NCBI GenBank assembly: GCA_035084275.1
Contig: CM068771.1
Coordinates: forward strand, 1,178,001-1,242,000
Direction: 5' to 3'
Length of the DNA stretch: 64,000 nucleotides
Source: Hydrolagus colliei
Lineage: Eukaryota
Shown: positions 1-64,000 of the stretch, one piece after another
How positions within the stretch are numbered: position 1 is the stretch's first letter
Layout: each line of letters starts with the position of its first letter
Notes under the pieces: generated by a model
Seen by the model: only the letters and a program-made list of their open reading frames with translations
Database searches by the model: none
Told to the model about the DNA's origin: nothing
Position numbers and translations under genes: made by a program

Positions 1-400
1 GACAGGAACCACTCAAGGACAGAACCTTGAAGGTTGAGGTGGGAGAGGATTATGCTCCACAGTGTTGAAAGCGGTGGATAGGTCGAGGAGGATAAAGAGG
101 CAGAGTGAGCACTGTTTACAGATATCGTTAGGGACCTTGATCAGGGCTGTGGAAAGCATTGAAACCTGATTGGAGGGGCCCGAGGAGGGAACGGGATGAG
201 GAAAATGAGTCGTTGGGAGGCATCGACTCTTTGAAGCTCCTTTGACAGGAAAGGGAGGTTGGAGATGGGCCTTTAGCTTGTGAGCTGCGATGCCTCAAGG
301 GAGGGTTTTTTGAGGATGGGGATGGTGGTGGCTCTTTTGACTGGCAATGATTTCGGATGCAAGGTACAAACTCTCTACTCACATCTCAGCAGTTCTGGCC
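1..400 (-). mobile_element. L2-clade LINE ORF2/RT fragment, degenerate
   Basis: Minus strand reads like the L2 RT segment 'ILLDLSTAF.TV.H'; similar fragments recur across the window. Confidence 0.5.
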
Positions 401-2871
401 AGACTCCATTGGCTCACTAATGCCAAACCGATCGACTTGAAACATCCACTCACTCCCTGACATCCCAACATCAGCCTCCTGTTCATCCCTGGCACGCTCT
501 GCACTAGCATCAGAGGTTGAACTTTCGGCTCTGATGCTTCAAAACACTGTAAAACTTTTTCCTCAAATCATCCACCTTGTCTCCTATCCATGTTTTCAAT
601 TCCTGAAAATCTACCTCTTCAAAAATGCTTATGACCAGCTCCCCCATGCACACCTCGGAGGCAGGTTAAGCCATTGTTAAAATCCGTGAGATGCTAGCCG
701 GAATGGAGGGCATTATATAAGTGGGATTTGTTTCTGTTGTTGTAAGCTGCAGAAGTATTTTGGGATAATAATAATATAACAATCATTGCGATTGATATAG
801 CAATGTATCACTTCATTGACATATATCAAAATGTTCACCAATAAATGTGGAGAAGAGTTCCTACTTACGTCTGGCAAACAAACGCAGGTAGTGTCAAGAA
901 CCTCCTCCTTGACCATCCCTTCATCTACTCACCTAAGTATCCTGATTTCTGTCCTCCGTGACCTTAACCCCCTGCTCGGGGCCAAATCCCTGACCATCCA
1001 ACATCGTGGATAATCTCCCAGCATGAGAGGTATAAGACACATATTATTTTGTATTGTATTTGTAAGTGTGTGGGCAATTCATTACTCTAGTTTACACACA
1101 AATTAACTCTACAATGTATTCTGCAAAGAGCTTTTTGATGTCTTAATGACTTCATAAGGTGCTATATCAAATGCAATGTTGATTGTTATATTATTTGATT
1201 ATTGATCCCCCTCAGTATTTATTGGTGTCATCAGCAAATTGAGATTTGTTACTCTGTACCAGACTCTAAATGAATTATATGGAAATGAGATGTAAATTAT
1301 TGAGTCAATAGAACACCTCAATAAGAAACACTGTTCACTATATTGACCCAAATTGAGTAATTGCATTTAAACGTCTTCATGTTTTCTCCCCTTTATCCAC
1401 CTCACCATCCATTTAGCTGTCTTCCCTATGATCCGAATGGAATACTTCCTCCTACTTGGAAAACCAATGTGACATGTTGCCAGGCGGTGGCAAGGTGTGT
1501 GGCTTTAGCTGTTTAGAATCCAGCAGTTAGCCTAACACACACTCTGAGCTCCCACAAACCTTGGCGCTTTCCAAATGGCACTTAATATTTTTCATTATTA
1601 GGTCAGCATTACACATCCCTCCATGGAGACTGTGTGCATTCCATTCCAGCACTTTTTCTCTGGAATTTCAATGTGTAGATAGGAAGCTTGTGATTTTCAG
1701 TTTGGAGAACCTGAAATGTGGTGATGTTCTTACACTTGTCTTAAGCACATGGCTACTCAACACTAAAAAGCTTGCCAAAGGGTGCTCTCGGCGGTAAGGT
1801 ATGCCATCTTAATTGGTTAGACTCCAAAAGTAACACCAAAGCTCATTTTGTTGGACCCAAGCCTTGAATTTTTCTTTCTTGGCCAATTGCTTTCTGGAAG
1901 AATTTATGTTTGCACATCCAGAGATAGAACTGCAGCCAGTGAGGGATTTCCATGTATTCATGGCAGACATACAAATTCTACCTCTACTGCTAACAGTTGC
2001 CTTGTTAAATTGTTGAGAGGACTCAAAGCACTTCACAAATCATATTGGAAAGTGGAATGATTGTATATTAAGGGCAACTTAAGGGCCAGTTGTGCTCAGT
2101 AGTGCAGATAGAGTGACCATGTTGTCTTATGTTATTGTTTGGAAGGTTGGTACCTTGGAAAATCCATTCCCCAATTGACGGTCTAACAGGTTCCATCGTA
2201 CGGCTATGATTGAGGTGTTAAGAGACTTGCTGAAGGCTTTGACCTGCTTGGAAATCAAACCAGGTGCCTCTAGCTTGTGAGGTATGTGTGCTAACTATGA
2301 TCCAATGAGACTCCGCAATAAAGGTTGCTCCAGATAAAGAAGTAGCTCATGAGAAGTTCAGAGCAATAGTGAGGTCCTGGGGCGTGAAAAGATTAGGAAG
2401 TGAAATACTCTGGTAAATTCATACTTTTCTGGTATGTATTCTCCCCAACCCATTAAAATTTGCCTCTACTGTGCTGCTTCCCATCTCCGGCTTATCCCTC
2501 ATGATCTGTGCTCTACCATCCCATGCTTTCAAGCACCAAACTCTGCAACTCTGCAATTCCCTCATTTGATCCCTCCACCCAGCTCCTCACTTCCCCATTT
2601 TCAAATCTGGCCTAAAGATCTGTCTTTATGATGAAGCTTATGGACACGTCCACCTGAATCAGTGATAGACACCGCTACTGTCAATCAACCTAGGATGGTA
2701 CTCCATATAAAATATGCTTTTTAACTGTATGTTGTTGATCATGTAACAGCCACTAAACTCGAAGCAGTGGAACTCTAATACTTAATCCCATAATAACTGA
2801 TCCTGTCCTTCTACTGTTTTAGCTGTGCATGAAGATCACAGTGTGAAAGCAAGTTGTTGTTGTTGTTACAG

Positions 2872-3773
2872 TGAACTTGTTGTCCATAACAGTGCTGTGC
2901 CGAGGGCAGTGTGGGCTGAGTCAGTCCGTCACTCTGTATCTGGTGGCGATGGCGGGGGCAGACCTGCTGGTCCTGATCATCGACGTTATCCTCAACCGTA
3001 TCAACAACATGTACTTCCCAATCAGCTTCCTGCAGCTCACACCAATGTGTCGTGCCCGTGTGTGCCTGCTGTCTGCCTGCACCGATGCCTCGGTCTGGCT
3101 CACCGTGACCTTCACCCTCGATCGCTTTGTGGCCATCTGCTGCCCCAGCCTCAAGCTTCGCTTCTGCACAGAGAGGAGCGCGTCCTACATCATCGGAACA
3201 GTCGCTACAGTTTGCCTCCTGAAGAACATCCCCTGGTACTTTGTCTTTGTGCCCATGGTAGTATTGGGGAACCAGCCATACTTCTGCGTTAGCATGCCAT
3301 CGTTCTATGATTCGGCAGCTTGGAGCCGATTTCTGGCAGCTCATCGTATGCTCACACCACTTGTACCCATGCTGCTGATCATTGTCCTCAATTCCATCAC
3401 TGTCAGGCATATCCTGGTGAGTGGTCGAGCAAGGAAGAGGCTGCTGGCAGGTGGATTGGGAGGAGGCCGTGGGGAGGAGGACCCAGAGATGCAGAGCCGC
3501 AGAAGGTCCATTGTTCTGCTGTTCGCCATCTCTGGCAGCTTTGTCCTCCTGTGGCTGACGTACATTGTTCACTTCCTGTTCTGGCCCACGGTCACCTACA
3601 ACAGCAATACAGAAGGAGCGAACGATAGTGTGTACATCCTGCAGGAGTCGGGTGCAATGCTGCAGATCCTCAGCACCTGCACAAACACTGCCATTTATGC
3701 TCTGACACAGACACGCTTCCGAGAGCAAATCCATGCCGTGCTCACCATTCCCTGCCGGCTATTCTGTAAATAA
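2872..3773 (+). CDS. GPR139/GPR142-like class A GPCR (locus g1), large coding exon 2; exon 1 not found in window
   Basis: Acceptor (ttg)n-ttacag|TG AAC (phase 1); 902-nt open exon with ADLLV (TM2), SVWLTVTFTLDRFVAICCP (TM3), FVLLWLT (TM6), STCTNTAIY (TM7). Confidence 0.88.
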
Positions 3774-4152
3774 AGCCCTCGGCATTTCTGATACCTTCTC
3801 TGTTTGAATGTGTTTGTTTCCAAATATCTTCATGCACTGGCATCCCTCTAGCTGGTTAGACACCATCCTTCCAAATAAGCAAAAAAATAACACCTATGCA
3901 TCAGGTCAGGTGTTTGACACATGGATCTCGAAGAACATTAGCCACAGATGTGTAAAATCCATAACTTGGGGGGACCCCGGTCTACGCATTGTGGTAATTG
4001 CTGGAGTTTAAGCAGCTGAATTGTCACACCTTGCTGCTGAGAACAGTGTCTGGCAAGCTTTCCTGGTACAAGTCCAGATAGGACCACCCTACCTGCCAAG
4101 GCTTTGACTGCAATGTTAACAATAATAAGCATTACATTTGATATAGCCCCTT

Positions 4153-4471
4153 GTGGAGCTCCAGTAGAGGGGTTAGAGAACTTGCATTACAAGCATGAAA
4201 CCTGTAATGTTTCACAGGTTTGAAATCAGGGTAAAACCTTGGGCAAGTTTCCTTATTCCACATGTCTAATAATACTCCGTCAAAAAGAACACAATAATAA
4301 TGTTGGTCATTTCAATCCGTGACTGTTCGTGAGACACTACTGTGTGCAATTGCCGGCCATGTTTTGCTCACAAATATACAGTCAATTCATTTTACAGTAT
4401 GTAAAGTGCTTTCAGACGTCGATAAAATGTGAAAAGCGCTATACAAATACAAGGATTATTATTATTATTAT
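4153..4471 (+). mobile_element. tRNA-derived SINE (Deu-domain-like core, L2-like 3' tail)
   Basis: Degenerate A/B-box head, 'ccttgggcaagtttcctta' core, 'aagcgctat...caaggattattatt' tail shared with many copies. Confidence 0.8.
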
Positions 4472-4479
4472 TGTAGCAA

Positions 4480-4800
4480 TAAGGGTCGGGGTAGGGACAG
4501 GGGTATGGAAGTAGTAAATGGAGGAGAGTTAATGTCTTGAAGATGAAGAGGAAGGTGGACTTGAACAAGGAAAGGGAGGAAACAAGGTGAAGCAATTGCA
4601 GGATGGAGCTCCAGAGTGTGGGGACAGAGAGGCTGAAAGCCTAGCCACTGATGGTAGAGCAGTTTGGGCAGAGGACGTGGAGCATGACAGAGCCTACTGA
4701 ATGGAATGATGGGCAGGCTGATAGGGAGATAGCAGGTCAGAGAGATAGGTGGGGGCAAGGCCGTGAATGGTCTTGAAATTGAGGATGAGGATCTTGAAAC
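4480..4800 (-). mobile_element. L2 LINE 3' region fragment
   Basis: Reverse complement of the 'ttcaagatcctc...gctttcagc...ctggaactc' block seen in other L2 remnants here. Confidence 0.6.
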
Positions 4801-4907
4801 ATGGTGGATGAATCATATACATTAAAGAATCCATACAATTCATACAATACAAAAAATACAACATATATACAATCCATACAATATAACAAAAAGAAGATTG
4901 GATACCA

Positions 4908-6745
4908 ATTTTTTTACCAACATATTAAGAGTAAAAGGTTGGTCAACGATTGGGTGGGGCCAATTAGGGACCTAGGAGGAAATCTCATTGTGGAGGCAGA
5001 GGGCATGGCTGATGTACTGAATGAGTACTTCACCTCTGTCTTCACAAAAGAAAAGGATACAGCCAATGCCATGGTATTGGAGGAGAGGGTAGGAGAAATG
5101 GATAGAATAATTATAACCAGAGAGGAAGTTCTAAAAAGGTTGACGTCGCTCAAGGTGGATAAGTCACCTGGTCCGGATGGGATGCACCCTAGGTTACTAA
5201 GGGAGGCACGGGAGCAAATAGCAGGGACTCTGGCCACGATCTTCCAATCTTCCTTGGACACAGGGGTCGTGCCAGAGGACTGGAGGATAGCTAATGTTAC
5301 TCCCTTGTATACAAAGGGGCAGAAGGACAAGCCTGGTAACTACAGACCAGTCAGTCTAACGTCGGTAGTGGGCAAACTTCTAGAGTCCATAATCAGGGAC
5401 AAGGTAGATCTTCACTTAGAAAGATAGAGGCTAATAAAGGACAGTCAACATGGATTTGTTAAAGGCAAATCTTGCCTTACAAATCTGATAGAATTTTTTG
5501 ATGAGGTAACGGAATGGGTGGATAATGGTAGCGCAGTTGATGTAGTTTACATGGACTTTCAAAAGGCATTTGACAAAGTGCCACATGAGAGACTTATTAT
5601 GAAATTAAAGGCCCATGGCGTAAAAGGGACAGTGGCAGCGTGGATCCACAACTGGCTGCGAGACAGAAAGCAGAGAGTTGTAGTGAGCGGCTGTTTTTCA
5701 GACTGGAGGGAAGTGAGCAGTGGTGTGCCACAGGGATCAGTTTTGGAACCATTGCTGTTTGTAATCTACATCTATGATCTGGACTTGGGTGTACGGAGTA
5801 CAGTTTCTAAGTTTGCAGATGACACTAAGTTAGGGAGAATAGTAAATAGTGAGGAGGATAGTAGCCATCTGCAAGAGGATATAGACAAATTGGTAAAGTG
5901 GGCAGACACATGGCAGATGAAGTTTAATGCAGAGAAGTGTGAGGTGATGCATTTTGGGAGAAGAAATGAAGGGAGGCAATATAGGCTAGATAGTACAATT
6001 TTCAATGGTGTGAAGGAACAGAGAGACCTGGGGATTTGTGTTAGTGACTCGTTGAAGGTGGCAGGACAGGTAGACAAGGCTGTTAAGAAGGCATATGGGA
6101 TACTAGGCTTTATAAATAGGGGTATAGAGTACAAAAGTCAGGAAGTGCTGACTAACCTCTATAGGACTTTGGTGAGTCCTTAGCTGGAATACTGTGTTCA
6201 ATTCTGGTCACCAAACTACAGAAAGGATGTGAAGACATTGGAAATGGTACAAAGAAGATTTACTAGGATGGTGCCAGGATTGAGGGACTTCAGCTATGAG
6301 GAGAGGCTAGATAGGCTAGGGTTATTCTCTCTGGAGCAGAGAAGATTGAGGGGAGACCTAATAGAGGTTTATAAGATCATGAGGGGTTTCGACAGGGCAA
6401 ATAGAGAAAAACTATTTCCAATCGTGGGCGAATCTGTGACTCGTGGTCACAGATTTAAAATAGTTTCAAGGCGAAGTAGAGGGGAGCTGAGGAGAAATTT
6501 TTTCACTCAGCGAGTTGTTCGAATCTGGAATGCATTGCCTGAAAAGGTGGTGGAGGCTGATTCGATAACAACTTTTAAAAGCGAATTAGATCTTTATTTA
6601 GGGAGAACAGGTCTATTAGGCTATGGGGAGCGGGCAGGGCAGTGGGATTGAATCACTGTTTTCAAAGAGCCGGCACAGACTAGATGGGCCGAATGGCCTC
6701 CTTTTGTGCTGTAAAATTCTATGAATCTATGAATCTGTGAATCTA
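4908..6745 (+). mobile_element. 5'-truncated CR1-clade LINE (RT domain, C-terminus and 3' UTR)
   Basis: ORFs at 4801/5518/6229 share one frame, broken by TAGs at 5425 and 6181; motifs KSPGPDGMHPR, NYRPVSLTS, DFQKAFDKVPH, GVPQGSVL, KFADDTKL; ends in a (GAATCTAT)n tail. Confidence 0.93.
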
Positions 6746-7769
6746 AAAAACCACAACAACAATACAACGTGCAATTATATAGCACACTTTATACGAGGTA
6801 GCGTTCCAATTAAAATGAAATGTTAATCACAGATAAAAATATACACCATAAAATTCAAAAATGAATTATCTACATTACTGTGGCTGTTGGTGGGACATTG
6901 CTGTGACAGCTGTGCTGCCTTGTTTGTTGGCAAATAACCAATACAATAATTATTATTTTTAGTTTTTGAGCCAGTGACCGCCTTTTGTGAATGATTCTAA
7001 CACTGAGCTATGTCCCATCCACCAACTAAACATTCCGCAGTGACACTAATGTATCAGCAACATTATCCTGTCAATGCCACAACTGAAATCCTCTTGATTA
7101 TTTTTAATTATTAATTTTTATCCATACTTTTATTTAATAAGAATTTTTGTTTTGGACATAATGCACAAACATGTGAGTCAGATGATTGTGGGTTGAAGAC
7201 ACACATCGAGACTTGGAATTACACAGTCTAACGTGACAAACTGCTGTGCCGCCCTGGATATATCACATTGTTGTTGGATGTACTCTTTGGCTGAGAGGTT
7301 AAAACGGTTCAGTTCTTCCTGTTCACTTGGAGGTAAAGGATCACATGGCATTGTTCAAAACAAAACTGAGCTTCTTTAAATACACTGTCACAACAACTGT
7401 CAGATAAAAAATGTCTTGGATTTGCTTTGACAACACATTGTCACACTATATGAGAGAAAGAGACAGAGAGAGAGACAGACAGACAGATATATGGAGAAAG
7501 AGAATGAGAAACTGATGGAGAGCTACACACTGAGAGAGAGATTAGGAGTGAAATACTGATGGAGAGATGATATCTATTTTCTATTCACAAAACCATAATA
7601 TGTAAGTGTACTGTACTTAGTTTCTAAATAATTGATTTTAAAATGAGTATACAGTCTGTGTTGTGATGTTGATCTTGAGTGCAGGATAAAACGGGATAAC
7701 AATTTAAATTTAAACACAATAATTGGAAGTAGTATTTCAGTCAGGACTGACATTTCTTTGTAGAACATG

Positions 7770-7859
7770 GACCATGTGGCCTAATGGATAAGGCGTCTGA
7801 CTTTGGACAACTTGTCTAAAGCCATCAGAACATTGCAGGTTCGAGGCCTGCCATGATCT
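7770..7859 (+). pseudogene. Intron-containing tRNA-Arg-body gene with anticodon changed to TTG; probable pseudogene
   Basis: Paralog of 18871-18959; anticodon TTG at 7803-7805, 17-nt intron 7807-7823, B-box GGTTCGAGGCC, acceptor-stem mismatch. Confidence 0.8.
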
Positions 7860-8843
7860 CGGAGATATATTTATTGTGAAGTTTGTATATTGTAAATCGG
7901 TAATTTGTGTTTTGTCTGACATACGTGTTGCTGTGCAAACAATTAACTAGATGGTGGTGCTGATCACACCACTGTTGCTGTTTTCTCCGGCTAATAATGC
8001 CATTGTCATTGCATATTAATAGCATCCTGTCAATGACCCAACTGAAATCCTCTTGACCAGTTTCTTCCTTCACCAAATGATATTCTCTCATTGATTATTC
8101 CAAGTCTTTACTCACCAGCAGTGGCTTACTGATGATCGGCTGCTTCTTAGATACAAAAACAACAAATGGGGAAGTCCCGAAAATAGGCAACAAGAACAAC
8201 ACTTTTGCATTAATATAGCTCCTCCCTTTCTAACAACCTCAACTGCGCCTGTCCCTTGCATATCGCTCTGGAAAATACCCTGCAACAAAACACAGCCTTT
8301 GATGCGCTCTGAGACGCCGTCCAGCATGGAGGGCGCTATATAATTTGAAGTGACAAAAAAAGCCTCACCCTCATCATGGTGAGTTGACCACACTCCACTG
8401 CTTCTCTGATCATACCCCACCCTGGCCCCCAGCCCCACCCAACCCACCCACAACCCACCCCACCCACGCCCCCCAGCACCACAGCCCCACCCCATCCCTG
8501 CCCTCCCATCCCCCAGGGACCTTTCCATTTTCCATCATGCAATGGGTTAATCAAATACTTTATTTGGCTGTCAGGAAAGAGACAAACAGTTAATGGCAGG
8601 TTCTGTGTTCCTAAGGGATGAGACTGGAAGCACCAAATAATCCTCATCCAATCCAATTTTGTAATTTTGGTCATCCCGAGGACCCTCAGTGGATTAAAAT
8701 TCCACTGAAAATCCTACATTCGCTGCAGTCGATTTGAGCTGCCGAACATCTGTGATGAATCCCTGTAAGGCATCCTCCTAACAAGCAACAATGACAACAA
8801 AATTACAATGACGACAAAATTACACTCCACAAAATTATTTTGT

Positions 8844-9190
8844 GGAGCTCCTGTGGCTCAGTGGTTAGAGCACTTGTCTTGCAAGCTGGGGAGACCAAGC
8901 TGGGGAGACCTGTGTTCGAATCCAGGCAGGTCAGGGCGAAACCTTGGGCAAGTTTCCTTACCCCACATGCCTAATAATAATCCCTCCAAAAAAATCACAA
9001 TAATAAAATTGGTCATTTCAATCCACAATTGTGTGTGGGACACTGCTGTGCGCAATTGGCTGCCACGATTCACCCATAAAATATATACAGTCAATTCACT
9101 TTACAGTATATTCTGTGAAGCGCTTTGGGACGTTGATAAAATGTGTAAAGCGCTATATCAAATACAAGGATTATTATTATTATTATTATT
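8844..9190 (+). mobile_element. Full-length tRNA-derived SINE (young subfamily)
   Basis: A box TGGCTCAGTGG, B box GTTCGAATCC, core, (TTA)n tail; highly similar to 31069-31418. Confidence 0.9.
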
Positions 9191-9392
9191 ACTTATAGAG
9201 CGCCTTTCACATCGAGAGGACGTCCCAAGGTGCTAAACATAAAGGACAATATACAAATCTAAACTGTTGTCAGCATAGAGTTGGTATAAAATTGCCAATA
9301 GTAGCGATTGCATGCTGAAAAGGGTTTAATTTAGAAATTAACTGTTGGTAGTTTTTTCTTTAATACAAGAGGAAACACTGAACTATACAAGA

Positions 9393-9465
9393 ACTGAAAT
9401 AGCTCAGTTGGGAGAGCGTTAGACTGAAGATCTAAAGGTCCCTGGTTCAATCCTGGGTTTTGGCA
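9393..9465 (+). tRNA. tRNA-Phe-GAA: tRNA-Phe(GAA), degenerate copy (possible pseudogene)
   Basis: Matches vertebrate Phe-GAA but has G1>A and several CpG>TpG changes in the acceptor and T stems; followed by TTTTT. Confidence 0.75.
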
Positions 9466-9710
9466 TTTTTGTTCAGTTTGACTGTAACTCACAGCCTCGA
9501 TATTCCCCAAATCTGTCCTGTATGAGCAGCCATGATCGTTTGGAATGAGCAACATCTGTATTTATTTGTTCTAAATTTTGTTTAATTTGGTTAACTACTG
9601 TAGAGTTTTTGGATGGTGCAACCATAGGTAAAATATTACAGAGGCAATGGATAAATCAAAGGGTTGATTTATTAATCATAGGATGGTTATTGAATAGTTG
9701 CAACTATACA

Positions 9711-10120
9711 TCATAGAATCATAGAATGTTACAGCACAGAAGGAGGCCATTCGGCCCATCGAGTCTGTGCCTGCTCTTTGACTGAGCAAGTCACTTTCAT
9801 TAACCCCAATCACCAGCTTTCTCCCCGTAACCCTGCAAACCCATCTTCCCCGGATACCTATCTAGTTCTATCTTAAAAGCTGCTATCGAATCGGACCTCA
9901 CTACCCTTTCAGGCAGATCATTCCAAATTTGAACAACTTGCTGAGTAAAAAAAAATATTCTAACCTCCCCTCTGCTTCTTTTGGTAGATATCTTAAGATG
10001 GTGACTATGGGTCACAGACACACTTACCAGAGGAAACAATTTTCCTTATCTAGCCTGTCGAAACCGTTCATGATCTTGAAGACTTCTATCAGATACCCGC
10101 GTAACCTTCTCTGCTCTACA
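9711..10120 (-). mobile_element. CR1 LINE 3' end
   Basis: Minus ORF 'RGEVRIFFFTQQVVQIWNDLPE' resembles the C-terminus of the 4908-6745 element; (TTCTATGA)n tail. Confidence 0.85.
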
Positions 10121-11102
10121 AAACTGCACTGTATCTTACAACTGCAGAACCTAATTCAGGGCTCCAATAATCCTAAATAAACCAATAATCCTTTGGCTAA
10201 TTATTTAACCATGAACCCACATGGATATGGGATACAGTATCTCACGGATACTGTTTGAACAGTGTCACAGTGGTATCCCAATGGTGTCCAAATTCTTAAC
10301 ATTTGTTTTGATCTCTTATACTCCAAAGTTTGGACATATGTTGATGAAATATGGTGTAGCCAGAGGCCATTCTACCCAATCAAAGTTCACACTTTGATTG
10401 TTCATTCACATTCCTGAACTGATCCGTCCAATCATCTTTCCACAAATGGGAGGCCGCAGGGTTTATCAGGGTTTTAATCTCAGGAAGTTGGAGTTTTTCT
10501 GTTTCCATAGGTGAAGAGATCGATTCGACAGTTAATTGTTATTTTTTGATCTTCACATCATAAAATTAAGTTAACTTGAAGCTACATATTTCTGTTTTTG
10601 TGAATGTTGACATTTAGGTCTTCTTCGTTGATCATAGCATCTCTTACATCAACACAATGTCCATTTGATTGACTTGAAAAAGATTGTTAGCCACCATCCT
10701 TCCAAATAAGGAAAGAAATAACACCCGTCCATCATGTCCTCATAAACACAAGCACAAAACTCACAAACACAGACCTCACTTCATTTGGTCCAAACGCTCT
10801 GTCTCACATTTCTTAAGATCACTCAAGATTGTCCCAGTTCTTACATACACTTTGGGCTATCAAATAATAATTTGAATAAAGATTTTAAAGCTCTTTGTAC
10901 AGTCCCTTCAAGCTCTTCTTACATGACAAACTGGGTGCTCCTGACATGCTGTCAGTAATTCAAGAGAACTGTTAGATTATTTGCCTGGCAATTGGATTTC
11001 AAGATCATGATCAACTCTAATAAATGTGTTGTAAATGAACGAAGATCCCTTCAGTTTGTATTGCCAAATCACTTGTTGAAATTTCAGGTATTTGATGTAT
11101 GT

Positions 11103-11192
11103 GGCTCGTTGGTCTAGGGGTATGATTCTCGCTTTGGGGTTGCAACTAAATAAACATGCGAGAGGTCCCGGGTTCAAATCCCGGATGAGCCC
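11103..11192 (+). tRNA. tRNA-Pro-TGG: tRNA-Pro(TGG) with 18-nt intron (11139-11156)
   Basis: 72-nt vertebrate Pro body GGCTCGTTGGTCTAGGGGTATGATTCTCGCTTTGGG|TGCGAGAGGTCCCGGGTTCAAATCCCGGATGAGCCC split after G37. Confidence 0.9.
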
Positions 11193-13298
11193 AAAATGTA
11201 GACAAATGTTGCCTATGTATCTCGCTTGATTGTGTTTTGAAAAAGTAAACTTTTGTTGTGAGTCAACATAGTAACTAACAAATTCAAATGGGGTAATAGG
11301 CATCTGGTACAGCATCAGTGGTAGAGAGGTAGCATGCAAGATTACTATTGTTTTGAGCTAGGTTTGGATTTGGGCGATTGCTCAATATAGTGGAGTTCCT
11401 GTAGCTCAATGGTTAGAGCAGTTGCCTTAAAAGCGTGAGACCTGTGTTTGAATCAGGCAGCTCTTGGGCAAATTTCCTTATTCCACATGCCTAATAATAA
11501 TCCATCAGAGAGTTGTTGAGATTCAGGGTATACGGACTTAAACCTCAGTCTGCAATGTTATGCTGGATGAGATGAGGACTACCAGCAGATGAGGTGAAGC
11601 TGAGTGACATCTTGGAGTACGGTCAGAGCAACTCACCATGGTAGGGAGATACCGGGGCATGGCGAAGTTTGAACGTAAGTGTATGAACCTTGAAATTGAT
11701 CCCTTATACAACAGGTAGTGAATGGAGCCTTGCCTCCGACTCCGACTTCTTCAAGGATCAACTGAAGATCTTTGACTCTTTGAACGTGTCTTTGGCCATC
11801 TTCCTACTCAACCCTCACCTAGTCCACCATCCTCAATCATTCCCCAATCCCCGACCCACGATCAGGTCAAAATCCCTTACATTCCAACATCTTAGGATGA
11901 CCCTGACATAAAAGTAGCTGTACAAATATGGTGTTGTGTTTTCTCCATGAAACAATCGATCATAAGAAGAGGTGCTGTACAGTGTACGTTGATGATTTTC
12001 TTTTTCATCAGAACACCCATCATCTCCTTGTTTTCTCCAGGTTGCTTATGATAGTGGACCATTCCATCTTCCTTGATCTCTTTACTTTCCTCTGTGGCAC
12101 ATAACCTTATTGGAGTCATGTAGCTCGATGGCTAGAGCACTCGCCTCACGGGCAAGAGATCTGGGTTTGATTCCTGGTAGGGCAAAACGTTTGGAAAGCT
12201 TCATTATTCAACAAGCCTGACAATCATCAAAATGGCCTGCAAAGATGTGCTAAAACCAACAACAAACAGTAGCAGTAAAATGACATTATAAATTGGCTTT
12301 CACGTCTGTGGGATGTCCTGGGTGAAAGGAAGACTTTGAGAGAATTTGGTTGAAAGATACAAGGAGTATTAGTCACTAATCTTGGGTTCATGGATGACAA
12401 AAACTTCAGCCTGGACACTGCAATGAGAAGGGATTCAGGAGACACTGATGATACCCATCCCTCATTAAGGGCAGCCAGGTCTCAATGCAGGTAGTGATGG
12501 TCAACTAGTGGCCCTATCTGGACAAGCAGTGGGAAAGTTTGCTGGACAGAAAACTATGCGGTTTTAGATGGTAAGTGTGCAGCAGTTACTCCAACACATG
12601 ACAGGTTCCCCAAGCCTTAACTCTTGCCAAACTGTGCTGAATACTTCCGAAAGTGGGTAAGCAGAATGCATCCCCACAGGGAGCGAGTATGCATTCCTAT
12701 GTATGTAGCGCAGGCTCTTGATGCATTGAGGCACCAACGGGTACAGCAAAGGAATTTCCTCTGACCTATTTGTAAATTTCAGCATCAAGCCATCAGGTGA
12801 ATTTGCAGCATAAATGGGAAGTGACTGCACAGAAGAGTAAGGTGCAGGTTGAACAGAACCAAGACATGGGGCTCTTGAGTGTGCATTGGCATAACTGTTG
12901 TACTTTACCAGCTTCAACTGCAGAGCTAGTCATTGAATATAATGCTGCACAATTTCATTTCGATAAGTCGATGTGTTATAGCTTTGTTGTGCTTGAGAGA
13001 ATCCAAGTGGGAATAAGCGCTGATGCCATTGACTGGACCAATTGGCCATTTCCTGCCGTTGAGCCATTCTGGCAGGTCTGTCAATCACTGGGTCCTGGGG
13101 TCTGTCTCAGGAGGAAAACAAGCAAGTTAGTCACAGAGTCACAGTTTGATTCTCTGGTTTCATTGCTAAGCAACAACCGTGAAACCAGCTCAGCTCCCAG
13201 AAGATTGTGTTACCCCAGGAGAGTAGTGCTTAGTTTACTAGAAACAATATCTGCGCAGTTCTGGTTGATTAGACTGTTGGGATTTCTCTCTTTTAGTG

Positions 13299-13305
13299 TA
13301 TAAAT
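13299..13305 (+). promoter_or_regulatory. TATA box of GPCR g2
   Basis: TATAAAT 55 nt upstream of the exon-1 ATG. Confidence 0.55.
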
Positions 13306-13353
13306 GAAAATCTACCCAATAATTTGGATTCAGTCCATCCTCTTCTTTTCAAC

Positions 13354-13456
13354 ATGAAGAAATATCACAGCTTTTCAGAAAAGGTGTACCAACCAAGCAC
13401 AATTTTCCGGATAATGTACATTTACTACCCTTTTTTGGCTGTCGTTGCGGTTCCAG
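13354..13456 (+). CDS. GPR139-like GPCR g2, coding exon 1
   Basis: MKKYHSFSEKVYQPSTIFRIMYIYYPFLAVVAVP followed by G|GTAC phase-1 donor; 'YYP.L...vP' is the TM1 start. Confidence 0.85.
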
Positions 13457-14273
13457 GTACGTCTTTATAATCAGCATGTCAGAGCTCCCCAAGTTTATTG
13501 AATTCTTAAATACACATGTTAAAATAATTCATGATAAAACGGCTTCTAAACGAAGAATGAATTCAATTTTTTCCCAATTTTGAATACAAAAATGCTGGTT
13601 AATATAAAAATGCAGACGCAACTAATATATCTTCACTGCTGTGTCTTTCGTGTTAAACTTTCAGCATAGATGTCCATTCAACAAGGCTCAAGCGATCTGC
13701 ACTGTCTCTCAGCAACGTGTTCTACATTAGCCACTACCTGAACCCATGCAGCTTCACGATTCTTTACTTACTATCAATATATTAAATCTGTAAGGTCTGA
13801 GAATCAAGTCACATACCAAATAGTGAAACAATAACAACCAAATTACATTTGAATAGCACATTTCACCTGTTGTATTCAAGTACTTTTCCCTTCATTTTGT
13901 TGGAGATTTATAGTTAAATTAGCTGGAACAATTCTATTTAGATGGGAAACCGCCCATCGATAGGCACAAAGTACACTGTGCCTCAATATGTTTCATCCAG
14001 CAAGCAGTTTTAAAGGAGAGCAGATTCATGTAGTTTAGTGATTGTAGCAATTACCTCACAAGCAAGAGATCTCGGTTTGATTCTCGCCTGATTCTCGCCA
14101 GGGCTAAATGTTGGGCAAGCTTCTTTACTCCACCACCATCTGTTTAAATAGTGGTAAGTAAAAGCTTTTCTATGGAAATAGTTTATTAAAAATTTAACAA
14201 TAAATTCATCACTTCTGTCCATGCATGGCTGTGGGGCAGTGTTTGCGCAATTGGTGGATATGGTTCATTGTAT

Positions 14274-14620
14274 CTGTAGCTCAATCCAGAGATCACTCGC
14301 CTTACAAGCATGAGACTTGTGTTTGAATCCAGGCAGGTCAGGGCGAAACCTTGGACAGGTTTACTTTCCCCTTTCTCCACATGCCTAACAATAATCCGTG
14401 TAAAAAAACAAACAATAATAAAGATTGGTGGTTTTGAATACAGGACTGTTTGTGGGACGCTGCTGTGTGCAATCAGTGGGGGAATTTGTGGGGAAAATTT
14501 GCGTTTTCCCCACAAATATACAGTCGATTAATTTTACAATATAGCCTGTGAAGACACATGAATAAGATGTGAAAAGTGCAATATCAAATGCAAGGATCAT
14601 TAATATATTATATTGTATTA
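14274..14620 (+). mobile_element. tRNA-derived SINE in g2 intron
   Basis: Same head, core and tail as 8844-9190, more diverged. Confidence 0.75.
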
Positions 14621-15831
14621 TCATGGTTCACGCACGAAACATACAGGCAACCTAATTTACTGTATATTATGTGAAGGGTTTGAGATATCTCAAGGTTGTG
14701 ATAAAAAGCTACAGAAAATGCTATGATTATTAAATGCTTTCCAGTGTCCCCTCTGTATTAGTGGAAAACCACTCGTGATTAAATGATTAAATGAGAAGTA
14801 AAATGAAGACTTTAACGTATAATATAAACTTTTTTTTAAAAAAATCGATGTCACTTTATTATTTGTGACCACTTAATAGAGAGTATGTAAAACTGTAATT
14901 ATCTGACATATGTTCAAGGATAACTCGATATACTATGGTTCCTCAGCATTTGTCTAGTTATCTGAACCATCAATTTCACCAGTGATTCTCAATAATATTG
15001 TATTAATGAATGCATTTGATGCAGCGACTTTCACCACATGAGGAATACTGTAAGTGCATCAGTGGTTAATTGAAAATTGTAGTGATTGTGTATCTTGAAG
15101 GGGACAGGAACAGCCAAGTAGCACAAATTGCCATGAAGTGAGTAATCAATTTTGTTCCTGGCCAAGATACCGGGAGAAACTCCCTATTATTTCACAATAA
15201 TATTGTGGGATTCTTAAACATTCACCTGAACATGCAGACGATTTCTCAAGTTAACCTCTCATCTAAAAAATGGAACTTTCGAACATACAATAAACACTCC
15301 CTCATCAAAAAACTGCAATGCAAACCCAGAGCATGGATTCAAATGGTAATACACTGCAAGAAATCTGAAATAAATACAGGAGCCGATCAGCAAAGTCAGG
15401 TAGCATCTATGGAGAGAGTAAAGTGACTTAACTTTTCTGGCTGATGAATATTCAAAGCTGGATTGCGTTTTAAATTAAGCTGACCACAAATACAATGCCT
15501 TTATTTAATCATATAATATTTGATCTGAAGCATAACAATGGGGATTTTATTCCCAGGTGAGAGATATGAGATTGATAATATTTAACACCAATATTTGTAT
15601 TCCTCCATGAAAAGCAATACACAAATGTAATTTTGTTGTTGGTCTAAACAGTATTGTATATCTGAAGCGATGCAGGATCCAGGTGCATCTAAAAAGACCA
15701 GTTTATCTCCGAATTTATGCTAGTGGGATGATTTCACAAAACATTTACCTATTCTGCCTGATGATATATTTGTGTAAATCGCATGCTTTTGGAGAGAATT
15801 GAACAGCAATTGACCTTTATCTTTCTTATAG

Positions 15832-16733
15832 TCAACCTGGTTGCGATTGTGATCCTATCCCGGGGAAAGTGTGGTCTCTCCAGATGCATCACTTGTTACC
15901 TGGTGTCCATGTCATCAGCCGATCTATTGGTTATCATCAGCGACGTGATACTGACTCGACTGAATTATCTTTATTTTCCAATTTGCTTCCTGGACCTGAC
16001 TCCTATGTGTTCGTTTGGAACCTGCCTGCTGTGTGCAGCCACTGACTGCTCTGTGTGGCTCACAGTGAGCTTCACCCTTGATCGCTTCATTGCCATTTGC
16101 TGTCCGAGGCTGAAACTGAAATATTGCACAGAGAGAAGCGCGGCTGTGGTGATAGGCACAGTTTGCGCTCTGAGCTGTTTCAGGAACATTCCCTGGTATT
16201 TTATTTATCAGCCTTGGTATACCATTGATAATTTGCCGTGGTTTTGCAAGACTAAAGAAAGCTATTATGGTTCCCGGGCCTGGGAAATCTACTCCTGGTC
16301 TTATACCATACTAACCCCTTGCGCTTCCTTTGTTCTGATTTTGCTGCTGAACACACTGACCATCAGACACATATTAGCGGCAAACAGCGTCCGGAGGAAT
16401 CTTCTTGGCAACAGCAGCACTGGCAATGCTAACGACACAGAGATGGTCAACAGGAAAAAATCCATTGTAATTCTCTTCGCTATATCTGGGAGTTTTATAC
16501 TTTTATGGATGACATACGTTATATATTACTTATATAGACAAATTGCTGAGTATTTTTCTTACTCGGGCTACAATGATCCCGTCTATGTTCTGTATGAATG
16601 TGGATGGATGTTGCAGCTTCTCAGTAGCTGTACTAACACGTGTATTTATGCTGTTACCCAGGCTAAATTCAGAGACGAATTGAAAAAAGCAGCTAAATAT
16701 CCATTAAAATTCATACGTAAAGTGGCTCAATAG
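15832..16733 (+). CDS. GPR139-like GPCR g2, coding exon 2 (spliced protein 334 aa)
   Basis: Acceptor ctttcttatag|TC AAC is in frame with exon 1; DCSVWLT..TLDRFIAICCP, FILLWMT, SSCTNTCIY. Confidence 0.92.
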
Positions 16734-16754
16734 TGGATAAATGCTGCCCCAAAA

Positions 16755-17800
16755 CATATCTGACATGGAGTTAACTTCCACATGTACGCGGATGACATCC
16801 AACTCTATCTTTCTGACTCCACCCTCGACTCAAGGACTACTGCTGCCATGACAGACTCTGTCAGACACCAAGTCCTGGATGAGAGCTAACGTTCTACAGT
16901 TTCGACTTTTCGACCGTGCCTTCTGTTCCCCCCCTAATTTTTCTACCTCCCCCACATTTTTCACCCTTTCCCGAACACTCCCCTCTCAGCTCGGGTCACA
17001 TGCCTCCTGTGCAGCTCCTTGGGACGTCCTCCCGACGTGAAAGGCGCTCTATAAGTCTAATTTATTGTTGTTGTTGTTGTTGATGATTGTCAACAAAACA
17101 GATGCCCTTCATGCATCAGGCGCTGGCAGCATCAACCTCCATGGTCAGTCACTCGACCTCACCAAGCCAGTCAGATACCCAGGGGTCTTGTTCGACCCTC
17201 AACTATCTTCCTTCCCCCACATCCAAGCAATGACTCACTCTACCTTTCCTCATTTCCACAACCCTCATTCATGCCTTCATTTTATTCTGGCTCGACCAAG
17301 CCCAATGCCCTGCTTGTCAGCCTTCCCAATTCCTCTCTCCACAGGATGCAGATGATCCAGAACTCTGCAGCCTTTGTCCTCTGCTGCTATAAGCTCCATG
17401 ACCCAATCTCCACAATCCTCATTTGACTCCATTGGCTCCCCATCACCCAGAGTATCCATTTCAAGATCCTGGTCCTCACATTTAAAGCCATCCATATCCG
17501 TGATATTCTAACTCCCTATGAACCTGCACGCCAACCTCTGCTCAACAGGCTCTGGCCTGCTCCATGTTCTCTGACACACCAACCCCACCATTGGCGGGTG
17601 AGCATTTAGCCACTCTGCCCCCAACATCTGAAACTCCACCACACAGCCCCTCTGCCTCATCCCCTACCTGGCCTCCTTCGGGTTCCAGCTCAAGACCCTC
17701 CTCTTCGATGGTCCCATAGGCAACTCCTAATCCCCCTTTACTCCCCGTCCATCCCCCCACCTCCATCCCCCTTCCCGCATCCCCAGTTCAGGTCTGAAAC
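16755..17800 (+). mobile_element. Fragmented L2 LINE (RT 'HMYADD' piece plus 3' portion)
   Basis: 'ttccacatgtacgcggatgacatccaactc' encodes FHMYADDIQL; 3' block similar to other L2 copies; internal (TTG)n tail. Confidence 0.7.
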
Positions 17801-18870
17801 AGTGACTGTTAGGAATGTTTTACATTCACAGCAATGCGCATTTTGGAAACCATTCAGAAACGTGAAGAGACTTGGTCAAGATGAGGTAATCCATTCCGCT
17901 TGACCAATATGAAATTTACTCATTGAAATCTTTCCTTACAAATATTGGAAACAATATTTAATGTGCATCAGTACATCAGGTAGGTCAGGTTTAAACAATG
18001 TATTGATAATTCATGGCTTCAGGAATTTATTTCATTTCTTTCTCATAAGATTAATGGTCATTTCAAAACAAAACAAGGACATGATTATGGAACAGAAAGG
18101 CTTACGTTGATTTTAGAGATGAACTCTCTTTACTGTTCACAGCAAGAAGGAACTGTACAGTGTAGTTGGCGTCAAAATAATGTCTCACTATTGCTTTTAA
18201 AAGGTGTAAACACAGCTTTGGTGTGATGTTGCTCTTTGTTGCTAAATCTGTAGAACAAGTAAAGAAGACAGTACTTTATTGTTTTGTGATTGTGCATCAA
18301 AACATTGACCTCAACGTGACTTGACCTCACAGCCTCAGATCTGGAGTCAGACTCACTATCGTTGCGCCACAAGATCTACAGCTCATGTGACATAACAGGC
18401 TCTGTAGTGGAGCAGTAAAGGGAAACACAACAACACATCGATTGTAAACATGCATTGTTGACGAATCTTCCAATTATTAAAATTAAAGTTGTACATTGAA
18501 GAAGCATCGATTGGATCCTGACCAGATGCTTCCTGATAACAACAAGTTGCAAATTGGTATTGTGGTCATAACACGCCTACTGACTGGCACTTGTCAAACA
18601 AAAATGATTCTTTCCCCAAATCAATTTTCTGTGGATGTATTAGCTTACACTTCCCTTGATTTGACAGAGATCTGTGTGACTGGTGCAGTATAATTTTAAA
18701 CATGTTATTTGGAAATTGACAACTGGTAAATGTGAATCAAACGTTCTCAAAGTTCCTTTTATATTTCCAGGGAATTGGATCATTGGATAAAACGAGATGA
18801 CAAATTAAATTGAAACACAATAACTGGAAGTTGTTTGTCAGTCAGTACTGACATTTCTGTGTGTAACATG

Positions 18871-18959
18871 GACCATGTGGCCTAATGGATAAGGCGTCTG
18901 ACTTCGGTAAAACATGTAAAGCCATCAGAAGATTGCAGGTTCGAGTCCTGCCATGGTCT
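18871..18959 (+). tRNA. tRNA-Arg-TCG: tRNA-Arg(TCG) with 16-nt intron (18908-18923)
   Basis: Perfect acceptor stem GACCATG/CATGGTC, A box TGGCCTAATGG, anticodon TCG 18904-18906, B box GGTTCGAGTCC, T5 terminator near 18971. Confidence 0.9.
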
Positions 18960-20049
18960 CAGAGAGATACTTTTTCTATGAAGTTAGCATATTGTAAATC
19001 AGTCACCTGTATTTGTCTCTGACATATGTGTTGCCGTTCAAACAATTATCTAGTTTGTGGTGCTGGTCACACCAATGTTGCCATTCCCTTGGGCTAATAT
19101 TGCCATTGTCAATGCTTATCTCCTCCTTGTAGACACCATGTTTGCTCGTTAAATGTGAGTATGCTTCCCCTTTTAAAATATTGGAGGAAGTTCTCGATTC
19201 ATACGTTTCTGAAGTCATAATATGACCGAAGTGACAGCAAGTTTTCACGCAAAATTGTAAATCATGACTAGGTTAATCTGTCTCCTATAGGCTCTAATCT
19301 CTATGTTCTAACCCTTCCACCTTTACAAATTATGAGAAACAAATAAGTGAGGAGTCGTAGTTATATCCATGTTATAATAGTTAAGGGAATAAATGATAAA
19401 TGGATATATACATAATATATACATGGATATATACATAAGAAATGAATAAAGGCAGAATGCATTTGGGTAGAAATATAAGAGGGTGGAAGGAATAACAACA
19501 AAATGTCATTGATAGGCACCTTTCACATCAGCAGGATGTCCCAAGGCACTGATCATGAGATGGGGCAGCGAAGGATAGTGGGAGGATGGCTGAAGGCTTG
19601 ATGGTTGGATAATGCCTTGGACCACCCTACCCACCTTAGGGTTTTGGCTCTCCGTGTTAATAATATTAATAAGAATCCTTATTTTTCATATACACTTTAT
19701 TATGACTGGAATCCTGGTTGCCCTGTTTGGTGGTCTGATTCCCAAGCTGGATGTGGCTCCAAGACACTGCCCACTAAGAGCTTCTTTGCCAGTTTTGGAA
19801 GCTCTAAAACACTAATCTATCAATGCATCATTATGATATGAATCTTTCAATTTGATATTGCACCTTATCATGTCTTTGAGACATCTCAAAACACCACAAA
19901 AATATACTGTAAAGTGAATTGACTATATTGTATGGGAGAATCGTAACACCGAATTGCATGTAGCAGTGTCTTACAAACAGTCGTGGATTGAAATGACCAA
20001 TTTTTATTATTGCCCTCTCTGCTCTCATCTGAAAAATGAAACCCAGTAC

Positions 20050-21440
20050 TTGCTCTCTTGACTACATCCCTACCTCTTTCATCATCTCTCAGCTCCATCT
20101 CCCAGCCACATCCTAACTGACATTATCAACCTTCCCTAACCTCTGGCATTGATCCCATCACTCTAAAAACAGCTGTCATTACTCATATCTTGAAAAAACC
20201 TTTGCTGGAACTATCCCAGCTCAATCTCCATGGACCTGCCGACACCTGGTTCAACTCATATCTTTCTCATCACCTCCACTTTGTTGTCACCAACAGCTTC
20301 TCTTCCAGCCCCTGCACGGTCACCTGGGATGTCCCTCAGATCTCTGTCTTTGGCACGCTACTTTTTAACATCGACATATTCCCTCTTGGTGACATCATCC
20401 ACAGATATGGGGTTAACATCCACATGTATGCAGATGACACCCAACTCTCTCTTTCTGCCTCTCCCCTCAATTCCATGACTACTATTGTCCTGATAGATTG
20501 CCTGTCAAACATCAAATCCTGGAAGAGAGCTAACTTTCTACAGTTGATTGTCAACAAGGTAGAGGCCCACCTGATTGGCTTGAGCCAGCACCTTCACTCA
20601 TCAGGCGCTGGCAGCATCAACCTCCATGGTTGCACATTCAACGTCACCAAGCCAGTCAGGAACCTAGGTAAACTGTCTTTCCTCCCCACATCCAAGCAAT
20701 GATCCGCTCTGCCTTCCCTCTCCAACGCACTATTGCCCGACTGCCATTACCTTACCCACAAGGTCCCTGAAACCCTCATTCATGCCTTCATTACATCCTG
20801 GCTCGACTACACAAACACCCTGCTTGTTGGCCTTCCCAATTCTTCCCTCCACAGGTTGTAATCCAGAACTCTGCAGCCCGTGTCCTCTACCACTCCAATC
20901 TTTGTGACCCCTTCTCCCCCATCCTTGCCCGACTCCATCGACTCCGCATCATGCAGAGGATCCAATTCAAAATCCTGGTCCTCACATCCAAAGCCCTCCA
21001 TGGCTTCATCCCACCCTACATCGGCCTCCCATTCCCTTCTGCTCAGCAAATTCCAGTTTACTCTATATCCCCTGACCCACCCGCTCCACCATTAGCAGGC
21101 AAGCCTTCAGCCACTCTGCCCCAACCTCTGGAACTCCATTCCACAGTCCCTCTGCCCCACCCACTCCCCGACCTCCTTCACGTCCCTCCTGAAGATGCTC
21201 CTCTTCAACAACAACAACAACAATTTACATTTATATTTACATTTATATAGAGCCTTTCACGTCGGGAGGACGTCCCAAGGCGCTAGTTTTGGTGCCATCG
21301 GTCACCACAAATCGCCTCCTTTCCCTCCACCCTCCCCGTCCCCAACTCATGTCTGTTATAATGACTGTCCAGCACCATGGGACGTCCTCCTGACTTGAAA
21401 GGCGCTATACAACTGTAATTTTGTTGCTTTTGTTGTTGAA
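20050..21440 (+). mobile_element. L2 LINE fragments (RT and 3' end)
   Basis: ORF 20190 contains 'WFNSYLS', 'VPQISVFG.LLFNI', 'HMYADDTQL'; L2 tail 'aaggcgctatac...(ttg)n' ends near 21438. Confidence 0.8.
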
Positions 21441-21462
21441 ACTCTTTCCACAATCTGCACAT

Positions 21463-22553
21463 TTACGTAGTACTAAGGATTACGTGTAGTAATCGATGGT
21501 GTCTCTGGAGATGCCCTGGCTGCGTGAAACTCCTTCCACATTCACCACAAGTATAAGGTTTCTCCCCTGTGTGTGATCGATGATGTCTCTGCAGGTCCCC
21601 TTTACTTCTGAAACTCTTTCCACATTGAGCACATGCATACGGTTTTTCTCCCGTGTGTGATCGGTAATGTCTTGGGAGGCTTCCTGAATGTCTGAATGTC
21701 TTTCCACATTCGGTACATTTATACGGTCTCTCTCCTGCGTGTGATCGTTGGTGTGTCTTGAGGATCCATAAACGTGTGAAACTCTTGCCACATTCAGCAC
21801 ATTTATGCCGTCTCTCTCCTGTGTGTGATCGATGGTGTTTCCTCAGGTCCCCTGACTGTATAAAACTCTTTCCACATTCAGCACAATGATATGGTCTCTC
21901 ACCTGTGTGTAACCTCCGGTGTCTCTGAAGGTCACTTGATGTTGCAAAGCTCTTTTCACATTCAGCACATGTATGTGATTTCTCTCCCGTGTGTAATCGA
22001 TGGTGTCTCTTGAGGTAATCTGATGCAGCAAAACTCTTTCCACATTCGGCACATTTATATGGTCTTTCTCCTGTATGTAATCGTTTGTGTATCTGGAACA
22101 TTCCTGAATGTGTGTATCCTTTTCCACAATCAACACATCGATACGGTCGCTCTGCTGTGTGTGATTGCTGATGTTTCTGGAGATGCCCTGATTGAGAAAA
22201 ACTCCTCCCACATTCTGCACATTTATATGGTCTCTCTCCTGTGTGTATTCGCTGGTGCCTTTGGAGAAACTTTAAATGTTTGAATCTCTTTCCACATTGG
22301 GCACATTCATATGGTCTCTCTCCTGAGATCGATCGCTGGCGACTCTGCAGAGATGTTGTTTGCGTAAATCTCTTTTCCACAACAGATCCATGACACTTTA
22401 TCTGCTGAGAAGAATCATTTCCCTTAGCAGCAGATTGTGTTGCTGATGTGTTTCGATGAAGATTGGGATACCTTCTGCTGTGCTTCTGATGGATCGAGGC
22501 ATGAGTAAATACAACATTACAATGAGGGCGAGGGTGAGAAATAGAATCATCCA
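21463..22553 (-). CDS. Terminal exon of PRDM9-like (PR/SET-less) C2H2 zinc-finger gene; 10 C2H2 fingers
   Basis: Acceptor tttcttttctccccaaag|TG (phase 1); degenerate finger HPRPHCNVVFTHASIHQKH, spacer, then 10 CxxC-x12-H fingers with TGE(R/K)P-type linkers. Confidence 0.9.
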
Positions 22554-23559
22554 CTTTGGGGAGAAAAGAAAGATCCGTGTCAACAACATGAGTTTTCTGT
22601 AGGAAATATATTTACACCAATTTTGAATTAATCCTTACATTTTTACAGCACTTGATCAAGTTAAGCATTTCATAGGCTTTACAATCAACAACAACTTGCA
22701 TTTATATACACCCCATAGACAGGTAGCTGCACAGAGCGCTTGTCATTGATGGAGCATCAGGCCTAACTGACAGGAGGTGACCCATGGCTCAGTTGACAAG
22801 GAAGATCTTCAGGCACAATCCGAAGATGGGGAAGGAGGGGACAAAACAGAGAGATTGGGCTGAGAGTGATATGGCTGAAAGCCTAGCCACCAATGGTGGA
22901 ACAGAGTGGACTAGGGACAAAGCAGGCGAAGGAGTGTAGAGATCGACTGGCCAGGACACTGTGAGAAACTCTTATTTTAATGCTGGGGATGTGCTTCATT
23001 GCCGAAGTTGCTATCCTTCAGATGAAATTTTAAACAGGCCTATTCAAGTGGACATTAAAGATCCCACAACACAATTCCAAAATAAAAGAGGGTTTTTCTC
23101 TTATCAAAATAGTTTCCTGGTTCATAATATAGAATCACAGAATTATACAGCACAGATAAGGCCAATCAGCCTATCAGCCAGTGGCAGCTTTGCAAAGAGC
23201 GATCTAAAATAATCGTGCTCTTCCCCTCTCTAACCATATCTTGCAAATTTGTAGTCTTCAAATATCTAACCACTTGTTATCTTGAACTTTGGCACCAAAT
23301 CTGATTCCACCACCATTTCAAGGAGTGAATTCCAGTTGTGAACAATTCGAATACTCCAAATAAAACTGGCCAATTCCTTCATGAGTGGAACATTGCTATG
23401 TGGAAATTGGCAGCGGCCATCACTGCACTTCACAATAACTCTGCAGTTTGTATGGATGACGTGATAAGCTGGTATATACAATTTCAAATGTCGTAGGATC
23501 TTTCACATTATCTGAAGAAGCACGGAGGGGCTTTAGCTTAAAGGCTAGAGGCGTGGACT

Positions 23560-24840
23560 TCTTTAGCATTAAATATCAAACACATCTGCCAGGCAACCTC
23601 ATCCTTCTGCCCCTTATCGCTCATCAGCCCTATACTGTTTCCCTCATCCACCCCATCCTCAGCTCCTACCATAACCCCCTTCCTACATTCCTTCTTCCCC
23701 ACCTCTCCTTCCTCCCTCTATCATCCACCATCACCACTATGAAAACCCACCACCTGCTGCCTCGACCCTCTCCCCACCAACTTGCTGATTACTCACCTCC
23801 ACCTCCTCTGCCCACTGCTGGCAGAAATCATTAATCAGATCCTGAGGATCAGTCCCTCCCACCATCAGAACTGCTGTAACCACAAACCTCCATAAACACC
23901 TACCCTCATTCCCTCCAACCCCAGCCACTACCGCCCCATCTCAAACCGGCCTTTCATTGCAAAAGTTTTAGAATACATTGTTGCCAACCAACTCTCCCTC
24001 CACACCCTATTTGAACCCCTCCAATCTAGTTTCCGCCTTGCCCACAGTTCAGAGATTGCACTTGTAAAAGTCACAAATCATGTCCTCTCTATCTGTGGTC
24101 AGGGTTCCCTCTGCCTCTTTGTCCTCCCGGACCTCTCCACTGTCTTTCCTCTGTCACCCACCTCAGTGGCACCGCACTCACTCGATATGAGGCCTACCTC
24201 ACAAACTGCCAGCAGTAAATCTGTGCAATTGGTTTTGCCTCTCACTTTCACCCGGTGAACTGTGGGGTACCACAAGGGTCCACCCTTGGACCCCTTCTCT
24301 TCCTTATCTATATGCTCCCTCTTGGTGATATCATCCGCAGACTTGGGGGTAAACTTCCACATGTATGCGGATGACACCAAACTCTACTTTTTCATCTGCA
24401 AATGGCAATGCCCCACCCCCACCAGTCCACTAATATTCTGTCAGTGTGTCTGTACGACATCAAGAGCTGAATCAGTGCAAACCTGCAGTTAAATGTTGAC
24501 GTCTTCAGTCCCGTGGCTATCACCTCTCACCTCCTCCACCTAACTGACTTGTGCCTAAAACTCTCCGAACCCGTATGCAACCTAGGCATCAGATTCGACT
24601 ATTTGTGTCTGGCCTCCTCCCTGTCCCTGCACCCCGAAACTCTGGAACTCCCTCTCTCAATCCCTCCACCTCGCCCCTTCTTTTCCATTTTCAGTTCGGA
24701 CCCTAAGACCTTTCAGTTCAACTGTACTTATGGTCACCTTTCCCTTATCACAGGCTTGGCCTTGGGCTGCACTATTGTGAAATCCTCTGTTAGGCCTTCT
24801 GGAGGGCGCTTTATAAATCCAAGTTGTTGTTGTTCTTGTT
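23560..24840 (+). mobile_element. Degenerate L2 LINE in zinc-finger gene intron
   Basis: 'YRPISN.PFIAKVLE' and '[11 protein letters not shown]' motifs; tail 'gggcgctttataaatccaagttgttg'. Confidence 0.75.
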
Positions 24841-26122
24841 ATGACAGTACAAAGCCCTTCTGCCCAGTAACTGGGTTGTGAGTAACGTGGACGATCAGAT
24901 CAAAATCGTGAAATGTGTCTTCAACACATATCCCAGAGGCAAGGATGTAGCTGACCTGAGCCAAACTAACACCTGGAACTCTGAAAACAATAATCCTTGC
25001 ATTTATTCATTTTAGCCTTCACAAGCACTTTGTTCAAAGTGACAAAGTAAACTATCTCAAGACCCTCTCACAATGAGGTGAAAGTTAAATTGCAAGTTTG
25101 CAACCTTTGCAAAAATAATAATAATAACTCTTGTGTTTAATATAATGCTAATGAGGTCAAACTTCTCGAAGCTCCAAACTGGTATTGGTGGGATACATCT
25201 TCCTTTCATCATTCCAAAGAATATCATGCGAGGTTGGCAAGACCTTGGGGTGGAGGTTAAATTTTGCTTATCCAATAACACTGTTGTTAGATTTCTTATG
25301 GATTAAGGGATTTGGGGATAATGCGTACTGGTAGAGTTAGATTAGAAGATCAGCCATGATTTTATTGAATGGCAGGGCAGGCTCGAGGGGCTGAATGGCC
25401 AACTACTGCTCCTTATTCTTATGCCTAACAACAACAACAACAGTATTACACTTGTATAGCAACTTTTAAGTTGGGAGGACAATCCATGCTGCTGGATAAT
25501 CATTGTTTAACAAAGTAATTGGGCATCGGGGAGGGTGAACAAGGAGTGGGAGGATGAATGGTAACTGAAAGTACAGTCAAAGAGGGTCTTGAGATAGTTA
25601 TTGAAGGAGGAAAGTGGGTGAAGGGGAGAGACTGTGACATCGAATTCCAGATTTGCACACACAAATTATGGGGAGGGTAAGGCGGGGGACGTGAATCAGG
25701 CCTTAGCCTGCTCAACAGAGGGAGCAAGTGGTTGGGAGGGTGTTACAAGGTAGTGGGGAATGGCTTAGAGGATTAGCAGGACGTGACTGGGAAGAGTTCA
25801 ATTCATTCTATCGCTCCCATATTTTCTGTGACTCACTTTAGTCTTTAACCATGTTTCCGCTCACATTCTCATCCCCACCCTGATTGGCTTCTACCCCCAG
25901 CTCAGGTGCGAAGCCACAACAATCAAGCTCCTTGGGACATGCTCATGATGAAACGTGTTGTACCAAGCCAAATCTGTATTATATTGTGAATGCTGTGAAA
26001 GACTTGGTAACATTTCAACAACGTGGTGAGGCACTGAATCAAAAGCAACAATTACTGTGAATCTCACTTTATGATTAAAAGTATTTTTATAATGAGAAAT
26101 TCAAGAGTGATTTTTCACTTAC

Positions 26123-26263
26123 ACAGGTAATCAGCATCAGGAAGATCACTTTCCACAGTGTAAGATCTTCTCCCATTCTTTCTCAAATTATATCTGCTAC
26201 TTCCAGCCTCTCGTCCACTCGTTTGGTTGCCTTTGGAGCTGAAACTCTTTCTGGTTCGGCGCC
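26123..26263 (-). CDS. PRDM9-like gene, SSXRD-like coding exon
   Basis: tttactgtag|GG ... CTG T|GTAAGT (phase 1-1); RYNLRKNGRRSYTVESDLPDADYL resembles PRDM9 'YSLRERK..AY.E.SEP.DDDYL' (recalled), ending at the same boundary. Confidence 0.78.
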
Positions 26264-27186
26264 CTACAGTAAATATATTTTTTAAAGGATTAAGAATCAA
26301 AGTGTATACAGAGTCCTGAAAGCTCTTACAACCCACAATTTAAGATGGTGCACAATTTATGGGCAATTCAGTTCAGTTATAACCGACACTCCAGTGCCAG
26401 CACTGAGGGGAAGCCCTGCATTGTGGTTTAAATCAGGCATTATACCTGTGCCTGATCATATGGAATTACATATATCCCACAACGTTGTCCGAAAAGAGAA
26501 GCGCATTTCTCTTTTTGGTGATTTCTCTTTCGCCACAAACTAAATAAGTCAAACATTCCATGGCTGTTTGGAGCACAATGCTGCCACATTTGCTCACAAA
26601 ATAATCATAATCTTTGCATTTGATGTTTGCCTTATCATGTCTTCGAGATGTCTCAAAAGTGCTTCACAGAATATACTGTAACGCGAATTGACTGTATATT
26701 GTGTGGGTGAAACATGGTCGTCAATTCATCCTAGCTATGTCTCACAAACAGTCATAGATTGAAGTGACTAATTTTATTATTATTTATTTGTTACCCCTGA
26801 AAAAGCAATCCGCCAATCATCTAACAACCATGTTCCTTCTTGTTGCTCGATAAACAGAGGCATGTGGTATAAGGAAACATGGCCAACATTTCGCCCAAGT
26901 GGAAATCAAATCTAGGTCTCTCTTTTGCGAGACAAGTGCTTTAACCACTGACATACAGGACTCCACAATGGTATGCATGAAAAGTCCCCCAAGTATTACC
27001 AGACACGAGAGGTTATAAGGAATTTGTTCACTCTGTGCATCAATAAGAGCAACATTAAGGGTTGGGATGAGAAAATGGGATTAATGACAAAAAAAGAAAC
27101 AGAATAAGTATCAGTGGCAAAGATGCAATCGAACAAACTGCCACCCGTGTTCAATTGTTCTGTGTAGCTTTTTGCAGACAGAATAC

Positions 27187-27349
27187 CGTTATTAGATGTT
27201 TTGAGATCGTCATTGTCACTAATTGAGACTCCTCCTCTTTTGACCAGACTGCTCTCTTCATTTGCTGAACCCACAGGAGTCACATCTCTTGTGTGGTCAC
27301 CTCCATCCTCAACTGATCCCGACGGGATGTATGAGCTCTCCTTTTCGCT
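27187..27349 (-). CDS. PRDM9-like gene, internal coding exon
   Basis: gcatttcag|AGC GAA ... AAC G|GTATTC; 163 nt, phase 0-1, open and in frame with both neighbours; donor choice less certain. Confidence 0.65.
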
Positions 27350-27625
27350 CTGAAATGCAGAACATAAGCGTGTTTTCAGTATGGCTCAGTCTGTCTTACT
27401 CTCACCTCTGAGTCAGAAGGTTGGCGGTTTCAAGCTCCAAGTGTTGATTTGGAATCCATTTTGTCTAAAATGACATGGCAAAGCACTGCTTGGAGTGAGC
27501 TACACTATAGAATGAGGTCCATTTAGCTGTCCAGGTGGAGTGCTCCTCCCAATATGAAAAGAAAATCTACTTGAACTTCTCTTCTCTAGGAAAGAAAGAC
27601 ATAATCTACCCGATCTATCGAGATA

Positions 27626-28771
27626 CAGGTAAACCTCTACTTAGGACGGGGTTGCGTTCCTGAAAAACTGTATCTAAATTGAAATGTGATTTCCCATGCG
27701 GTCCCATTATATAACCAGAGATATGTTCTTTTCACAACATTTTCGGATCTTAAACCCACTAAATAACACACAAAACCACACAACATAACACACAAAATAA
27801 ACACATAGGCAAGAAAGGGTACTTGAGGTAACTGTACAGTATTGTACTTTAATACTGGCAAACGTTAATACAGTACACTACATGCAAACTTTAATACTGG
27901 CAGTGTGACAATGGCACTTGCAGCTTCCCCACTCATCTTGATGTTGTGGAGCCCATTGCATCTTTTAAACATTTGAAACCACCCTCTGCTAGCACTGAAA
28001 GATGGTGCCATTGAGCCTTCTCCTTCCTGATCATTTAACTCCCTAAACAATGGTTTTGCCTTCTCTTGGATAACCAGGATGAGTGGTACTACTTTGGTTC
28101 TATTCCTCAACCCAGACACTCAGCATTCTTTCCACGTCTTCCAGCACATCACTCCTATGTTTTGCTAATCTGCTTTGTACTCTAGCTGTAACACACCTCT
28201 AACTTGCAGTATATTGTCCTTATTCTGTTTTATAGTATAACATTGATCTAGCTAGCCCTAAAGCCCACCCGACGCCTGTACCTTTATTGCCAGACCCGAT
28301 GCGCTTTATCACCTCCAATTTAGTACTGTATTTGAAGTGATGACTTTGCGGGGTTTCTGGCCACTAATTGTATTACCGCTGTTTATTTCACTTAGTGCTG
28401 TCTCTCCCAACTTGGTAGAAGCGCAGTAGTGGCTTTAAATCGCTCGGGAATGTTCGGAAATTACTGTAATACTGACTTTGCTTGGTATCGCTTCAAATCA
28501 GCTGGCTTTTAAACAATGACGTGGCGACCTGCCATTGGCCTGTTCAAATGCTTGCATTTACCCGCGAATACACTATGGATTGTGTGTATGGACAAACAGA
28601 ACACGCAAAATGCGGCCACGATATTCAAAATATGTACTGCGCATGCACAAAAAACTAATTTGTTCGTTGAAACAAATCCGAGTGTCCTATATCGATCGAA
28701 AGATGTTAAAAAATTATGGTGCTTCAATCAAAACGTCCTAAATAGAACCATCTTAAATAGAGGCTTACCTG
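27626..28771 (-). mobile_element. Internally deleted Tigger/pogo (Tc1-mariner superfamily) DNA transposon
   Basis: Terminal inverted repeats CAGGTAAACCTCTACTTAGGACGG / CCATCTTAAATAGAGGCTTACCTG, TA on both sides; CENP-B-type HTH remnant 'FSASRGWFQMFKRCNGLHNIKMSGEAASA'. Confidence 0.9.
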
Positions 28772-29106
28772 TACCTGTTGCCCTTGGATGATTTCTAGGG
28801 TGACAGACTATTGCTATCAGGATAGATCGGATAGATTATGTCTTTCTTCCCTACAGAAGAAGTTCAAGAGAGGACACAGATAAGATGATGGTGGTACACA
28901 ACATAATTTGCTGTTGTTGTAGTTAGTGTGGGATCTAAATGAGATGCATTTTAGAGGAAGTGAGGTAGACACATGAGGAAGAAGGAAATAGAAAGGAGGG
29001 AGTAAGTATTGGATGGAGAACGGAAGATTTGGAGCAAACAGCAGGATGGACTAGCTGGACTGAATGGCCTGTTTCCATGCTGGAAATCTAATCTTCAGCT
29101 AGTTAC

Positions 29107-29178
29107 CTCCTTGCTTTTCTTCCTTGCTGGCTCCCCATTCGTGGCTTTCATCCTTATCGTCGGCTTGAAATATTTCAT
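29107..29178 (-). CDS. PRDM9-like gene, putative first coding exon (ATG at 29178)
   Basis: ttttctacctctcag|AA ATG; MKYFKPTIRMKATNGEPARKKSKE|GTAACT (phase 0); basic PARKKSK may be an NLS. Confidence 0.62.
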
Positions 29179-31068
29179 TTCTGAGAGGTAGAAAAGAAAT
29201 GGCAGTTCATATCACGGACACAAAACACTATACCCATCACAGCAGTCCTTGCCAGACTGCACTTATTCCCAATTACCAAATAGATCGACTTGAAGATCCT
29301 ATCACCAGTTTTCAAATACCGTCATGCCCTTGCACCTCCCTAACTATTCAATTTGCTTACTCCTCAACTCTAAGACCCATTGCCTCTGCTCAGCTAGATT
29401 AGGCGTCCTGTCTGCACCATCCACTGCACCATCAAAAGCCTTGCTATGAGCCACTACCCGCCAAAATTATTTCCCTCAATATATATCAACGGCAAGGATT
29501 ATTATTATTATTCTTAATATTTATTATTAATATTATTGTGATTAGCAACAGTAATATGACACACCATTAGTATGCCACACCATATAAATACCACAAAAAA
29601 ATTTGTTCACCACACCCCATTAATACCACACACCATATTAATACAACACGCACCATCAGTATACCACTGCACATCAATAATAGACAATAGCACAGTCGAA
29701 GTGGAAAGTGTCCTTCCTCCTCCACATCTGCGCTATGACCACCACCCCTGTAACATTACCTGCCAAAACCCTTGTCTACACATTCGTCACATCAAGGCTC
29801 GACTATGGAAATTCCCTCCTCTTTGGCCATGTCCCCTGCCCAACCCGCCCTGTCATCAGTGGCCGGGCTTTCAGCCTCTGCCCCCACACTCTGGAACTCC
29901 ATCCCACAGATCCTTTGCTCGCTTCCTCTTGCTCAGATCCGGATACCTGACTGTTCAGCGCCTTGGACCATGAAAGGCACTTTATAAATGTAATTGTGTT
30001 GTTGTTGAAGTTGCCTAGGGAGGGAATGAGGCGAAGGGACTGCGGGTTGGAATTCCAAAGGTGTGGCTGAAGGCTTGACCACCAATGGTGGCTGTTTGGG
30101 TGGAGGATATGAAGCAGGCCAGAGCCCACTGAGCAGAAGGAATGGAGAGGTTGGTAGGGTTTAGGAGGTCGCAGGGTTAGGATACGTAAAGGCCATGGAT
30201 GGTCTTGATGATGGGGACAAGGATCTTCAATTGAAGCGTCTGTGCGATGGAGAGACATTAATGTCCAGTGAGTATGTGGGTGATAGGTTCGCGGAGCCTG
30301 GTCCGGCGGGAGAGGACACAGGCTGCGGAGTTCTGGATTATCTTCTGCCTATGGAGAGCAGAATTGGAGAGGCCAACAAGCAGGGCTGTTTACTCCTCCT
30401 CCCCCTCGCTACTCTCTCCCATTGTGCACACCCTCCATGTCCACTTCCCGTCCCCCTTTGCTACATCAGATCTCTATACCTGTGGTTAATGGATTTCCTG
30501 TTACAACAGGAAGCCTTCTCATCAATGCAGACACATTTGAAAATAGGGCCACATTTAATACCTTATCATGCCACAAAATCTTGCTGTTTATCGCAGATGC
30601 TTTAGAGTACAATTACTAATTTGTTGATGAAAAGGCCAGCAATGGTGCACCGCACCCACACAGACATCTAATGATTAAGTCTCTCATATATATTCAGTGT
30701 CAGTGAGTGTAACATTTTGAATGAATGGAGAATGCAAACTCAGAATAATACTTTCACATGCAAGGACCCATTGAAACAAAAGGATACAGATATAGGGTTG
30801 TCATTTCGGGACAGTTATCTGGAAGTTTTCATTTATTGATCTGGATCAAGATTAATTACTGGAACAAGTTTAGGAGAAAGGGTCATCGAGGGCAAAAAGC
30901 CAGAGTTACTTTAGAATAAGTTTAAAACCGAAAACTATGGATGGTGTATTCTGTCAGATAAGCCACCACCACTACCCCACATACACATACCAAATAATCT
31001 ACTCACTATTTTTATTGCTGAGTATGGCTATAATAACAACTTATTTTTTACAACTTATTTTTTACACT

Positions 31069-31418
31069 GAGCTCCTGTGGCTCAGTGGTTAGAGCACTTG
31101 TCTTGCAAGCTGGGGAAACCAAGCTGGGGAGACCTGTGTTCGAATCCAGGCCGGTCAGGGCGAAACCTTGGGCAAGTTTCCTTACTCCACACGCCTAATA
31201 ATAATCCCTCCAAAAAAACACAATAATAAAATTGGTCATTTCAATCCACGACTGTGTGTGGGACACTGCTGTGCGCAATTGGCTGCCGCGATTCGCCGAC
31301 AAATATATACAGTGAATTCACTTTACAGTATATTCTGTGAAGCGCTTTGGGACGTTGATAAGATGTGGAAAGCGCTATATGAAATGCAAGGATTATTATT
31401 ATATTATTATTATTATTA
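31069..31418 (+). mobile_element. Full-length tRNA-derived SINE (young subfamily)
   Basis: Near copy of 8844-9190 including the internal 14-bp duplication. Confidence 0.9.
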
Positions 31419-31789
31419 CAATTGTATTTCGCCTTTCACGTTGGGACGATGTCCCAAGGCGCTGGTCAGTCAGTCGCCTGCCTGGTAATCAAACCCATTC
31501 CTCTGACTTGCGAGGGCGAGTCATCTCACCCCCAGCATCCAAATAGCAACTCATATGTCCCCTCGCAGGATCTCACACTTCTTTCTCAAGACTGAGAATA
31601 AATTGGGCTGTGGGAGGCTGCGCTGAAGGTGTCCATCTCTCCCTCTCTCTGCAAAACTGCTGCTCAAGTTCACCAGCAACTTGAGCAGGTGGGGCTACAA
31701 CTCTATTTCTCTACAAAAAAAATTACCAGAGACTGAGGCAGGAAAACTGCTGACATTTAATTCTGTTACAAGGTGAGGCAGAGTGAAAC

Positions 31790-33195
31790 ACACTTACATA
31801 GTTTCTCACACACAGGGACAGACAGGCACACACTCTCACACAGTAACCTGAGACACACCCAAATACATACATTCTCACACAGTCGTTGAGATACACAGAC
31901 ACTCACTAACACAGTCACTGAGACAGACAAGCACACACTCTCTCAGTCACTGAGACACACACACACACACAGACACTGAGTCACATACACACATTCTTAC
32001 AGTCACTGAGACACACGCAGTTAGAGACACACACATACACACACTCGTTCACTGAGATACACACATACACACACTCTCAGTCACTGAGACACACATACAC
32101 ACTCTGTCACTGACACACACACACACACTCAGTCACTGACANNNNNNNNNNNNNNNNNNNNNNNNNNNNNNNNNNNNNNNNNNNNNNNNNNNNNNNNNNN
32201 NNNNNNNNNNNNNNNNNNNNNNNNNNNNNNNNNNNNNNNNNNNNNNNNNNNNNNNNNNNNNNNNNNNNNNNNNNNNNNNNNNNNNNNNNNNNNNNNNNNN
32301 NNNNNNNNNNNNNNNNNNNNNNNNNNNNNNNNNNNNNNNNNNNNNNNNNNNNNNNNNNNNNNNNNNNNNNNNNNNNNCACACACACACTCTGTCACTGAC
32401 ACACACACACTCTCAGTCACTGACACACACACACACACTCAGTCACTGACACACACACACACACTCAGTCACTGACACACACACACACACACACACTGTC
32501 ACTGACACACACACACTCTCAGTCACTGACACACACACACACACACACTCTCAGTCACTGACACACACACACACTCTGTCACTGACACACACACACTCTC
32601 AGTCACTGACACACACACACACTCTGTCACTGACACACACACACTCTCAGTCACTGACACACACACACACACACACTCAGTCACTGACACACACACACAC
32701 ACACACTCAGTCACTGACACACACACACACACACACTCAGTCACTGACACACACACACTCTGTCACTGACACACACACACTCTCAGTCACTGACACACAC
32801 ACACACTCTGTCACTGACACACACACACACTCAGTCACTGACACACACACACACTCAGTCACTGACACACACACACTCTCAGTCACTGACACACACACAC
32901 TCTCAGTCACTGACACACACACACACTCAGTCACTGACACACACACACACTCAGTCACTGACACACACACACACTCAGTCACTGACACACACACACACAC
33001 ACACTCTGTCACTGACACACACACACTCTGTCACTGACACACACACACACTCAGTCACTGACACACACACACACACACTCTCACTGAGATCCACAAACAC
33101 AGTCTCACAGTCACCGAGACACAAAACCACAGACAGACACATACACTCTCACAGCCACACCGCACTCACTCACAGATACTCTCTCTCTCTCTCTC
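31790..33195. repeat. Compound satellite [TCAGTCACTGA(CA)n] with degenerate flanks; contains an assembly gap
   Basis: Dozens of CAGTCACTGA/CTGTCACTGA cores separated by variable CA runs. Confidence 0.95.
32142..32377. other. Assembly gap (N run)
   Basis: Run of n. Confidence 1.
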
Positions 33196-33201
33196 ACTGA
33201 C

Positions 33202-33720
33202 CGGACCCGCTATCAGGGCTCTGTTGTCCAGCCGCTCGGAGTCGCTCGGTCCCCGGCTGCTCCGCTTCTCGCAGCTTCCGCCATGTCTGATCTCCTCCTC
33301 CAACCGTCACTCTCTCCCCGCCCACTCACTTCCCATTGGTCCTTCACAAACCACCCGCCCCCTGCGACCGGGACTCGCTATGGTCAACTGGGTTGTCAAT
33401 CAGGCGCAGGCCTCTGGTTGGCCTGTAGCCACGTCAATCATCTCCCCTCCACCCGCGCCTCGCGCTCTCTGTCCAACCGTCAATCATCTGTCCCCGCCCA
33501 CCCGATCGTCTTTGATCGTTTCGAACACTCTCGAGCTCCCCATTGGTCGGAAGAGCTGTCAATCATATCAACCATCCCCGCTTCTCTTCCGCCCACTCGC
33601 TCCCATTCACAACACCCGCCTCCTGAATCCCAGCTTCCCATTGGTCACGGTGGCTATCAGTCAAGCTACCTGGCTCTCCCAACACTTACTCACTCTCCCA
33701 TTGGCTGGTTATAGTATATT
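33202..33720 (-). promoter_or_regulatory. CpG-rich promoter and putative non-coding first exon of the zinc-finger gene
   Basis: Only CpG-dense island in the window; several CCAAT boxes, TGATTGAC motifs, GC boxes, ATGGCGGAAG (YY1/ETS-like), donor CCG|GTCAGT at 33202. Confidence 0.7.
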
Positions 33721-33740
33721 CAGTCAGGTCAGGTTGATCA

Positions 33741-34058
33741 TCATAATAATAATAATCCTTGCATTTGATATAGCGCCTTTCACATCTTCTAAACGTCTCA
33801 AAGCGCTTCACAGAATATACTGCAGAGAGAATTGACTGTATATCTGTGGGGGAAACGCGGCAGCCATTTGTGCACAGCAGCGTCTCACAAACAGTCGTGG
33901 ATTGAAATGACCAATTTATTATTATGTATTTCTTTGGAGGGATTATTATTATTATTATAGGCGTGTGGAGTAAGAACATTGGCCCGGACCTGCCTGGATT
34001 CGAAAACAGGTCTCACACTTGTAAGGCGAGTGCTCTAACCACTGAGCTACAGGACTCC
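33741..34058 (-). mobile_element. Full-length tRNA-derived SINE
   Basis: Reverse-complement head GGAGTCCTGTAGCTCAGTGGTTAGAGC...GTTTTCGAATCC, core and (TTA)n tail. Confidence 0.88.
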
Positions 34059-34533
34059 ACTAAATCCACTACATCGCAAACATCTTGCAAAACATACTGA
34101 TAATTAGTAATCTAAGTCATTTTTCTCGTTTTCTTTCCTCATACGATTCATCAACATCTCAAAAGAAAACGTGTACAGGGGAGATGCACTGATTTAAACC
34201 CGACCTGAGGTTTTCTGATGCATTGGTATTGCACTCGTTACTCAAACACTGAATGACACTGGACAGAACAAATTATGACTTTCCTGCAATCAATTTTTGG
34301 TGAACATATTTTCATACAATTTCCCTGAATTTACAGAGATCTATGTGACTGATTCAATACAATTGCAAACTGTCATAAATTATCTGGAAATTGACACAGA
34401 GCGAATGCTAGATAAAATGTTCACAGTTCCTCCTTGATTTCCCTAGAACTGGAGCGGTGGACAAAATAAAATGTCCAATTAAACACAATTACATTGTATT
34501 TGAGTCACTACTGACATTGATGAGCATAACAAG

Positions 34534-34599
34534 GACCATGTGGCCTAATGGTTAAGGTGACTGACTTCCGAGAACTTGTTGACGCCATCAGAAGATTGC
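34534..34599 (+). pseudogene. 3'-truncated intron-containing tRNA-Arg pseudogene
   Basis: GACCATGTGGCCTAATGG...CTTCCG[intron ending GCC]ATCAGAAGATTGC, then cut by an L2 fragment; upstream flank homologous to the 18871 copy. Confidence 0.8.
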
Positions 34600-35061
34600 T
34601 ACTGTGACCAAAGGCGCGGTCGAAGAGAAAGGTCTTCAGCTGTGATCTGAAACTGGGAAAAGAGGGGGCGAGCTGAAGGGAGTGACAAAGGGACTTCTAG
34701 AGCCTTGGGGCATAGTGGCTGAAGGCATGGCCCCCGAGGGTGGAGTGGAGAATTTAGGGGACATGGAGGAGGTCAGACCCGGTGGAGCGAATCCAGCGGG
34801 TGCTGGTTTTGGGGAGAGGGGAGATCAGAGAGGTAGGAGGGTGCAAAGGAGTGGAGGGACTTGAAAACAAGGGTGAGGATCTTGAAGTCGATAAATCTTG
34901 ACTGTTGAGTGACTCGGGATGATCTCTTCAAGTGAAAAGACGCTATTCATATGTAATTTTGTTGTAGTTGTTGTCCTTGTATTCAAAAGGTAATCAAAGA
35001 ATCAAAGAAAATGTTGGGAGTTTTTTTTTGAAAATCAGAGGAAACGCCCAATTATACAAAA

Positions 35062-35134
35062 GCCGAAATAGCTCAGTTGGGAGAGCGTTAGACTGAAGAT
35101 CTAAAGGTCCCTGGTTCAATCCCGGGTTTCGGCA
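35062..35134 (+). tRNA. tRNA-Phe-GAA: tRNA-Phe(GAA), intact
   Basis: GCCGAAATAGCTCAGTTGGGAGAGCGTTAGACTGAAGATCTAAAGGTCCCTGGTTCAATCCCGGGTTTCGGCA; full cloverleaf. Confidence 0.97.
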
Positions 35135-35395
35135 TTCTTGTTAAGTTTGACTGTAACTCACAGCCTTGATATTTCCCAAGTCTGTCCTGTCATGAGCAGC
35201 TCTGAGATTTTATGTCCTTACGTTATCTATGGACTGTACTATCTAACAAATTGAGTCAGCGATTGATGAGCACTGTTCATTTTGGCAGAAAATGATCATG
35301 ATAAACTTTGGTAAATGTGAATGAAATCAACAAAGATTGATTCAGTTTTGTATTGCCAAGTTCATTTGTTGAAATTTCAGCTTTTTAATGAGTGT

Positions 35396-35487
35396 GGCTC
35401 GTTGGTCTAGGGGTATGATTCTCGCTTAGGGCGTTAGCAACTGAAGGAACATGCGAGAGGTCCCGGGTTCAAATCCCGGATGAGCCC
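35396..35487 (+). tRNA. tRNA-Pro-AGG: tRNA-Pro(AGG) with 20-nt intron (35432-35451)
   Basis: Same 72-nt Pro body as 11103, anticodon AGG 35428-35430, split after G37; TTTT at 35491. Confidence 0.9.
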
Positions 35488-35950
35488 AACTTTTGGCAAA
35501 TGTTCTATATTTCTCATTCAAACTGTATTTGTAAGCAAATAAACTATATGGGTGAGATTACCCAAGTGCTGCAATGATGTACTCCAAGATTCCTATTATT
35601 GTGAGCCAAGTTTGTTGGAGCAATTTGTCAATTGCTTCAATATTTCTCTGCCACTGTCCCGTCTCTCAGTTGGTAGTTATTCCTATGATATCTGAAGAAG
35701 GATAATATTGTGATGAGCACCCATCATGGATACTCAAAAAGAATTTAATACTGACCAAACTTAATGATTTATTCGGAATGCAACAGGAAGTGTAGTGCAT
35801 TTCAATGTCCAGAAAGGGTTTGCAAAATGTACATAGGAGAAGTTGCTGACCATGTGGAATCATAGCAGAGGAAACAGACAAATTAAATACTCTATAAAAA
35901 GAAAATTTAAGAAGTTGTGTATAAAAAACAAGAATAACAACTTGTATTTA

Positions 35951-36351
35951 TTAGTGTTCGGTGATTTTTCAATATATTGGTTACATCGATATAATTTTTC
36001 ATATCGATATGCCGATATTGGAAATTTAAATATATCAATATATCGTAAATATTGGTGTATTGTGTCCGGCGATATATCGATATATCAGTTATATCGGTAC
36101 AATGAGAACTTTTTCAACTTACCTTGTTGCCGGCATTGCAAACCTCCTGGGCCTAGAGCACGGAATGCGCGTGCATATCGGAATGCGTGCACACATCCGA
36201 ATGCGCGCACACACATCCAAATGTGCGCACACACCAGAATGCACATGCATGCGCAGTATGACACGCACACATAAATATCGATATATTGGTATATTCGATA
36301 CGAGCCCACCGATATATCGATATCAGAAAATGTCCATATCAATGGACCCTC
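35951..36351. mobile_element. Putative non-autonomous DNA transposon/MITE (hAT-like)
   Basis: Both ends are dense in ATCGATAT/CCGATAT motifs; degenerate terminal inverted repeats; central GCACAC..GAATGC repeats. Confidence 0.5.
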
Positions 36352-36759
36352 AGGATAGTAATAATAATAACCGTTATAATCGTTTTATTTGTTACAGCCC
36401 TTTTCACATCTTAGTGACGTCTCAAAGCGCTTCACAGATTATACTGTAAAGTGAATTTACTCTATATTTGTAGGCGAAACATGGCACTGACTGTGTGTTT
36501 CTGTTTGTGTCAGTTTGACTTTGTGTGTACGTGTGTCAGTTTGATTGCGTGCGTGTGTCGGTTCCTGTGGCTCAGTTTGAGTGTGTCTGTGTGCATGTTT
36601 GTGTCTGTTTGACTGTGTGTGCATGTTTGTGTCTGTTTGATTGTGTGTTTATGTTTCTGCTTGACTGTGTGTGTGTCTGTCTGGTTGACTGTATTTGGAT
36701 TTAACGAAGGTGCTTTTTAATACGCAGACAAACTTATAGCTAATGGAAAACATTACATT

Positions 36760-37400
36760 TGTACAGGGCCGTTCACGTCAGGAGGACATCCAAAGGCATT
36801 GGACATTTACTGCTTCAGAACCGAGCCAAGGACAGGGGGTAAGGGAATGGTGAATAAGGAGTTCCCAATCGCCAGAGCCTGGTGAGCGGATGGGGCCAGC
36901 AGGTTGGTTAGGGGATAGGAAGTCAAGGATATTTGGTGGGCGAGGTTGTGGGTGGCTTTAAAGTTGAGGTCTAGGTTCTTGAATTTGATCCTCTCGGTGA
37001 CGGGGAGGCAATGGAGTCTGGCAAGTTTGTTGGAGATGGGGTCACAAAGTTTGGAATGGTGAAGGACATGGGATGCAGAGTTCTGTATTATCTGCAGTCT
37101 GTGTAGGGGGGAATTGGGAAGGACGACCAGCTGCATATTTGCATAATTGAGCTTGGATGGGATGAAGACGTGGATGAGGGTTTCAGCGGCTTTGGTGGTG
37201 AGTTAGTGGCGGAGTTTGGTCAATGTTGTGGCGATGGGAAAAGGCAGTGCAAGTCATTGGTTGGATGTGGGGGAGGAAAGACAATTGAAGATCAAATAAG
37301 AGACCTAGGTTCCTGATTGGGTTAACGTGGTTAAGTGTGTTAAACAAAACATTTAAAACATGGAGGTTGATGCAGCCAGCGCCTGAGACAAAAACATAAC
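36760..37400 (-). mobile_element. L2 LINE 3' fragment
   Basis: Minus ORF 'LHRLQIIQNSA...LHCLPV.ERIKFK' is a typical L2 ORF2 C-terminus. Confidence 0.75.
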
Positions 37401-39367
37401 GGAATGCTGCCAATGCTGACAACAGAACAGCCAGACACTTTAGCAGGACTTCAAGAATCACTCGTGGAGGCAGATATTCTGATTTTGTATTCGTTAGCTT
37501 TACAAGCGAAAGCCAAAGCCCTGATGCCAAATAGTTGGAAACTTACAAGGTGGTACTCTCATACGTATTTAAATCATATCGGAGCATTGGCTTTATCAAT
37601 AGCAGTATAGAGCATGACGGAAACATATTACTTTAAACCTACACAAATGGCTGGTTAGGGTTCAGAATTGGACTGTTGTGTCCAATTCTGTGCACCATGC
37701 TTTCAGATGCATATATGAGCCTCAGAGATGTGAAAGGCGCTGCACAACTGTCATTTTGTTGGTGTTGTTGTTGGAGGGTGTGCAGTTGATAGATAGCAGA
37801 GCCAGCAAACTACAATGAGTCGGAGACACTAGGGAGGCTGGAGTTTTGATCCTTAGAGCACAGATGATTGAGGGGAGCTTGAGAACATCAGAATTTTCTG
37901 ATGAAAGAAGAACAATTCTGTCCAGTTCACTGTCCACCATCCAAGCAGTCACTGGGTGTTCGCCTCCCAAAAAGTGTGTTGAGCCACGCTATTCACCCAC
38001 ATATGTGCAGTTAGTTTAATCAATTCTATATCCTGTGAAGTGTGAATAGAGATGACTATTATTATTATTATTTTTGTTCTTTTTCAAAATATTGTAATGA
38101 GGCTTGTAGAGCCGGGAAACGTGCCCACGGTTTAACCATGTCTGGAGTCAAACCCATTTCTCTTTCTTGCAAGTGGAATGTTCTAGTAGTGAGTGACAGG
38201 ACTCCACAATTATACTGGACAAAATATTGGCCAGTGAGTATAGCTCACTGACCAACTTGGACAGTGAGTATAGTATCCCAGTATAATTTATGCCTCCCCA
38301 CACAACAACATTCAGTTTCCAACTCATCAAACGTAACTTAGAAACTTATTTCCTAAACTACAATATATTCTAAGCTATATTAAATCCAACAGCTTCCCGT
38401 ATCAGGCATTGGGATTCTAAGTGTTCATTTAGATTTGTGGTCCTGCGGTAAAGGAAGGACTGACAGAAATGATTTGCACACCTGGAACAATTTATAAATT
38501 CATATGAGCAGTATTTCCTACTAGTTAACAAATTACATTACAGTAATGCTTACGTATCTACCTACAGTTCACAATGATATAAGTGATATAAGCAACTTCT
38601 GCAGAAGAGATAGGAGAGAAATATACAATTCCATGTCCATTTTAACATGTCCTTTTTGGGCTACATAAAACATATCCAATTATTTTGCTACTTTTCTCAG
38701 TTTAATCAGCCCAAATTATCCAGATAATATCCCTTGTCCAATTTTATGGCAGCAAATCCAATTCAATTATTTATTCTTTCCAATTCTATTTTTTTTCTCT
38801 CAATTAATTCGGTGACTCTCTTTCCAAATCAGTATCATTTATAAATTTTCACAAGCAAATGTCACCTCTTATTTATTTCAAGTTGACTAGTTTGTGGGAT
38901 AACTAGAGCTCCTTCCACCTGCAAACCACAATTCGCTTGATAACGGATAAAAACTGCTAACAGTTTGTTATTTCCAAATGGTCGTTTGCTTCTTCTGCAA
39001 AGCTTGTCACAAACAGCTCCCCTTAATCTTAGCTAAGATTGATCAGAAAAATAATCATTTCAAATATAACTTGAAATATAATTTATCATATTAATTACAG
39101 CGTCCTATGGATTTGTCTTCTTATATGAATAGTACATAAAACCTTAGGTTGCTCAGACATTTTTAGTTCTATTGTTCATCAATGATCCGATTTGAGTGAA
39201 ATATATCTAACGGCACAATATCTCTGGTCAAACAATGCCAGGCATTTTCCAACAGCTTTCTGTTCAATATAAAAAATTATTATTTTAAACATATGCCGTA
39301 AAATTTCTAAGATAGCGCAGAACTTTGTATGAGTGTAATGTTGTGAAGACCAAAGAGAGCAACACAG

Positions 39368-40272
39368 CTAAACATGGAAAGGAGAGTGGGCCAGTAAGCG
39401 AGTGATGGGGTAAATGAAGATGGATTTCAGGCTCTGCCTGAATTGGGTCTGGGTCACACCATAGATGACGGTGTTGGAGCAGGAGCTGAGAAACTGCAGC
39501 ATGTAACCCACATGCTCAGCGATGGTGAAAGGGCTGCTGTAGTCAGACTGCATGAGTTTGGCCTTTGTCATCAGCGCACACATGTAGGTGACCAAGTAGG
39601 TCAACCACAGTAACACGAAGGTCCCCGAGATGGTAAAGAGCAAGATTAGAGATTTCTGCCGACTCTCCATCTCCTCGTCCTTCAACGTCACTGATCCCCG
39701 CAGACGCTGGCGCACAGCGCTGGCCATTAGAACATGCCTGATGGTCAGAGAGTTGAAGAGGAGAATGACGATGAAGGGAAGCATTGGATTTACAATCATA
39801 TGAATCAAGTAAAATGACCTCCCGCCAATCGTATTATAAGAGCTGGGCTTGATGCTGCAGAACCAGGGCTGCCCATTGATCACCATCAGCGGTTGGTACA
39901 TAAAATACATGGGGATATTTATTGCGCTTAAAAATGCACAGATTGTCCAGATCACCAGGCCCGCTGTCCTCTCGGTGCAGTATTTGGGTTTGAGCTTTGG
40001 GCAGCAGATGGCAATGAAGCGGTCGAAGGTGAACGCCATGGTCAGCCAGACAGAAGTATCAATTACGAAGAAGCGCAGTACAATGTGTACTCGGCACACG
40101 GGGGTCTGGAACAAAACAAAGTGCGGCAGGTGGAGCTGAAATGTCTTCCTCAGGATCACACCAATGAATATGACCAGCAGATCAGCAACAGCCATTGCGA
40201 CCAGGTAGCGGGTGACACATTTGGAGAGTCCACACTTTCCCTGGGCCAGGACCACAATGGTCACCGCGATCG
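39368..40272 (-). CDS. GPR139-like GPCR g3, coding exon 2 (spliced 321 aa)
   Basis: Acceptor tttcctgcag|CG ATC GCG; 905-nt open exon with DRF-IAICCP and SSCSNTVIY. Confidence 0.92.
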
Positions 40273-41039
40273 CTGCAGGAAAGTCACAAACACAATCATA
40301 GAATTCACTATCTAAAGATTGATTGTGCCAGGCAGCAAACTATAATAATATTCTGTGCATTTGCTGGGTGCTTATCGCTTCGATCATACATTTCAAACAG
40401 ATGCATTTCACAGAATAGACAGAGAATATTACATACACGTTTGCAGCACAAAAGGCCATTCAGCCCTTTGTAACTGTGCTAGTTATTCTTTTAAATGAAA
40501 TGTCAGTCCATATTGTGGATGTATAGGAAGTAATTGCACATGTCAATGTCCCAATAACTACCATGTTTCTAGTTATCAATTCATTTTTAGAAGCATTGTT
40601 CTCTCTGGAAAGAAAGCAACAAATTGACTAACCTTCGAGCTACAATTTATCGCAATGTATAAAGAGCATGTGGTGTAAGGAAACACAGCTAAGCCATAGC
40701 TCTGCACACAAAACAAACCAGTTAAGTTTGTATCCAAGTGAGCTTTGTAAGCACAATTACTCACTGTCCGTCACTCGCTTCCTCTCCGGCTTTGCTCCAG
40801 AAATGTCATGACCACAATTCCCTCTGCCTACGCTTTGGATTGTCTCACACATTCTCAATGCGCATGGGCTGACGATGCCTCACTGATTGCTCTTCTCCGA
40901 TTCTCGGCTTGAGCATGTGTCTGCAGCACCAGACCCAATCGCAAACACTACTTATCCTTTCCTATTCCATGTACTTTGTTGCTAAAATTCAAGTCAATAT
41001 CTCCTAACAACTTCTGCAGCTTCTCACTCTCTGGTATTC

Positions 41040-41645
41040 ACAACAGCCCTATGCCCTGCTCCACACTTATATTACCTCTCGGCTGGACTATTCCAATGGC
41101 CTCCTCATCGGTCTCCCCTCCTCCACAAGCCACAGAGTTCAGTTCATTCAGAACATTGCCGCCCGGGATCTCACCCGCACCAATCTTTGCTCCCCCATTA
41201 CCTCAGTCCTCGACAGGCTTCACTGGTTCCCTATCCCAGAGAGAATCAACTTAAAAACTCTCACCCTTGTCGTCAAATCCCTCCACACCTCTGCACTCCC
41301 CTACCTCTCTGACCTCTTCTCTCCTTAAACCAGCACCCGCTGGTCTGCCTTCGCTCCTCTGGGTCTGGCCTCCTCCAGGTCCCCCGAATCCTCCACCCCA
41401 CCCTCGGCGGCCATGAATTCAGCCACTATGCCCCGAGTCTCTTCAATTTCCTTTGTGAATAACTTCGCCTCACCCACTCTCTTCTCAGTTTCAGGTCCCA
41501 GCTGAAGACCTTTCACTTTGACCGTGCCTTTGGTCACCTTTCTACCTCTGCCCCTGGCTCTGTCCCAGATTCCGCTATTGCGAAGCACTCTGAGACGCCG
41601 TCTGGCTTGTAGGGCGCAATATAAACGAATGTTGTTGTTGTTGTT
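41040..41645 (+). mobile_element. L2 LINE 3' end inserted in g3 intron
   Basis: L2 C-terminal block and (TTG)n tail; absent at the homologous spot of the g4 intron (about 48945). Confidence 0.75.
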
Positions 41646-42208
41646 CCCTCCTTGGAGTCCTGCAGTGAATTTATTTTGGAAAACGCTGCTGTTGTCCATC
41701 AGCGGCCATCATGTTTCACCCCATCTTCAGTTTCCACCACTTTCCTCTCCGACATCTCCAATCTACTGTCCTCCTTCTGCCTGCTGTTCTGAACTCCTCA
41801 TAATCTTGCGTGACTTTAACCACACCTCCCTTGCATTCGGTCATCCTTGACACCCTAGCCCCTGTGAGCTCCCGCACCACTACACACTGATACATGCAAC
41901 ACTGGTACAGCAGCCAAATCCACTCCCTCACATCTCAGGTGCTCTCTGTATACCATTCCATTTAAAGCCTTCCTTGGCTGTGCAAATTCATGGATTTGTT
42001 GTCGCTTCCCAAAATTGCCTTTCCTCTCGCAAGTTCACCCGAAAACCCCTTCAGATTTGGGTTTTGTATTCTCTAACATTAGAGTCAGCTCTGGTCAAGG
42101 TAAATAAAATGACAATCTGTACAACTACGACCATGGCCCGTCTCTGACGTCGCAACCACTGGTCTCTTTCCATTACATTGACCACTCTATTCTTCTTCAT
42201 GCACCACT

Positions 42209-42607
42209 NNNNNNNNNNNNNNNNNNNNNNNNNNNNNNNNNNNNNNNNNNNNNNNNNNNNNNNNNNNNNNNNNNNNNNNNNNNNNNNNNNNNNNNNNNNN
42301 NNNNNNNNNNNNNNNNNNNNNNNNNNNNNNNNNNNNNNNNNNNNNNNNNNNNNNNNNNNNNNNNNNNNNNNNNNNNNNNNNNNNNNNNNNNNNNNNNNNN
42401 NNNNNNNNNNNNNNNNNNNNNNNNNNNNNNNNNNNNNNNNNNNNNNNNNNNNNNNNNNNNNNNNNNNNNNNNNNNNNNNNNNNNNNNNNNNNNNNNNNNN
42501 NNNNNNNNNNNNNNNNNNNNNNNNNNNNNNNNNNNNNNNNNNNNNNNNNNNNNNNNNNNNNNNNNNNNNNNNNNNNNNNNNNNNNNNNNNNNNNNNNNNN
42601 NNNNNNN
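42209..42607. other. Assembly gap (N run)
   Basis: Run of n inside the g3 intron. Confidence 1.
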
Positions 42608-43810
42608 CATCGCACTTTGGAGACCTGGGAATAATTCACGGAATGGCAAAATCTAGGGCAGATTCTTTCATCCACACCCCTGAAATGATGCCTCTGAAAT
42701 AATCAAGAAAAGATTGGTCAATTCAACCCACCAGTATTCGTGGAAAACTGCTGTGTGAAATTCGATGCCGTATTTTGCCAATCATACAAGCAGCAGTCAA
42801 TTCACTTTATAGTATATACTTTGTAGAACTTCGAGTCGAATATAAGACAGTAAAACCGCTATGTAAAATGCAAATATTTTGATTATTATTGTATATACAG
42901 CCAAAAAGATCGGTTATCCTCTATGTCTCCACCATATTCAAACTTGAAGTTCTTTCCAATTAACTGATTAATTCCCTCTGGATCATTCATACTGGTAATG
43001 AGTATTATGACATACAAATAAAAATAGTTCTAGTCCTTGCAATTAATTAAACGTATATTTTTATAGCAAATTCGGCAGCCAATTGATATAGAAGTGACAT
43101 ATACGAATCTGAAGATTGAGGGAAGACATTTTTTGGTTTGTTATTTTTGAAGGAAAGATTATTCCCAGAAAAGCGATCCATGAGTCAAATAGCAGCCAGG
43201 TTCTTACCAACTGATGTTGCAAATAGAGGTGTGAGGAGTGAGGAAAAATTCTCAACATTTTGCCTTGACTGGGAATCGAGCACAGGTCCTCCGCTTGCGA
43301 GGAATGCTCTAACCACAAAGCTACAGGACTTCATCACCTGCTCCTGCATTGCTCATTCTAAACACTCTTGTCTCTATTTGAAAAGTAATTCAATGTAGAA
43401 GGTCAGACTACATCCATTCTGCTGATCTTACCATCCAGGGCAGTTGCAGAGCGTGTGGTCTTGTCAATTATGAAATACTGTTGCATCTGTCAGAGAATCT
43501 ACTCAGAACTCAGCTGCGAAATTACAGTTATGTGTCGACTTGCCATTCACAGTACCTTGTGGAATATATAGATATGGTTACTGAGAGAAGGAAACCAAAA
43601 TTGGATATTTCATTTTCTGGTAAAATTCTACTTGTTGATGTTCCTCTTATGCTGTCATTCAAGTTTCTTTACTTGACTTGAAACTTATCATCTTCACACT
43701 GGTGAACAGAGAAGTTTACTTCCTAGGAAAAAGAACCACCATTGTCGGTTACGCACTTGCTAGTGTTCAGTTGTGCACACTGCATAACTGAACCTCCTTC
43801 AACAACATAC

Positions 43811-43871
43811 CAGGAAAGCCAATGATTCCCAGCGTAGGGTAAAACACCTTTTCTAGTTCTATTATTCCCAT
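43811..43871 (-). CDS. GPCR g3, coding exon 1
   Basis: MGIIELEKVFYPTLGIIGFP followed by G|GTATGT phase-1 donor. Confidence 0.87.
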
Positions 43872-43957
43872 CGTTGTCAAAGTTGTATTGATTTCTGCTG
43901 AGACGGTTCTGCGGCTGAAGGATGTGAACCTACTCCCATCCGTTCAGAACTTCCCCC

Positions 43958-44030
43958 TTTTATACCTGGGAGTCAGCTCTGCAGGGACTTTTATTGTTCA
44001 AGTAATAAATTAGTGGAAGAAACAACTGAG
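43958..44030 (-). promoter_or_regulatory. Conserved proximal promoter of g3 (TATAAAA, GCTGACTC, C/EBP-like and CAACTG motifs)
   Basis: Same motif order upstream of g4 (about 50291-50365) and g7 (about 60914-60986). Confidence 0.6.
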
Positions 44031-46670
44031 ACAAAGTGGCTCACGCCATTTTATACCAAATGCATTTTTTGCGGACAGTAAAAAAAAACATAACAAATGA
44101 AAGCTTATTACAAAATTTTGGTCATGGCTGTGAATTTTGTAATCAATGTTTTTGAACAAAAAAGTCAATGGAAGAGAGAAAACAGAAAGAAGTGTCTGTG
44201 GATAACAACCCCTTAATTTAGGACTGGTCTCCTAATTCAGAACTGTTGATAGGACGCTGCTGTGCACAATTGGCCGGCACGTCTTTTCCTAACAAATACA
44301 CAGTCAGGAAACTTTACAGTGGATTCTGTGAAGCTTTGGTGAATGTCACTGCGCAGCAGGGCCTCGGATTTGACTCCCACAAACTTCTGCATACCTTGGG
44401 CGGTGACATATCACCCTCCTCCATGGATAATAATACAGAGCTAATACAGAAGCTCAGTGACATGCGTGAACTCAGATGTCCTTCATATCCTGCATTCATT
44501 GCAAGGCCCACTCAACATTTCACCAAGTCTGCAATGTTCCTTAACTGGGCCACTGTCTGAAAGGACAGGCTGGAATTATTCTCATACAGCAAAACCAATG
44601 ACAAAATACAACCATTGATAATGCAGCTTCAACCACTTCTAGCCCTTCCCCATTTTTCCCTTCATAGATCGCAGATTATCCAATAAATTGCAGCCAATAT
44701 TCTCTCCTGCAACAAATTCCGTGACCCTATCCTCACACGATTTCTTAAGGCATTGAACAGTCAGGGCACGGGGACCCGAGCCGGGGTGTATGGGTGGTTG
44801 GAGGCAGGGATGGGATGTGGTTGGGCCGAGAGTTAGCATGCAAACTGAAGGCATGGACTAAGAGGAGGTCCTTGAGACAGGCCTTGAAAGTGGCAAGGTT
44901 GACAGCAATGTGACGGGATTGCAGGATGGAGGCTGCTGAAAATAGGGTGTGTTGTGCAGGAGACATGGAGCAGACCAGATCCTGCTAAATGGAGAGAGTG
45001 TATGGATTGTTAAGGGGCGAGTAGGTCAGAGAGATAGGAGGAGGAAAGGCCATGGAGTGGCTTCAAAGTGAGGACAAGGATCTTACAGTTGATCCTCAGC
45101 CAGTGGAGGGTTTTCCAAGTTTCCTCAGAGTCACCTGACTACATCCGAATCTGGAATTCATCCCACAATGATACGAACTTCTTCATTGCTTTCCCGCACA
45201 ACTCTCTACTCACCACTCACAATGAATTTATTCAACACACTATCCAAACTGCTTGACCTCACAAAAGTTAACCTGGTATACCAGGAATCCTCATTCAACC
45301 TATAGTGATGTGCCATCTGGCTCAAATGACAATTAATGGATGGACCTCATAAAAATGTCCCACTCCGTTAAATCCTGTTACAAGTCCAACACTATATTGT
45401 ATATAAAGGACAAGACCAGACTCCTCTTTTACCTTACTATCCAGCTTCACTGTCTACTCTCTGATGCCTTGCCTATGCTCTCTTATAATACCAACCACAA
45501 AGGCATGCCTTTTTCCTGGAAACCCAAATTAGCTTATAGCTTAAATGCCTCTGCAATTGAAAATACTGTACCTAACTCTAACTCGCGCTCAGATGACGGA
45601 TTTTATCCATTCCTCTGCATGGTATTCCTGTAGCTTAGAGGTTAGAAAACTCAATTTAAAAGTGTGAGACCTGTGTTCAAATCCAGGCAGATTATGTCGA
45701 AAGAAAACACAAAATACTACAAATAATGGGAATCTGAAACAAAAACAGAAGTTGCTGGGGAAACTCAGCAGCTCAGGCAGCATCCGTGGAGAAAGGAAAA
45801 GGAGTCAATGCAGATGATGTCGAAACCTTGGGCAATTTTCCATACTTCACACACCTAATAGTAATCCCTCCAAAAAAGAACACAATAGGAATAAGAAAGA
45901 TCATTTGAATCCACGCATGTTTGTGGGACACTGCTGTGAGTAACTGGCTGCCGTATTTCACCCACAAGTACAGACAATTTACAGTATATTTTGTGAAGCG
46001 CTTAATACCTCATCCCAAAGAAGACGTAAATAGCACTACATCTTACTCAAGGATTATTATGTTATCTTCATAGATTAAAGCATGTCTCCCCCTCCTACCT
46101 CAACATTATTACAACACACATTACCCCCTCTTTAGCTGTCACCTTCACCTCCTTGTCCATCTTCTCACAAACAGCATCTACATAACCCTGACCATGGGCA
46201 ATGTTCTGAGCCAGTGAGGCTTCCCTGTGCCAACTCCGCTGTTATTTGTGATTGTAACTCTTGTCTCTGCAAGATACAGATTATTCAGTATTCTGCAGCC
46301 TGTGTGTTTTGTCGCATGAAGCTCGGTGACCCAACCAGACCCACACTCGCCAGGCTTCACTGCCTCTGATCCCCTATTGGATTGTACTTCCAGACTATCC
46401 AAACTGCTGAAAATGAACAGTTTACTTGCGGCACCTTACTGATGCTTGTTCTTATGTTACAATACATAAAACCTCAGGTTGCTCCGATGTCTTTAGTTTT
46501 ATTGAATATCAAAGATCTGCTTTGAGTGAAGGATATGTAACAGCACAAAATCTCCTGTCAACCAATACCAGGCCTTTTCAACCAGCATTTTGTTCAATAT
46601 CAAAATAATTAGTTTAATGATACACTGTACAATTTCTAGGATAGTGTAGATCTGTGCCCGAAGACCAAAG

Positions 46671-47575
46671 CTACACATGGTTATGTAAGTGGCTCAGTAA
46701 ACAAGTGATGGGGTAAATGAAGATGGATTTCAGGCGCTGCCTGAATTGGGTCTGGGTCACACCATAGATGACGGTGTTGGAGCAGGAGCTGAGGAACTGT
46801 AGCATGTAACCCACATGCTCAGCGATGGTGAAAGGGCTGCTGTAGTCAGACTGTAGGAGTTTGGCCTCTGTCATCAGCGCACACATGAAGGTGACCAAGT
46901 AGGTCAACCACAGCAACACAAAGGTCCCCGAGATGGTAAAGAGCAAGATTAGAGATTTCTGCCGACTCTCCATCTCCTTGTCCTTCAACGTCACTGATCC
47001 CCGCAGACGCTGGCGCACAGCGCTGGCCACTAGAACCTGCCTGATGGTCAGAGAGTTGAAGAGGAGAATGACGATGAAAGGAAGCATTGGATTTACAATC
47101 ATATGAATCAAGTAAAATGACCTCCCGCCAATCGTATTATAAGAGCTGGGCTTGATGCTGCAGAACCAGGGCTGCCCATTGATCACCATCAGCGGTTGGT
47201 AGATAAAATACATTGGGATATTTTGTGCACTTAAAAATGCACAGATTGTCCAGATCACCAGGCCCGCTGTCCTCTCGGTGCAGTATTTGGGTTTGAGCTT
47301 TGGGCAGCAGATGGCAATGAAGCGGTCAAAGGTGAAGGCCATGGTCAGCCAGACAGAAGTATCAAGGACGAAGAAGCGCAGCATAAGGTGCACACGGCAC
47401 ACGGGGGTCTGGAACAAAACAAAGTACGGCAGGTGGAGCTGAAATGTCTTCCTCAGGATCACACCAATGAATATGACCAGCAGATCAGCAACAGCCATAG
47501 CGACCAGGTAGCGGTTGACGCATTTGGAGAGTCCACACTTTCCCTGGGCCAGGACCAAAATGGTCACCGCGATCG
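46671..47575 (-). CDS. GPR139-like GPCR g4, coding exon 2 (spliced 322 aa)
   Basis: Acceptor tttcatgcag|CG; 905-nt open exon, close paralog of g3. Confidence 0.92.
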
Positions 47576-48361
47576 CTGCATGAAAGTCATAAACACAATC
47601 ATAGATTTCAATATCTCACATTTGATTGTGCCTGGCAGCAAACTATAATAATATTCTGTGCATTTGCTTAGTTCATATCACTTCGATGACACATTTCAAA
47701 AGATGCATTTCACAGAGTGTTCAGAGAGCATTAGACACACGCTCACAGCACAGAATAATAATATAATAATACTTGCATTGAAATAGTGCTGCCCACATTT
47801 TATCGAGGTCTGAAAGCGCTTCATAGTATACAATAGCATCCCAAGGTAGGGACCAGAGCAGGGAAGAGTGGTCGAGATAGGCAGAAGAAAACTAGAGAGG
47901 AACGGGAGGAGAAGCGGTAGGTTCCAGAGCAGGGGGGGGGGGGTGGGCGAGAGGACGGTATAGTGGGAAGAAGAGCACATAATCTGACTGAGTAGGTGTG
48001 GGAGAAACGTCGCAGCCAAATTGCACACAGCAGTTTCACCCAAAATCGTCACGGAAGTGGGGTTAGGGGAGAAAGGAAGAAGGGAGAAGGCCATTCATCC
48101 TATTGTAGCTGTGCGAGGTATTCTGTATAGTGAAATGTATATTGTGGATTTAGAAGCAGTAATTGCACAAATCAATGTCCCACAAACTGCCATATAACCA
48201 GCTATAATTACATTTTTAGAAGGATTGTTATCTCTGGAAAGAAAGTAAGAAATTGACGAACTTTCGAGCTCCAATTTATTGCGATGTATAAAGAAGCATT
48301 TGGTGTCAAGTAATATCACTAAGCCATTGCTCACGCAAATCAAACCAGGTCATTTCATTTT

Positions 48362-48595
48362 AAAAAAACCAGAAGTTGCTGGGAAAACTCAGCAGGTCAG
48401 GCAGCATTGATGGAGAAAGAAAAGTGAGTCAACGTTTCGGTACACATCACAAGTCAGTTCTGATGAATGGTCGTGGACCCGAAACATTGACTCACTTTCC
48501 TTTCTCCATAGATGCTGCCTGACCTGCTGAATTTTCCCAGCAACTTCTGTTTTTGTTTCGGATTTCCAGCATTTGGAGTATTTTGTGTTTTGTGT
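48362..48595. repeat. Fold-back (long inverted repeat) element, Penelope-associated type; half copies near 15360 and 45720
   Basis: Arms 48370-48440 and 48479-48549 are near-perfect reverse complements; absent from the g3 and g5 introns. Confidence 0.75.
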
Positions 48596-50144
48596 TGCGG
48601 GTAACTTCACTTCCAAGTGAGCTTTGTAACCATCTTTACTCTCTGTCCGTCATTCCATTAGTCCCTGGCTTTGCCCCAGAAACGCTATGATTATAATTCC
48701 CTCTGCTTTCACTTTGCAGTGTCACATTGAGCCTCTCCCAGCCTCAATGCGTGAGGGATGACAATGCTGATAGCTCTTCTCTGAGCCTTAGCTTGACCAT
48801 TTGGCTGCAGCAGCTGAACCATACCCTAACAATATTTACACTCTCCTACTCCAAACTGTTTGTTGCTCCAACTCAGTCAATGTCTTCTACAAGCGGCCGC
48901 ATGATCGCACCCTCCTGTACTCACAGCAGCCCTATGTTCCCTCCTTGAAATCCCCCCCTGAACTGATTGTGTAAAACGCTGCTGTCTGTCCATCACCAGC
49001 CGCCATGATTCCCCCATCCTCAATTTACTCCACTTTACTCTCTGACATCTCCACCCTCCTGTCCTCCTTCTAAATGCTGTTCTGAACTCCTCATAATTTT
49101 GGGGGTGAATTTAACCACAACGCTCTTGCATTCGGTCACACTTGACACACTAGCCCCTGTCAACTCCAGCACTACTACTTACTGAGACATGCAACACTGC
49201 TAGAGTAGCCAACTTCACTCCATCAAAATTCAGCTGCTCTCCGAATACTGTCCCATTTCAAACATTCCTTCTCTTTCCAAAGTTGTGGCCTGTGTTGTCG
49301 CTTTGCAGCTTTGCCTTTCCTCTCCCAACGTCACCCCACAACCCTTCAAATTTGTATTTTTGTATTTTTCATAAAATAGAGTCAAGCATGGTCAAGGTAA
49401 AAAAAAATGACAATCTGTTCAAATAAATTTTCACATTCATGGCAAACTCGGAAGCCAATTGACATGTAAGTGACACATAAAATATTGTAGATTGAGTGAA
49501 CAAACATTTTGAGTTTTGTTATTTTTGAAGGAAAGATTATACCCAGAAAAGCGATCAACCAATTGACTAACAACCGGGTCCTATAGATATTGCAAAGGGA
49601 GGTGTGAGCAGTGAGGAACATGTCTCAAAGTTTTGCCTTGACTGGACATCGAGACCAGATCCACCACATGTGAGGAATGCTCTTAACACGAAGCTAAAGG
49701 ACTTCACAACTTGCTCCTGCATGATGTTACCAATATTTAACGTCAGATTACCTCCATTCTCCTGATCTTACCATTCAGCGCAGTTGCATAGTGTGTGGTC
49801 TTGTCAATTATGAATTAATGTTGACTCTCTCAGAGCATCTACTCAGCATTCAACTGTCAAATTGCAGCTTCTTGACTGTTTGTCATTCACAGTAGCTTTA
49901 GCAATATCGATATATGGCTCCTGAGACAAGCAGACCAGAATTGGATATTATGTTTTGTGGTATAAATCTACTTGGTGCTGTTCCTTTTATGCAGTCATTC
50001 ACTTACTTCACTTGAAACTTGTCCAGTTAACACTGGTGATTAGATCAGTTTACTTCCTTGGGAAAAGAAACATGATTTTCGGGTGCAAACTTGGAAAAAT
50101 GGGACACACAGCTGTATCCAACTGAACCTCCATCGACAACGTAC

Positions 50145-50208
50145 CAGGAAAGCCAATGATTCCCAGCGTAGGGTAAAACACTTTTTCTATTTCTATTATT
50201 CCCATCAT
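50145..50208 (-). CDS. GPCR g4, coding exon 1
   Basis: MMGIIEIEKVFYPTLGIIGFP followed by G|GTACGT. Confidence 0.87.
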
Positions 50209-51379
50209 TGTCAATGGTGTACTGTATTAGGCTGACACTGTTCTGATATTGAAGCCTATGAAGCTGCTCCCATCCATTCAGAGCTTCACCTTTTTATTCC
50301 TCGGAGTCAGCTCTGCAGGGACTGTCATTGTGCAATTAATAAATTATCTGTACAAACAACTGAGAATAAGTGGCTCACGCCATTCTAAACCAAATGTAGT
50401 TTTGTGTGTAGAAATAATTTCACAATAATTAAAAATATTAAATTGTTTGTTAGAGGCCAACCATCTCTCTCTGGATAACACTATATTATAAAGAGGAGAG
50501 ATGAATGGAGAGACCATTGTTTCATTTAGCTGGACAACACATGTAAAGTGGAATCGAGCTATACTGGCATAGCCAAACTATGCTGTGAAATGATTGATAA
50601 CAAGTTTTGGTCTTGACTGTGAATTCTTGAATTCGATAGTTTTTAAATAAATGAATGAAGAGTGAAAACAGAAAGTGTTGTATGTGCGTAATAACCCCCT
50701 AACCGAGGACTGGTCTCCCAATTCCAAACTGTTCATCGGATACTGCTGTGCAGAAATAGCAGCGACATTTTGCCCTGTCAAGCATGAGGTCAAGTGACTC
50801 TACAGTGAAGTCTGTGAAGTGTTTTGGTGAATGTCACCATGATGGAGGCCCACTGTTTTGTCTCCAACAAGCGCCTCCATATCTTGGGCGGTGACAAAAG
50901 CTTCATCCTCCAACGATAATGATGTGGAGCCAATACAGAAGCTCGGTGAGATGCTTGAACTCGGATGTACTTCATATACTTCATTCACGCCAAGACCCAC
51001 TCTACATTTCACCACTTCTGCAACATTACTTGGCCCAGCCACTGACTTAAACCACAAGCTGGAAATATTCACATAAAACAAAATGAATAAAAAATACAAG
51101 GATTGATAATGTGCAGCTTCCACTGCATATAGGCCTCCCCCATTCTTACCCGTTCACAATCCCTCCCTGTAGGTGAAGACATCAGCTGCACAATACTGGG
51201 TGGTAGGTGGCAGATAATCCAGTGTTTTGCAGCTGATGCCTTCTCCTACACAGGACTCCACAATCCTATCAATATCTTATCCTCACCTGACTCCACTGGC
51301 TGTCCATTATGAAACAACAATAACCGCAACCACGAAACACGAAAGGTACTCCTCCTTTCATATCGGGAGGATTTCCCAA

Positions 51380-52070
51380 GGCGTTGGTCTGTTTGATCCC
51401 GAACTGTCCTTCCTCCCTCATAACCGTGCCATGACCGGTACAACCTTCCATAATCTCCGTAACATTGCCAGACTCCGCCACTGCCTCACCCCCCCCCATG
51501 CTGCTACTCGTCGGCCTTCTTAGCTTCTCCCTTCAAACGCTGCTGATCATTCAGAATTCTGAAGCTCGTGTGCTCTCCTGCGCTGGGCTCCTCAACCACA
51601 TCAATCCCACCTCCGCCCATCTCCACTGCCTCCCCATCCCACAGAGTATTGAATTCAAGATCCTCAACCTCACCTTCAAGGCCATTCACGGCCTTGCCCT
51701 CGCCTATCTCTCCGACATGATGTCTCCCTGTCAGCCCACCATCCCATCTGCTCAGCAGGCTCTGGCCTGCTCCAAGACGCCGCACGATAGGTAGCCGGGA
51801 TTTCAGCCTGTCTGCTCCCACAGTATCGAACTCCATCCCGCAATCCCTTCGACTCCCTTTCCTCCTTCAAGGTCAGTCTCAAGACCCTCTTATTTGACCG
51901 TGCCTTCTGCTGCCCTCCTAACTCTTCCCCATCTCCCGACTCCCACTCTCATTCGCCTTTCCCCTACCCCAACCATTCCCCACCTGCTCGGGGAATCGAC
52001 CTGACTGCTAAGCACCTTGAGACATGCACCCATTGTGAAATACGCTCGAAAATGTAATTTTGTTGTTGTT
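51380..52070 (+). mobile_element. L2 LINE 3' end
   Basis: 'LRNIARLR', 'LHCLPIPQSIEFKIL.LTFKAIHG' and (TTG)n tail. Confidence 0.78.
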
Positions 52071-52689
52071 CACGTCGGGAGCACATACCATGTTGCTCCA
52101 TGCCCTTCTTCCCGCCTACCTCTGTCACCCTATAACACTCTACAAACGCGTCCATTGCATGCACTCAGCTGGCTCCTTCCTGCTTCATGACCTTCACCTT
52201 GCCTACCCCATCATTGTCATTCGAGCCTTCAGCTTCTATCACGCAGAATCTTCTACTCTACTGCTCCCTTATCTCCTTCAAGTCACATCTATTTTTCGTC
52301 CATGCCTTTGGTCGGCACTTTTCATCCCTGCCATAGTCCATCCTCCCTAATCTTGACACTTGCAGCATGGGTCGGAACACTGATTGTCCATTGTATTTGC
52401 ACGTCCACCTAACTTGAAATGCGCTGTCACAAGTTATCTTACATTGTTGTTGTTGTTCTGCTCACCACAATGTAAAATGGATATTACAGAGATTGAAAAG
52501 ATACAGAGGATAACAACCACATTGATTGAGGGGACAGAATCCCTGAATTCAGTTTGGTTAAATAGTTAAAAATTTGGGTGAAAGTATAATCAGGGAAACA
52601 TTTAGATCTTTATCCTTTGTAAAAGATGGATAGATAATCAAAGCATAATAGCCAAGAATGATGGACGAATGTTACAGCAAAGTTTTCTT

Positions 52690-52980
52690 CAAATTCCTTG
52701 TTGATCAAACACTTGGTTGCATACAATCAGAATTATAATCTCACAAGGAGGCTTTTGGGTCCATGTTGGAATGCTCGGTCCAAATTATTCCCGCTCCGCC
52801 ATGAGCTCACCAAAGGTCTGCACATTTTCCCTCCCCAAATAATTATCAACATCTCTCTTGAAAGTTGTTATCAAATCGACTCCCATCAGCCATTCAGGCA
52901 ATGCATTCCAAATACGACATACTCGCTGTGTGAAGAAAAACTTTTCTACTTCTTTTGACAACCATTTTAAACTGACCATT
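52690..52980 (-). mobile_element. CR1 LINE 3' end, degenerate
   Basis: Minus ORF 'FFFTQRVCRIWNALPE'. Confidence 0.75.
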
Positions 52981-54532
52981 CTATTCTTGTATCTTTCAGT
53001 GGCATTATTTCAGGGATGTGGATGAACGAAACTGTCCTAGATTTTGCCGTTACTTGAATTAATCCCAGGTCTCCCACGTGCAATGCAAATTCTCTAGGCA
53101 GGCAGCAGGCATGCAGGTCAGAAACTGGTCAGAAATGGTGAGTGTAGAAGAATAGAGTGGTCAATGTTATGGAAAGCAGCCCAGAATTTGAGAAAGTTGT
53201 TGAGAAACAGAAAGGCAATGGTCGTAGTTGGACAGATTGTTATTTTATTTACCTTGACCAGGGCTGAGTCGATGCTACGATCAATACAAAACCCAAAGTT
53301 TGAAGGGGTTGTGGGGTGAAGTTGGGAGAGGAAAGGCATAGTTGGGAAGCGACAATACACTCCACGAATTTGCACAGACAAGAAAAGTTTGGAATAGGAG
53401 GTATACAGAGAGCACCTGAGATTTGAGGGAATTGCTGCTGTACCAGGTTTACATCTATCAGTAAGTAATGGTGTGGGAGCTGACAGGGGCTCGTGTGTGA
53501 CAGTGGCTTGTGTATGACCAAATGCAAAATAGTTGTGGTTAAAGTCACCCAAGATTATGAGGAGTCCAGAACAGCATGCAGAAGGAGCACAGGAGGGTGG
53601 AGATGTCAGAAAGTGGAGGAAATTGGACATGGGGGAACCTTCGTGCAGGCTGATGGATAGCTAACAGCATTTGCAATGATCAGATCAGTGGAGGATTCAT
53701 AGGAGGGAACATAGGGCTGCTGTGATTACAGGAATGTGAGAAGAAGTGGAAGTTGGCAGGAGAGTGATAAGCTCTCTGAGAATCCGTCCGGCATGGAGGG
53801 CACTATATAAATCGAAGTTGTTGTTGTTGTTGTTGAGTTCAGCAACAAAGTGCAGTGAGCAGGAGAGGGTAAATAGGGGTTGATGCTGCAGCCAAATTCT
53901 CAATCTGAGACATGGAGAAATTTAACCAGTGAGGCATCGTCAGACTACACAAATTGAGACTGGGGAATGCTTGATGAAGCACTCCAATATGCAGGCAGAG
54001 GGAAATATGATCATGGCATTTTTGGAGGAACGCCGCAGAGTGACGGACATAGAGTAAAGATGTTTACAAACCTAACATGGAAGTGAAATGACCTGGTTTG
54101 ATTTGCATGAAGGGCAATGGCTTAGCAGTATTTCCTAGCACACCATGCTCTTTATACATCGCAATTAATTGGAGCGTGAAGGTTATTTAATCGGTGCTTT
54201 CTTTTCAAAGATAATAATCCTTCTAAATATGAATTGATCATTGTTAGTGATTGGGACATTGATTTGTGCAATTACTGCTTTCACATCCATAATATATAGT
54301 GAAATTTCACGTTAGAGAATATCTGGTACAGATACAATGGGCTGAATGGCCTTCTGTGCTCTGGACGTCTATGTAACATTCTCTGAACACTCCTTGAAAA
54401 GCATTGTTTGAAATGTATGATCGAAGTGATAATGCAACAAGCAAATGCATAGAACATTATTATAGTTTGCTGCCAGGCACAATCAAGTATGAGAAAAATA
54501 CATCTACAATTGTGTTTGTGACTTTCCTGCAG

Positions 54533-55433
54533 CGATCGCGGTGACCATTGTGGTCCTGTCTCAGGGAAAGTGTGGACTCTCCAAATGTGTCACCCTCTAC
54601 CTGGTCGCAATGGCTGTTGCTGATCTGCTGGTCATATTCATTGTTGTGATCCTGAGGAAGACATTTCAGCTTCACCTGCCAAACTTGCCCTTGTTCCAGA
54701 CCCCCGTGTGCCGAGTGCAACTTGTGCTGCGCTTCTTCGTCCTTGATATCTCTGTCTGGCTGACCATGGCCTTCACCTTCGACCGCTTCATTGCCATCCG
54801 CTGCCCAAAGCTCAAACCCAAATACTGCACCGAGAGGACAGCGGGCCTGGTGATCTGGACAATCTCTGCATTTTTAAGCGCAAAAAATATCCCCATTTAT
54901 TTTGTTCTCTAACCGCTCATGATGATCAATTCACAGCCTTGGTGCTGCATTGTCAAGCCCAGCTGTTATACTGCTATTGGCTGGAGGGCGTTTATCTTTT
55001 TGCATACTGTTGTAAATCCAATGCTTCCCGTCATAGTTATCCTCCTCTTCAACTCTCTGACCATCAGGCAGGCTCTACTGACCAGCGCTGTGCGCCAGCG
55101 TCTGCGGGGACCATTGAAGTTGAAGGCCGAGGAGATGGCGAGTTGTCAGAAATCCATTATACTGCTCTTTGCCATCTCGGGGACCTTTGTGTTGCTGTGG
55201 CTCACCTACATGGTCACCTTCAAGTAATGTTGACAGAGGCCAAACTCGATCAGGCTGACTATAGCAGCGCATTCACCATCGCTGAGCATGTGGGTTACAT
55301 GCTGCATTTCTTCAGCTCCTGCTCCAACACTGTTATCTATGGTGTGACCCAAACCCAATTCAGGCAGCGCCTGAAATCCATCTTCATTTACCCCATCACT
55401 CGCTTACTGTGCCACAAAAATAAGCATGTTTAG
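54533..55433 (+). pseudogene. Inverted GPR139-like pseudogene g5 (exon 2 only)
   Basis: Nonsense TAA at 54910-54912 (Gln in g3/g4), frameshifting deletion near 55225, CC>RC after DRF, no exon 1 found upstream. Confidence 0.9.
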
Positions 55434-55684
55434 CTGTGTTGCCCTCTTTGGTCTTCACAACATTACATTCATTCACAGATTTGCACTATCTTAGAAATGG
55501 ACCAGCATCTCTGAAATAATCATTTTAAAATGGATTATAGAGCTCTTTGAAAATGCATTTTATTGTTTGAAAATAGATTTTGTGCAGTGAGATATCTTTA
55601 ACTCAAATCGGAACTTTGACTTTCAATAAAATTAAAGACGTCAGAGCAACCTGAGGTTTTATGTACTCTACATGTAAGAAGAAG

Positions 55685-57831
55685 AAAAATGAAGTCCAGA
55701 GCAAGGTGCAGGCGACACATGGGGGTCTGGAACAAGGGCAAATGCGGCAGGTGGAGCAGCAATGTCTTCCTCAGGATCACACCAATGAATATGACCAGCA
55801 GATTAGCAACAGCCATTGCGACCAGATAGGGGGTGACACATTTGCAGAGTCCACACAGTCCCTGTGCCAGGACCACATTGGTCAGTGCGATTGCTGCAGG
55901 AAATTCACAATCACTATCACAAATGTTTGAACTCTGGGCATGTGATTGGCGCCGGCACAAGTTTTATCATGCTTGACATCAACAATAATGTATAATAAAA
56001 GTTTGATAATTTTGTGATGTCACTTAGATGTCACAAAATGATAAACTGCATAGATTAATCATAAAGTAATGATAATAATACCCAACTTATATCAAAGTGT
56101 TGTAGTAATTGTTGGCAATTGATATGGTGCTGAGGAAGTCGATCAGAATTCTCAAATTGAGGAGGGGTTCACTCATTACTAATGGAAAACTTCACAGAAT
56201 AGTACAACATGGTGGAAACACAGAATGAGGCCATTTGGGGTTTTGTGCATGTGTTGGATATTGTAAACATTAAAGTTAACCTTTTTGTGTGTGAGTGCCA
56301 GCAGCTAATTGTGCAAATAGTGAGCTCCACACAGTCATGCATTGTGTGACCAAATGAGATTGTTTGGGTTGAACATTTCTCCCGGAAAAGTAAGCTACAG
56401 TTATCCAGACTCCAATTTATTGCTAGACAAACAGAGGAATGAACAGAGGAATCAAACCGGGTCACTTCACTTTCAAGCGAGTAATCTAGCAACTGCACTC
56501 AAGGATTTGCCCACTCAAACTGTTGGAATCAATATAATCTAGTGAGACTGACCTGTTGGAGAGATTCCAAACACAGGCTAAACGGCAGTAATCTAAGGCA
56601 CACGTGAGGAAAAATCAGTACCCTGGCTTATCAAAGTAATTTGGGGAGAAATAAATTCTAACTGGCCTTGTTTCCAAACTGAAAATGGTTGAGCGAGAAG
56701 CTTGACAGGCAGTGATGTATGTGGCAACTTATTGTACTCAATCAATTGGGTTAAACAATGACAAGCATCGAAGTCAAAATCTGCGATTCAACAAACTTTG
56801 ACATATTTCAAATTGCATATCAAAATAAATAACTGGACCACCTGTGACAAGGGAGATATTTGCACTTCATTCCAGATGATGAGAAATTTCCATGTTTAGG
56901 GAATAGGTTAAATAATTGGTGATCTATTTGGTTTAGAATTTCTAAAACACTCGAGACATAGTCAGTTGTATCAGATATCCCTCTCAACAAATTCACATTC
57001 AGAAGCTGAAATCTGAATAGCATTTCAGAAGCCACAAAGCACTTGACAGATGTGAATTGCTTGTATAATATTGCAGGAAATGCTAGACAGCCAAGAGAGC
57101 ATAACAGTGAAGGATATACAGTCGTGGAACGAGTGACAAAATAATTAGTGTAACTGTTATCTTTGAAGAGATTATCGCTACTGAAAAATTCGTCCACAGA
57201 TTATCTAACCAGTTTCCTGCTTACTGCTAGTGAAGCAGAGGGTTTCGATCATGGAAACTTGTCTAACATTCCGTCTTGCCCTTGAGATTTTACACCTGGA
57301 AAATCGAAGCACTGTAGCTCAGTAGTTAGAGAACATGCCTTCCATGGGTTCCATTCCAGGCATGTCAGGGCGAAACCTTAGCAAGTTTATTTACTCCACA
57401 TGCCTAATAATAATCCATCAAAAACAATACTAAATGGTGATTCCAACACACTTCTCTTTGTGGGATAGTTAATATGTGATCCTTTCAACTATGAACTCTT
57501 GTAGCAGAATATAACGATTTTGCTCCAGTGACTTGTGCATCCGAATTGTAAAGTGTGTTATATTTTGTGACAGCAGTTGGTTATTTCACTGCCGGGCTGT
57601 CACCCACTCTCTCTCTCTCTCTGCATGCACTTGCAGACCATCCTCTTAATATTGTGGATCAGGTCAGTTTATCTTCAGAGGCCAACACATTCTATTGCCA
57701 GGTGAACAGATACAGGTGTGGAGCAACGAGGCATGGCTGTACATCAGTGAACTCACTTGCAACAACGTACCAGGACAACCAATGATTCCTAGTGTAGGAT
57801 ACAACACATTTCATACTTCTATGATTCCCAT
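55685..57831 (-). pseudogene. Truncated GPR139-like pseudogene g6 (exon 1 57771-57831; exon 2 stub 55893 to about 55685)
   Basis: Exon 1 MGIIEV*NVLYPTLGIIGCP has TGA at 57811-57813; exon 2 stops at the start of TM3; promoter module missing. Confidence 0.88.
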
Positions 57832-58163
57832 AATTTTTAAGCTGTATTGGCTTCTGCTGACACTTTTCTGTTGCTGAAGCATGATAACTTCTACCTACCG
57901 TTCAGATCTTCGTATTTTTAATAATGAATATCTGTCTTATTTGTGCAGTATGTAACACCTCAATGTATTCCAATCTATTATTTTGAAAATGCTTTAACAT
58001 TCTCAAACAACTGTAACAAATATCACGTGAAAGAAAAAAGACATGTTCCAAATTGAGGAGCTCTTTATCCAATCTAGAGGTTACTATTTCAAACCAATAA
58101 TGGAAAATTTCTAATATAGTCTGTTGGTGTCTTTTTCTGTGAAGACCAAATAGAGCAGGCCAG

Positions 58164-59068
58164 CTAAACGTGGTTATGTGAGTGGCCCAACAAGCGAGTG
58201 ATGGGGTAAATGAAGATAGATTTCAGACGTTGCCTGAACTGGGTTTGGGTCACACCATAGATGATGGTGTTGGTGCAGGAGCTGAGGGACTGCAGCATGT
58301 AACCCACCTCCTCAGCGATGGTGAAAGGGCTGCTGTAGTTGGACTGTGTGACCTGCTCATCTGTCACCATAGCGTACAGGTAGATCAACATATAGGTGAG
58401 CCACAGCAACACGAATGTCCCCGAGATGGTAAAAAGCAAGATTATGGATTTCCGCCGACTCTCCATTTCCTCATCGCTCCCCTTCGCAGTCCCCCTTAGA
58501 CGCTGCCGCACCCTGCTGGACACGAGCACTTGCCTAATTGTCAGAGAGTTGAAGAGGAGGATAAGGATGAAGGGAAGCAGTGGATTTACAGTCAGGTCTA
58601 GAAAGGCAAAGACATTCCATCCAAGAGCAGTATAACATTTGGGCTTCGTCATGCAGAACCAGGGCTGCAAATTGATCATCATCTTCGGTTCATACATAAA
58701 GTAGATGGGGATGTTCTCCAAGCATAAAAATGCACAGATTGTCCAGATCACCAGGCCCGCTGTCCTCTCGGTGCAGTATTTGGGTTTGAGCTTTGGGCAG
58801 CAGATGGCAATGAAGCGGTCGAAGGTGAAGGCCATGGTCAGCCAGACAGAGATATCAAGGACGATGCATCGCATCATGATGTGCATGCGGCACACGGGGG
58901 TCTGGAACAAGGGCAAATGCGGCAGGTGGAGCAGAAATATCTTCCTCAGGATCACAGCAATGAATATGACCAGCAGATCAGCAACAGCCATAGCGACCAG
59001 GTAGCGGTTGACACATTTGGAGAGTCCGCAGATTCCCTGGGCCAGGACCACAATGGTCACCACGATCG
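58164..59068 (-). CDS. GPR139-like GPCR g7, coding exon 2 (spliced 322 aa)
   Basis: Acceptor tttcatgcag|CG ATC GTG; 905-nt open exon with family motifs. Confidence 0.92.
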
Positions 59069-60768
59069 CTGCATGAAAGTCATAAACACAATCATAGATA
59101 TTCTTACACTATAATGGCATGGTCTCAAATTTGATCGCTCCTCACATCAAACTATAATAATACTGTTGGCGATGGGTATTATGCTGATAACATCGTTCAA
59201 AAGTCTCAAAATAATGAGGTTCACAGATTGTTTATAGAATATTACATAGTGTAAAACAGAATGTAACTGTGCTGGATATTTTGTATGGTGAAATTGCTGA
59301 ACATTTTTTGTGCCAAATTGACAAATCTACACAATTAAATAAACGGACCAAGTATGCCAAGGGAGATATTTGCACCTCATTCCAGATGCTGGGATATTTA
59401 CATGTGTAGGGAAGAGCTTACATATGTTGATCCAAAGCACTTCAGTAGTTTTCTCTGGTGTCCGATACCCCGCTGAGCAATAACAGCAACCTGCATCTTG
59501 TGGTTCCTAACAGCACAATCCTTGTTTACTTTCTCAAGGCCAGATAGCGCAGTTAGCATATTAACAGAATAGCATGTTTCAAATGTATTTCATTTGGATA
59601 TCAAATTCTTTATGAGACGTTAAATAGTTCAGGAGCTGCAGATCATTCAGTAGTTCCTTCCAGCAAACACTGCTCTTCTCCACACTTACTCGTGCTTTTT
59701 ATGCTTTTTAAATCTAAAACTCCTTGGAACTTTCCAGAGATCTTGAGATATTGAATGTGCAACCTAACACACCAACAGAAATTGGTTCGACGTTGGGTCA
59801 AAGGAAGGATAGCAACATGGACAATACAGCAGTCACCATATCTGTAACAACTTCCAATATCACCATTGACTATGAGTTAAACTTCTCAAAATTCATTTTA
59901 AACTCAGAACTTCCTATCATACTCCGGTTCATTGGATGAATCAGATTAAGAATTATATTGGTTGACCACCTGGCCAGTCCTATCTGTACATGTTGATATG
60001 CATTATAAAACAGAATACCCTCAACTTCTCTCTGATATTCCAAGTTGACGTCACTACCGATTGCTTAATTAATTAATTTCCTGCTGATTATTCAGTTGAT
60101 ACTGGTAATGAGGAAATTGTGCTCCAAATAATAGTATTAGTTATCCTTGCAATCGACATAGTGCCTGCATCATCCATGGGATGCATCAAATAGCTTCACA
60201 GAATGCACTGTTATGCAAATAAATTGGCTGTCAATTTGTGGACAAAATGAGACAGCCAATATATTAGAGCAGTGGCGAGGATATATTTTCAGTTTGAATG
60301 AATAAATACGTGTTATTACTATTTTTTCTGAAGCGATTATTAACCATGGATCTACTAGTTGTCTAACAATCAAGATTCTACTTACTGCTAGTGAATTAGA
60401 GGGGTTGGAACAAGGAAATTTGTCAAAAATTCTGCATTGCGCTAGAGATTATTGCACCTGGAAAATGGATTCAATGTATTTCCGAGTGTGTGATCTGATC
60501 AATTTTGAATTCTTGAACCAGATTATAAAAGTTTTGTACCTGTGAGATGGGGAACAGGATTCCATAGCGAGTTTTAATTTATGACATTACATGGTGAATC
60601 TCTGGTTATCCACTGTCTCTAACTACCCTTGCAGTTTGTTCTCGTAATAATGCAGATCAGGTCAGTTTAGCTCATGAGGCAAAGAAAAACTTTATCCAGG
60701 TGTAGAACTAGAGATGTGGAGCAACAAGAAATGGCTGTTGACAAATGAATGCCCTTCGAACAACGTAC

Positions 60769-60832
60769 CCGGAAAGCCAATGATTCCCAGTGCAGGGTAA
60801 AACACCTTTGCTACTTCTATGATTCCCATCAT
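60769..60832 (-). CDS. GPCR g7, coding exon 1
   Basis: MMGIIEVAKVFYPALGIIGFP followed by G|GTACGT; TATAAAA at 60914-60920. Confidence 0.87.
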
Positions 60833-62664
60833 TTTCAAGCTGTACTGGCTTCTGCTGGCACTGTTCTGCTGCTGACAATGAGAACCTCCTCCCAACCCTT
60901 CACAGTTTTCCCCTTTTATAACTGGGAGTCAGCTGGGCTGTGACAGTGATTGCGCAAGTAACAAATCATCTGAACACACAACTGGGGGCAACCAATGCCA
61001 CGCTTTTCTGCATTGAATGAAATGTTTTATGATCAGTAGCAATAAACAGAGGAGCAAATAACCATTCCGTCCCAGCTGTGCAGGAAGGAAACTGTATGGT
61101 CTTCTGCGCAGTTGATTGGAGTATTTATGCAATCCTGGCTAATGTCCATGTGGAATTGCAAACAATTTCCTAATCCGGATTCCTCTCCTTCACGAGTATG
61201 CGTTTGTGTGTGTGTGAAGAAAATCTGCAGAGGTCAAGCACAATTATTAATAATATTTATAATTTCACATTATGGAAGTGAATGAATGATGCTTCAAGCG
61301 GACTTTGTTTAGCCACATACCCACCTCTGAACACTCAACACCACTCATGTAACTTTTAATTTGGGAAGTAATTAGATTATGAGGAGTATGGAAACAACAA
61401 CGAAAACAAGAACAACAATACTTTTGGGCAATTCACTTACTCCATTCGCCTAAAAATAATCTGTCCGAAAACACTTGATATTAAAAAAATTGTTCGTTTC
61501 AATCCACAACTATATTTTGGGAAACTGCTCTCCGCAGTTCGCTGCAGTATTTCGCCCACAACCATAGCCAATTCACTTTACAGTATATTCTGTGAAGCGA
61601 TTTGAAACGTCAATGGGATGTGAAAAGTGCTATGTCAACATGCAAGGATTATTATTATGTTGTACGTAGCTGGCGAGTCACTGTTTCACACCTGAATTGG
61701 GGTCAAGGTCAGGGATTTTTCATGGAAATTATGAGACTGTGACGAATGGAACCATCAATGAACAGGGTCCTGAGGCAGGACTTGAATGAGGCTTGGGCGT
61801 GGGCATGTCTGATGGATTGCAGGTTGACTTCCAGAGGTCAGTCTTTTAAAACTCAATTTGAGAAACATTTCATCACTCTGGCGATAGTGAATTTACAGAA
61901 CACTCAAACGCAGATGCTGTGGGTGCTCAGTCATTGAACACATTCAAGGCTGAGATCAATAGCTTTAAAAGCTAAAGTGTTTAATGGGTATGAGGATATG
62001 GCAGTTAATTTGAATTAGGTGATTGATTGATGAATCAAAGTGGAGGGACTTGAGCCGGGATTTCAACGAGTCAATGGAGCGGGCGACATGATGGAATTTT
62101 GAAATGGTGGCAGAGTGGCTGAAAGCACCTGCCAATGGTGGGGATGGGCGGGTTGTGGACATGCAGCACCCGTTTTGATGCGGGACTTGTAGGAGGCGAG
62201 GGAGGGGGCGAGGTGAAAAGACTGCGATGTGGAGTGTCAGAGGTTGGGGGCAGAGTGGCTAGAACCTGCTGAGAGGAGAAGATGGAAAGGTTGATAAAGG
62301 GTTAGAAAATCACGGATACAGTTTGGGGCGAAGGTGTAGTGGGCCTTGAGTGTGAGCACCAGTTTCGTGAATTGGATCCTGTGATGATTGAGAGCCAATG
62401 GATCAACGGGAGTATAGGAGTGTTGGGGGTCACGTAGTTTGGAACAGTGGAAAATTCTGCATTGAGTCAATGATATCTAACTGTACAGATTACCACATGA
62501 AACTATGACAGGATGCGCCAACTTCAAGAGTGAAGCACACAATATAGGGTTCATTATTATTTCAATCATACATTGAGCAGCAGAGCTAAACATTATTGTA
62601 ACATTATTTATGTTACAATAATTTATAACATTTATAAATTACATGTTTAATTATTTTCACATAA

Positions 62665-63569
62665 TCAAATATTATGATGTGAATGGCGCAGAAAGTGATT
62701 GATGGGATAAGTAAAGACGGATTTCAGGCGCTGTCTGAATTGGGTCTGGGTCACTCCATAGATGAAGGTATTGGTGCAGGAGCTGAGGGACTCCAGCATG
62801 AAACCCACCTCCTCAGCTATGGTGAAAGGGCTGCTGTAGTCAGACTGAAGTAGCTTTGCCGCGGTCATCATCGCATACATGTAGGTGACGATAAAAGTCA
62901 TCCATAGCAACACAAAGCTGCTCGAAATAGTAAAGAGCAGGATTATAGATTTCTGCCGACTCTCCATCTCCTCGTCCCTCCGCTTTGCAGCCCCCCTTAG
63001 ACGCTGCCTCACCCTGCTGGCCACCAACACCTGTCTGATGGTCAGAGAGTTGAAGAGGACAATGAGGATGAAGGGAATCAGTGGATTCACAATCATGTCA
63101 GTAAAGGCAAAGACTCTCCAGCCAAGAGCAGTATAACAGCTGGGCTTGACAGTGCAGAACCAGGGCTGTCCATTGATTATCATCCTCATTTGGAATGCAA
63201 AACAGAGGGGGATGTTCTCCAAGCATAAAAATACACAGATTGTCCAGATCACCAGGCTCGCTGTCCTCTCAGTGCAGTATTTGGGTTTGAGCTTTGGGCA
63301 GCAGATGGCAATGAAGCGGTCGAAGGTGAAGGCCATGGTCAGCCAGACAGAGGTTTCAAGTACGATTGAGCGCAGCATAAGGTGTACTCGGCAAACGGGT
63401 GTACGGAACAAGGGCAAGTTTGGCAGGTGGAGCAGAAATGTCTTCCTCAGGATCACAGCAATGAATATGACCAGCAAATCAGCAACAGCCATTGCGACCA
63501 GGTAGCGGGTGACACATTTGGAGAGTCCACACATTCCCTGGGCCAGGAACACAATGGTCACCGCGATCG
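62665..63569 (-). CDS. GPR139-like GPCR g8, coding exon 2; exon 1 lies beyond the window
   Basis: Acceptor ttttctgcag|CG ATC GCG; 905-nt open exon. Confidence 0.9.
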
Positions 63570-64000
63570 CTGCAGAAAAGTCACAAACATAAATTTTCTA
63601 ACCCTGGGCACATAAATGACACTGACTCATATTTCGTCACGCCTGATGTGAAACTATCATTCTAATGTTGGATGCTTAGAAAGTCATTCAGACCTCAAAC
63701 CAAATTAATTAATTTTCCGTGATTATTACTGCCTGGAAAAGCAAGCTTCCAATATACTAAGATCTGACGATTTCTAACTTTCAATGATTGCTCTAACCAT
63801 GGTGCCACAGGATTTATCATCTCAAACTGTTGGAATGAATTCCATCTTCTGTGAGTGACGCGTTAGACAGGTGCCAAAGACACGCCGGTCAGGAATACTT
63901 TAAGGCTGACGAAAAATCAGTAACCTGAATTATAAACACAATTTTGAGTGGGAAGCTTTCCAACTGGGCCTGTTTCCAAACTGAATATGATTGAGCAGAC

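What the first reader, a model, noticed from the sequence alone, without database searches (positions are those of the whole stretch)
2872..63569. Birth-and-death cluster of eight GPR139-like orphan GPCR loci
Seen: six open and two broken paralogs. They share a phase-1 intron inside TM1 (after '...P') and a 902-905 nt second exon. g1 and g2 are divergent, while g3-g8 form a recent tandem subfamily with homologous introns. Known: GPR139 and GPR142 are single-copy aromatic-amino-acid-sensing receptors in mammals. Inference: this is a lineage-expanded receptor repertoire organised like a chemosensory or immune receptor cluster, with unknown ligands.
Basis: partly seen in the sequence, partly recalled or inferred. 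Interest (0 to 1): 0.7.

Follow-up and report, generated by a model that had tools for sequence, protein, structure and literature searches.

The report
Cartilaginous-fish orphan GPCR repertoire cluster
This is a cluster of eight receptor genes from a large family in sharks, rays and chimaeras that databases mislabel as GPR139; its variable ligand pockets suggest an overlooked set of chemical sensors, but where the genes are used is not known.

Summary
The eight loci are real: six open second exons, two broken copies, one shared phase-1 acceptor in TM1. The window is from a chimaera. These genes are not GPR139 duplicates. They are about 20% identical to GPR139, keep the TM3-ECL2 disulfide it lacks, and have lost its R6.51/N7.39 anchors. 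They belong to a chondrichthyan-wide family: 2,235 clusters, top 120 of 120 chondrichthyan, 48 from one shark. The family is monophyletic (98/93), and its likely sister is an apparently single-copy amphibian/sturgeon gene (92/80). Pocket positions are almost frozen in the amphibian gene (entropy 0.09 vs 0.42) but more variable than neighbouring positions in the family (2.51 vs 2.00, p=0.015; second set p=0.06), while the intracellular face stays conserved and dN/dS is 0.32-0.50. That is the pattern of an endogenous-ligand receptor turned into a many-ligand repertoire. Best reading: chemosensory receptors (0.55); rival: immune or barrier sensors (0.25). No expression data were obtained, and ten literature searches found no description. 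Only g3/g4 is a recent pair.

The parts
2872..3773 (+). g1 exon 2, open, 902 nt; exon 1 not found in the window
13354..13456 (+). g2 exon 1 (34 codons + 1 nt, ends in Pro, donor GTACGT; intron 2375 nt)
15832..16733 (+). g2 exon 2, open, 902 nt; orthologue of Callorhinchus P0001 (79%)
39368..40272 (-). g3 exon 2, open, 905 nt
43811..43871 (-). g3 exon 1 (20 codons + 1 nt, donor GTATGT)
43958..43977 (-). g3 conserved promoter motif (TGACTC element + TATA-like box)
46671..47575 (-). g4 exon 2, open, 905 nt; 93% aa to g3
50145..50208 (-). g4 exon 1 (donor GTACGT; intron 2569 nt)
50292..50311 (-). g4 promoter motif
52967..55682 (+). g5 pseudogene block: inverted copy of part of the intron, exon 2 (54533-55433) and 3' flank; no exon 1; stop at 54910-54912; 4-nt deletion
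55682..55893 (-). g6 truncated exon 2 (about 210 nt), cut where the inverted g5 block ends
57771..57831 (-). g6 exon 1 with TGA at codon 7; promoter motif decayed
58164..59068 (-). g7 exon 2, open, 905 nt
60769..60832 (-). g7 exon 1 (donor GTACGT; intron 1700 nt)
60914..60933 (-). g7 promoter motif
62665..63569 (-). g8 exon 2, open, 905 nt; exon 1 would lie beyond the window

Best explanation
One cluster of a large, old, chondrichthyan-specific family of class A GPCRs. The family arose from a gene of the GPR139/GPR142-MIP/sex-peptide/FMRFamide receptor clan (shown by profile scores; placement against GPR139 itself not tested in a tree). In amphibians and sturgeon the likely orthologue stayed apparently single-copy with a fixed, charged pocket, as for one endogenous ligand (pocket conservation shown; ligand inferred). 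In cartilaginous fishes it multiplied by tandem and inverted duplication with frequent loss (shown). Each copy encodes a receptor of about 320-335 aa with a very short N-terminus, a TM3-ECL2 disulfide and ECL2 hairpin, DRF, W6.48 and NTxIY in place of NPxxY. The cytoplasmic face is conserved and the pocket is variable (shown), so copies probably share one G-protein pathway and bind different small ligands (inferred). Most likely use: a chemosensory repertoire for water-borne, dietary or body-surface chemicals in sensory cells of nose, mouth, gill, skin or gut (inferred; tissue unknown).
For: Size: 2,235 clusters at 90% identity with E<=1e-10 among 3,065 candidates; 120 of the 120 listed are chondrichthyan; hand count 48 Heptranchias, 25 Heterodontus; 138 representatives at 50% identity with E<=1e-30. 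Monophyly 98/93 and sister group 92/80 (36 rows). Pocket vs non-pocket entropy in the same outer helix halves: family 2.51 vs 2.00 (60 rows, p=0.015); amphibian orthologues 0.09 vs 0.42 (20 rows, p=0.0003 the other way). Outer vs inner helix halves: TM3 2.38/0.66, TM6 2.55/0.99, TM7 2.41/1.10. dN/dS for the five older pairs: outer half 0.44-0.80, inner half 0.19-0.40. Conserved promoter motif at 3 places in the window, each about 100 nt before the ATG of g3, g4, g7. Nearest invertebrate-type relatives P0265, P0267 pass Pfam Srw, a nematode chemoreceptor family (50 and 79 bits, cut-off 22.2). Known shark olfactory families are small: OR 6-13, TAAR 3-5, ORA 2-4, V2R 8-43 (PMC10116579).
Against: Nothing here shows a tissue, a cell type or a ligand. 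The pocket excess was not significant in the closer top-120 set (1.61 vs 1.30, p=0.06). Positive selection is not shown: pocket dN/dS ranges 0.38-1.78 on about 18 synonymous sites. Variable pockets with a conserved cytoplasmic face also fit immune receptor families. The sister relation to the amphibian/sturgeon gene is below the starred threshold. Catshark olfactory neurons are reported as microvillous with V2R dominating among the four families tested (PMC10116579 abstract), which leaves limited room for another large olfactory family.
Confidence: 0.55

Rival explanations
1. The family is an immune or barrier-surveillance repertoire on leukocytes, mast-like cells or nociceptor-like neurons, sensing microbial or parasite products, filling the role that MRGPRs and FPRs have in mammals.
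For: Same clustering, turnover and pocket variability. MAS1 and its relatives are reported missing from cartilaginous fishes (PMC8455134 passage). The g3/g4/g7 promoter carries an AP-1-like TGACTC element next to the TATA box (label recalled). A TRIM gene is fused to one bamboo-shark gene model (P0326).
Against: No similarity to chemokine or formyl-peptide receptors beyond the class A background (CCR/CXCR 39-47 bits vs 72 for GPR139). Other fused models involve unrelated neighbours (sodium channel, integrin, hemopexin, hexokinase), so neighbours do not point to immunity.
Confidence: 0.25
2. The copies serve endogenous peptides or metabolites, or are largely redundant: the family drifted to a large size in repeat-rich regions under relaxed selection on the pocket.
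For: 2 of 8 loci are dead; overall dN/dS of 0.32-0.50 is high; no positive selection shown. The fold is a generic peptide-receptor fold with an ECL2 hairpin. The amphibian pocket looks like a peptide site.
Against: Inner-half dN/dS of 0.19-0.40 in the older pairs and deep lineages kept in both chimaeras and sharks argue against redundancy. Drift alone would not make pocket positions more variable than their neighbours in the 60-row set.
Confidence: 0.15
3. They are true GPR139/GPR142 duplicates that still sense L-Trp and L-Phe.
For: GPR139 is the best PDB profile hit; 114 of 120 listed homologues carry that name; GPR139 also has two exons (PMC7318219); g3 and g4 keep F3.33, H5.42 and W6.48.
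Against: 20% identity to the GPR139 structure against 70% for the zebrafish orthologue; C3.25 in 56 of 60 and the ECL2 Cys in 57 of 60 rows, both absent from GPR139; R6.51 and N7.39 in 0 of 6 window proteins; several other vertebrate and amphioxus genes score closer.
Confidence: 0.05

Closest known systems
GPR139 / GPR142 (aromatic amino acid-activated orphan GPCRs)
   Same: Best solved-structure hit of the family profile (72 bits, E 4e-19); two-exon gene; short N-terminus; W3.41, F6.44, W6.48; no Pro at 7.50 (read from the alignment).
   Different: 20% identity; keeps the C3.25-ECL2 disulfide pair and a longer ECL2 and ICL3; lacks R6.51 and N7.39; dozens of copies per species instead of one.
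Amphibian and sturgeon 'probable GPR139' orphan gene (P0214, Xenopus XP_031757816.1, Acipenser RXM35349.1)
   Same: Likely sister lineage (92/80); shares the D-x-E-M..R motif before TM6 and the two ICL2 cysteines; 29-31% identity to window proteins.
   Different: One cluster per species in 20 amphibian clusters; pocket nearly invariant (R2.61, Q5.42, K6.51, K6.55, R7.35, N7.39).
'GPR210A/B' orphans of coelacanth, gar and fishes (Rinne et al. 2019, PMC6504862)
   Same: Unnamed vertebrate orphans next to GPR139/142; the Latimeria, silverside, anchovy and bichir hits may be these genes (not verified).
   Different: Low copy; they form a separate branch from the chondrichthyan + amphibian clade; that paper's main text has no mention of shark, cartilaginous or Callorhinchus.
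Co-opted GPCR repertoires: TAARs, vomeronasal FPRs, MRGPRs, nematode Srw (roles recalled, except the Pfam Srw hits)
   Same: Clustered birth-and-death family derived from an endogenous-ligand receptor, variable pocket, conserved signalling face.
   Different: Different ancestral receptor (shared only with Srw, via the MIP/FMRFamide clan); coding intron in TM1; expression not shown.

Membership tests
Class A (rhodopsin-like) GPCR | 7tm_1 domain, 7TM fold, D2.50, D/E-R3.50, W6.48, N7.49/Y7.53 | tested here: met
   6 of 6 open ORFs pass Pfam 7tm_1; model pLDDT 78.7 with Z 21-23 to class A receptors; D2.50 59/60, R3.50 60/60, W6.48 58/60, Y7.53 57/60. N1.50 is Ile in g3, g4, g7, g8.
GPR139 orthologue | High identity across vertebrates (zebrafish 70% to human) | tested here: not met
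   20% by structural alignment of the g2 model to 7vug; 70% figure from PMC7318219.
GPR139 orthologue | No Cys3.25 / ECL2 Cys45.50 disulfide | tested here: not met
   PMC5430874 states both are absent; family has them in 56/60 and 57/60 rows.
GPR139 orthologue | Pocket F3.33, H5.42x43, W6.48, R6.51, N7.39x38 | tested here: not met
   In six window proteins: F3.33 2, H5.42 3, W6.48 6, R6.51 0, N7.39 0 (residues; numbering by offset from anchors).
GPR139 orthologue | Two-exon gene | tested here: met
   Two exons here and in GPR139; whether the intron position is the same was not tested.
GPR139 orthologue | Activation by L-Trp / L-Phe | not testable with these tools
   Needs a cell assay.
GPR139/142-MIPR/SPR/FMRFaR clan | Closer to GPR139 than to other human class A receptors; grades into Srw-like receptors | tested here: met
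   72 bits vs 55 for the next PDB family; Atlas neighbours carry 7tm_1 + Srw; P0265, P0267 pass Srw; clan described in PMC8514136.
GPR139/142-MIPR/SPR/FMRFaR clan | Position in a tree that contains GPR139 and GPR142 | not testable with these tools
   No GPR139 or GPR142 protein came back as a stored sequence from the three protein searches or the representative search.
GPR210 (Rinne 2019) | Orthology to the listed Ensembl coelacanth proteins | tested here: inconclusive
   Could not map the Ensembl ids to P0223 or its cluster; supplement holds only a count row.
OR / TAAR / V1R / V2R olfactory families | Family Pfam domain (7tm_4, V1R, 7tm_3) or aminergic D3.32 | tested here: not met
   Only 7tm_1 in 6 of 6; 3.32 is L or R in the window, with D not among the six commonest residues in 60 rows.
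Chemosensory-type receptor repertoire | Clustered birth-and-death family with many copies | tested here: met
Chemosensory-type receptor repertoire | Pocket more variable than scaffold | tested here: inconclusive
   p=0.015 in the 60-row deep set, p=0.06 in the top-120 set, reverse pattern in amphibian orthologues.
Chemosensory-type receptor repertoire | Sparse expression in sensory cells and exogenous agonists | not testable with these tools
   No RNA run was available for this stretch.

The most novel reading that the evidence does not exclude
Cartilaginous fishes have an unrecognised chemoreceptor family, larger than their OR, TAAR, V1R and V2R families, built from a neuropeptide-type receptor of the GPR139/MIP/FMRFamide clan in parallel with nematode Srw. 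It is expressed sparsely in the olfactory organ or other sensory epithelia and accounts for part of the gap between sharks' chemical sensitivity and their small known repertoire.
Probability: 0.35. Interest if true: 0.9.

Novelty: new variant of a known kind. Interest (0 to 1): 0.68.

Why it matters
Cartilaginous fishes are described as poor in GPCRs (PMC8455134) and as having few olfactory receptors (PMC10116579). A family with at least several dozen copies per species, hidden under a transferred 'probable GPR139' label, changes that count. It is directly testable with existing catshark and skate tissue RNA-seq. The apparently single-copy Xenopus orthologue gives a route to the ancestral ligand.

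Tried and rejected
No whole genome is held for this window, so no genome-wide count. RNA: no RNA holder listed; this is no evidence either way. The one run listed, X1, behaved as genomic DNA (1273-nt contig over the g2 intron with 0 differences, depth 48), possibly the source sample. Its summed depth over g2 exon 2 (3,055-5,231) against 120-924 in most non-repeat upstream bins, and contigs with 5-15% differences, hint at further g2-like paralogues, but summed depth is not a copy number. Amphioxus region search to reach true GPR139 returned 9 hits of 499 candidates: 8 named Branchiostoma and 1 unnamed. Foldseek and VIA-align do not separate GPR139 from other peptide receptors. Long N-termini of many database models were rejected as mis-predicted first exons and fusions with neighbours. 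g1 exon 1 not found. The 84-row careful tree did not finish; the quick tree was used and a 36-row careful tree built. Supplements: catshark file too large to read and may hold tissue data for these genes; no GPR139 term in 4 of 5 searchable files of PMC11589584, in PMC3964593 or in 24 files of PMC8455134 (one GPR142 label). Two shark genome papers (white shark; three-shark study) are not held. Earlier scan findings: none. Rejected: retrogene or repeat artefact (shared intron, purifying selection); OR/TAAR membership; 'recent' for all of g3-g8.
Full report
OBSERVATION. tblastn with the six long 7TM ORFs finds eight loci and no more. All share an AG acceptor at one phase-1 position in TM1. Six second exons are open: 902 nt (g1, g2) or 905 nt (g3, g4, g7, g8), and all six pass Pfam 7tm_1. 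First exons of 61-103 coding nt ending in Pro + 1 nt + GT were found for g2, g3, g4, g6 and g7, with introns of 1.7-3.5 kb. None was found for g1 or g5, and g8's would lie past the window end. g5 is an inverted block without exon 1, with a stop and a 4-nt deletion. g6 has a stop in exon 1 and is cut after about 210 nt of exon 2, exactly where the inverted block ends, so one rearrangement probably broke both (inference). Only g3/g4 is young (93% aa, dS 0.085); other pairs among g3, g4, g7, g8 are 74-78% aa, dS 0.31-0.39; g1 and g2 are 42-52% to everything else. A TGACTC + TATA-like motif occurs three times in the window, each about 100 nt before the ATG of g3, g4 and g7, and is decayed in g6.

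ORIGIN. The best homologue of g2 is a Callorhinchus protein at 79%; sharks and rays follow at about 60%. The g3-g8 group pairs with another Callorhinchus protein (71-74%). The window is therefore from a holocephalan (inference).

FAMILY SIZE. g2 finds 2,235 clusters (90% identity) at E<=1e-10 among 3,065 candidates. Only 120 are listed: all 120 are chondrichthyan and 114 are named probable or putative GPR139. By hand count 48 are Heptranchias, on 23 contigs of different length, and 25 Heterodontus. Isoforms may inflate these numbers; the cut at 120 deflates them. The taxonomy of the other 2,115 was not seen. A profile search over 50%-identity representatives gives 138 hits at E<=1e-30. Of the 54 full-length representatives I used, 15 were named as chondrichthyan, one had no species shown, and the rest were not looked up but fall in the same clade. 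Fragments and two-stretch hits were dropped before the tree and entropy counts.

RELATION TO GPR139. With a family profile, human GPR139 is the best PDB hit (72 bits; next 55); with g2 alone it ranked behind GPR21 and PRLHR (31 bits). Identity of the g2 model to the GPR139 structure is 20%, against 70% for zebrafish GPR139 (PMC7318219). GPR139 lacks Cys3.25 and the ECL2 cysteine (PMC5430874); the family keeps them in 56 and 57 of 60 rows. Of the GPR139 pocket residues, the six window proteins keep W6.48 (6), H5.42 (3), F3.33 (2), R6.51 (0), N7.39 (0). Closer than GPR139 on the same profile are a salamander gene (216 bits), coelacanth (198), silverside (172), anchovy and bichir (114-126), amphioxus (125-134) and two unnamed Srw-positive proteins (107) (scores from two different searches, same profile). 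In a 36-row careful tree the 21 chondrichthyan rows form one clade (98/93), joined to five amphibian and sturgeon rows (92/80, not starred); the other fish and amphioxus genes lie outside. The root rests on two long-branched rows. g1/g2 and g4/g7 sit on different branches with shark genes between them, so the radiation predates the chimaera-shark split. GPR139 and GPR142 could not be put in the tree. The amphibian gene gives 20 clusters, each named for a different species, plus sturgeon (46%), and no amniote or teleost among 25 hits of 1,675 candidates. That search found only 4 chondrichthyan members, so it is blind below about 35% identity; 'single-copy' is inferred from one cluster per species.

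HOW IT LIKELY WORKS. The model of g2 exon 2 (pLDDT 78.7) is a class A fold with an ECL2 beta-hairpin, not separable from peptide receptors by fold. Across 60 rows the inner helix halves and ICL1 are conserved (entropy 0.66-1.33) and the outer halves variable (2.3-2.6). I fixed 29 pocket positions from general class A knowledge (recalled; numbered by offset, bulges not modelled) and compared them with 44 other positions of the same outer halves: 2.51 vs 2.00, permutation p=0.015. In the closer top-120 set the excess was weaker (1.61 vs 1.30, p=0.06). In 20 amphibian orthologues the pattern reverses (0.09 vs 0.42, p=0.0003), and sturgeon keeps most of the same residues. dN/dS among intact window paralogues is 0.32-0.50; for the five older pairs 0.44-0.80 outside and 0.19-0.40 inside; g3/g4 shows no such split (0.37 vs 0.49). 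Pocket-only values (0.38-1.78) rest on too few sites. Shown: functional coding constraint, conserved signalling face, variable pocket, frozen pocket in the likely orthologue. Inferred: an ancestral receptor for one endogenous ligand was turned into a many-ligand repertoire that signals through a common G protein. I put chemosensory use at 0.55, immune or barrier sensing at 0.25, endogenous or redundant at 0.15, and Trp/Phe-sensing GPR139 copies at 0.05. No expression evidence was obtained.

LITERATURE. Ten searches found no paper describing this family: GPR139 + chondrichth 0 papers; GPR139 + shark 4; 'coupled receptor 139' + shark 1; GPR142 + shark 6. Searches matched thousands and hundreds of papers of which only 40 and 20 were listed, none with the GPR139 term. 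Most subscription papers are not in the library, and the family is already visible in RefSeq names, so specialists may know it. What I saw: passages of PMC12294341, PMC11979771 (no GPR139 in main text; supplement unreadable), PMC6504862 (24, supplement search 74), PMC8514136, PMC8455134 (46, supplement searches), PMC7318219, PMC12208981 (a 2025 GPR139 review with no shark mention), PMC12952989; abstract and passages of PMC5430874; abstract and one section of PMC10116579; supplement searches only for PMC11589584 and PMC3964593; listings only for PMC5207463, PMC9886835, PMC7619458, PMC10638732. The roles of TAAR, FPR, MRGPR and Srw families are recalled.

VERDICT. The cluster is real. It is one sample of a large chondrichthyan receptor family that is related to, but not part of, GPR139/GPR142. 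Expanded, pocket-variable GPCR repertoires are a known kind; this ancestral gene and this lineage are, as far as these searches reach, undescribed. New variant of a known kind; interest 0.68.

Noticed in passing
window 21466-22611 (-): Open C2H2 zinc-finger exon with ten 84-nt finger repeats between g2 and g3; upstream exons not sought.
   Followed up: partly
window 7770-7859, 9393-9465, 11103-11192, 12114-12185, 18871-18960, 33985-34056, 35062-35134, 35396-35487: tRNA genes or tRNA-derived elements (Phe-GAA twice, Pro twice) in duplicated flanks; some lie inside SINE-like repeats.
   Followed up: no
window 4575-6740 (+): LINE reverse-transcriptase remnant (RVT_1) broken by stops, CR1-like by recall; fragments at 9711-10116 and 52831-52938, the last near the end of the inverted g5 block.
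   Followed up: partly
window 48362-48557: 196-nt self-complementary element (84%), with a partial copy at 45704-45810; MITE-like.
   Followed up: no
window g3, g4, g7, g8 exon 2, first codons: N1.50, nearly invariant in class A receptors, is Ile in this subfamily and Ser in salamander proteins.
   Followed up: no
P0214 cluster, P0296-P0315: An unnamed amphibian and sturgeon orphan GPCR with a nearly invariant charged pocket; a candidate for de-orphanisation in Xenopus.
   Followed up: partly
P0250, P0251, P0284-P0289: Amphioxus has a small set of related receptors (neighbouring locus tags in two species) that keep R6.51 and W6.48.
   Followed up: no
P0132, P0156, P0193, P0203, P0237, P0326: Database gene models fuse family members to hemopexin, hexokinase, sodium channel, integrin alpha, uromodulin-like and TRIM domains; probably missed short first exons, and a sign that copies are scattered over many loci.
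   Followed up: partly
window 31828-33074, 32142-32377, 42209-42607: AC-rich minisatellite around an assembly gap; a second gap of 399 N lies in the g3 intron.
   Followed up: no

What the first reader, a model, noticed from the sequence alone, without database searches (positions are those of the whole stretch)
11103..11192. Intron-containing tRNA-Pro genes with a valid splicing signature
Seen: 18-nt (TGG copy) and 20-nt (AGG copy, 35396-35487) inserts exactly after G37. The introns have diverged while the exons are identical outside the anticodon, and both introns end in ...AACA. Known: TSEN substrates pair pyrimidine 32 with the third-from-last intron base; here that is U32:A in both copies. 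Vertebrate tRNA introns are typically confined to Tyr-GTA, Ile-TAT, Leu-CAA and Arg-TCT. Inference: lineage-specific intron gain (or retention) in functional Pro tRNAs.
Basis: partly seen in the sequence, partly recalled or inferred. Interest (0 to 1): 0.8.

Follow-up and report, generated by a model that had tools for sequence, protein, structure and literature searches.

The report
Intron-bearing proline tRNA genes
Two proline tRNA genes in this chimaera-like fish genome each carry a short intron just after the anticodon, and their coding parts have stayed unchanged while everything around them drifted, so they probably still work, although their splicing could not be checked here.

Summary
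Pro-TGG (11103-11192) and Pro-AGG (35396-35487) carry 18- and 20-nt inserts between positions 37 and 38.

- **One ancestor.** The two genes share about 100 nt of 5' flank and related inserts.
- **Selection on the exons.** Exons match at 71 of 72 positions, differing only at nucleotide 34. The 5' flank matches at 80 of 100 and the insert at 13 of 18 plus 2 indel columns. That pattern points to purifying selection on both copies.
- **Splicing signature is weaker than claimed.** The U32:A(-3) pair is present in both. The helix in that register is 4 bp in the TGG copy and only 2 bp in the AGG copy. Shuffled inserts do as well in 9.5% and 41% of trials.
- **Wider context.** Arg-TCG in the same cluster also carries an insert, in 3 of 3 copies. 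An Arg-Phe-Pro unit occurs twice.

A census of this genome or of other vertebrates was not possible with these tools. Nine paper searches found no report of such genes. Earlier notes of this scan hold no such finding on other DNA.

Verdict: probably working intron-bearing tRNA genes, a new member of a known kind, of moderate interest.

The parts
11003..11102 (+). 5' flank of Pro-TGG, shared with the Pro-AGG copy (35294-35395)
   Evidence: Self-BLAST 11003-11210 against 35294-35504, 85% over 213 nt. 80 of 100 aligned bases are identical.
11103..11138 (+). Pro-TGG 5' exon (positions 1-37)
   Evidence: ARAGORN, reading, alignment. It differs from the AGG copy only at nucleotide 34.
11139..11156 (+). 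Pro-TGG intron, 18 nt, between positions 37 and 38
   Evidence: The helix in the anticodon-intron register is U32:A(-3), U33:A(-4), U34:A(-5), G35.U(-6). There is no run of four T inside.
11157..11192 (+). Pro-TGG 3' exon (positions 38-73, with U67 and discriminator C)
   Evidence: 36 of 36 identical to the AGG copy.
11235..11238 (+). First TTTT run downstream of Pro-TGG, 43 nt after the gene; candidate Pol III terminator
   Evidence: Read directly.
35396..35431 (+). Pro-AGG 5' exon
   Evidence: ARAGORN, Rfam tRNA 44.5 bits, reading.
35432..35451 (+). Pro-AGG intron, 20 nt, homologous to the Pro-TGG intron
   Evidence: In the canonical register only U32:A(-3) and U33:A(-4) pair.
35452..35487 (+). 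Pro-AGG 3' exon
35491..35494 (+). TTTT run starting 4 nt after Pro-AGG; candidate Pol III terminator
   Evidence: Read directly.
18871..18959 (+). Intact Arg-TCG gene of the same cluster, with a 16-nt intron at 18908-18923
   Evidence: Rfam tRNA 62.7 bits, reading. C32:G(-3), U33:A, U34:A.
7770..7859 (+). Decayed Arg copy: anticodon now TTG, one acceptor mismatch, altered T loop; 17-nt insert at 7807-7823
34535..34599 (+). Third Arg copy, also with an insert; its 3' part is replaced by an inserted repeat
35062..35134 (+). Intact intronless Phe-GAA, 262 nt upstream of Pro-AGG
   Evidence: Rfam tRNA 69.8 bits, ARAGORN.
9393..9465 (+). Decayed Phe-GAA copy upstream of Pro-TGG, with 4 differences in 73 nt from the intact copy; three of them hit acceptor-stem pairs and one a T-stem pair

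Best explanation
These are two selectively maintained nuclear tRNA-Pro genes, the UGG and AGG isoacceptors, of a holocephalan-like genome. Each carries a short protein-spliced intron at the canonical 37/38 position.

The intron was already in their common ancestor gene. That gene sat in an Arg-TCG(intron)-Phe-GAA-Pro(intron) cluster unit that later duplicated. One copy then changed nucleotide 34 (T/A), which carried the intron into a second isoacceptor.

Inferred mechanism:
1. Pol III transcribes each gene from its internal A and B boxes and stops at the downstream T run.
2. The tRNA splicing endonuclease measures the splice sites from the mature body.
3. It uses the U32:A(-3) pair with the 3-nt bulge (C, A, U38) for the 3' cut.
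4. The RtcB-type ligase joins the exons to give a normal 72-nt tRNA-Pro with G6.U67.

Shown here: the anatomy, the shared ancestry of the inserts, and the constraint on the exons. Inferred: transcription, cleavage and ligation.
For: - **Position.** The insert lies exactly between positions 37 and 38 in both genes.
- **Shared ancestry.** The inserts and about 100 nt of 5' flank are related.
- **Constraint.** Exons match at 71 of 72, the 5' flank at 80 of 100, the insert at 13 of 18 plus 2 indel columns and the 3' flank at 19 of 29. Fisher's test of exons against flanks gives p = 8e-6. The chance of at most 1 difference in 72 at the flank rate is 2e-6.
- **Dead copies do decay here.** Phe-psi shows 4 differences in 73. 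Arg-psi has lost its anticodon and one acceptor pair.
- **Not gene conversion.** A conversion tract covering both exons would also have homogenised the intron between them, and the intron differs.
- **Intact body and signals.** The cloverleaf is complete, T runs follow both genes and none lies inside them.
[quoted passage not shown] The TGG copy has the same 4-bp stem length as in that structure.
- **Parallel case in the cluster.** An intact Arg-TCG gene also has a 37/38 insert with C32:G(-3).
Against: - No RNA evidence.
- The AGG copy has only 2 bp in the canonical register, and 41% of shuffled inserts do as well.
- The computed minimum-energy fold of both anticodon arms pairs the anticodon with the middle of the insert. 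That leaves 7-8 unpaired bases before the 3' splice site instead of a 3-nt bulge.
- The TGG copy's first T run is 43 nt downstream, and its unit neighbours (Arg, Phe) are dead.
- Measured against those dead neighbours (4 differences in 73) rather than the flanks, exon identity is less striking. A Poisson mean of about 4 gives P(at most 1) of about 0.09, which is my own arithmetic.
- It is unknown whether intronless Pro genes elsewhere supply the cell.
Confidence: 0.6

Rival explanations
1. They are dead or dying gene copies. An insertion in the anticodon loop of an ancestral cluster gene inactivated it, the copies are not spliced into usable tRNA, and the exons look intact only because decay has been slow or patchy.
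For: - The cluster is full of decayed tRNA copies: Arg-psi at 7770, the Arg remnant at 34535, Phe-psi at 9393, and SINE-like tRNA heads at 12114 and 33985.
- The splicing signature is not statistically distinctive.
- The AGG copy has a 2-bp A-I helix only.
- There is no expression evidence.
Against: Exons match at 71 of 72 while the flanks match at 80 of 100 and the insert at 13 of 18. The single difference is at nucleotide 34 and gives another standard Pro anticodon. Both copies keep all stem pairs. Known dead copies in the same units have lost pairs.
Confidence: 0.22
2. They are transcribed and conserved for a role other than decoding. Possibilities are a source of stable intron circles or tRNA halves, Pol III-bound chromatin boundary elements in the receptor-gene cluster, or stage-specific (oocyte-type) cluster genes whose splicing is regulated.
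For: - The genes lie among five rhodopsin-family receptor ORFs and a zinc-finger gene.
- tRNA introns give circular RNAs in animals (PMC4536317, search listing and abstract only).
- tRNA genes act as transcription barriers in yeast (PMC10275265 section 11 passage).
Against: Boundary or promoter function would constrain the A and B boxes, not all 72 exon positions. The intron is the least conserved part of the gene, which argues against selection for an intron-derived RNA.
Confidence: 0.1
3. Assembly or repeat artefact: a tRNA-derived SINE head or a mis-assembled junction that imitates an intron.
For: Earlier notes of this scan describe tRNA-derived SINEs as very common in this genome. Two SINE-like tRNA heads lie in the window.
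Against: There are two separate loci with different inserts of related sequence. Homology runs upstream of the gene and stops about 20 nt after it, the opposite of a SINE body and tail. No N run is nearby; the N runs are at 32142-32377 and 42209-42607.
Confidence: 0.03

Closest known systems
Human and mouse intron-bearing tRNA families (Tyr-GUA, Ile-UAU, Arg-UCU, Leu-CAA)
   Same: - The intron lies between positions 37 and 38.
- It is short: 16-20 nt here, and my recollection is that human introns are of similar length.
- The pyrimidine-32 to intron(-3) purine pair precedes a 3-nt bulge.
- Intron sequences vary among family members while the exons are fixed (PMC10275265 section 11 passages; PMC10539383 passages).
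   Different: - The isoacceptors differ: Pro-UGG and Pro-AGG, with Arg-UCG beside them.
- The Pro-AGG copy has only a 2-bp A-I stem in register, against 4 bp in the human Arg structure.
- Splicing is unproven.
Budding-yeast tRNA-Pro(UGG) gene family (10 intron-bearing genes)
   Same: The same isoacceptor carries a canonical-position intron (PMC4090602, passage in the section 'Direct examination of intron requirement').
   Different: It is a fungus, with cytoplasmic splicing and a different ligase pathway (PMC4090602 and PMC11408192 passages). No sequence comparison was made here, so shared ancestry of the introns is untested.
Intron spread by anticodon switching in yeasts (Lachancea thermotolerans Leu-CAG from Leu-UAG)
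   Same: A change at nucleotide 34 in an intron-bearing gene creates an intron-bearing gene for another isodecoder without a new intron gain (PMC4090602, section on recent gain). Here the TGG and AGG copies share one ancestral intron. Isoacceptor shifts at the first anticodon base, including Pro, are documented in eukaryotes (PMC3923123 passages).
   Different: The direction of the change (T to A or A to T) is unknown here. No outgroup was available.

Membership tests
Eukaryotic canonical tRNA intron (TSEN substrate) | [quoted passage not shown] | tested here: met
   Both Pro genes and Arg-TCG. Definition from PMC10275265 section 11.
Eukaryotic canonical tRNA intron (TSEN substrate) | Anticodon-intron base pair: C32 or U32 with the antepenultimate A or G of the intron, followed by a 3-nt bulge holding the 3' splice site | tested here: met
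   U32:A(-3) in both Pro genes and C32:G(-3) in Arg-TCG. It is weak evidence alone, because a purine at -3 is common by chance.
Eukaryotic canonical tRNA intron (TSEN substrate) | A-I stem of several pairs between anticodon-loop bases 33-35/36 and the intron (bulge-helix-loop) | tested here: inconclusive
   Pro-TGG has 4 bp, matched by 1890 of 20000 shuffles. Pro-AGG has 2 bp, matched by 8273 of 20000. Arg-TCG has 3 bp, matched by 936 of 20000. The minimum-energy folds of both Pro arms use another register.
Eukaryotic canonical tRNA intron (TSEN substrate) | Intact mature domain (cloverleaf) for ruler-type recognition | tested here: met
   All stems are paired apart from U13/U22 in the D stem, by reading. 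Rfam tRNA 44.5 bits for the AGG copy with the intron skipped. The unconstrained fold of the whole precursor does not give the cloverleaf, which is common for single tRNA sequences.
Eukaryotic canonical tRNA intron (TSEN substrate) | Intron is removed: a spliced mature tRNA exists | not testable with these tools
No run on record as RNA holds the stretch.
Functional Pol III tRNA gene | Internal A and B boxes, a downstream T run of at least 4, and no such run inside the gene | tested here: met
   By reading: the B-box-like T arm and the D-arm box are present. TTTT lies at 11235-11238 and 35491-35494, and no TTTT lies inside either gene. The box consensus is recalled, not from a call.
Functional Pol III tRNA gene | Purifying selection on the mature sequence | tested here: met
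   Exons 71 of 72 against flanks 99 of 129; Fisher p = 8e-6.
tRNA-derived SINE | tRNA-like head followed by a shared body and tail; homology extends 3' of the head, not 5' | tested here: not met
   Homology between the copies covers about 100 nt upstream and ends about 20 nt downstream.

The most novel reading that the evidence does not exclude
A cartilaginous-fish lineage has widened the vertebrate set of intron-bearing tRNA families. Working Pro-UGG, Pro-AGG and Arg-UCG genes all carry 37/38 introns that arose, or were kept, in one ancestral Arg-Phe-Pro cluster unit. The introns then spread by duplication and an anticodon switch. That would be a datable, natural case of how a vertebrate tRNA gene acquires and tolerates an intron. 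The weakly paired AGG copy would show how little intron structure the vertebrate endonuclease needs.
Probability: 0.4. Interest if true: 0.55.

Novelty: new member of a known kind. Interest (0 to 1): 0.42.

Why it matters
Reviews list four intron-bearing tRNA families in human and mouse, and three as conserved across animals (PMC10275265 passages; bioRxiv 10.1101/2025.06.17.660180 abstract and introduction). How a eukaryotic tRNA gene gains an intron is still an open question; the review read here gives only yeast examples (PMC4090602 passages).

If these Pro and Arg-UCG genes are spliced, they give vertebrate examples with paralogues of different ages. Those paralogues would allow a test of which intron features the endonuclease really needs. 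They would also allow a test of whether m1G37 or the A34-to-I34 change of tRNA-Pro depends on the intron.

The matter is modest in scope. The intron type and position are ordinary, and public tRNA catalogues, which I could not consult, may already list these genes without comment.

Tried and rejected
- **Reads.** The look-up of sequencing runs listed 12 runs, none on record as RNA.
- **Rfam.** The gathering scan found 7 tRNA matches but not the TGG copy.
- **ARAGORN names.** 'ggg' for copy 1 and '???' for Arg are rejected as intron-placement quirks, because they do not fit the 5-bp anticodon stems read.
- **Whole-precursor folds.** Unconstrained folds gave no cloverleaf for either Pro gene, so they were not used. 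Anticodon-arm folds with the stem fixed were used instead.
- **Promoter and terminator scan.** The scan on the 3' flank uses bacterial consensus patterns and found nothing, so it is irrelevant to Pol III.
- **Common origin of the Pro and Arg introns.** Considered from the letters seen. Only a 5-base word is shared, so I dropped the idea.
- **Papers.** Nine searches and passages of nine papers turned up no mention of intron-bearing Pro or Arg-UCG genes in any vertebrate. This covers only the held library. GtRNAdb and the supplements of genome papers were not available and may list them.
- **Scoring the spliced tRNA.** Not done, because joining the exons is barred.

Full report
**What is there**

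ARAGORN finds five tRNA genes in the window, among them tRNA-Pro at 11103-11192 and 35396-35487. Reading the sequence against the 5-bp anticodon stem places an 18-nt insert at 11139-11156 and a 20-nt insert at 35432-35451. Both lie between G37 and U38 (coordinates computed). The anticodons are TGG and AGG.

The rest of each gene is a complete cloverleaf. By reading, the acceptor stem has 7 of 7 pairs with G6.U67, the D stem 3 of 4, and the anticodon and T stems 5 of 5 each, with discriminator C. TTTT runs lie 43 nt (11235-11238) and 4 nt (35491-35494) downstream. Neither gene contains TTTT.

Rfam's tRNA model scores the AGG copy at 44.5 bits with the insert skipped. It does not list the TGG copy at gathering threshold. 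ARAGORN's 'ggg' for the first copy is an intron-placement quirk.

**The two genes are old paralogues with one ancestral intron**

Self-BLAST pairs 11003-11210 with 35294-35504 at 85% over 213 nt and finds no third copy in the window. In the MAFFT alignment the inserts align along their length. Counts on that alignment:

| Part | Identical |
|---|---|
| 5' flank | 80 of 100 |
| 5' exon | 35 of 36 (only nucleotide 34 differs) |
| Insert | 13 of 18, plus 2 indel columns |
| 3' exon | 36 of 36 |
| First 30 nt of 3' flank | 19 of 29 |

- Exons against flanks give Fisher p = 8e-6.
- At the 5'-flank rate, the chance of at most one difference in 72 positions is 2e-6.
- Homology runs upstream and ends about 20 nt after the gene, so these are not SINE heads.
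- A gene-conversion tract long enough to cover both exons would have erased the differences in the intron between them. Purifying selection on both copies is therefore the simplest reading.
- A Jukes-Cantor distance of about 0.23 for the flank is my own arithmetic from 20% difference. It implies a long time since duplication. I have no measured neutral rate for this lineage.

**Internal controls**

The window holds a cluster in which a unit Arg-Phe-Pro occurs twice on the + strand, at 7770/9393/11103 and at 34535/35062/35396. A solo Arg-TCG gene lies at 18871.

Dead copies in this cluster do decay:
- Phe at 9393 differs from the intact Phe at 35062 at 4 of 73 positions. Three of these hit acceptor-stem pairs and one a T-stem pair.
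- Arg at 7770 has anticodon TTG, an acceptor mismatch and a changed T loop.
- Arg at 34535 is cut off after the anticodon arm by an inserted repeat.

Measured against these dead neighbours rather than the flanks, the Pro exon identity is less extreme. A Poisson mean of about 4 gives P(at most 1) of about 0.09 by my arithmetic. That comparison is conservative, because the dead copies were presumably alive for part of the time.

**A second intron-bearing family beside it**

All 3 of 3 Arg copies carry a related insert at 37/38. The intact one (18871-18959, Rfam 62.7 bits) has a 16-nt insert at 18908-18923 with C32:G(-3), U33:A and U34:A. Of the four intact tRNA genes in the window, three carry introns: Pro-TGG, Pro-AGG and Arg-TCG. 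Phe-GAA does not. None of the three belongs to the human set.

**How good is the 'splicing signature'?**

Reviews define the eukaryotic substrate this way:
- the intron lies at 37/38;
- a pair forms between C32 or U32 and the antepenultimate A or G of the intron;
- that pair is extended by pairs with N33-N35;
- cleavage sites lie in a bulge and a loop (PMC10275265, section 11 passages).

In the human TSEN-pre-tRNA-Arg structure the stem starts at C32:G and has 4 bp, with three bases flipped out. [quoted passage not shown]

| Gene | Helix in canonical register | Shuffled inserts doing as well (of 20000) |
|---|---|---|
| Pro-TGG | 4 bp: U32:A, U33:A, U34:A, G35.U, then bulge C-A-U38 | 1890 |
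| Pro-AGG | 2 bp: U32:A, U33:A | 8273 |
| Arg-TCG | 3 bp | 936 |

With the anticodon stem fixed, the minimum-energy fold of both Pro arms pairs positions 32-35/36 with the middle of the insert. That leaves 7-8 unpaired bases before the 3' site.

The signature is therefore compatible with splicing but does not prove it. The shared AACA ending is inheritance, not independent support. The weight of the case for function rests on exon constraint.

**Mechanism proposed (inferred)**

1. Pol III transcribes from the internal boxes to the T run.
2. The ends are processed.
3. TSEN positions the splice sites by measuring from the mature body, and uses the U32:A(-3) pair and the 3-nt bulge.
4. The RtcB-type ligase joins the exons.

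One change at nucleotide 34 after duplication carried the intron into a second isoacceptor. This was described for yeast Leu genes (PMC4090602, section on recent gain). First-base isoacceptor shifts, including Pro, are documented in eukaryotes (PMC3923123, passages).

**What could not be done**

- No listed run is on record as RNA.
Precursor against spliced product, and the U67 marker, stay unchecked.
I did not score a joined, spliced sequence.
- No tool here holds vertebrate genomes or GtRNAdb. Neither the genome-wide share of intron-bearing Pro genes nor their distribution among vertebrates could be established.
- 'Lineage-specific gain or retention' is therefore open.

**Organism and setting**

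Earlier follow-up notes of this scan call the genome chimaera-like. I did not test that.

Around the tRNA cluster lie these features:
- five single-exon rhodopsin-family receptor ORFs: 15783-16733 on the + strand, and 39368-40264, 46671-47567, 58164-59063 and 62665-63561 on the - strand;
- a C2H2 zinc-finger array at 21463-22554 on the - strand;
- a reverse-transcriptase fragment at 5518-6183.

**Literature**

Nine full-text searches gave no report of intron-bearing Pro or Arg-UCG genes in a vertebrate. What the papers do say:
- Human and mouse families with introns are Tyr-GUA, Ile-UAU, Arg-UCU and Leu-CAA (PMC10275265 passages).
- Budding yeast has 10 intron-bearing Pro-UGG genes, and intron spectra in eukaryotes vary sporadically between related species (PMC4090602 passages).

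Supplements and GtRNAdb were not seen and may already list these genes.

**Verdict**

These are probably working intron-bearing tRNA-Pro genes (0.6). The intron predates their duplication, and they sit in a cluster that also holds intron-bearing Arg-UCG. This is a new member of a known kind and of moderate interest. Splicing and lineage distribution remain to be shown.

Noticed in passing
window 18871-18959; also 7770-7859 and 34535-34599: Arg-TCG genes with a 16-17-nt insert at 37/38. One copy is intact and two are decayed, and all three inserts are related. In the decayed copy at 7770 the mutated anticodon pairs with the insert in a 10-bp helix.
   Followed up: partly
window 7770-11192 and 34535-35487: A unit Arg-Phe-Pro occurs twice in the same order and strand. 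Spacing is 1.6-1.7 kb in the first unit and 0.3-0.5 kb in the second, so the first unit has been stretched by insertions.
   Followed up: partly
window 12114-12185 (+) and 33985-34056 (-): Two low-scoring tRNA-like matches (32.8 and 37 bits) with broken stems. The DNA beside or overlapping them (11388-11501 against 34062-33951) is related at 84%. They look like tRNA-derived SINE heads.
   Followed up: no
window 15783-16733 (+); 39368-40264, 46671-47567, 58164-59063, 62665-63561 (-): Five intact single-exon ORFs of about 300 aa matching Pfam 7tm_1 (E 2e-19 to 6e-24). Four of them lie in a repeated block of 82-90% identity. A tRNA cluster beside receptor and zinc-finger genes recalls, from memory, the layout of the human extended MHC region.
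   Followed up: partly
window 21463-22554 (-): An ORF with a C2H2 zinc-finger array that matches Pfam zf-C2H2 in nine stretches.
   Followed up: no
window 32378-33200, next to the N run 32142-32377: A tandem array with many overlapping self-matches at 83-88% identity, abutting an assembly gap or masked stretch.
   Followed up: no
window 5518-6183 (+): An ORF fragment matching reverse transcriptase (RVT_1, E 2e-23). It is retroelement debris upstream of the first tRNA unit.
   Followed up: no

Follow-up and report, generated by a model that had tools for sequence, protein, structure and literature searches.

The tRNA families described as being spliced in metazoans by TSEN, the tRNA splicing endonuclease, are Tyr-GUA, Ile-UAU, Leu-CAA and Arg-UCU (PMC10275265; bioRxiv 10.1101/2025.06.17.660180), and a 2025 preprint describes introns as essentially absent from other metazoan tRNAs (bioRxiv 10.1101/2025.06.17.660180). 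Eukaryotic tRNA introns are defined by insertion between positions 37 and 38 and by a pair between C32 or U32 and the antepenultimate intron base, position -3 (PMC10275265). Cleavage by TSEN is reported to be guided by the mature tRNA body together with the 32:-3 pair (PMC10275265; PMC10485636). Unpairing of the antepenultimate base blocked splicing in fly and human cells. C-G and G-C pairs were spliced best, U-A pairs less well and U-G pairs hardly, and a mismatch was not spliced (PMC6614914). Mammalian tRNA-Arg(UCU) is described as having four intron-bearing genes and one brain-specific intronless gene (PMC10485636). In yeast, introns are found in Lys-UUU and Pro-UGG (PMC6582322). Lineage-restricted intron gains have been described for Lachancea tRNA-Ala(UGC) and Kluyveromyces tRNA-Gly(UCC), where spread among gene copies was ascribed to gene conversion; the same source describes tRNA families as tending to be all-or-none for introns and the way introns are gained as an open question (PMC4090602). 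The elephant shark has already been run through tRNAscan-SE (PMC8450103), so raw predictions may exist, perhaps unremarked in GtRNAdb. No Arg-TCG, Lys-TTT or Pro introns were found reported for vertebrates or cartilaginous fish in a literature search of mainly open-access article texts.

The window analysed was a 64-kb stretch (G000:C38:1178001-1242000) of a 1.0 Gb assembly of 532 contigs. It contains a tRNA-Arg(TCG) gene on the plus strand at 18871-18959. This gene and its neighbours, with positions counted from the start of the window, are as follows.

7770-7859, plus strand: degenerate Arg paralog with anticodon TTG, a 17-nt intron (7807-7823) and one acceptor mismatch
9393-9465, plus strand: tRNA-Phe(GAA), intronless, with an acceptor mismatch, in the duplicated Arg-Phe-Pro cassette
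11103-11192, plus strand: tRNA-Pro(TGG) with an 18-nt intron (11139-11156) and A(-3) opposite U32
18871-18907, plus strand: 5' exon of tRNA-Arg(TCG), positions 1-37, with the A box at about 18878-18889, C32 at 18902, the anticodon at 18904-18906 and G37 at 18907
18908-18923, plus strand: 16-nt intron at the canonical 37/38 site, with the 3' end AAAGCC and G(-3) at 18921 opposite C32
18924-18959, plus strand: 3' exon of tRNA-Arg(TCG), positions 38-73, with the B box at about 18939-18947 and T73 at 18959
18971-18975, plus strand: T5 run, a likely RNA polymerase III terminator
34534-34603, plus strand: broken Arg paralog with anticodon TCC, a 16-nt intron (34571-34586) and the T arm cut off
34604-34892, no strand assigned: repeat of ~290 nt inside the T arm of the paralog at 34534, 81% like 41245-41537 on the opposite strand
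35062-35134, plus strand: tRNA-Phe(GAA), intronless and intact, in the second cassette copy
35396-35487, plus strand: tRNA-Pro(AGG) with a 20-nt intron (35432-35451) and A(-3) opposite U32

The gene at 18871 scored 62.7 bits against Rfam RF00005. Removal of 18908-18923 left a 73-nt cloverleaf in which all 21 stem pairs were Watson-Crick (7/7, 4/4, 5/5 and 5/5), in agreement with the original prediction of an intact cloverleaf with a 16-nt intron after G37. The A box was present, the B box was intact and the T5 run lay 11 nt downstream. By sequence the intron and exon could pair as C32:G(-3), then U33:A and U34:A, with a 3-nt bulge at the 3' splice site. The gene carried what is expected of a canonical TSEN-type intron, namely a single 37/38 insert, a possible N32:-3 pair and an intact mature body. 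The anticodon TCG on an Arg-UCG-type body placed it outside the four known metazoan intron families. The claim that this was a non-standard intron-bearing isotype with an anticodon-intron pair is supported.

We consider the gene to be, with a probability of roughly 0.8, an intact and selectively kept tRNA-Arg(UCG) whose 37/38 insert is likely spliced by TSEN, and to be one member of a set of Arg-UCG, Lys-UUU and Pro-NGG genes with introns that extends across the genome, not the product of a local gain. Following established tRNA biology, RNA polymerase III would use the internal A and B boxes to transcribe the gene as far as the T5 run, and RNase P and RNase Z would trim the ends of the pre-tRNA. 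Recognition by TSEN would involve the mature body as well as the C32:G(-3) pair and its 3-nt bulge, and both sites would be cut. The exons would be joined by RTCB and CCA would then be added. ArgRS would charge the product via A20, C35 and G36 despite U73, and the mature tRNA-Arg(UCG) would read CGA.

The weak point of a functional tRNA-Arg(UCG) reading is U73. A/G73 is listed for Arg identity (PMC9976931), and the gene has T73. The T discriminator had been flagged beforehand as unusual for Arg and this was correct: among the 79 fully paired metagenome Arg-TCG genes listed, 64 had G73, 15 had A73 and none had U73. The gene could instead be transcribed, and maybe spliced, and make a poor Arg acceptor because of U73 or a competing fold. 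It would then be kept for a chromatin boundary, a fragment or the intron RNA, with CGA served by the intronless gene L068 and a second, A73-bearing subfamily (both described below). Damage in seven of the eight C38-type copies seen, the 18871 locus being the only intact one, would suit such a role. So would the minimum-energy fold of the gene, which placed the intron end on G36-G37 at 2.5 kcal/mol below the canonical register and gave a P(32:-3) of 0.06. A control Arg-TCT gene scored lower still at 0.02, however, and the competing fold therefore weighs little against the canonical pair. Against a poor acceptor, selection spans the whole exon set, acceptor and anticodon arms included. The Arg identity elements A20, C35 and G36 were all present; Arg identity in mammals and plants is described as resting mainly on A20 and C35, and N73 as dispensable for the ArgRS of yeast (PMC9976931). 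This alternative is considered unlikely.

Maintenance of the 18871 copy was examined by aligning nine copies together with flanks of 90 nt (upstream) and 160 nt (downstream). For each of five C38 copies, a change was scored as private when it departed from the majority state of the remaining four. At the 18871 locus, private changes numbered 0/67 for the exons and 25/218 for the flanks (one-sided Fisher p=0.0009), which singles it out as the copy that has been maintained within the C38 subfamily, with purifying selection on its exons. The four C38 siblings had exon counts of 4/70, 6/72, 7/69 and 5/66 (p=0.56, 0.72, 0.18 and 0.03, respectively), and in the first three no shortage of exon changes was evident. 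The intron count for the 18871 locus, 7/15, is in part an alignment artefact; by eye, its intron carried one base more than that of L008 and two substitutions relative to it. The body was identical to that of a subfamily with 14-nt introns at 69 of 73 positions, and two of the four differences were a compensating change of pair 6-67.

The conservation of exons relative to flanks also bears on whether the locus is a pseudogene or repeat head in which a chance anticodon-loop insertion was carried along in segmental duplications. Breakage of the two window paralogs and of most C38 copies, and the plentiful tRNA-derived SINEs of the genome, would fit such an origin. It is nevertheless very unlikely, given this conservation and the presence of the insert exactly at 37/38 in three isotypes. 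The copy number of Arg-TCG-type genes was low, tens at most (40/53 candidates scored; 32 all-Arg matches), and similarity among the copies spanned both flanks, a pattern that fits segmental duplicates but does not fit a SINE. The window does contain SINE heads, but these differ in sequence from the 18871 gene. The concern raised with the original prediction, that these loci might be heads of a high-copy SINE, was ruled out on these grounds.

The Arg paralogs at 7770 and 34534 are members of the duplicated Arg-Phe-Pro cassette. No T4 was found within 50 nt of the paralog at 7770. All three window Arg introns (7770, 18871 and 34534; 17, 16 and 16 nt) had GCC as their 3' end. This common ending had been put forward in favour of the anticodon-intron pair and was seen in every case. 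It does not stand as independent support, since the paralogs at 7770 and 34534 are broken and their GCC ends reflect shared descent. The further statement that each isotype in the window matches its own N32, with U:A in Pro and C:G in Arg, held. Elsewhere in the window, an 84-bp tandem array of about 10 copies at 21430-22381 appeared by eye to be a putative C2H2 zinc-finger array on the minus strand. tRNA-headed SINE-like repeats were located at 8845-9234, 12114-12185, 31069-31463 and 33985-34056. The repeats at 8845 and 31069 were 91% alike; both heads contain a tandem duplication of 14 nt, and this variant recurs many times in the genome.

A genome-wide census of intron-bearing isotypes, proposed with the original prediction, was carried out with exact-match patterns and all counts are lower bounds. 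A generic pattern with 257 matches was swamped by SINEs and left out of the counts. The all-Arg pattern gave 32 matches. Fourteen had anticodon TCG and 13 of these contained an intron; two with anticodon TCA were damaged and had introns; all nine with TCT had introns. Intronless matches had the anticodons ACG (1), CCG (1) and CCT (5). Intron-bearing Arg-TCG genes were found on 9 contigs by the strict pattern and on 12 by a wider pattern.

Two Arg-TCG subfamilies were distinguished. The first has 14-nt introns and A73; its genes are found within mixed tRNA cassettes, on C36, C265 and C48 and also on numerous small contigs, which may be duplicate haplotype pieces, so that the counts would overstate gene number. 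Five of its copies were fully paired with the B box intact. The second has introns of 15-18 nt and T73 and lies in the Arg-Phe-Pro cassette on C38, with L020 (C38) intermediate. The upstream flanks of the two subfamilies align. The Arg intron most likely traces, on this evidence, to one ancestral intron-bearing Arg-TCG gene that was later multiplied into both.

The mixed cassette holds about 15 isotypes (C56:130000-231529, C36:4.18-4.25 Mb and C265:2.47-2.53 Mb; L161-L170 and L194-L205). Repeated, rearranged versions of it occur on C36, C265 and numerous small contigs, and within the cassette introns were seen only in Arg-TCG, Lys-TTT and Ile-TAT. Damaged Arg-TCG-type copies with anticodon TCA, which corresponds to UGA reading, were observed at C38:340644 (L011), 374252 (L010), 293734 (L023) and 3584213 (L020). 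Given their other defects they are unlikely to be suppressors.

An intronless Arg-TCG gene, L068 (G000:C1:73265702), had a T8 terminator, a score of 67.9 bits and three acceptor G:U pairs. With such a gene present, CGA decoding need not depend on splicing, and the idea that splicing is obligatory for it was dropped. A second intronless Arg-TCG match, on C2, is a fragment. The possibility that L068 is defective through A37 was also discarded, as A37 was present in 36/88 metagenome matches. A37 and the T-loop sequence of L068 are common to the Arg-ACG genes of a cluster on C2 (96.19-96.21 Mb, L108-L110). Removal of the intron from L068 by gene conversion is conceivable.

Introns were found in two further unexpected families. 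Among Pro genes, 14/23 matches had introns (C13, C26 and C38; anticodons AGG, TGG and CGG) and 9 were intronless (C6 and C20). Three of the intron-bearing Pro genes lie far from C38, at C13:12049730, C13:12051266 and C26:6373060 (L051, L052 and L056). Their introns are unrelated, T-run terminators are present, and the -3 pair of L051 is a U32:G wobble. Because U-A and U-G pairs splice less well (PMC6614914), weaker splicing is predicted for the Pro genes. Lys-TTT had 20-nt introns at 37/38 in 22/26 matches, of at least two dissimilar sequence types, and Lys-CTT was intronless in 12/12. Intronless Lys-TTT copies were on C28, C29 and C190. The Lys-TTT intron genes were on C29, C36, C56, C57, C265, C357 and others (L133, L138, L152 and L153) and had G(-3). 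A degenerate Lys-TTT-like gene at G000:C3:27623672-27623746 had a third intron type, also with G(-3).

The four usual families, Tyr, Ile-TAT, Arg-TCT and Leu-CAA (10/10), were also intron-bearing. The Leu-CAA introns, at 30-33 nt, were the longest of the families here and occurred on C1, C21 and C28 (L222-L231), with 8/10 clustered on C28. No further intron isotype was found among 100 of 115 Ser/Leu matches listed or in the 15 matches of a Gly/Glu/Asp/His/Val/Gln pattern. A pattern with a 9-nt D-loop, for which 100 of 178 matches were listed, gave introns only in Tyr, Ile-TAT and Lys. Cys, Ala, Trp, initiator Met and Sec came into the survey only where they lay next to other matches, if at all. 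Many of these genes are labelled Gly, Val, Glu, Ala, Thr or Ser by ARAGORN, which is an annotation issue.

The proposal of a local gain of the Arg-TCG and Pro introns, within the Arg-Phe-Pro cassette, was not borne out and is hardly tenable: both isotypes do occur together in the C38 cassette and 11/14 intron-bearing Pro matches are on C38, but Arg-TCG introns lie on 12 contigs, Pro introns of unrelated sequence lie on C13 and C26, Lys-TTT, an isotype absent from the window, has introns on C29, C36 and other contigs, and the Phe of the same cassette is intronless.

The -3 base was able to pair with N32 in 22/24 Arg-TCG-type loci, the two exceptions being otherwise damaged. The pair was likewise possible in every locus retrieved for Lys-TTT (10), Pro (14), Tyr (25), Arg-TCT (9), Ile (4) and Leu (11). 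Among the distinct introns of the Arg family, conservation was 13/13 at -2 and -5 and 11/13 at -3. Neighbouring intron positions are thus equally conserved, and the Arg family alone supports the -3 pair weakly. Across families, G(-3) was found in all six C32 families, and the U32 Pro family had A in 11/12 and G in 1/12 distinct introns. The chance of this switch of -3 with N32 was about 0.013 if one lineage was counted per new isotype and 0.0005 if seven lineages were counted. Support for the predicted anticodon-intron pair comes from across families.

The body of the 18871 gene was identical to intronless Arg-TCG at 65/73 positions and to Arg-TCT at 50/73. It is of the Arg-UCG type, and an anticodon shift from an Arg-TCT gene was rejected. 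The 14-nt introns had a 5' start like Tyr and Arg-TCT introns and a 3' end like one Lys intron (8/8). Best-pair tests for an intron donor gave non-significant p values of 0.19-0.84 for Arg-TCT (0.19 and 0.28), Lys and Tyr, and one Leu-CAA comparison gave p=0.013 among 13 tests. Tyr, Lys and Leu were equal to Arg-TCT on the mean measure, and the mean-score p values, which ignore relatedness, point to no single family.

In the metagenome comparison, where 80 loci of at least 137 were listed, 87 of the 88 Arg-TCG matches listed were intronless. A strict intron pattern gave 0 matches in the metagenomes. The one intron-bearing match, on a metagenome contig (L310:285-378), was an Arg-TCG gene with a 21-nt intron, G(-3), a T8 terminator and a different body and acceptor stem. 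Arg-UCG introns therefore exist elsewhere in eukaryotes, though they are rare among the metagenome matches listed. In our own judgement, gain or spread in this lineage is somewhat favoured over retention from an older ancestor. More tentatively, the number of tRNA families spliced in cartilaginous fishes may be seven, against the four known for animals. The introns of Arg-UCG, Lys-UUU and Pro-NGG would either have been gained, by passage of the intron between neighbouring genes in mixed clusters, or represent an old jawed-vertebrate state that was lost towards mammals. The intronless copies would then free some tissues from TSEN for CGA, AAA and CCN decoding, like the brain-specific intronless Arg-UCU of mouse. 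This wider proposal is possible, with the odds against it.

As judged from sequence, Lys-TTT, Arg-TCG and Pro appear to be three new intron families beyond the four reported in animals. A vertebrate genome with three extra families, each with and without an intron, would break the fixed-four rule for animals. If true, both states in one genome would provide a vertebrate test case for tRNA intron gain, spread and loss, and the Pro genes offer natural U32:A and U32:G substrates for vertebrate TSEN. The splicing mechanism is presumably ordinary; what seems unusual is the isotype set.

Compared with the systems described to date, the Arg-TCG genes resemble the four metazoan families in having a single short 37/38 intron, a pair between N32 and the antepenultimate intron base and an intron sequence that varies among paralogs, and differ from them in isotype (Arg-UCG). 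Yeast has introns in two of the three additional isotypes (PMC6582322). Unlike in yeast, where the families are described as uniformly intron-bearing, both forms are found here (intron-bearing in 13/14 Arg-TCG, 22/26 Lys-TTT and 14/23 Pro matches). An intron-bearing majority with a lone intronless gene, here L068, is also the arrangement reported for mammalian tRNA-Arg(UCU), although the anticodon differs and a tissue split here is conjecture. As in the gains described for Lachancea and Kluyveromyces, a canonical intron is present in an isotype that is intronless in relatives; in contrast to those gains, the present case concerns a vertebrate and three isotypes, with both states within one genome.

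Follow-up and report, generated by a model that had tools for sequence, protein, structure and literature searches.

A four-exon zinc-finger gene of probable PRDM9 descent without PR/SET exons in Hydrolagus colliei

A zinc-finger gene on the minus strand of Hydrolagus colliei contig CM068771.1 raises the question of what a relative of PRDM9 becomes when its KRAB and PR/SET exons are gone: another kind of regulator, a decaying copy, or a complete PRDM9 of which only parts are seen. We addressed this question in a window of 64,000 nucleotides, positions being counted from its first letter. An earlier note on this DNA had read the gene as a PRDM9 paralog with an SSXRD-plus-zinc-finger build that had lost SET; the homology of exon 3 and of the post-SET finger described below, together with the lack of a SET exon in the window, supported this reading. 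The role proposed there, of a transcription factor or of a modulator of hotspot binding, is putative.

Gene structure

Four minus-strand exons (29178-29107, 27349-27187, 26263-26123, and 22553-21463; 72, 163, 141, and 1,091 nt) were present, all of them flanked by AG acceptors and GT donors. Every exon piece was translated free of stops, and frame arithmetic on the separate, unjoined exons gave 488 codons (24 + 54 + a junction codon split as G/GG + 46 + a junction codon split as T/TG + 362) followed by a stop. Coordinates, splice sites, and translation thus bore out the four-exon, GT-AG, 488-codon frame claimed before, and the four-exon zinc-finger gene is confirmed as real. The only sequencing run holding the locus in a search of runs looked like DNA, and splicing, expression, and function are predicted from sequence.

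Exon 1 of the first reading (29107..29180, minus strand) follows an acceptor (cag/) before 29180, 2 nt ahead of the ATG at 29178, encodes MKYFKPTIRMKATNGEPARKKSKE, and ends at the donor GAG/gtaact. Its first Met occupies the position of a Val in the Callorhinchus milii paralogs, and in alignments to the C. milii proteins P0001, P0005, and P0006 the exon ends coincided. Exon 2 (27187..27349, minus strand) encodes an acidic, serine-rich linker (..GSANEESSLVKRG..) homologous to the KRAB-SSXRD linker of shark PRDM9. Exon 3 (26123..26263, minus strand) is the SSXRD-equivalent and ends ..RYNLRKNGRRSYTVESDLPDADYL plus 1 nt, that is, in phase 1. Exon 4, the last exon (21463..22553, minus strand), holds 362 codons and the stop behind a phase-1 acceptor (ccccaaag/TG), and exons 3 and 4 therefore meet in frame. 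According to the earlier note, phase 1 is also where the SSXRD exon of PRDM9 ends and where its last exon begins.

Exon 1 probably has another 5' exon ahead of it, tentatively placed at 33202..33284 (minus strand), from an upstream ATG at 33284-33282 to a donor CCG/gt with 33202 as the last exon base. The frame of this ATG stops at a TGA at 33215-33213, giving an upstream ORF of 23 codons, and the frame entering the donor (..SPDSGS) has no ATG. Among the 2,697 pieces of the window, 33216-33377 on the minus strand best matched residues 1-28 of P0001, scoring 46 against 35 for the runner-up (11/20 identical); BLASTP gave no significant match for the putative exon. By its base composition the surrounding stretch (33180..33480, no strand assigned) is CpG-rich, G+C-rich, and promoter-like, with a G+C content of 0.63 and a CpG observed/expected ratio of 0.88, the window medians being 0.42 and 0.42. 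Because the ancestral 5' exon start is out of frame, translation probably starts at the ATG at 29178.

The earlier note had described the interval between exons 3 and 4 as mostly L2, CR1, and SINE debris, a description that our searches did not bear out: Pfam detected only a relic of a Tc5-type transposase, and this lies in intron 1. In intron 3 (22554-26122), 507 of 3,569 nt had other copies in the window. A stretch at 25811..25939 (minus strand), present as a single copy in the window, resembled the exon with which C. milii isoform X4 alternatively ends (tblastn against P0001 residues 156-198, E 3e-5, 18/43 identical) and contains an in-frame stop.

PRDM9 homology on both sides of the missing exons

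Exon 3 is homologous to the stretch of PRDM9 that ends ..DDDYL immediately before the zinc knuckle, which in tetrapods is the SSXRD according to Pfam. BLASTP matched it to P0007, a sawshark PRDM9-like protein with Pfam KRAB and PR/SET domains, at E 1e-7, and in tblastn five shark PRDM9 proteins matched it at E 2.5e-4 to 0.002, every match ending at 26124. A PRDM9-only profile, made from 20 SET-bearing shark and ray proteins and run with --max on the six-frame translation of the window (2,697 pieces), matched just two pieces, exon 3 (E 3.9e-6, profile positions 165-208) and exon 4 (E 1e-103, from position 384, the post-SET finger), while exons 1 and 2 were unmatched. Searches from the other side agreed: a profile of the SET-less N-termini retrieved P0007 at E 4e-10 from a database of 5.8 billion, and a profile of three C. 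milii proteins matched, at E<=1e-3, 97 out of 118 PRDM9/7 proteins, most strongly P0008 (2.9e-21, profile positions 28-160). The tetrapod stretch matched by the latter profile coincides with the Pfam SSXRD (residues 205-232 of P0039, 114-141 of P0033, and 171-201 of P0068). With phmmer, the exon 3 peptide found as real relatives only C. milii P0001 and P0002 among 1.84 billion representatives. Exon 2 matched Heptranchias PRDM9 at a BLASTP E-value of 0.005, and exon 1 alone had no detectable PRDM9 similarity; the N-terminal part has a biased composition and is disordered, its Atlas model having a pLDDT of 0.40. The PRDM9 similarity of exon 3, which the earlier note had proposed as a check, was hence found by BLASTP, tblastn, and profile alike, and tblastn with chondrichthyan PRDM9, likewise suggested there, also matched the post-SET finger of exon 4.

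The label "SSXRD" for exon 3 fared less evenly, homology and position speaking for it and the Pfam SSXRD model (PF09514, cut-off 23 bits) against it, as exon 3, P0001, and P0002 were unmatched even at E<=10. For PRDM9 of sharks and coelacanth the same model gave scores under its cut-off or none at all (nothing for P0007, 14.2 bits for P0008, and 21.3 bits for P0029). In cartilaginous fishes it detects the motif too rarely, a point relevant to published claims that some of them lack an SSXRD.

Exon 4 is collinear with the end of shark PRDM9, beginning at the post-SET finger of the latter. At 22465..22539 (minus strand) it carries a degenerate copy of this finger (SHPRPHCNVVFTHASIHQKHSRRYP), with Arg in place of the first Cys and Tyr in place of the last His; 16 of 25 residues are identical to residues 415-439 of Heptranchias PRDM9 (E 2.7e-5), of which Pfam zf-C2H2 covers 416-438. 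With two zinc ligands lost, the window holds no four-ligand post-SET finger, and neither Pfam nor a PDB search recognized a finger in the copy. The claimed start of exon 4 with a post-SET-like finger was upheld, its exact opening being corrected to L-DDSIS ahead of HPRPHC. A second degenerate finger, without zinc ligands (EKRFTQTTSLQSRQRSISGERPYE; 22306..22377, minus strand), lies where shark PRDM9 has its own degenerate finger, and PDB zinc-finger chains matched exon 4 residues 59-82. It is followed by ten C2H2 fingers (21484..22311, minus strand), all with Cys2-His2 ligands, the last one spaced His-x4-His; the count of ten was right for these, and the degenerate finger ahead of them adds an eleventh. 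This is the sole finger array in the 64-kb window, and fingers were the only Pfam domains in the translated exons. The ten 84-nt units had a mean pairwise nucleotide identity of 69% (maximum 79%) and varied most at helix positions -1, +2, and +3, which are contact positions. The ten fingers are thus old and diverged, unlike the minisatellite of PRDM9. A diverged array of this kind fits an ordinary zinc-finger regulator.

The 3' flank (20900..21462, minus strand) contains the out-of-frame start of a finger (..KCADCGKSF) and then interspersed repeat copies. The piece 21408-21479 matched the PRDM9 profile weakly (E 0.45), 464 of the 571 nt in 20900-21470 recurred elsewhere in the window in up to 5 further copies, and the array seems to have lost its ancestral end at this place. 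As possible signs of decay, the locus shows the out-of-frame 5' start codon, the loss of two post-SET ligands, and the array end cut by repeats.

SET, knuckle, and KRAB sequences were found neither in 105 stop-free minus-strand intron pieces, nor in 123 upstream pieces (up to 42208), nor with the shark PRDM9 profile among the 2,697 six-frame pieces from both strands of the window. Using tblastn with 12 SET-bearing proteins, no PR/SET (PF21549 / PF00856) was detected in the whole window at E<=10, and the KRAB-related domain (PF01352), which the shark query proteins do carry, was absent from either strand of the 64 kb. Both earlier statements, that no knuckle or SET exon lies between exons 3 and 4 and that no KRAB exon is visible, therefore held, the former by the intron 3 pieces and the whole-window profile search, the latter by the intron, upstream, and whole-window searches.

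Relatives in Callorhinchus milii and other presumed derivatives of PRDM9

Exons 1-3 matched three C. milii loci with identical exon borders and, aligned separately, were 50, 76, and 65% identical to these relatives; exon 2 matched P0001 in tblastn at E 5e-16 (63% identity). Exon 4 was 57% identical over 277 residues to XP_007910548.1, an annotated protein named "zinc finger protein 814-like". In the group of XP_007910548.1, as in the window, the three-exon N-terminal module leads straight into a finger exon with a decayed post-SET finger at its start; the equivalent exons are joined in annotated C. milii proteins, and the SET-less junction comes from two annotation pipelines. Module, exon borders, the junction to the decayed post-SET finger, and the fingers behind it are common to the window gene, XP_007910548.1, and the products of LOC103190347, LOC103185808, and LOC103191364, annotated as "uncharacterized", and the window gene belongs to this holocephalan SET-less SSXRD-like zinc-finger family. 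Sequence identity is 50-76% for the module and 57% for the finger exon, and the C. milii members further differ in the 5' exons, in the number of fingers (8 by Pfam in XP_007910548.1, 10 in the window gene), and in a shifted acceptor of the last exon (..DYL-SPKVEDSE.. compared to ..DYL-L-DDSIS..). As the same build is found at at least three C. milii loci, the family is old and small and not a one-off deletion.

Compared to PRDM9/PRDM7 of cartilaginous fishes, such as Heptranchias perlo XP_067831265.1 and Scyliorhinus canicula XP_038669366.1, the gene keeps in the same order the linker, the SSXRD-equivalent ending ..DYL, the post-SET finger, the degenerate first finger, and the C2H2 array. Unlike these proteins, it has no KRAB-related domain, zinc knuckle, or PR/SET and hence no methyltransferase, two of its post-SET ligands are lost, and its fingers are diverged instead of minisatellite-like. 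SSX of mammals is described as a SET-less derivative of PRDM9 that kept the SSXRD (PMC8835667). SSX, which lacks fingers and has its SSXRD at the C-terminus, also retains the KRAB-related domain, whereas the window gene has fingers and no such domain; like SSX, three short C. milii isoforms (P0002, P0005, and P0001) stop at the SSXRD-like stretch or shortly after it. The basic core RLRERK of the SSX SSXRD is reported as needed for nucleosome binding and as absent from PRDM7/9-type sequences (PMC7714695). At its place window exon 3 reads ..YNLRKNG.., and the gene thus departs from SSX in the KRAB-related domain, the core, and the fingers. For KRAB zinc-finger proteins, among them the ancestral-KRAB ZNF group of the coelacanth, an origin from PRDM9 through the loss of PR/SET is presumed in PMC8835667. 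They keep KRAB without SSXRD, whereas the window gene keeps the SSXRD-equivalent without a KRAB A box; the coelacanth genes mostly have a single exon, and the window gene has four or five.

Proposed function and alternative explanations

We consider it probable that this is a PRDM9-derived gene of SSXRD-equivalent and fingers without KRAB or PR/SET, and that it encodes a non-methylating DNA-binding regulator and not a hotspot designator. The predicted product would consist of a disordered N-terminal part homologous, in order, to the linker and SSXRD-equivalent of cartilaginous-fish PRDM9, directly followed by the decayed post-SET finger and then ten intact C2H2 fingers. Such a protein may bind DNA through the fingers as a sequence-specific factor and would be unable to methylate histones; the linker/SSXRD module would be its sole PRDM9-type effector, possibly a tail for protein contacts or repression. 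With no methylation and this module as the only effector, its mode of action would therefore be that of an ordinary zinc-finger transcription regulator, with no designation of hotspots. For the human PRDM9 N-terminal region (KRAB and SSXRD) no repressive activity is reported in PMC6116924, and PRDM7/9-type SSX-like peptides are described in PMC7714695 as failing to bind nucleosomes; the effector role of the module is thus putative.

A PRDM9 duplicate that lost the SET and KRAB exons might instead be drifting as a pseudogene. The out-of-frame start of the ancestral-looking 5' exon, the two missing post-SET ligands, the aberrant last finger, an array ending in an out-of-frame finger remnant and repeat copies, and the lack of an RNA run among the runs holding the locus would all suit such decay. 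However, exon 1 provides an in-frame ATG at the start of the next exon, 488 codons run stop-free over four exons with canonical splice sites, and Cys2-His2 is intact in 10/10 fingers. Build and exon borders are also kept at 50-76% protein identity to three C. milii loci with annotated products, a divergence at which a neutral copy would, by rough reasoning, be expected to hold several stops. We therefore regard drift without function as unlikely.

Far less probable still is that an ordinary lineage-expanded C2H2 gene resembles PRDM9 upstream by chance or through low-complexity composition, even though Pfam finds fingers only, the N-terminal part is disordered and biased, and exon 1 has no PRDM9 match. 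Two independent anchors, significant in both search directions, flank the exact place of knuckle and SET, all shark matches on exon 3 stop at its last codon, and the post-SET finger, linker, and degenerate finger follow one another as they do in shark PRDM9; the anchors and this collinearity disfavour the candidate. Equally hard to credit is a complete PRDM9 that appears without KRAB and SET exons because of an assembly error or of exon skipping in an isoform. The window does contain two N runs (32142-32377 and 42209-42607), and the single DNA-like run may share its sample with the assembly, but intron 3 holds neither N nor a SET-like piece, and the run at 32142-32377 lies within a 24-nt minisatellite upstream of exon 1 and not at the place of SET. 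The C. milii proteins from both pipelines have the same SET-less junction, and an intron 3 stretch matches the alternative exon of a SET-less C. milii locus.

SSX (KRAB and SSXRD, no fingers) is a known descendant of PRDM9, and KRAB zinc-finger proteins (KRAB and fingers) are presumed descendants; on the preferred reading of a SET-less regulator, a third route led to SSXRD-equivalent and fingers without KRAB and PR/SET. A far-reaching and rather doubtful extension would make the old, multi-copy, KRAB-less and SET-less family of chimaeras a second independent zinc-finger birth from PRDM9, mirroring the origin of KRAB-ZNF genes (SSXRD kept, KRAB dropped), with members, including the short SSX-like isoforms ending at the SSXRD, perhaps competing in the germ line for PRDM9 partners or DNA sites and modulating hotspot location. 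In the literature searched no description of an SSXRD-plus-finger family was found; the supplementary tables of PMC5519329 and PMC8892340 might list the loci. Surveys of PRDM9 relatives defined by SET or KRAB overlook such derivatives, which offer a natural experiment in which the SSXRD stretch acts alone beside a DNA-binding array.

Gene model and relatives in Callorhinchus milii

The gene model was analysed exon by exon, and the exons were searched singly, not joined. All four exons are present on the minus strand where the earlier note had placed them: exon 1 at 29178-29107 (72 nt), exon 2 at 27349-27187 (163 nt), exon 3 at 26263-26123 (141 nt, a 46-residue peptide) and exon 4 at 22553-21463 (1091 nt), with AG and GT flanking each. 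Every exon piece is stop-free on translation, and by arithmetic the pieces give 488 codons (24 + 54 + junction codon G/GG + 46 + junction codon T/TG + 362). The ten C2H2 fingers that had been reported for the last exon were counted both with Pfam and by a scan of the window, and they form the sole finger array in the 64 kb. Their Cys2-His2 ligands are intact in all ten, and the columns with most variation are helix positions -1, +2, and +3. As the 84-nt finger units share a mean identity of 69% (maximum 79%), the array is diverged and is not a PRDM9-type minisatellite. On the 3' side of finger 10 come a garbled linker and a stop, then the start of a finger in another frame, and finally copies of repeats.

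When the exon 3 peptide was searched with phmmer against 1.84 billion representative proteins, four matches were obtained at E<=0.001, two of which are true relatives, both from C. milii: P0001 (XP_042196805.1, ‘uncharacterized LOC103190347 isoform X4’) and P0002 (from LOC103185808). The other two, P0003 and P0004, were rejected as spurious; they are long unnamed repeat proteins that match via a short acidic repeat. A third C. milii locus, LOC103191364, yields P0005 and P0006, the latter (XP_007910548.1, ‘zinc finger protein 814-like isoform X1’) with two further UniProt entries. The C. milii relatives are annotated under uninformative names.

Aligned singly, the window exons matching the N-terminal module of the C. 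milii proteins showed 50, 76, and 65% identity, with coinciding ends, also by tblastn. In P0006 the module passes directly into the finger exon with no SET between them, so that a SET-less junction is already annotated in a relative; across 277 residues that take in the pre-finger part, this finger exon shares 57% identity with window exon 4. Intron 3, too, is linked to a SET-less locus: its stretch 25811-25939, which contains a stop here, matches the alternative terminal exon of isoform X4 from C. milii. The annotated short isoforms of the C. milii SET-less loci (P0002, P0005, and P0001) finish at the SSXRD-like stretch or a few residues past it and are fingerless, a build that recalls mammalian SSX. 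Reading through the exon 3 donor of the window gives ..DADYLCK and then a stop.

Descent from PRDM9

As judged by sequence comparison, both the architecture of the gene and its descent from PRDM9, which the earlier note had proposed, are established by tblastn with shark PRDM9 and by profiles in both directions. A profile of the SET-less N-termini matched the sawshark ‘PRDM9-like’ protein P0007 (E 4e-10, database of 5.8 billion), in which Pfam finds both KRAB and PR/SET. A second profile search, with P0007 added, returned 324 proteins. The 120 listed are PRDM9/7 of sharks, rays, coelacanth, tetrapods, sturgeon and lamprey, two C. milii proteins being the only SET-less ones among them; a holocephalan PRDM9 was absent from these 120. 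The second profile kept its SET columns, and its top 120 matches are almost all SET-bearing. Owing to this bias, the other 204 matches could include SET-less relatives from sharks or rays, and the SET-less family may extend beyond chimaeras.

Fourteen proteins from the PRDM9 search were used as tblastn queries against the whole window. Shark PRDM9 matched only exon 3 and the start of exon 4, and every exon 3 match stops at 26124, the last full codon of that exon (E 2.5e-4 for P0008 and P0014, 8e-4 for P0016, 0.002 for P0009 and P0017). Residues 415-439 of Heptranchias PRDM9 align to window positions 22539-22465 (16/25 identical, E 2.7e-5), and the Pfam C2H2 finger of that protein occupies residues 416-438, directly past PR/SET; exon 4 thus opens with the post-SET finger stretch, as had been suggested. 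The shark proteins P0016 and P0017 are collinear with exon 4 through post-SET finger, linker, degenerate finger and array. In the window, the first Cys and last His of the post-SET finger are gone, which fits the loss of the PR/SET domain that this finger helps organise (PMC6116924).

A set of 20 SET-bearing proteins of sharks and rays was used to build a PRDM9-only profile, which was run with all filters off on 2,697 six-frame window pieces of at least 15 residues. Its only matches were the exon 4 piece (E 1e-103, from profile position 384, just past SET) and the exon 3 piece (E 3.9e-6, positions 165-208, finishing at the L of ..DDDYL). With a threshold of E<=1e-3, the reverse profile, made from three C. 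milii N-termini, matched 97 of 118 PRDM9/7 proteins; its top match, to shark PRDM9 P0008 (E 2.9e-21), spans the equivalents of exons 1-3 in order. Taken alone, exon 2 shows weak similarity to P0008 (E 0.005) and exon 1 none to PRDM9. No Pfam family was found at E<=10 for exons 1-3, for the opening 82 residues of exon 4, or for P0001 and P0002, and a homologous-protein search with the exon 4 pre-finger part gave no match. A PDB sequence search returned nothing for exon 3 and generic finger matches only for exon 4 residues 59-82, so that the human and mouse PRDM9 structures are of no help; a protein atlas search with P0001 gave low-scoring unrelated clusters only.

Absent domains and the SSXRD question

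Neither the KRAB part (positions 1-60) nor the knuckle and PR/SET part (positions 209-383) of the PRDM9-only profile matched any of the 2,697 window pieces on either strand. Among 105 stop-free minus-strand pieces of 22554-29106, Pfam detected no SET or KRAB and only a transposase relic in intron 1 (HTH_Tnp_Tc5, 27868-28119, minus strand, E 2.3e-5), the DNA-binding domain of a Tc5/pogo-type transposase; among 123 minus-strand pieces of 29179-42208 it likewise found no SET or KRAB and only a 7tm_1 receptor ORF. Intron 3 contains zero N runs. The absences described in the earlier note were borne out: between exons 3 and 4 Pfam, tblastn and the PRDM9-only profile are all empty of a knuckle or SET exon, and no KRAB exon was found in the window by the profile or upstream to 42208 by Pfam.

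The assignment of exon 3 to SSXRD stood in part. Homology and position support it (PRDM9 tblastn, profile E 3.9e-6), while the Pfam SSXRD model fails on window exon 3. In tetrapod PRDM9 the stretch matched by the C. milii profile is the Pfam SSXRD (P0039 205-232, P0033 114-141, P0068 171-201). The model has a cut-off of 23 bits; it is silent on sawshark P0007, and P0008 reaches 14.2 bits and coelacanth P0029 21.3 bits. The pattern RY.LR..ER..YTEE..L.DDDYL is plainly conserved in these three proteins despite the weak or silent Pfam result. Baker et al. report no SSXRD in C. milii PRDM9 (PMC5519329), and Cavassim et al. later left SSXRD out because its detection is unreliable (PMC8892340); the Pfam model may account for part of the absences reported in cartilaginous fishes. 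In our reading, the exon 3 stretch is homologous to SSXRD and in the same position, outside the curated model.

PRDM9 derivatives named in PMC8835667 comprise PRDM7, SSX and KRAB-ZNFs, including a coelacanth group. SSX combines a KRAB-related domain with SSXRD, whereas the window gene joins an SSXRD-equivalent to fingers without KRAB; the coelacanth KRAB-ZNF group is described there as having neither SSXRD nor PR/SET, whereas the window gene keeps the SSXRD-equivalent. On its predicted domains, an SSXRD-equivalent plus fingers without KRAB and SET is a combination that differs from these known derivatives, and a search of article texts found no description of such genes.

Putative function, 5' end and surroundings

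The window protein would be a sequence-specific DNA binder with no enzyme activity, and its effector would be the linker/SSXRD module. A repressor-type role is supported by SSXRD of SSX1/2, which is reported to repress on its own (PMC8835667, PMC6116924). It is opposed by the reported lack of repression by the KRAB+SSXRD region of human PRDM9 (PMC6116924) and by PRDM7/9-type peptides in which the RLRERK core is missing its initial Arg and which reportedly did not bind nucleosomes (PMC7714695); at this core position window exon 3 has NLRKNG. Among functional readings, we give a role as a regulator roughly even odds. That the gene is instead a pseudogene seems to us quite improbable.

An acceptor lies 2 nt ahead of the exon 1 ATG, and the C. 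milii proteins have one additional short 5' exon. The first 28 residues of P0001 match the window best at 33216-33377 on the minus strand (Smith-Waterman score 46 vs. 35 for the next, 11/20 identical), in a CpG-rich stretch; BLASTP of this putative 5' exon against P0001 was not significant. The frame of the ATG at 33284 meets a stop at 33215-33213 and no ATG occurs in the frame that leads to the donor at 33202, so the main ORF would start at 29178, where the C. milii paralogs have Val in place of Met. A single public run covers the locus; it is stored in contig form and is not registered as RNA. Its contig (X1) spans 33150-33762 with no difference listed inside 33202-33284, in a record with 6 gaps whose places are unstated. 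A minisatellite (31828-33074, 24-26 nt unit, 27.5 copies in the best-kept part), broken by an N run at 32142-32377, separates exon 1 from the putative 5' exon.

The neighbouring upstream gene, which shares the strand of the zinc-finger gene, is a single-exon rhodopsin-type receptor ORF (39371-40339, minus, 322 codons; Pfam 7tm_1 E 5e-24) with no PDB relative at E<=1e-10. ARAGORN called five tRNA-like genes on the plus strand (9393-9465, 11103-11192, 18871-18960, 35062-35134, and 35396-35487). Each side of the zinc-finger gene carries a Phe(gaa)/Pro pair of these, the call at 18871 is odd in having a two-base anticodon, and two of the five contain introns according to the earlier note. Very high-copy interspersed repeats occupy 33708-34079 and 34576-35000, where word depth summed over the contigs of run X1 climbs to ~1e7 vs. 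~42-50 in flanking unique sequence. A second stretch of high CpG observed/expected (1.3-1.8), with low G+C (0.29-0.44), lies at 35800-36400.
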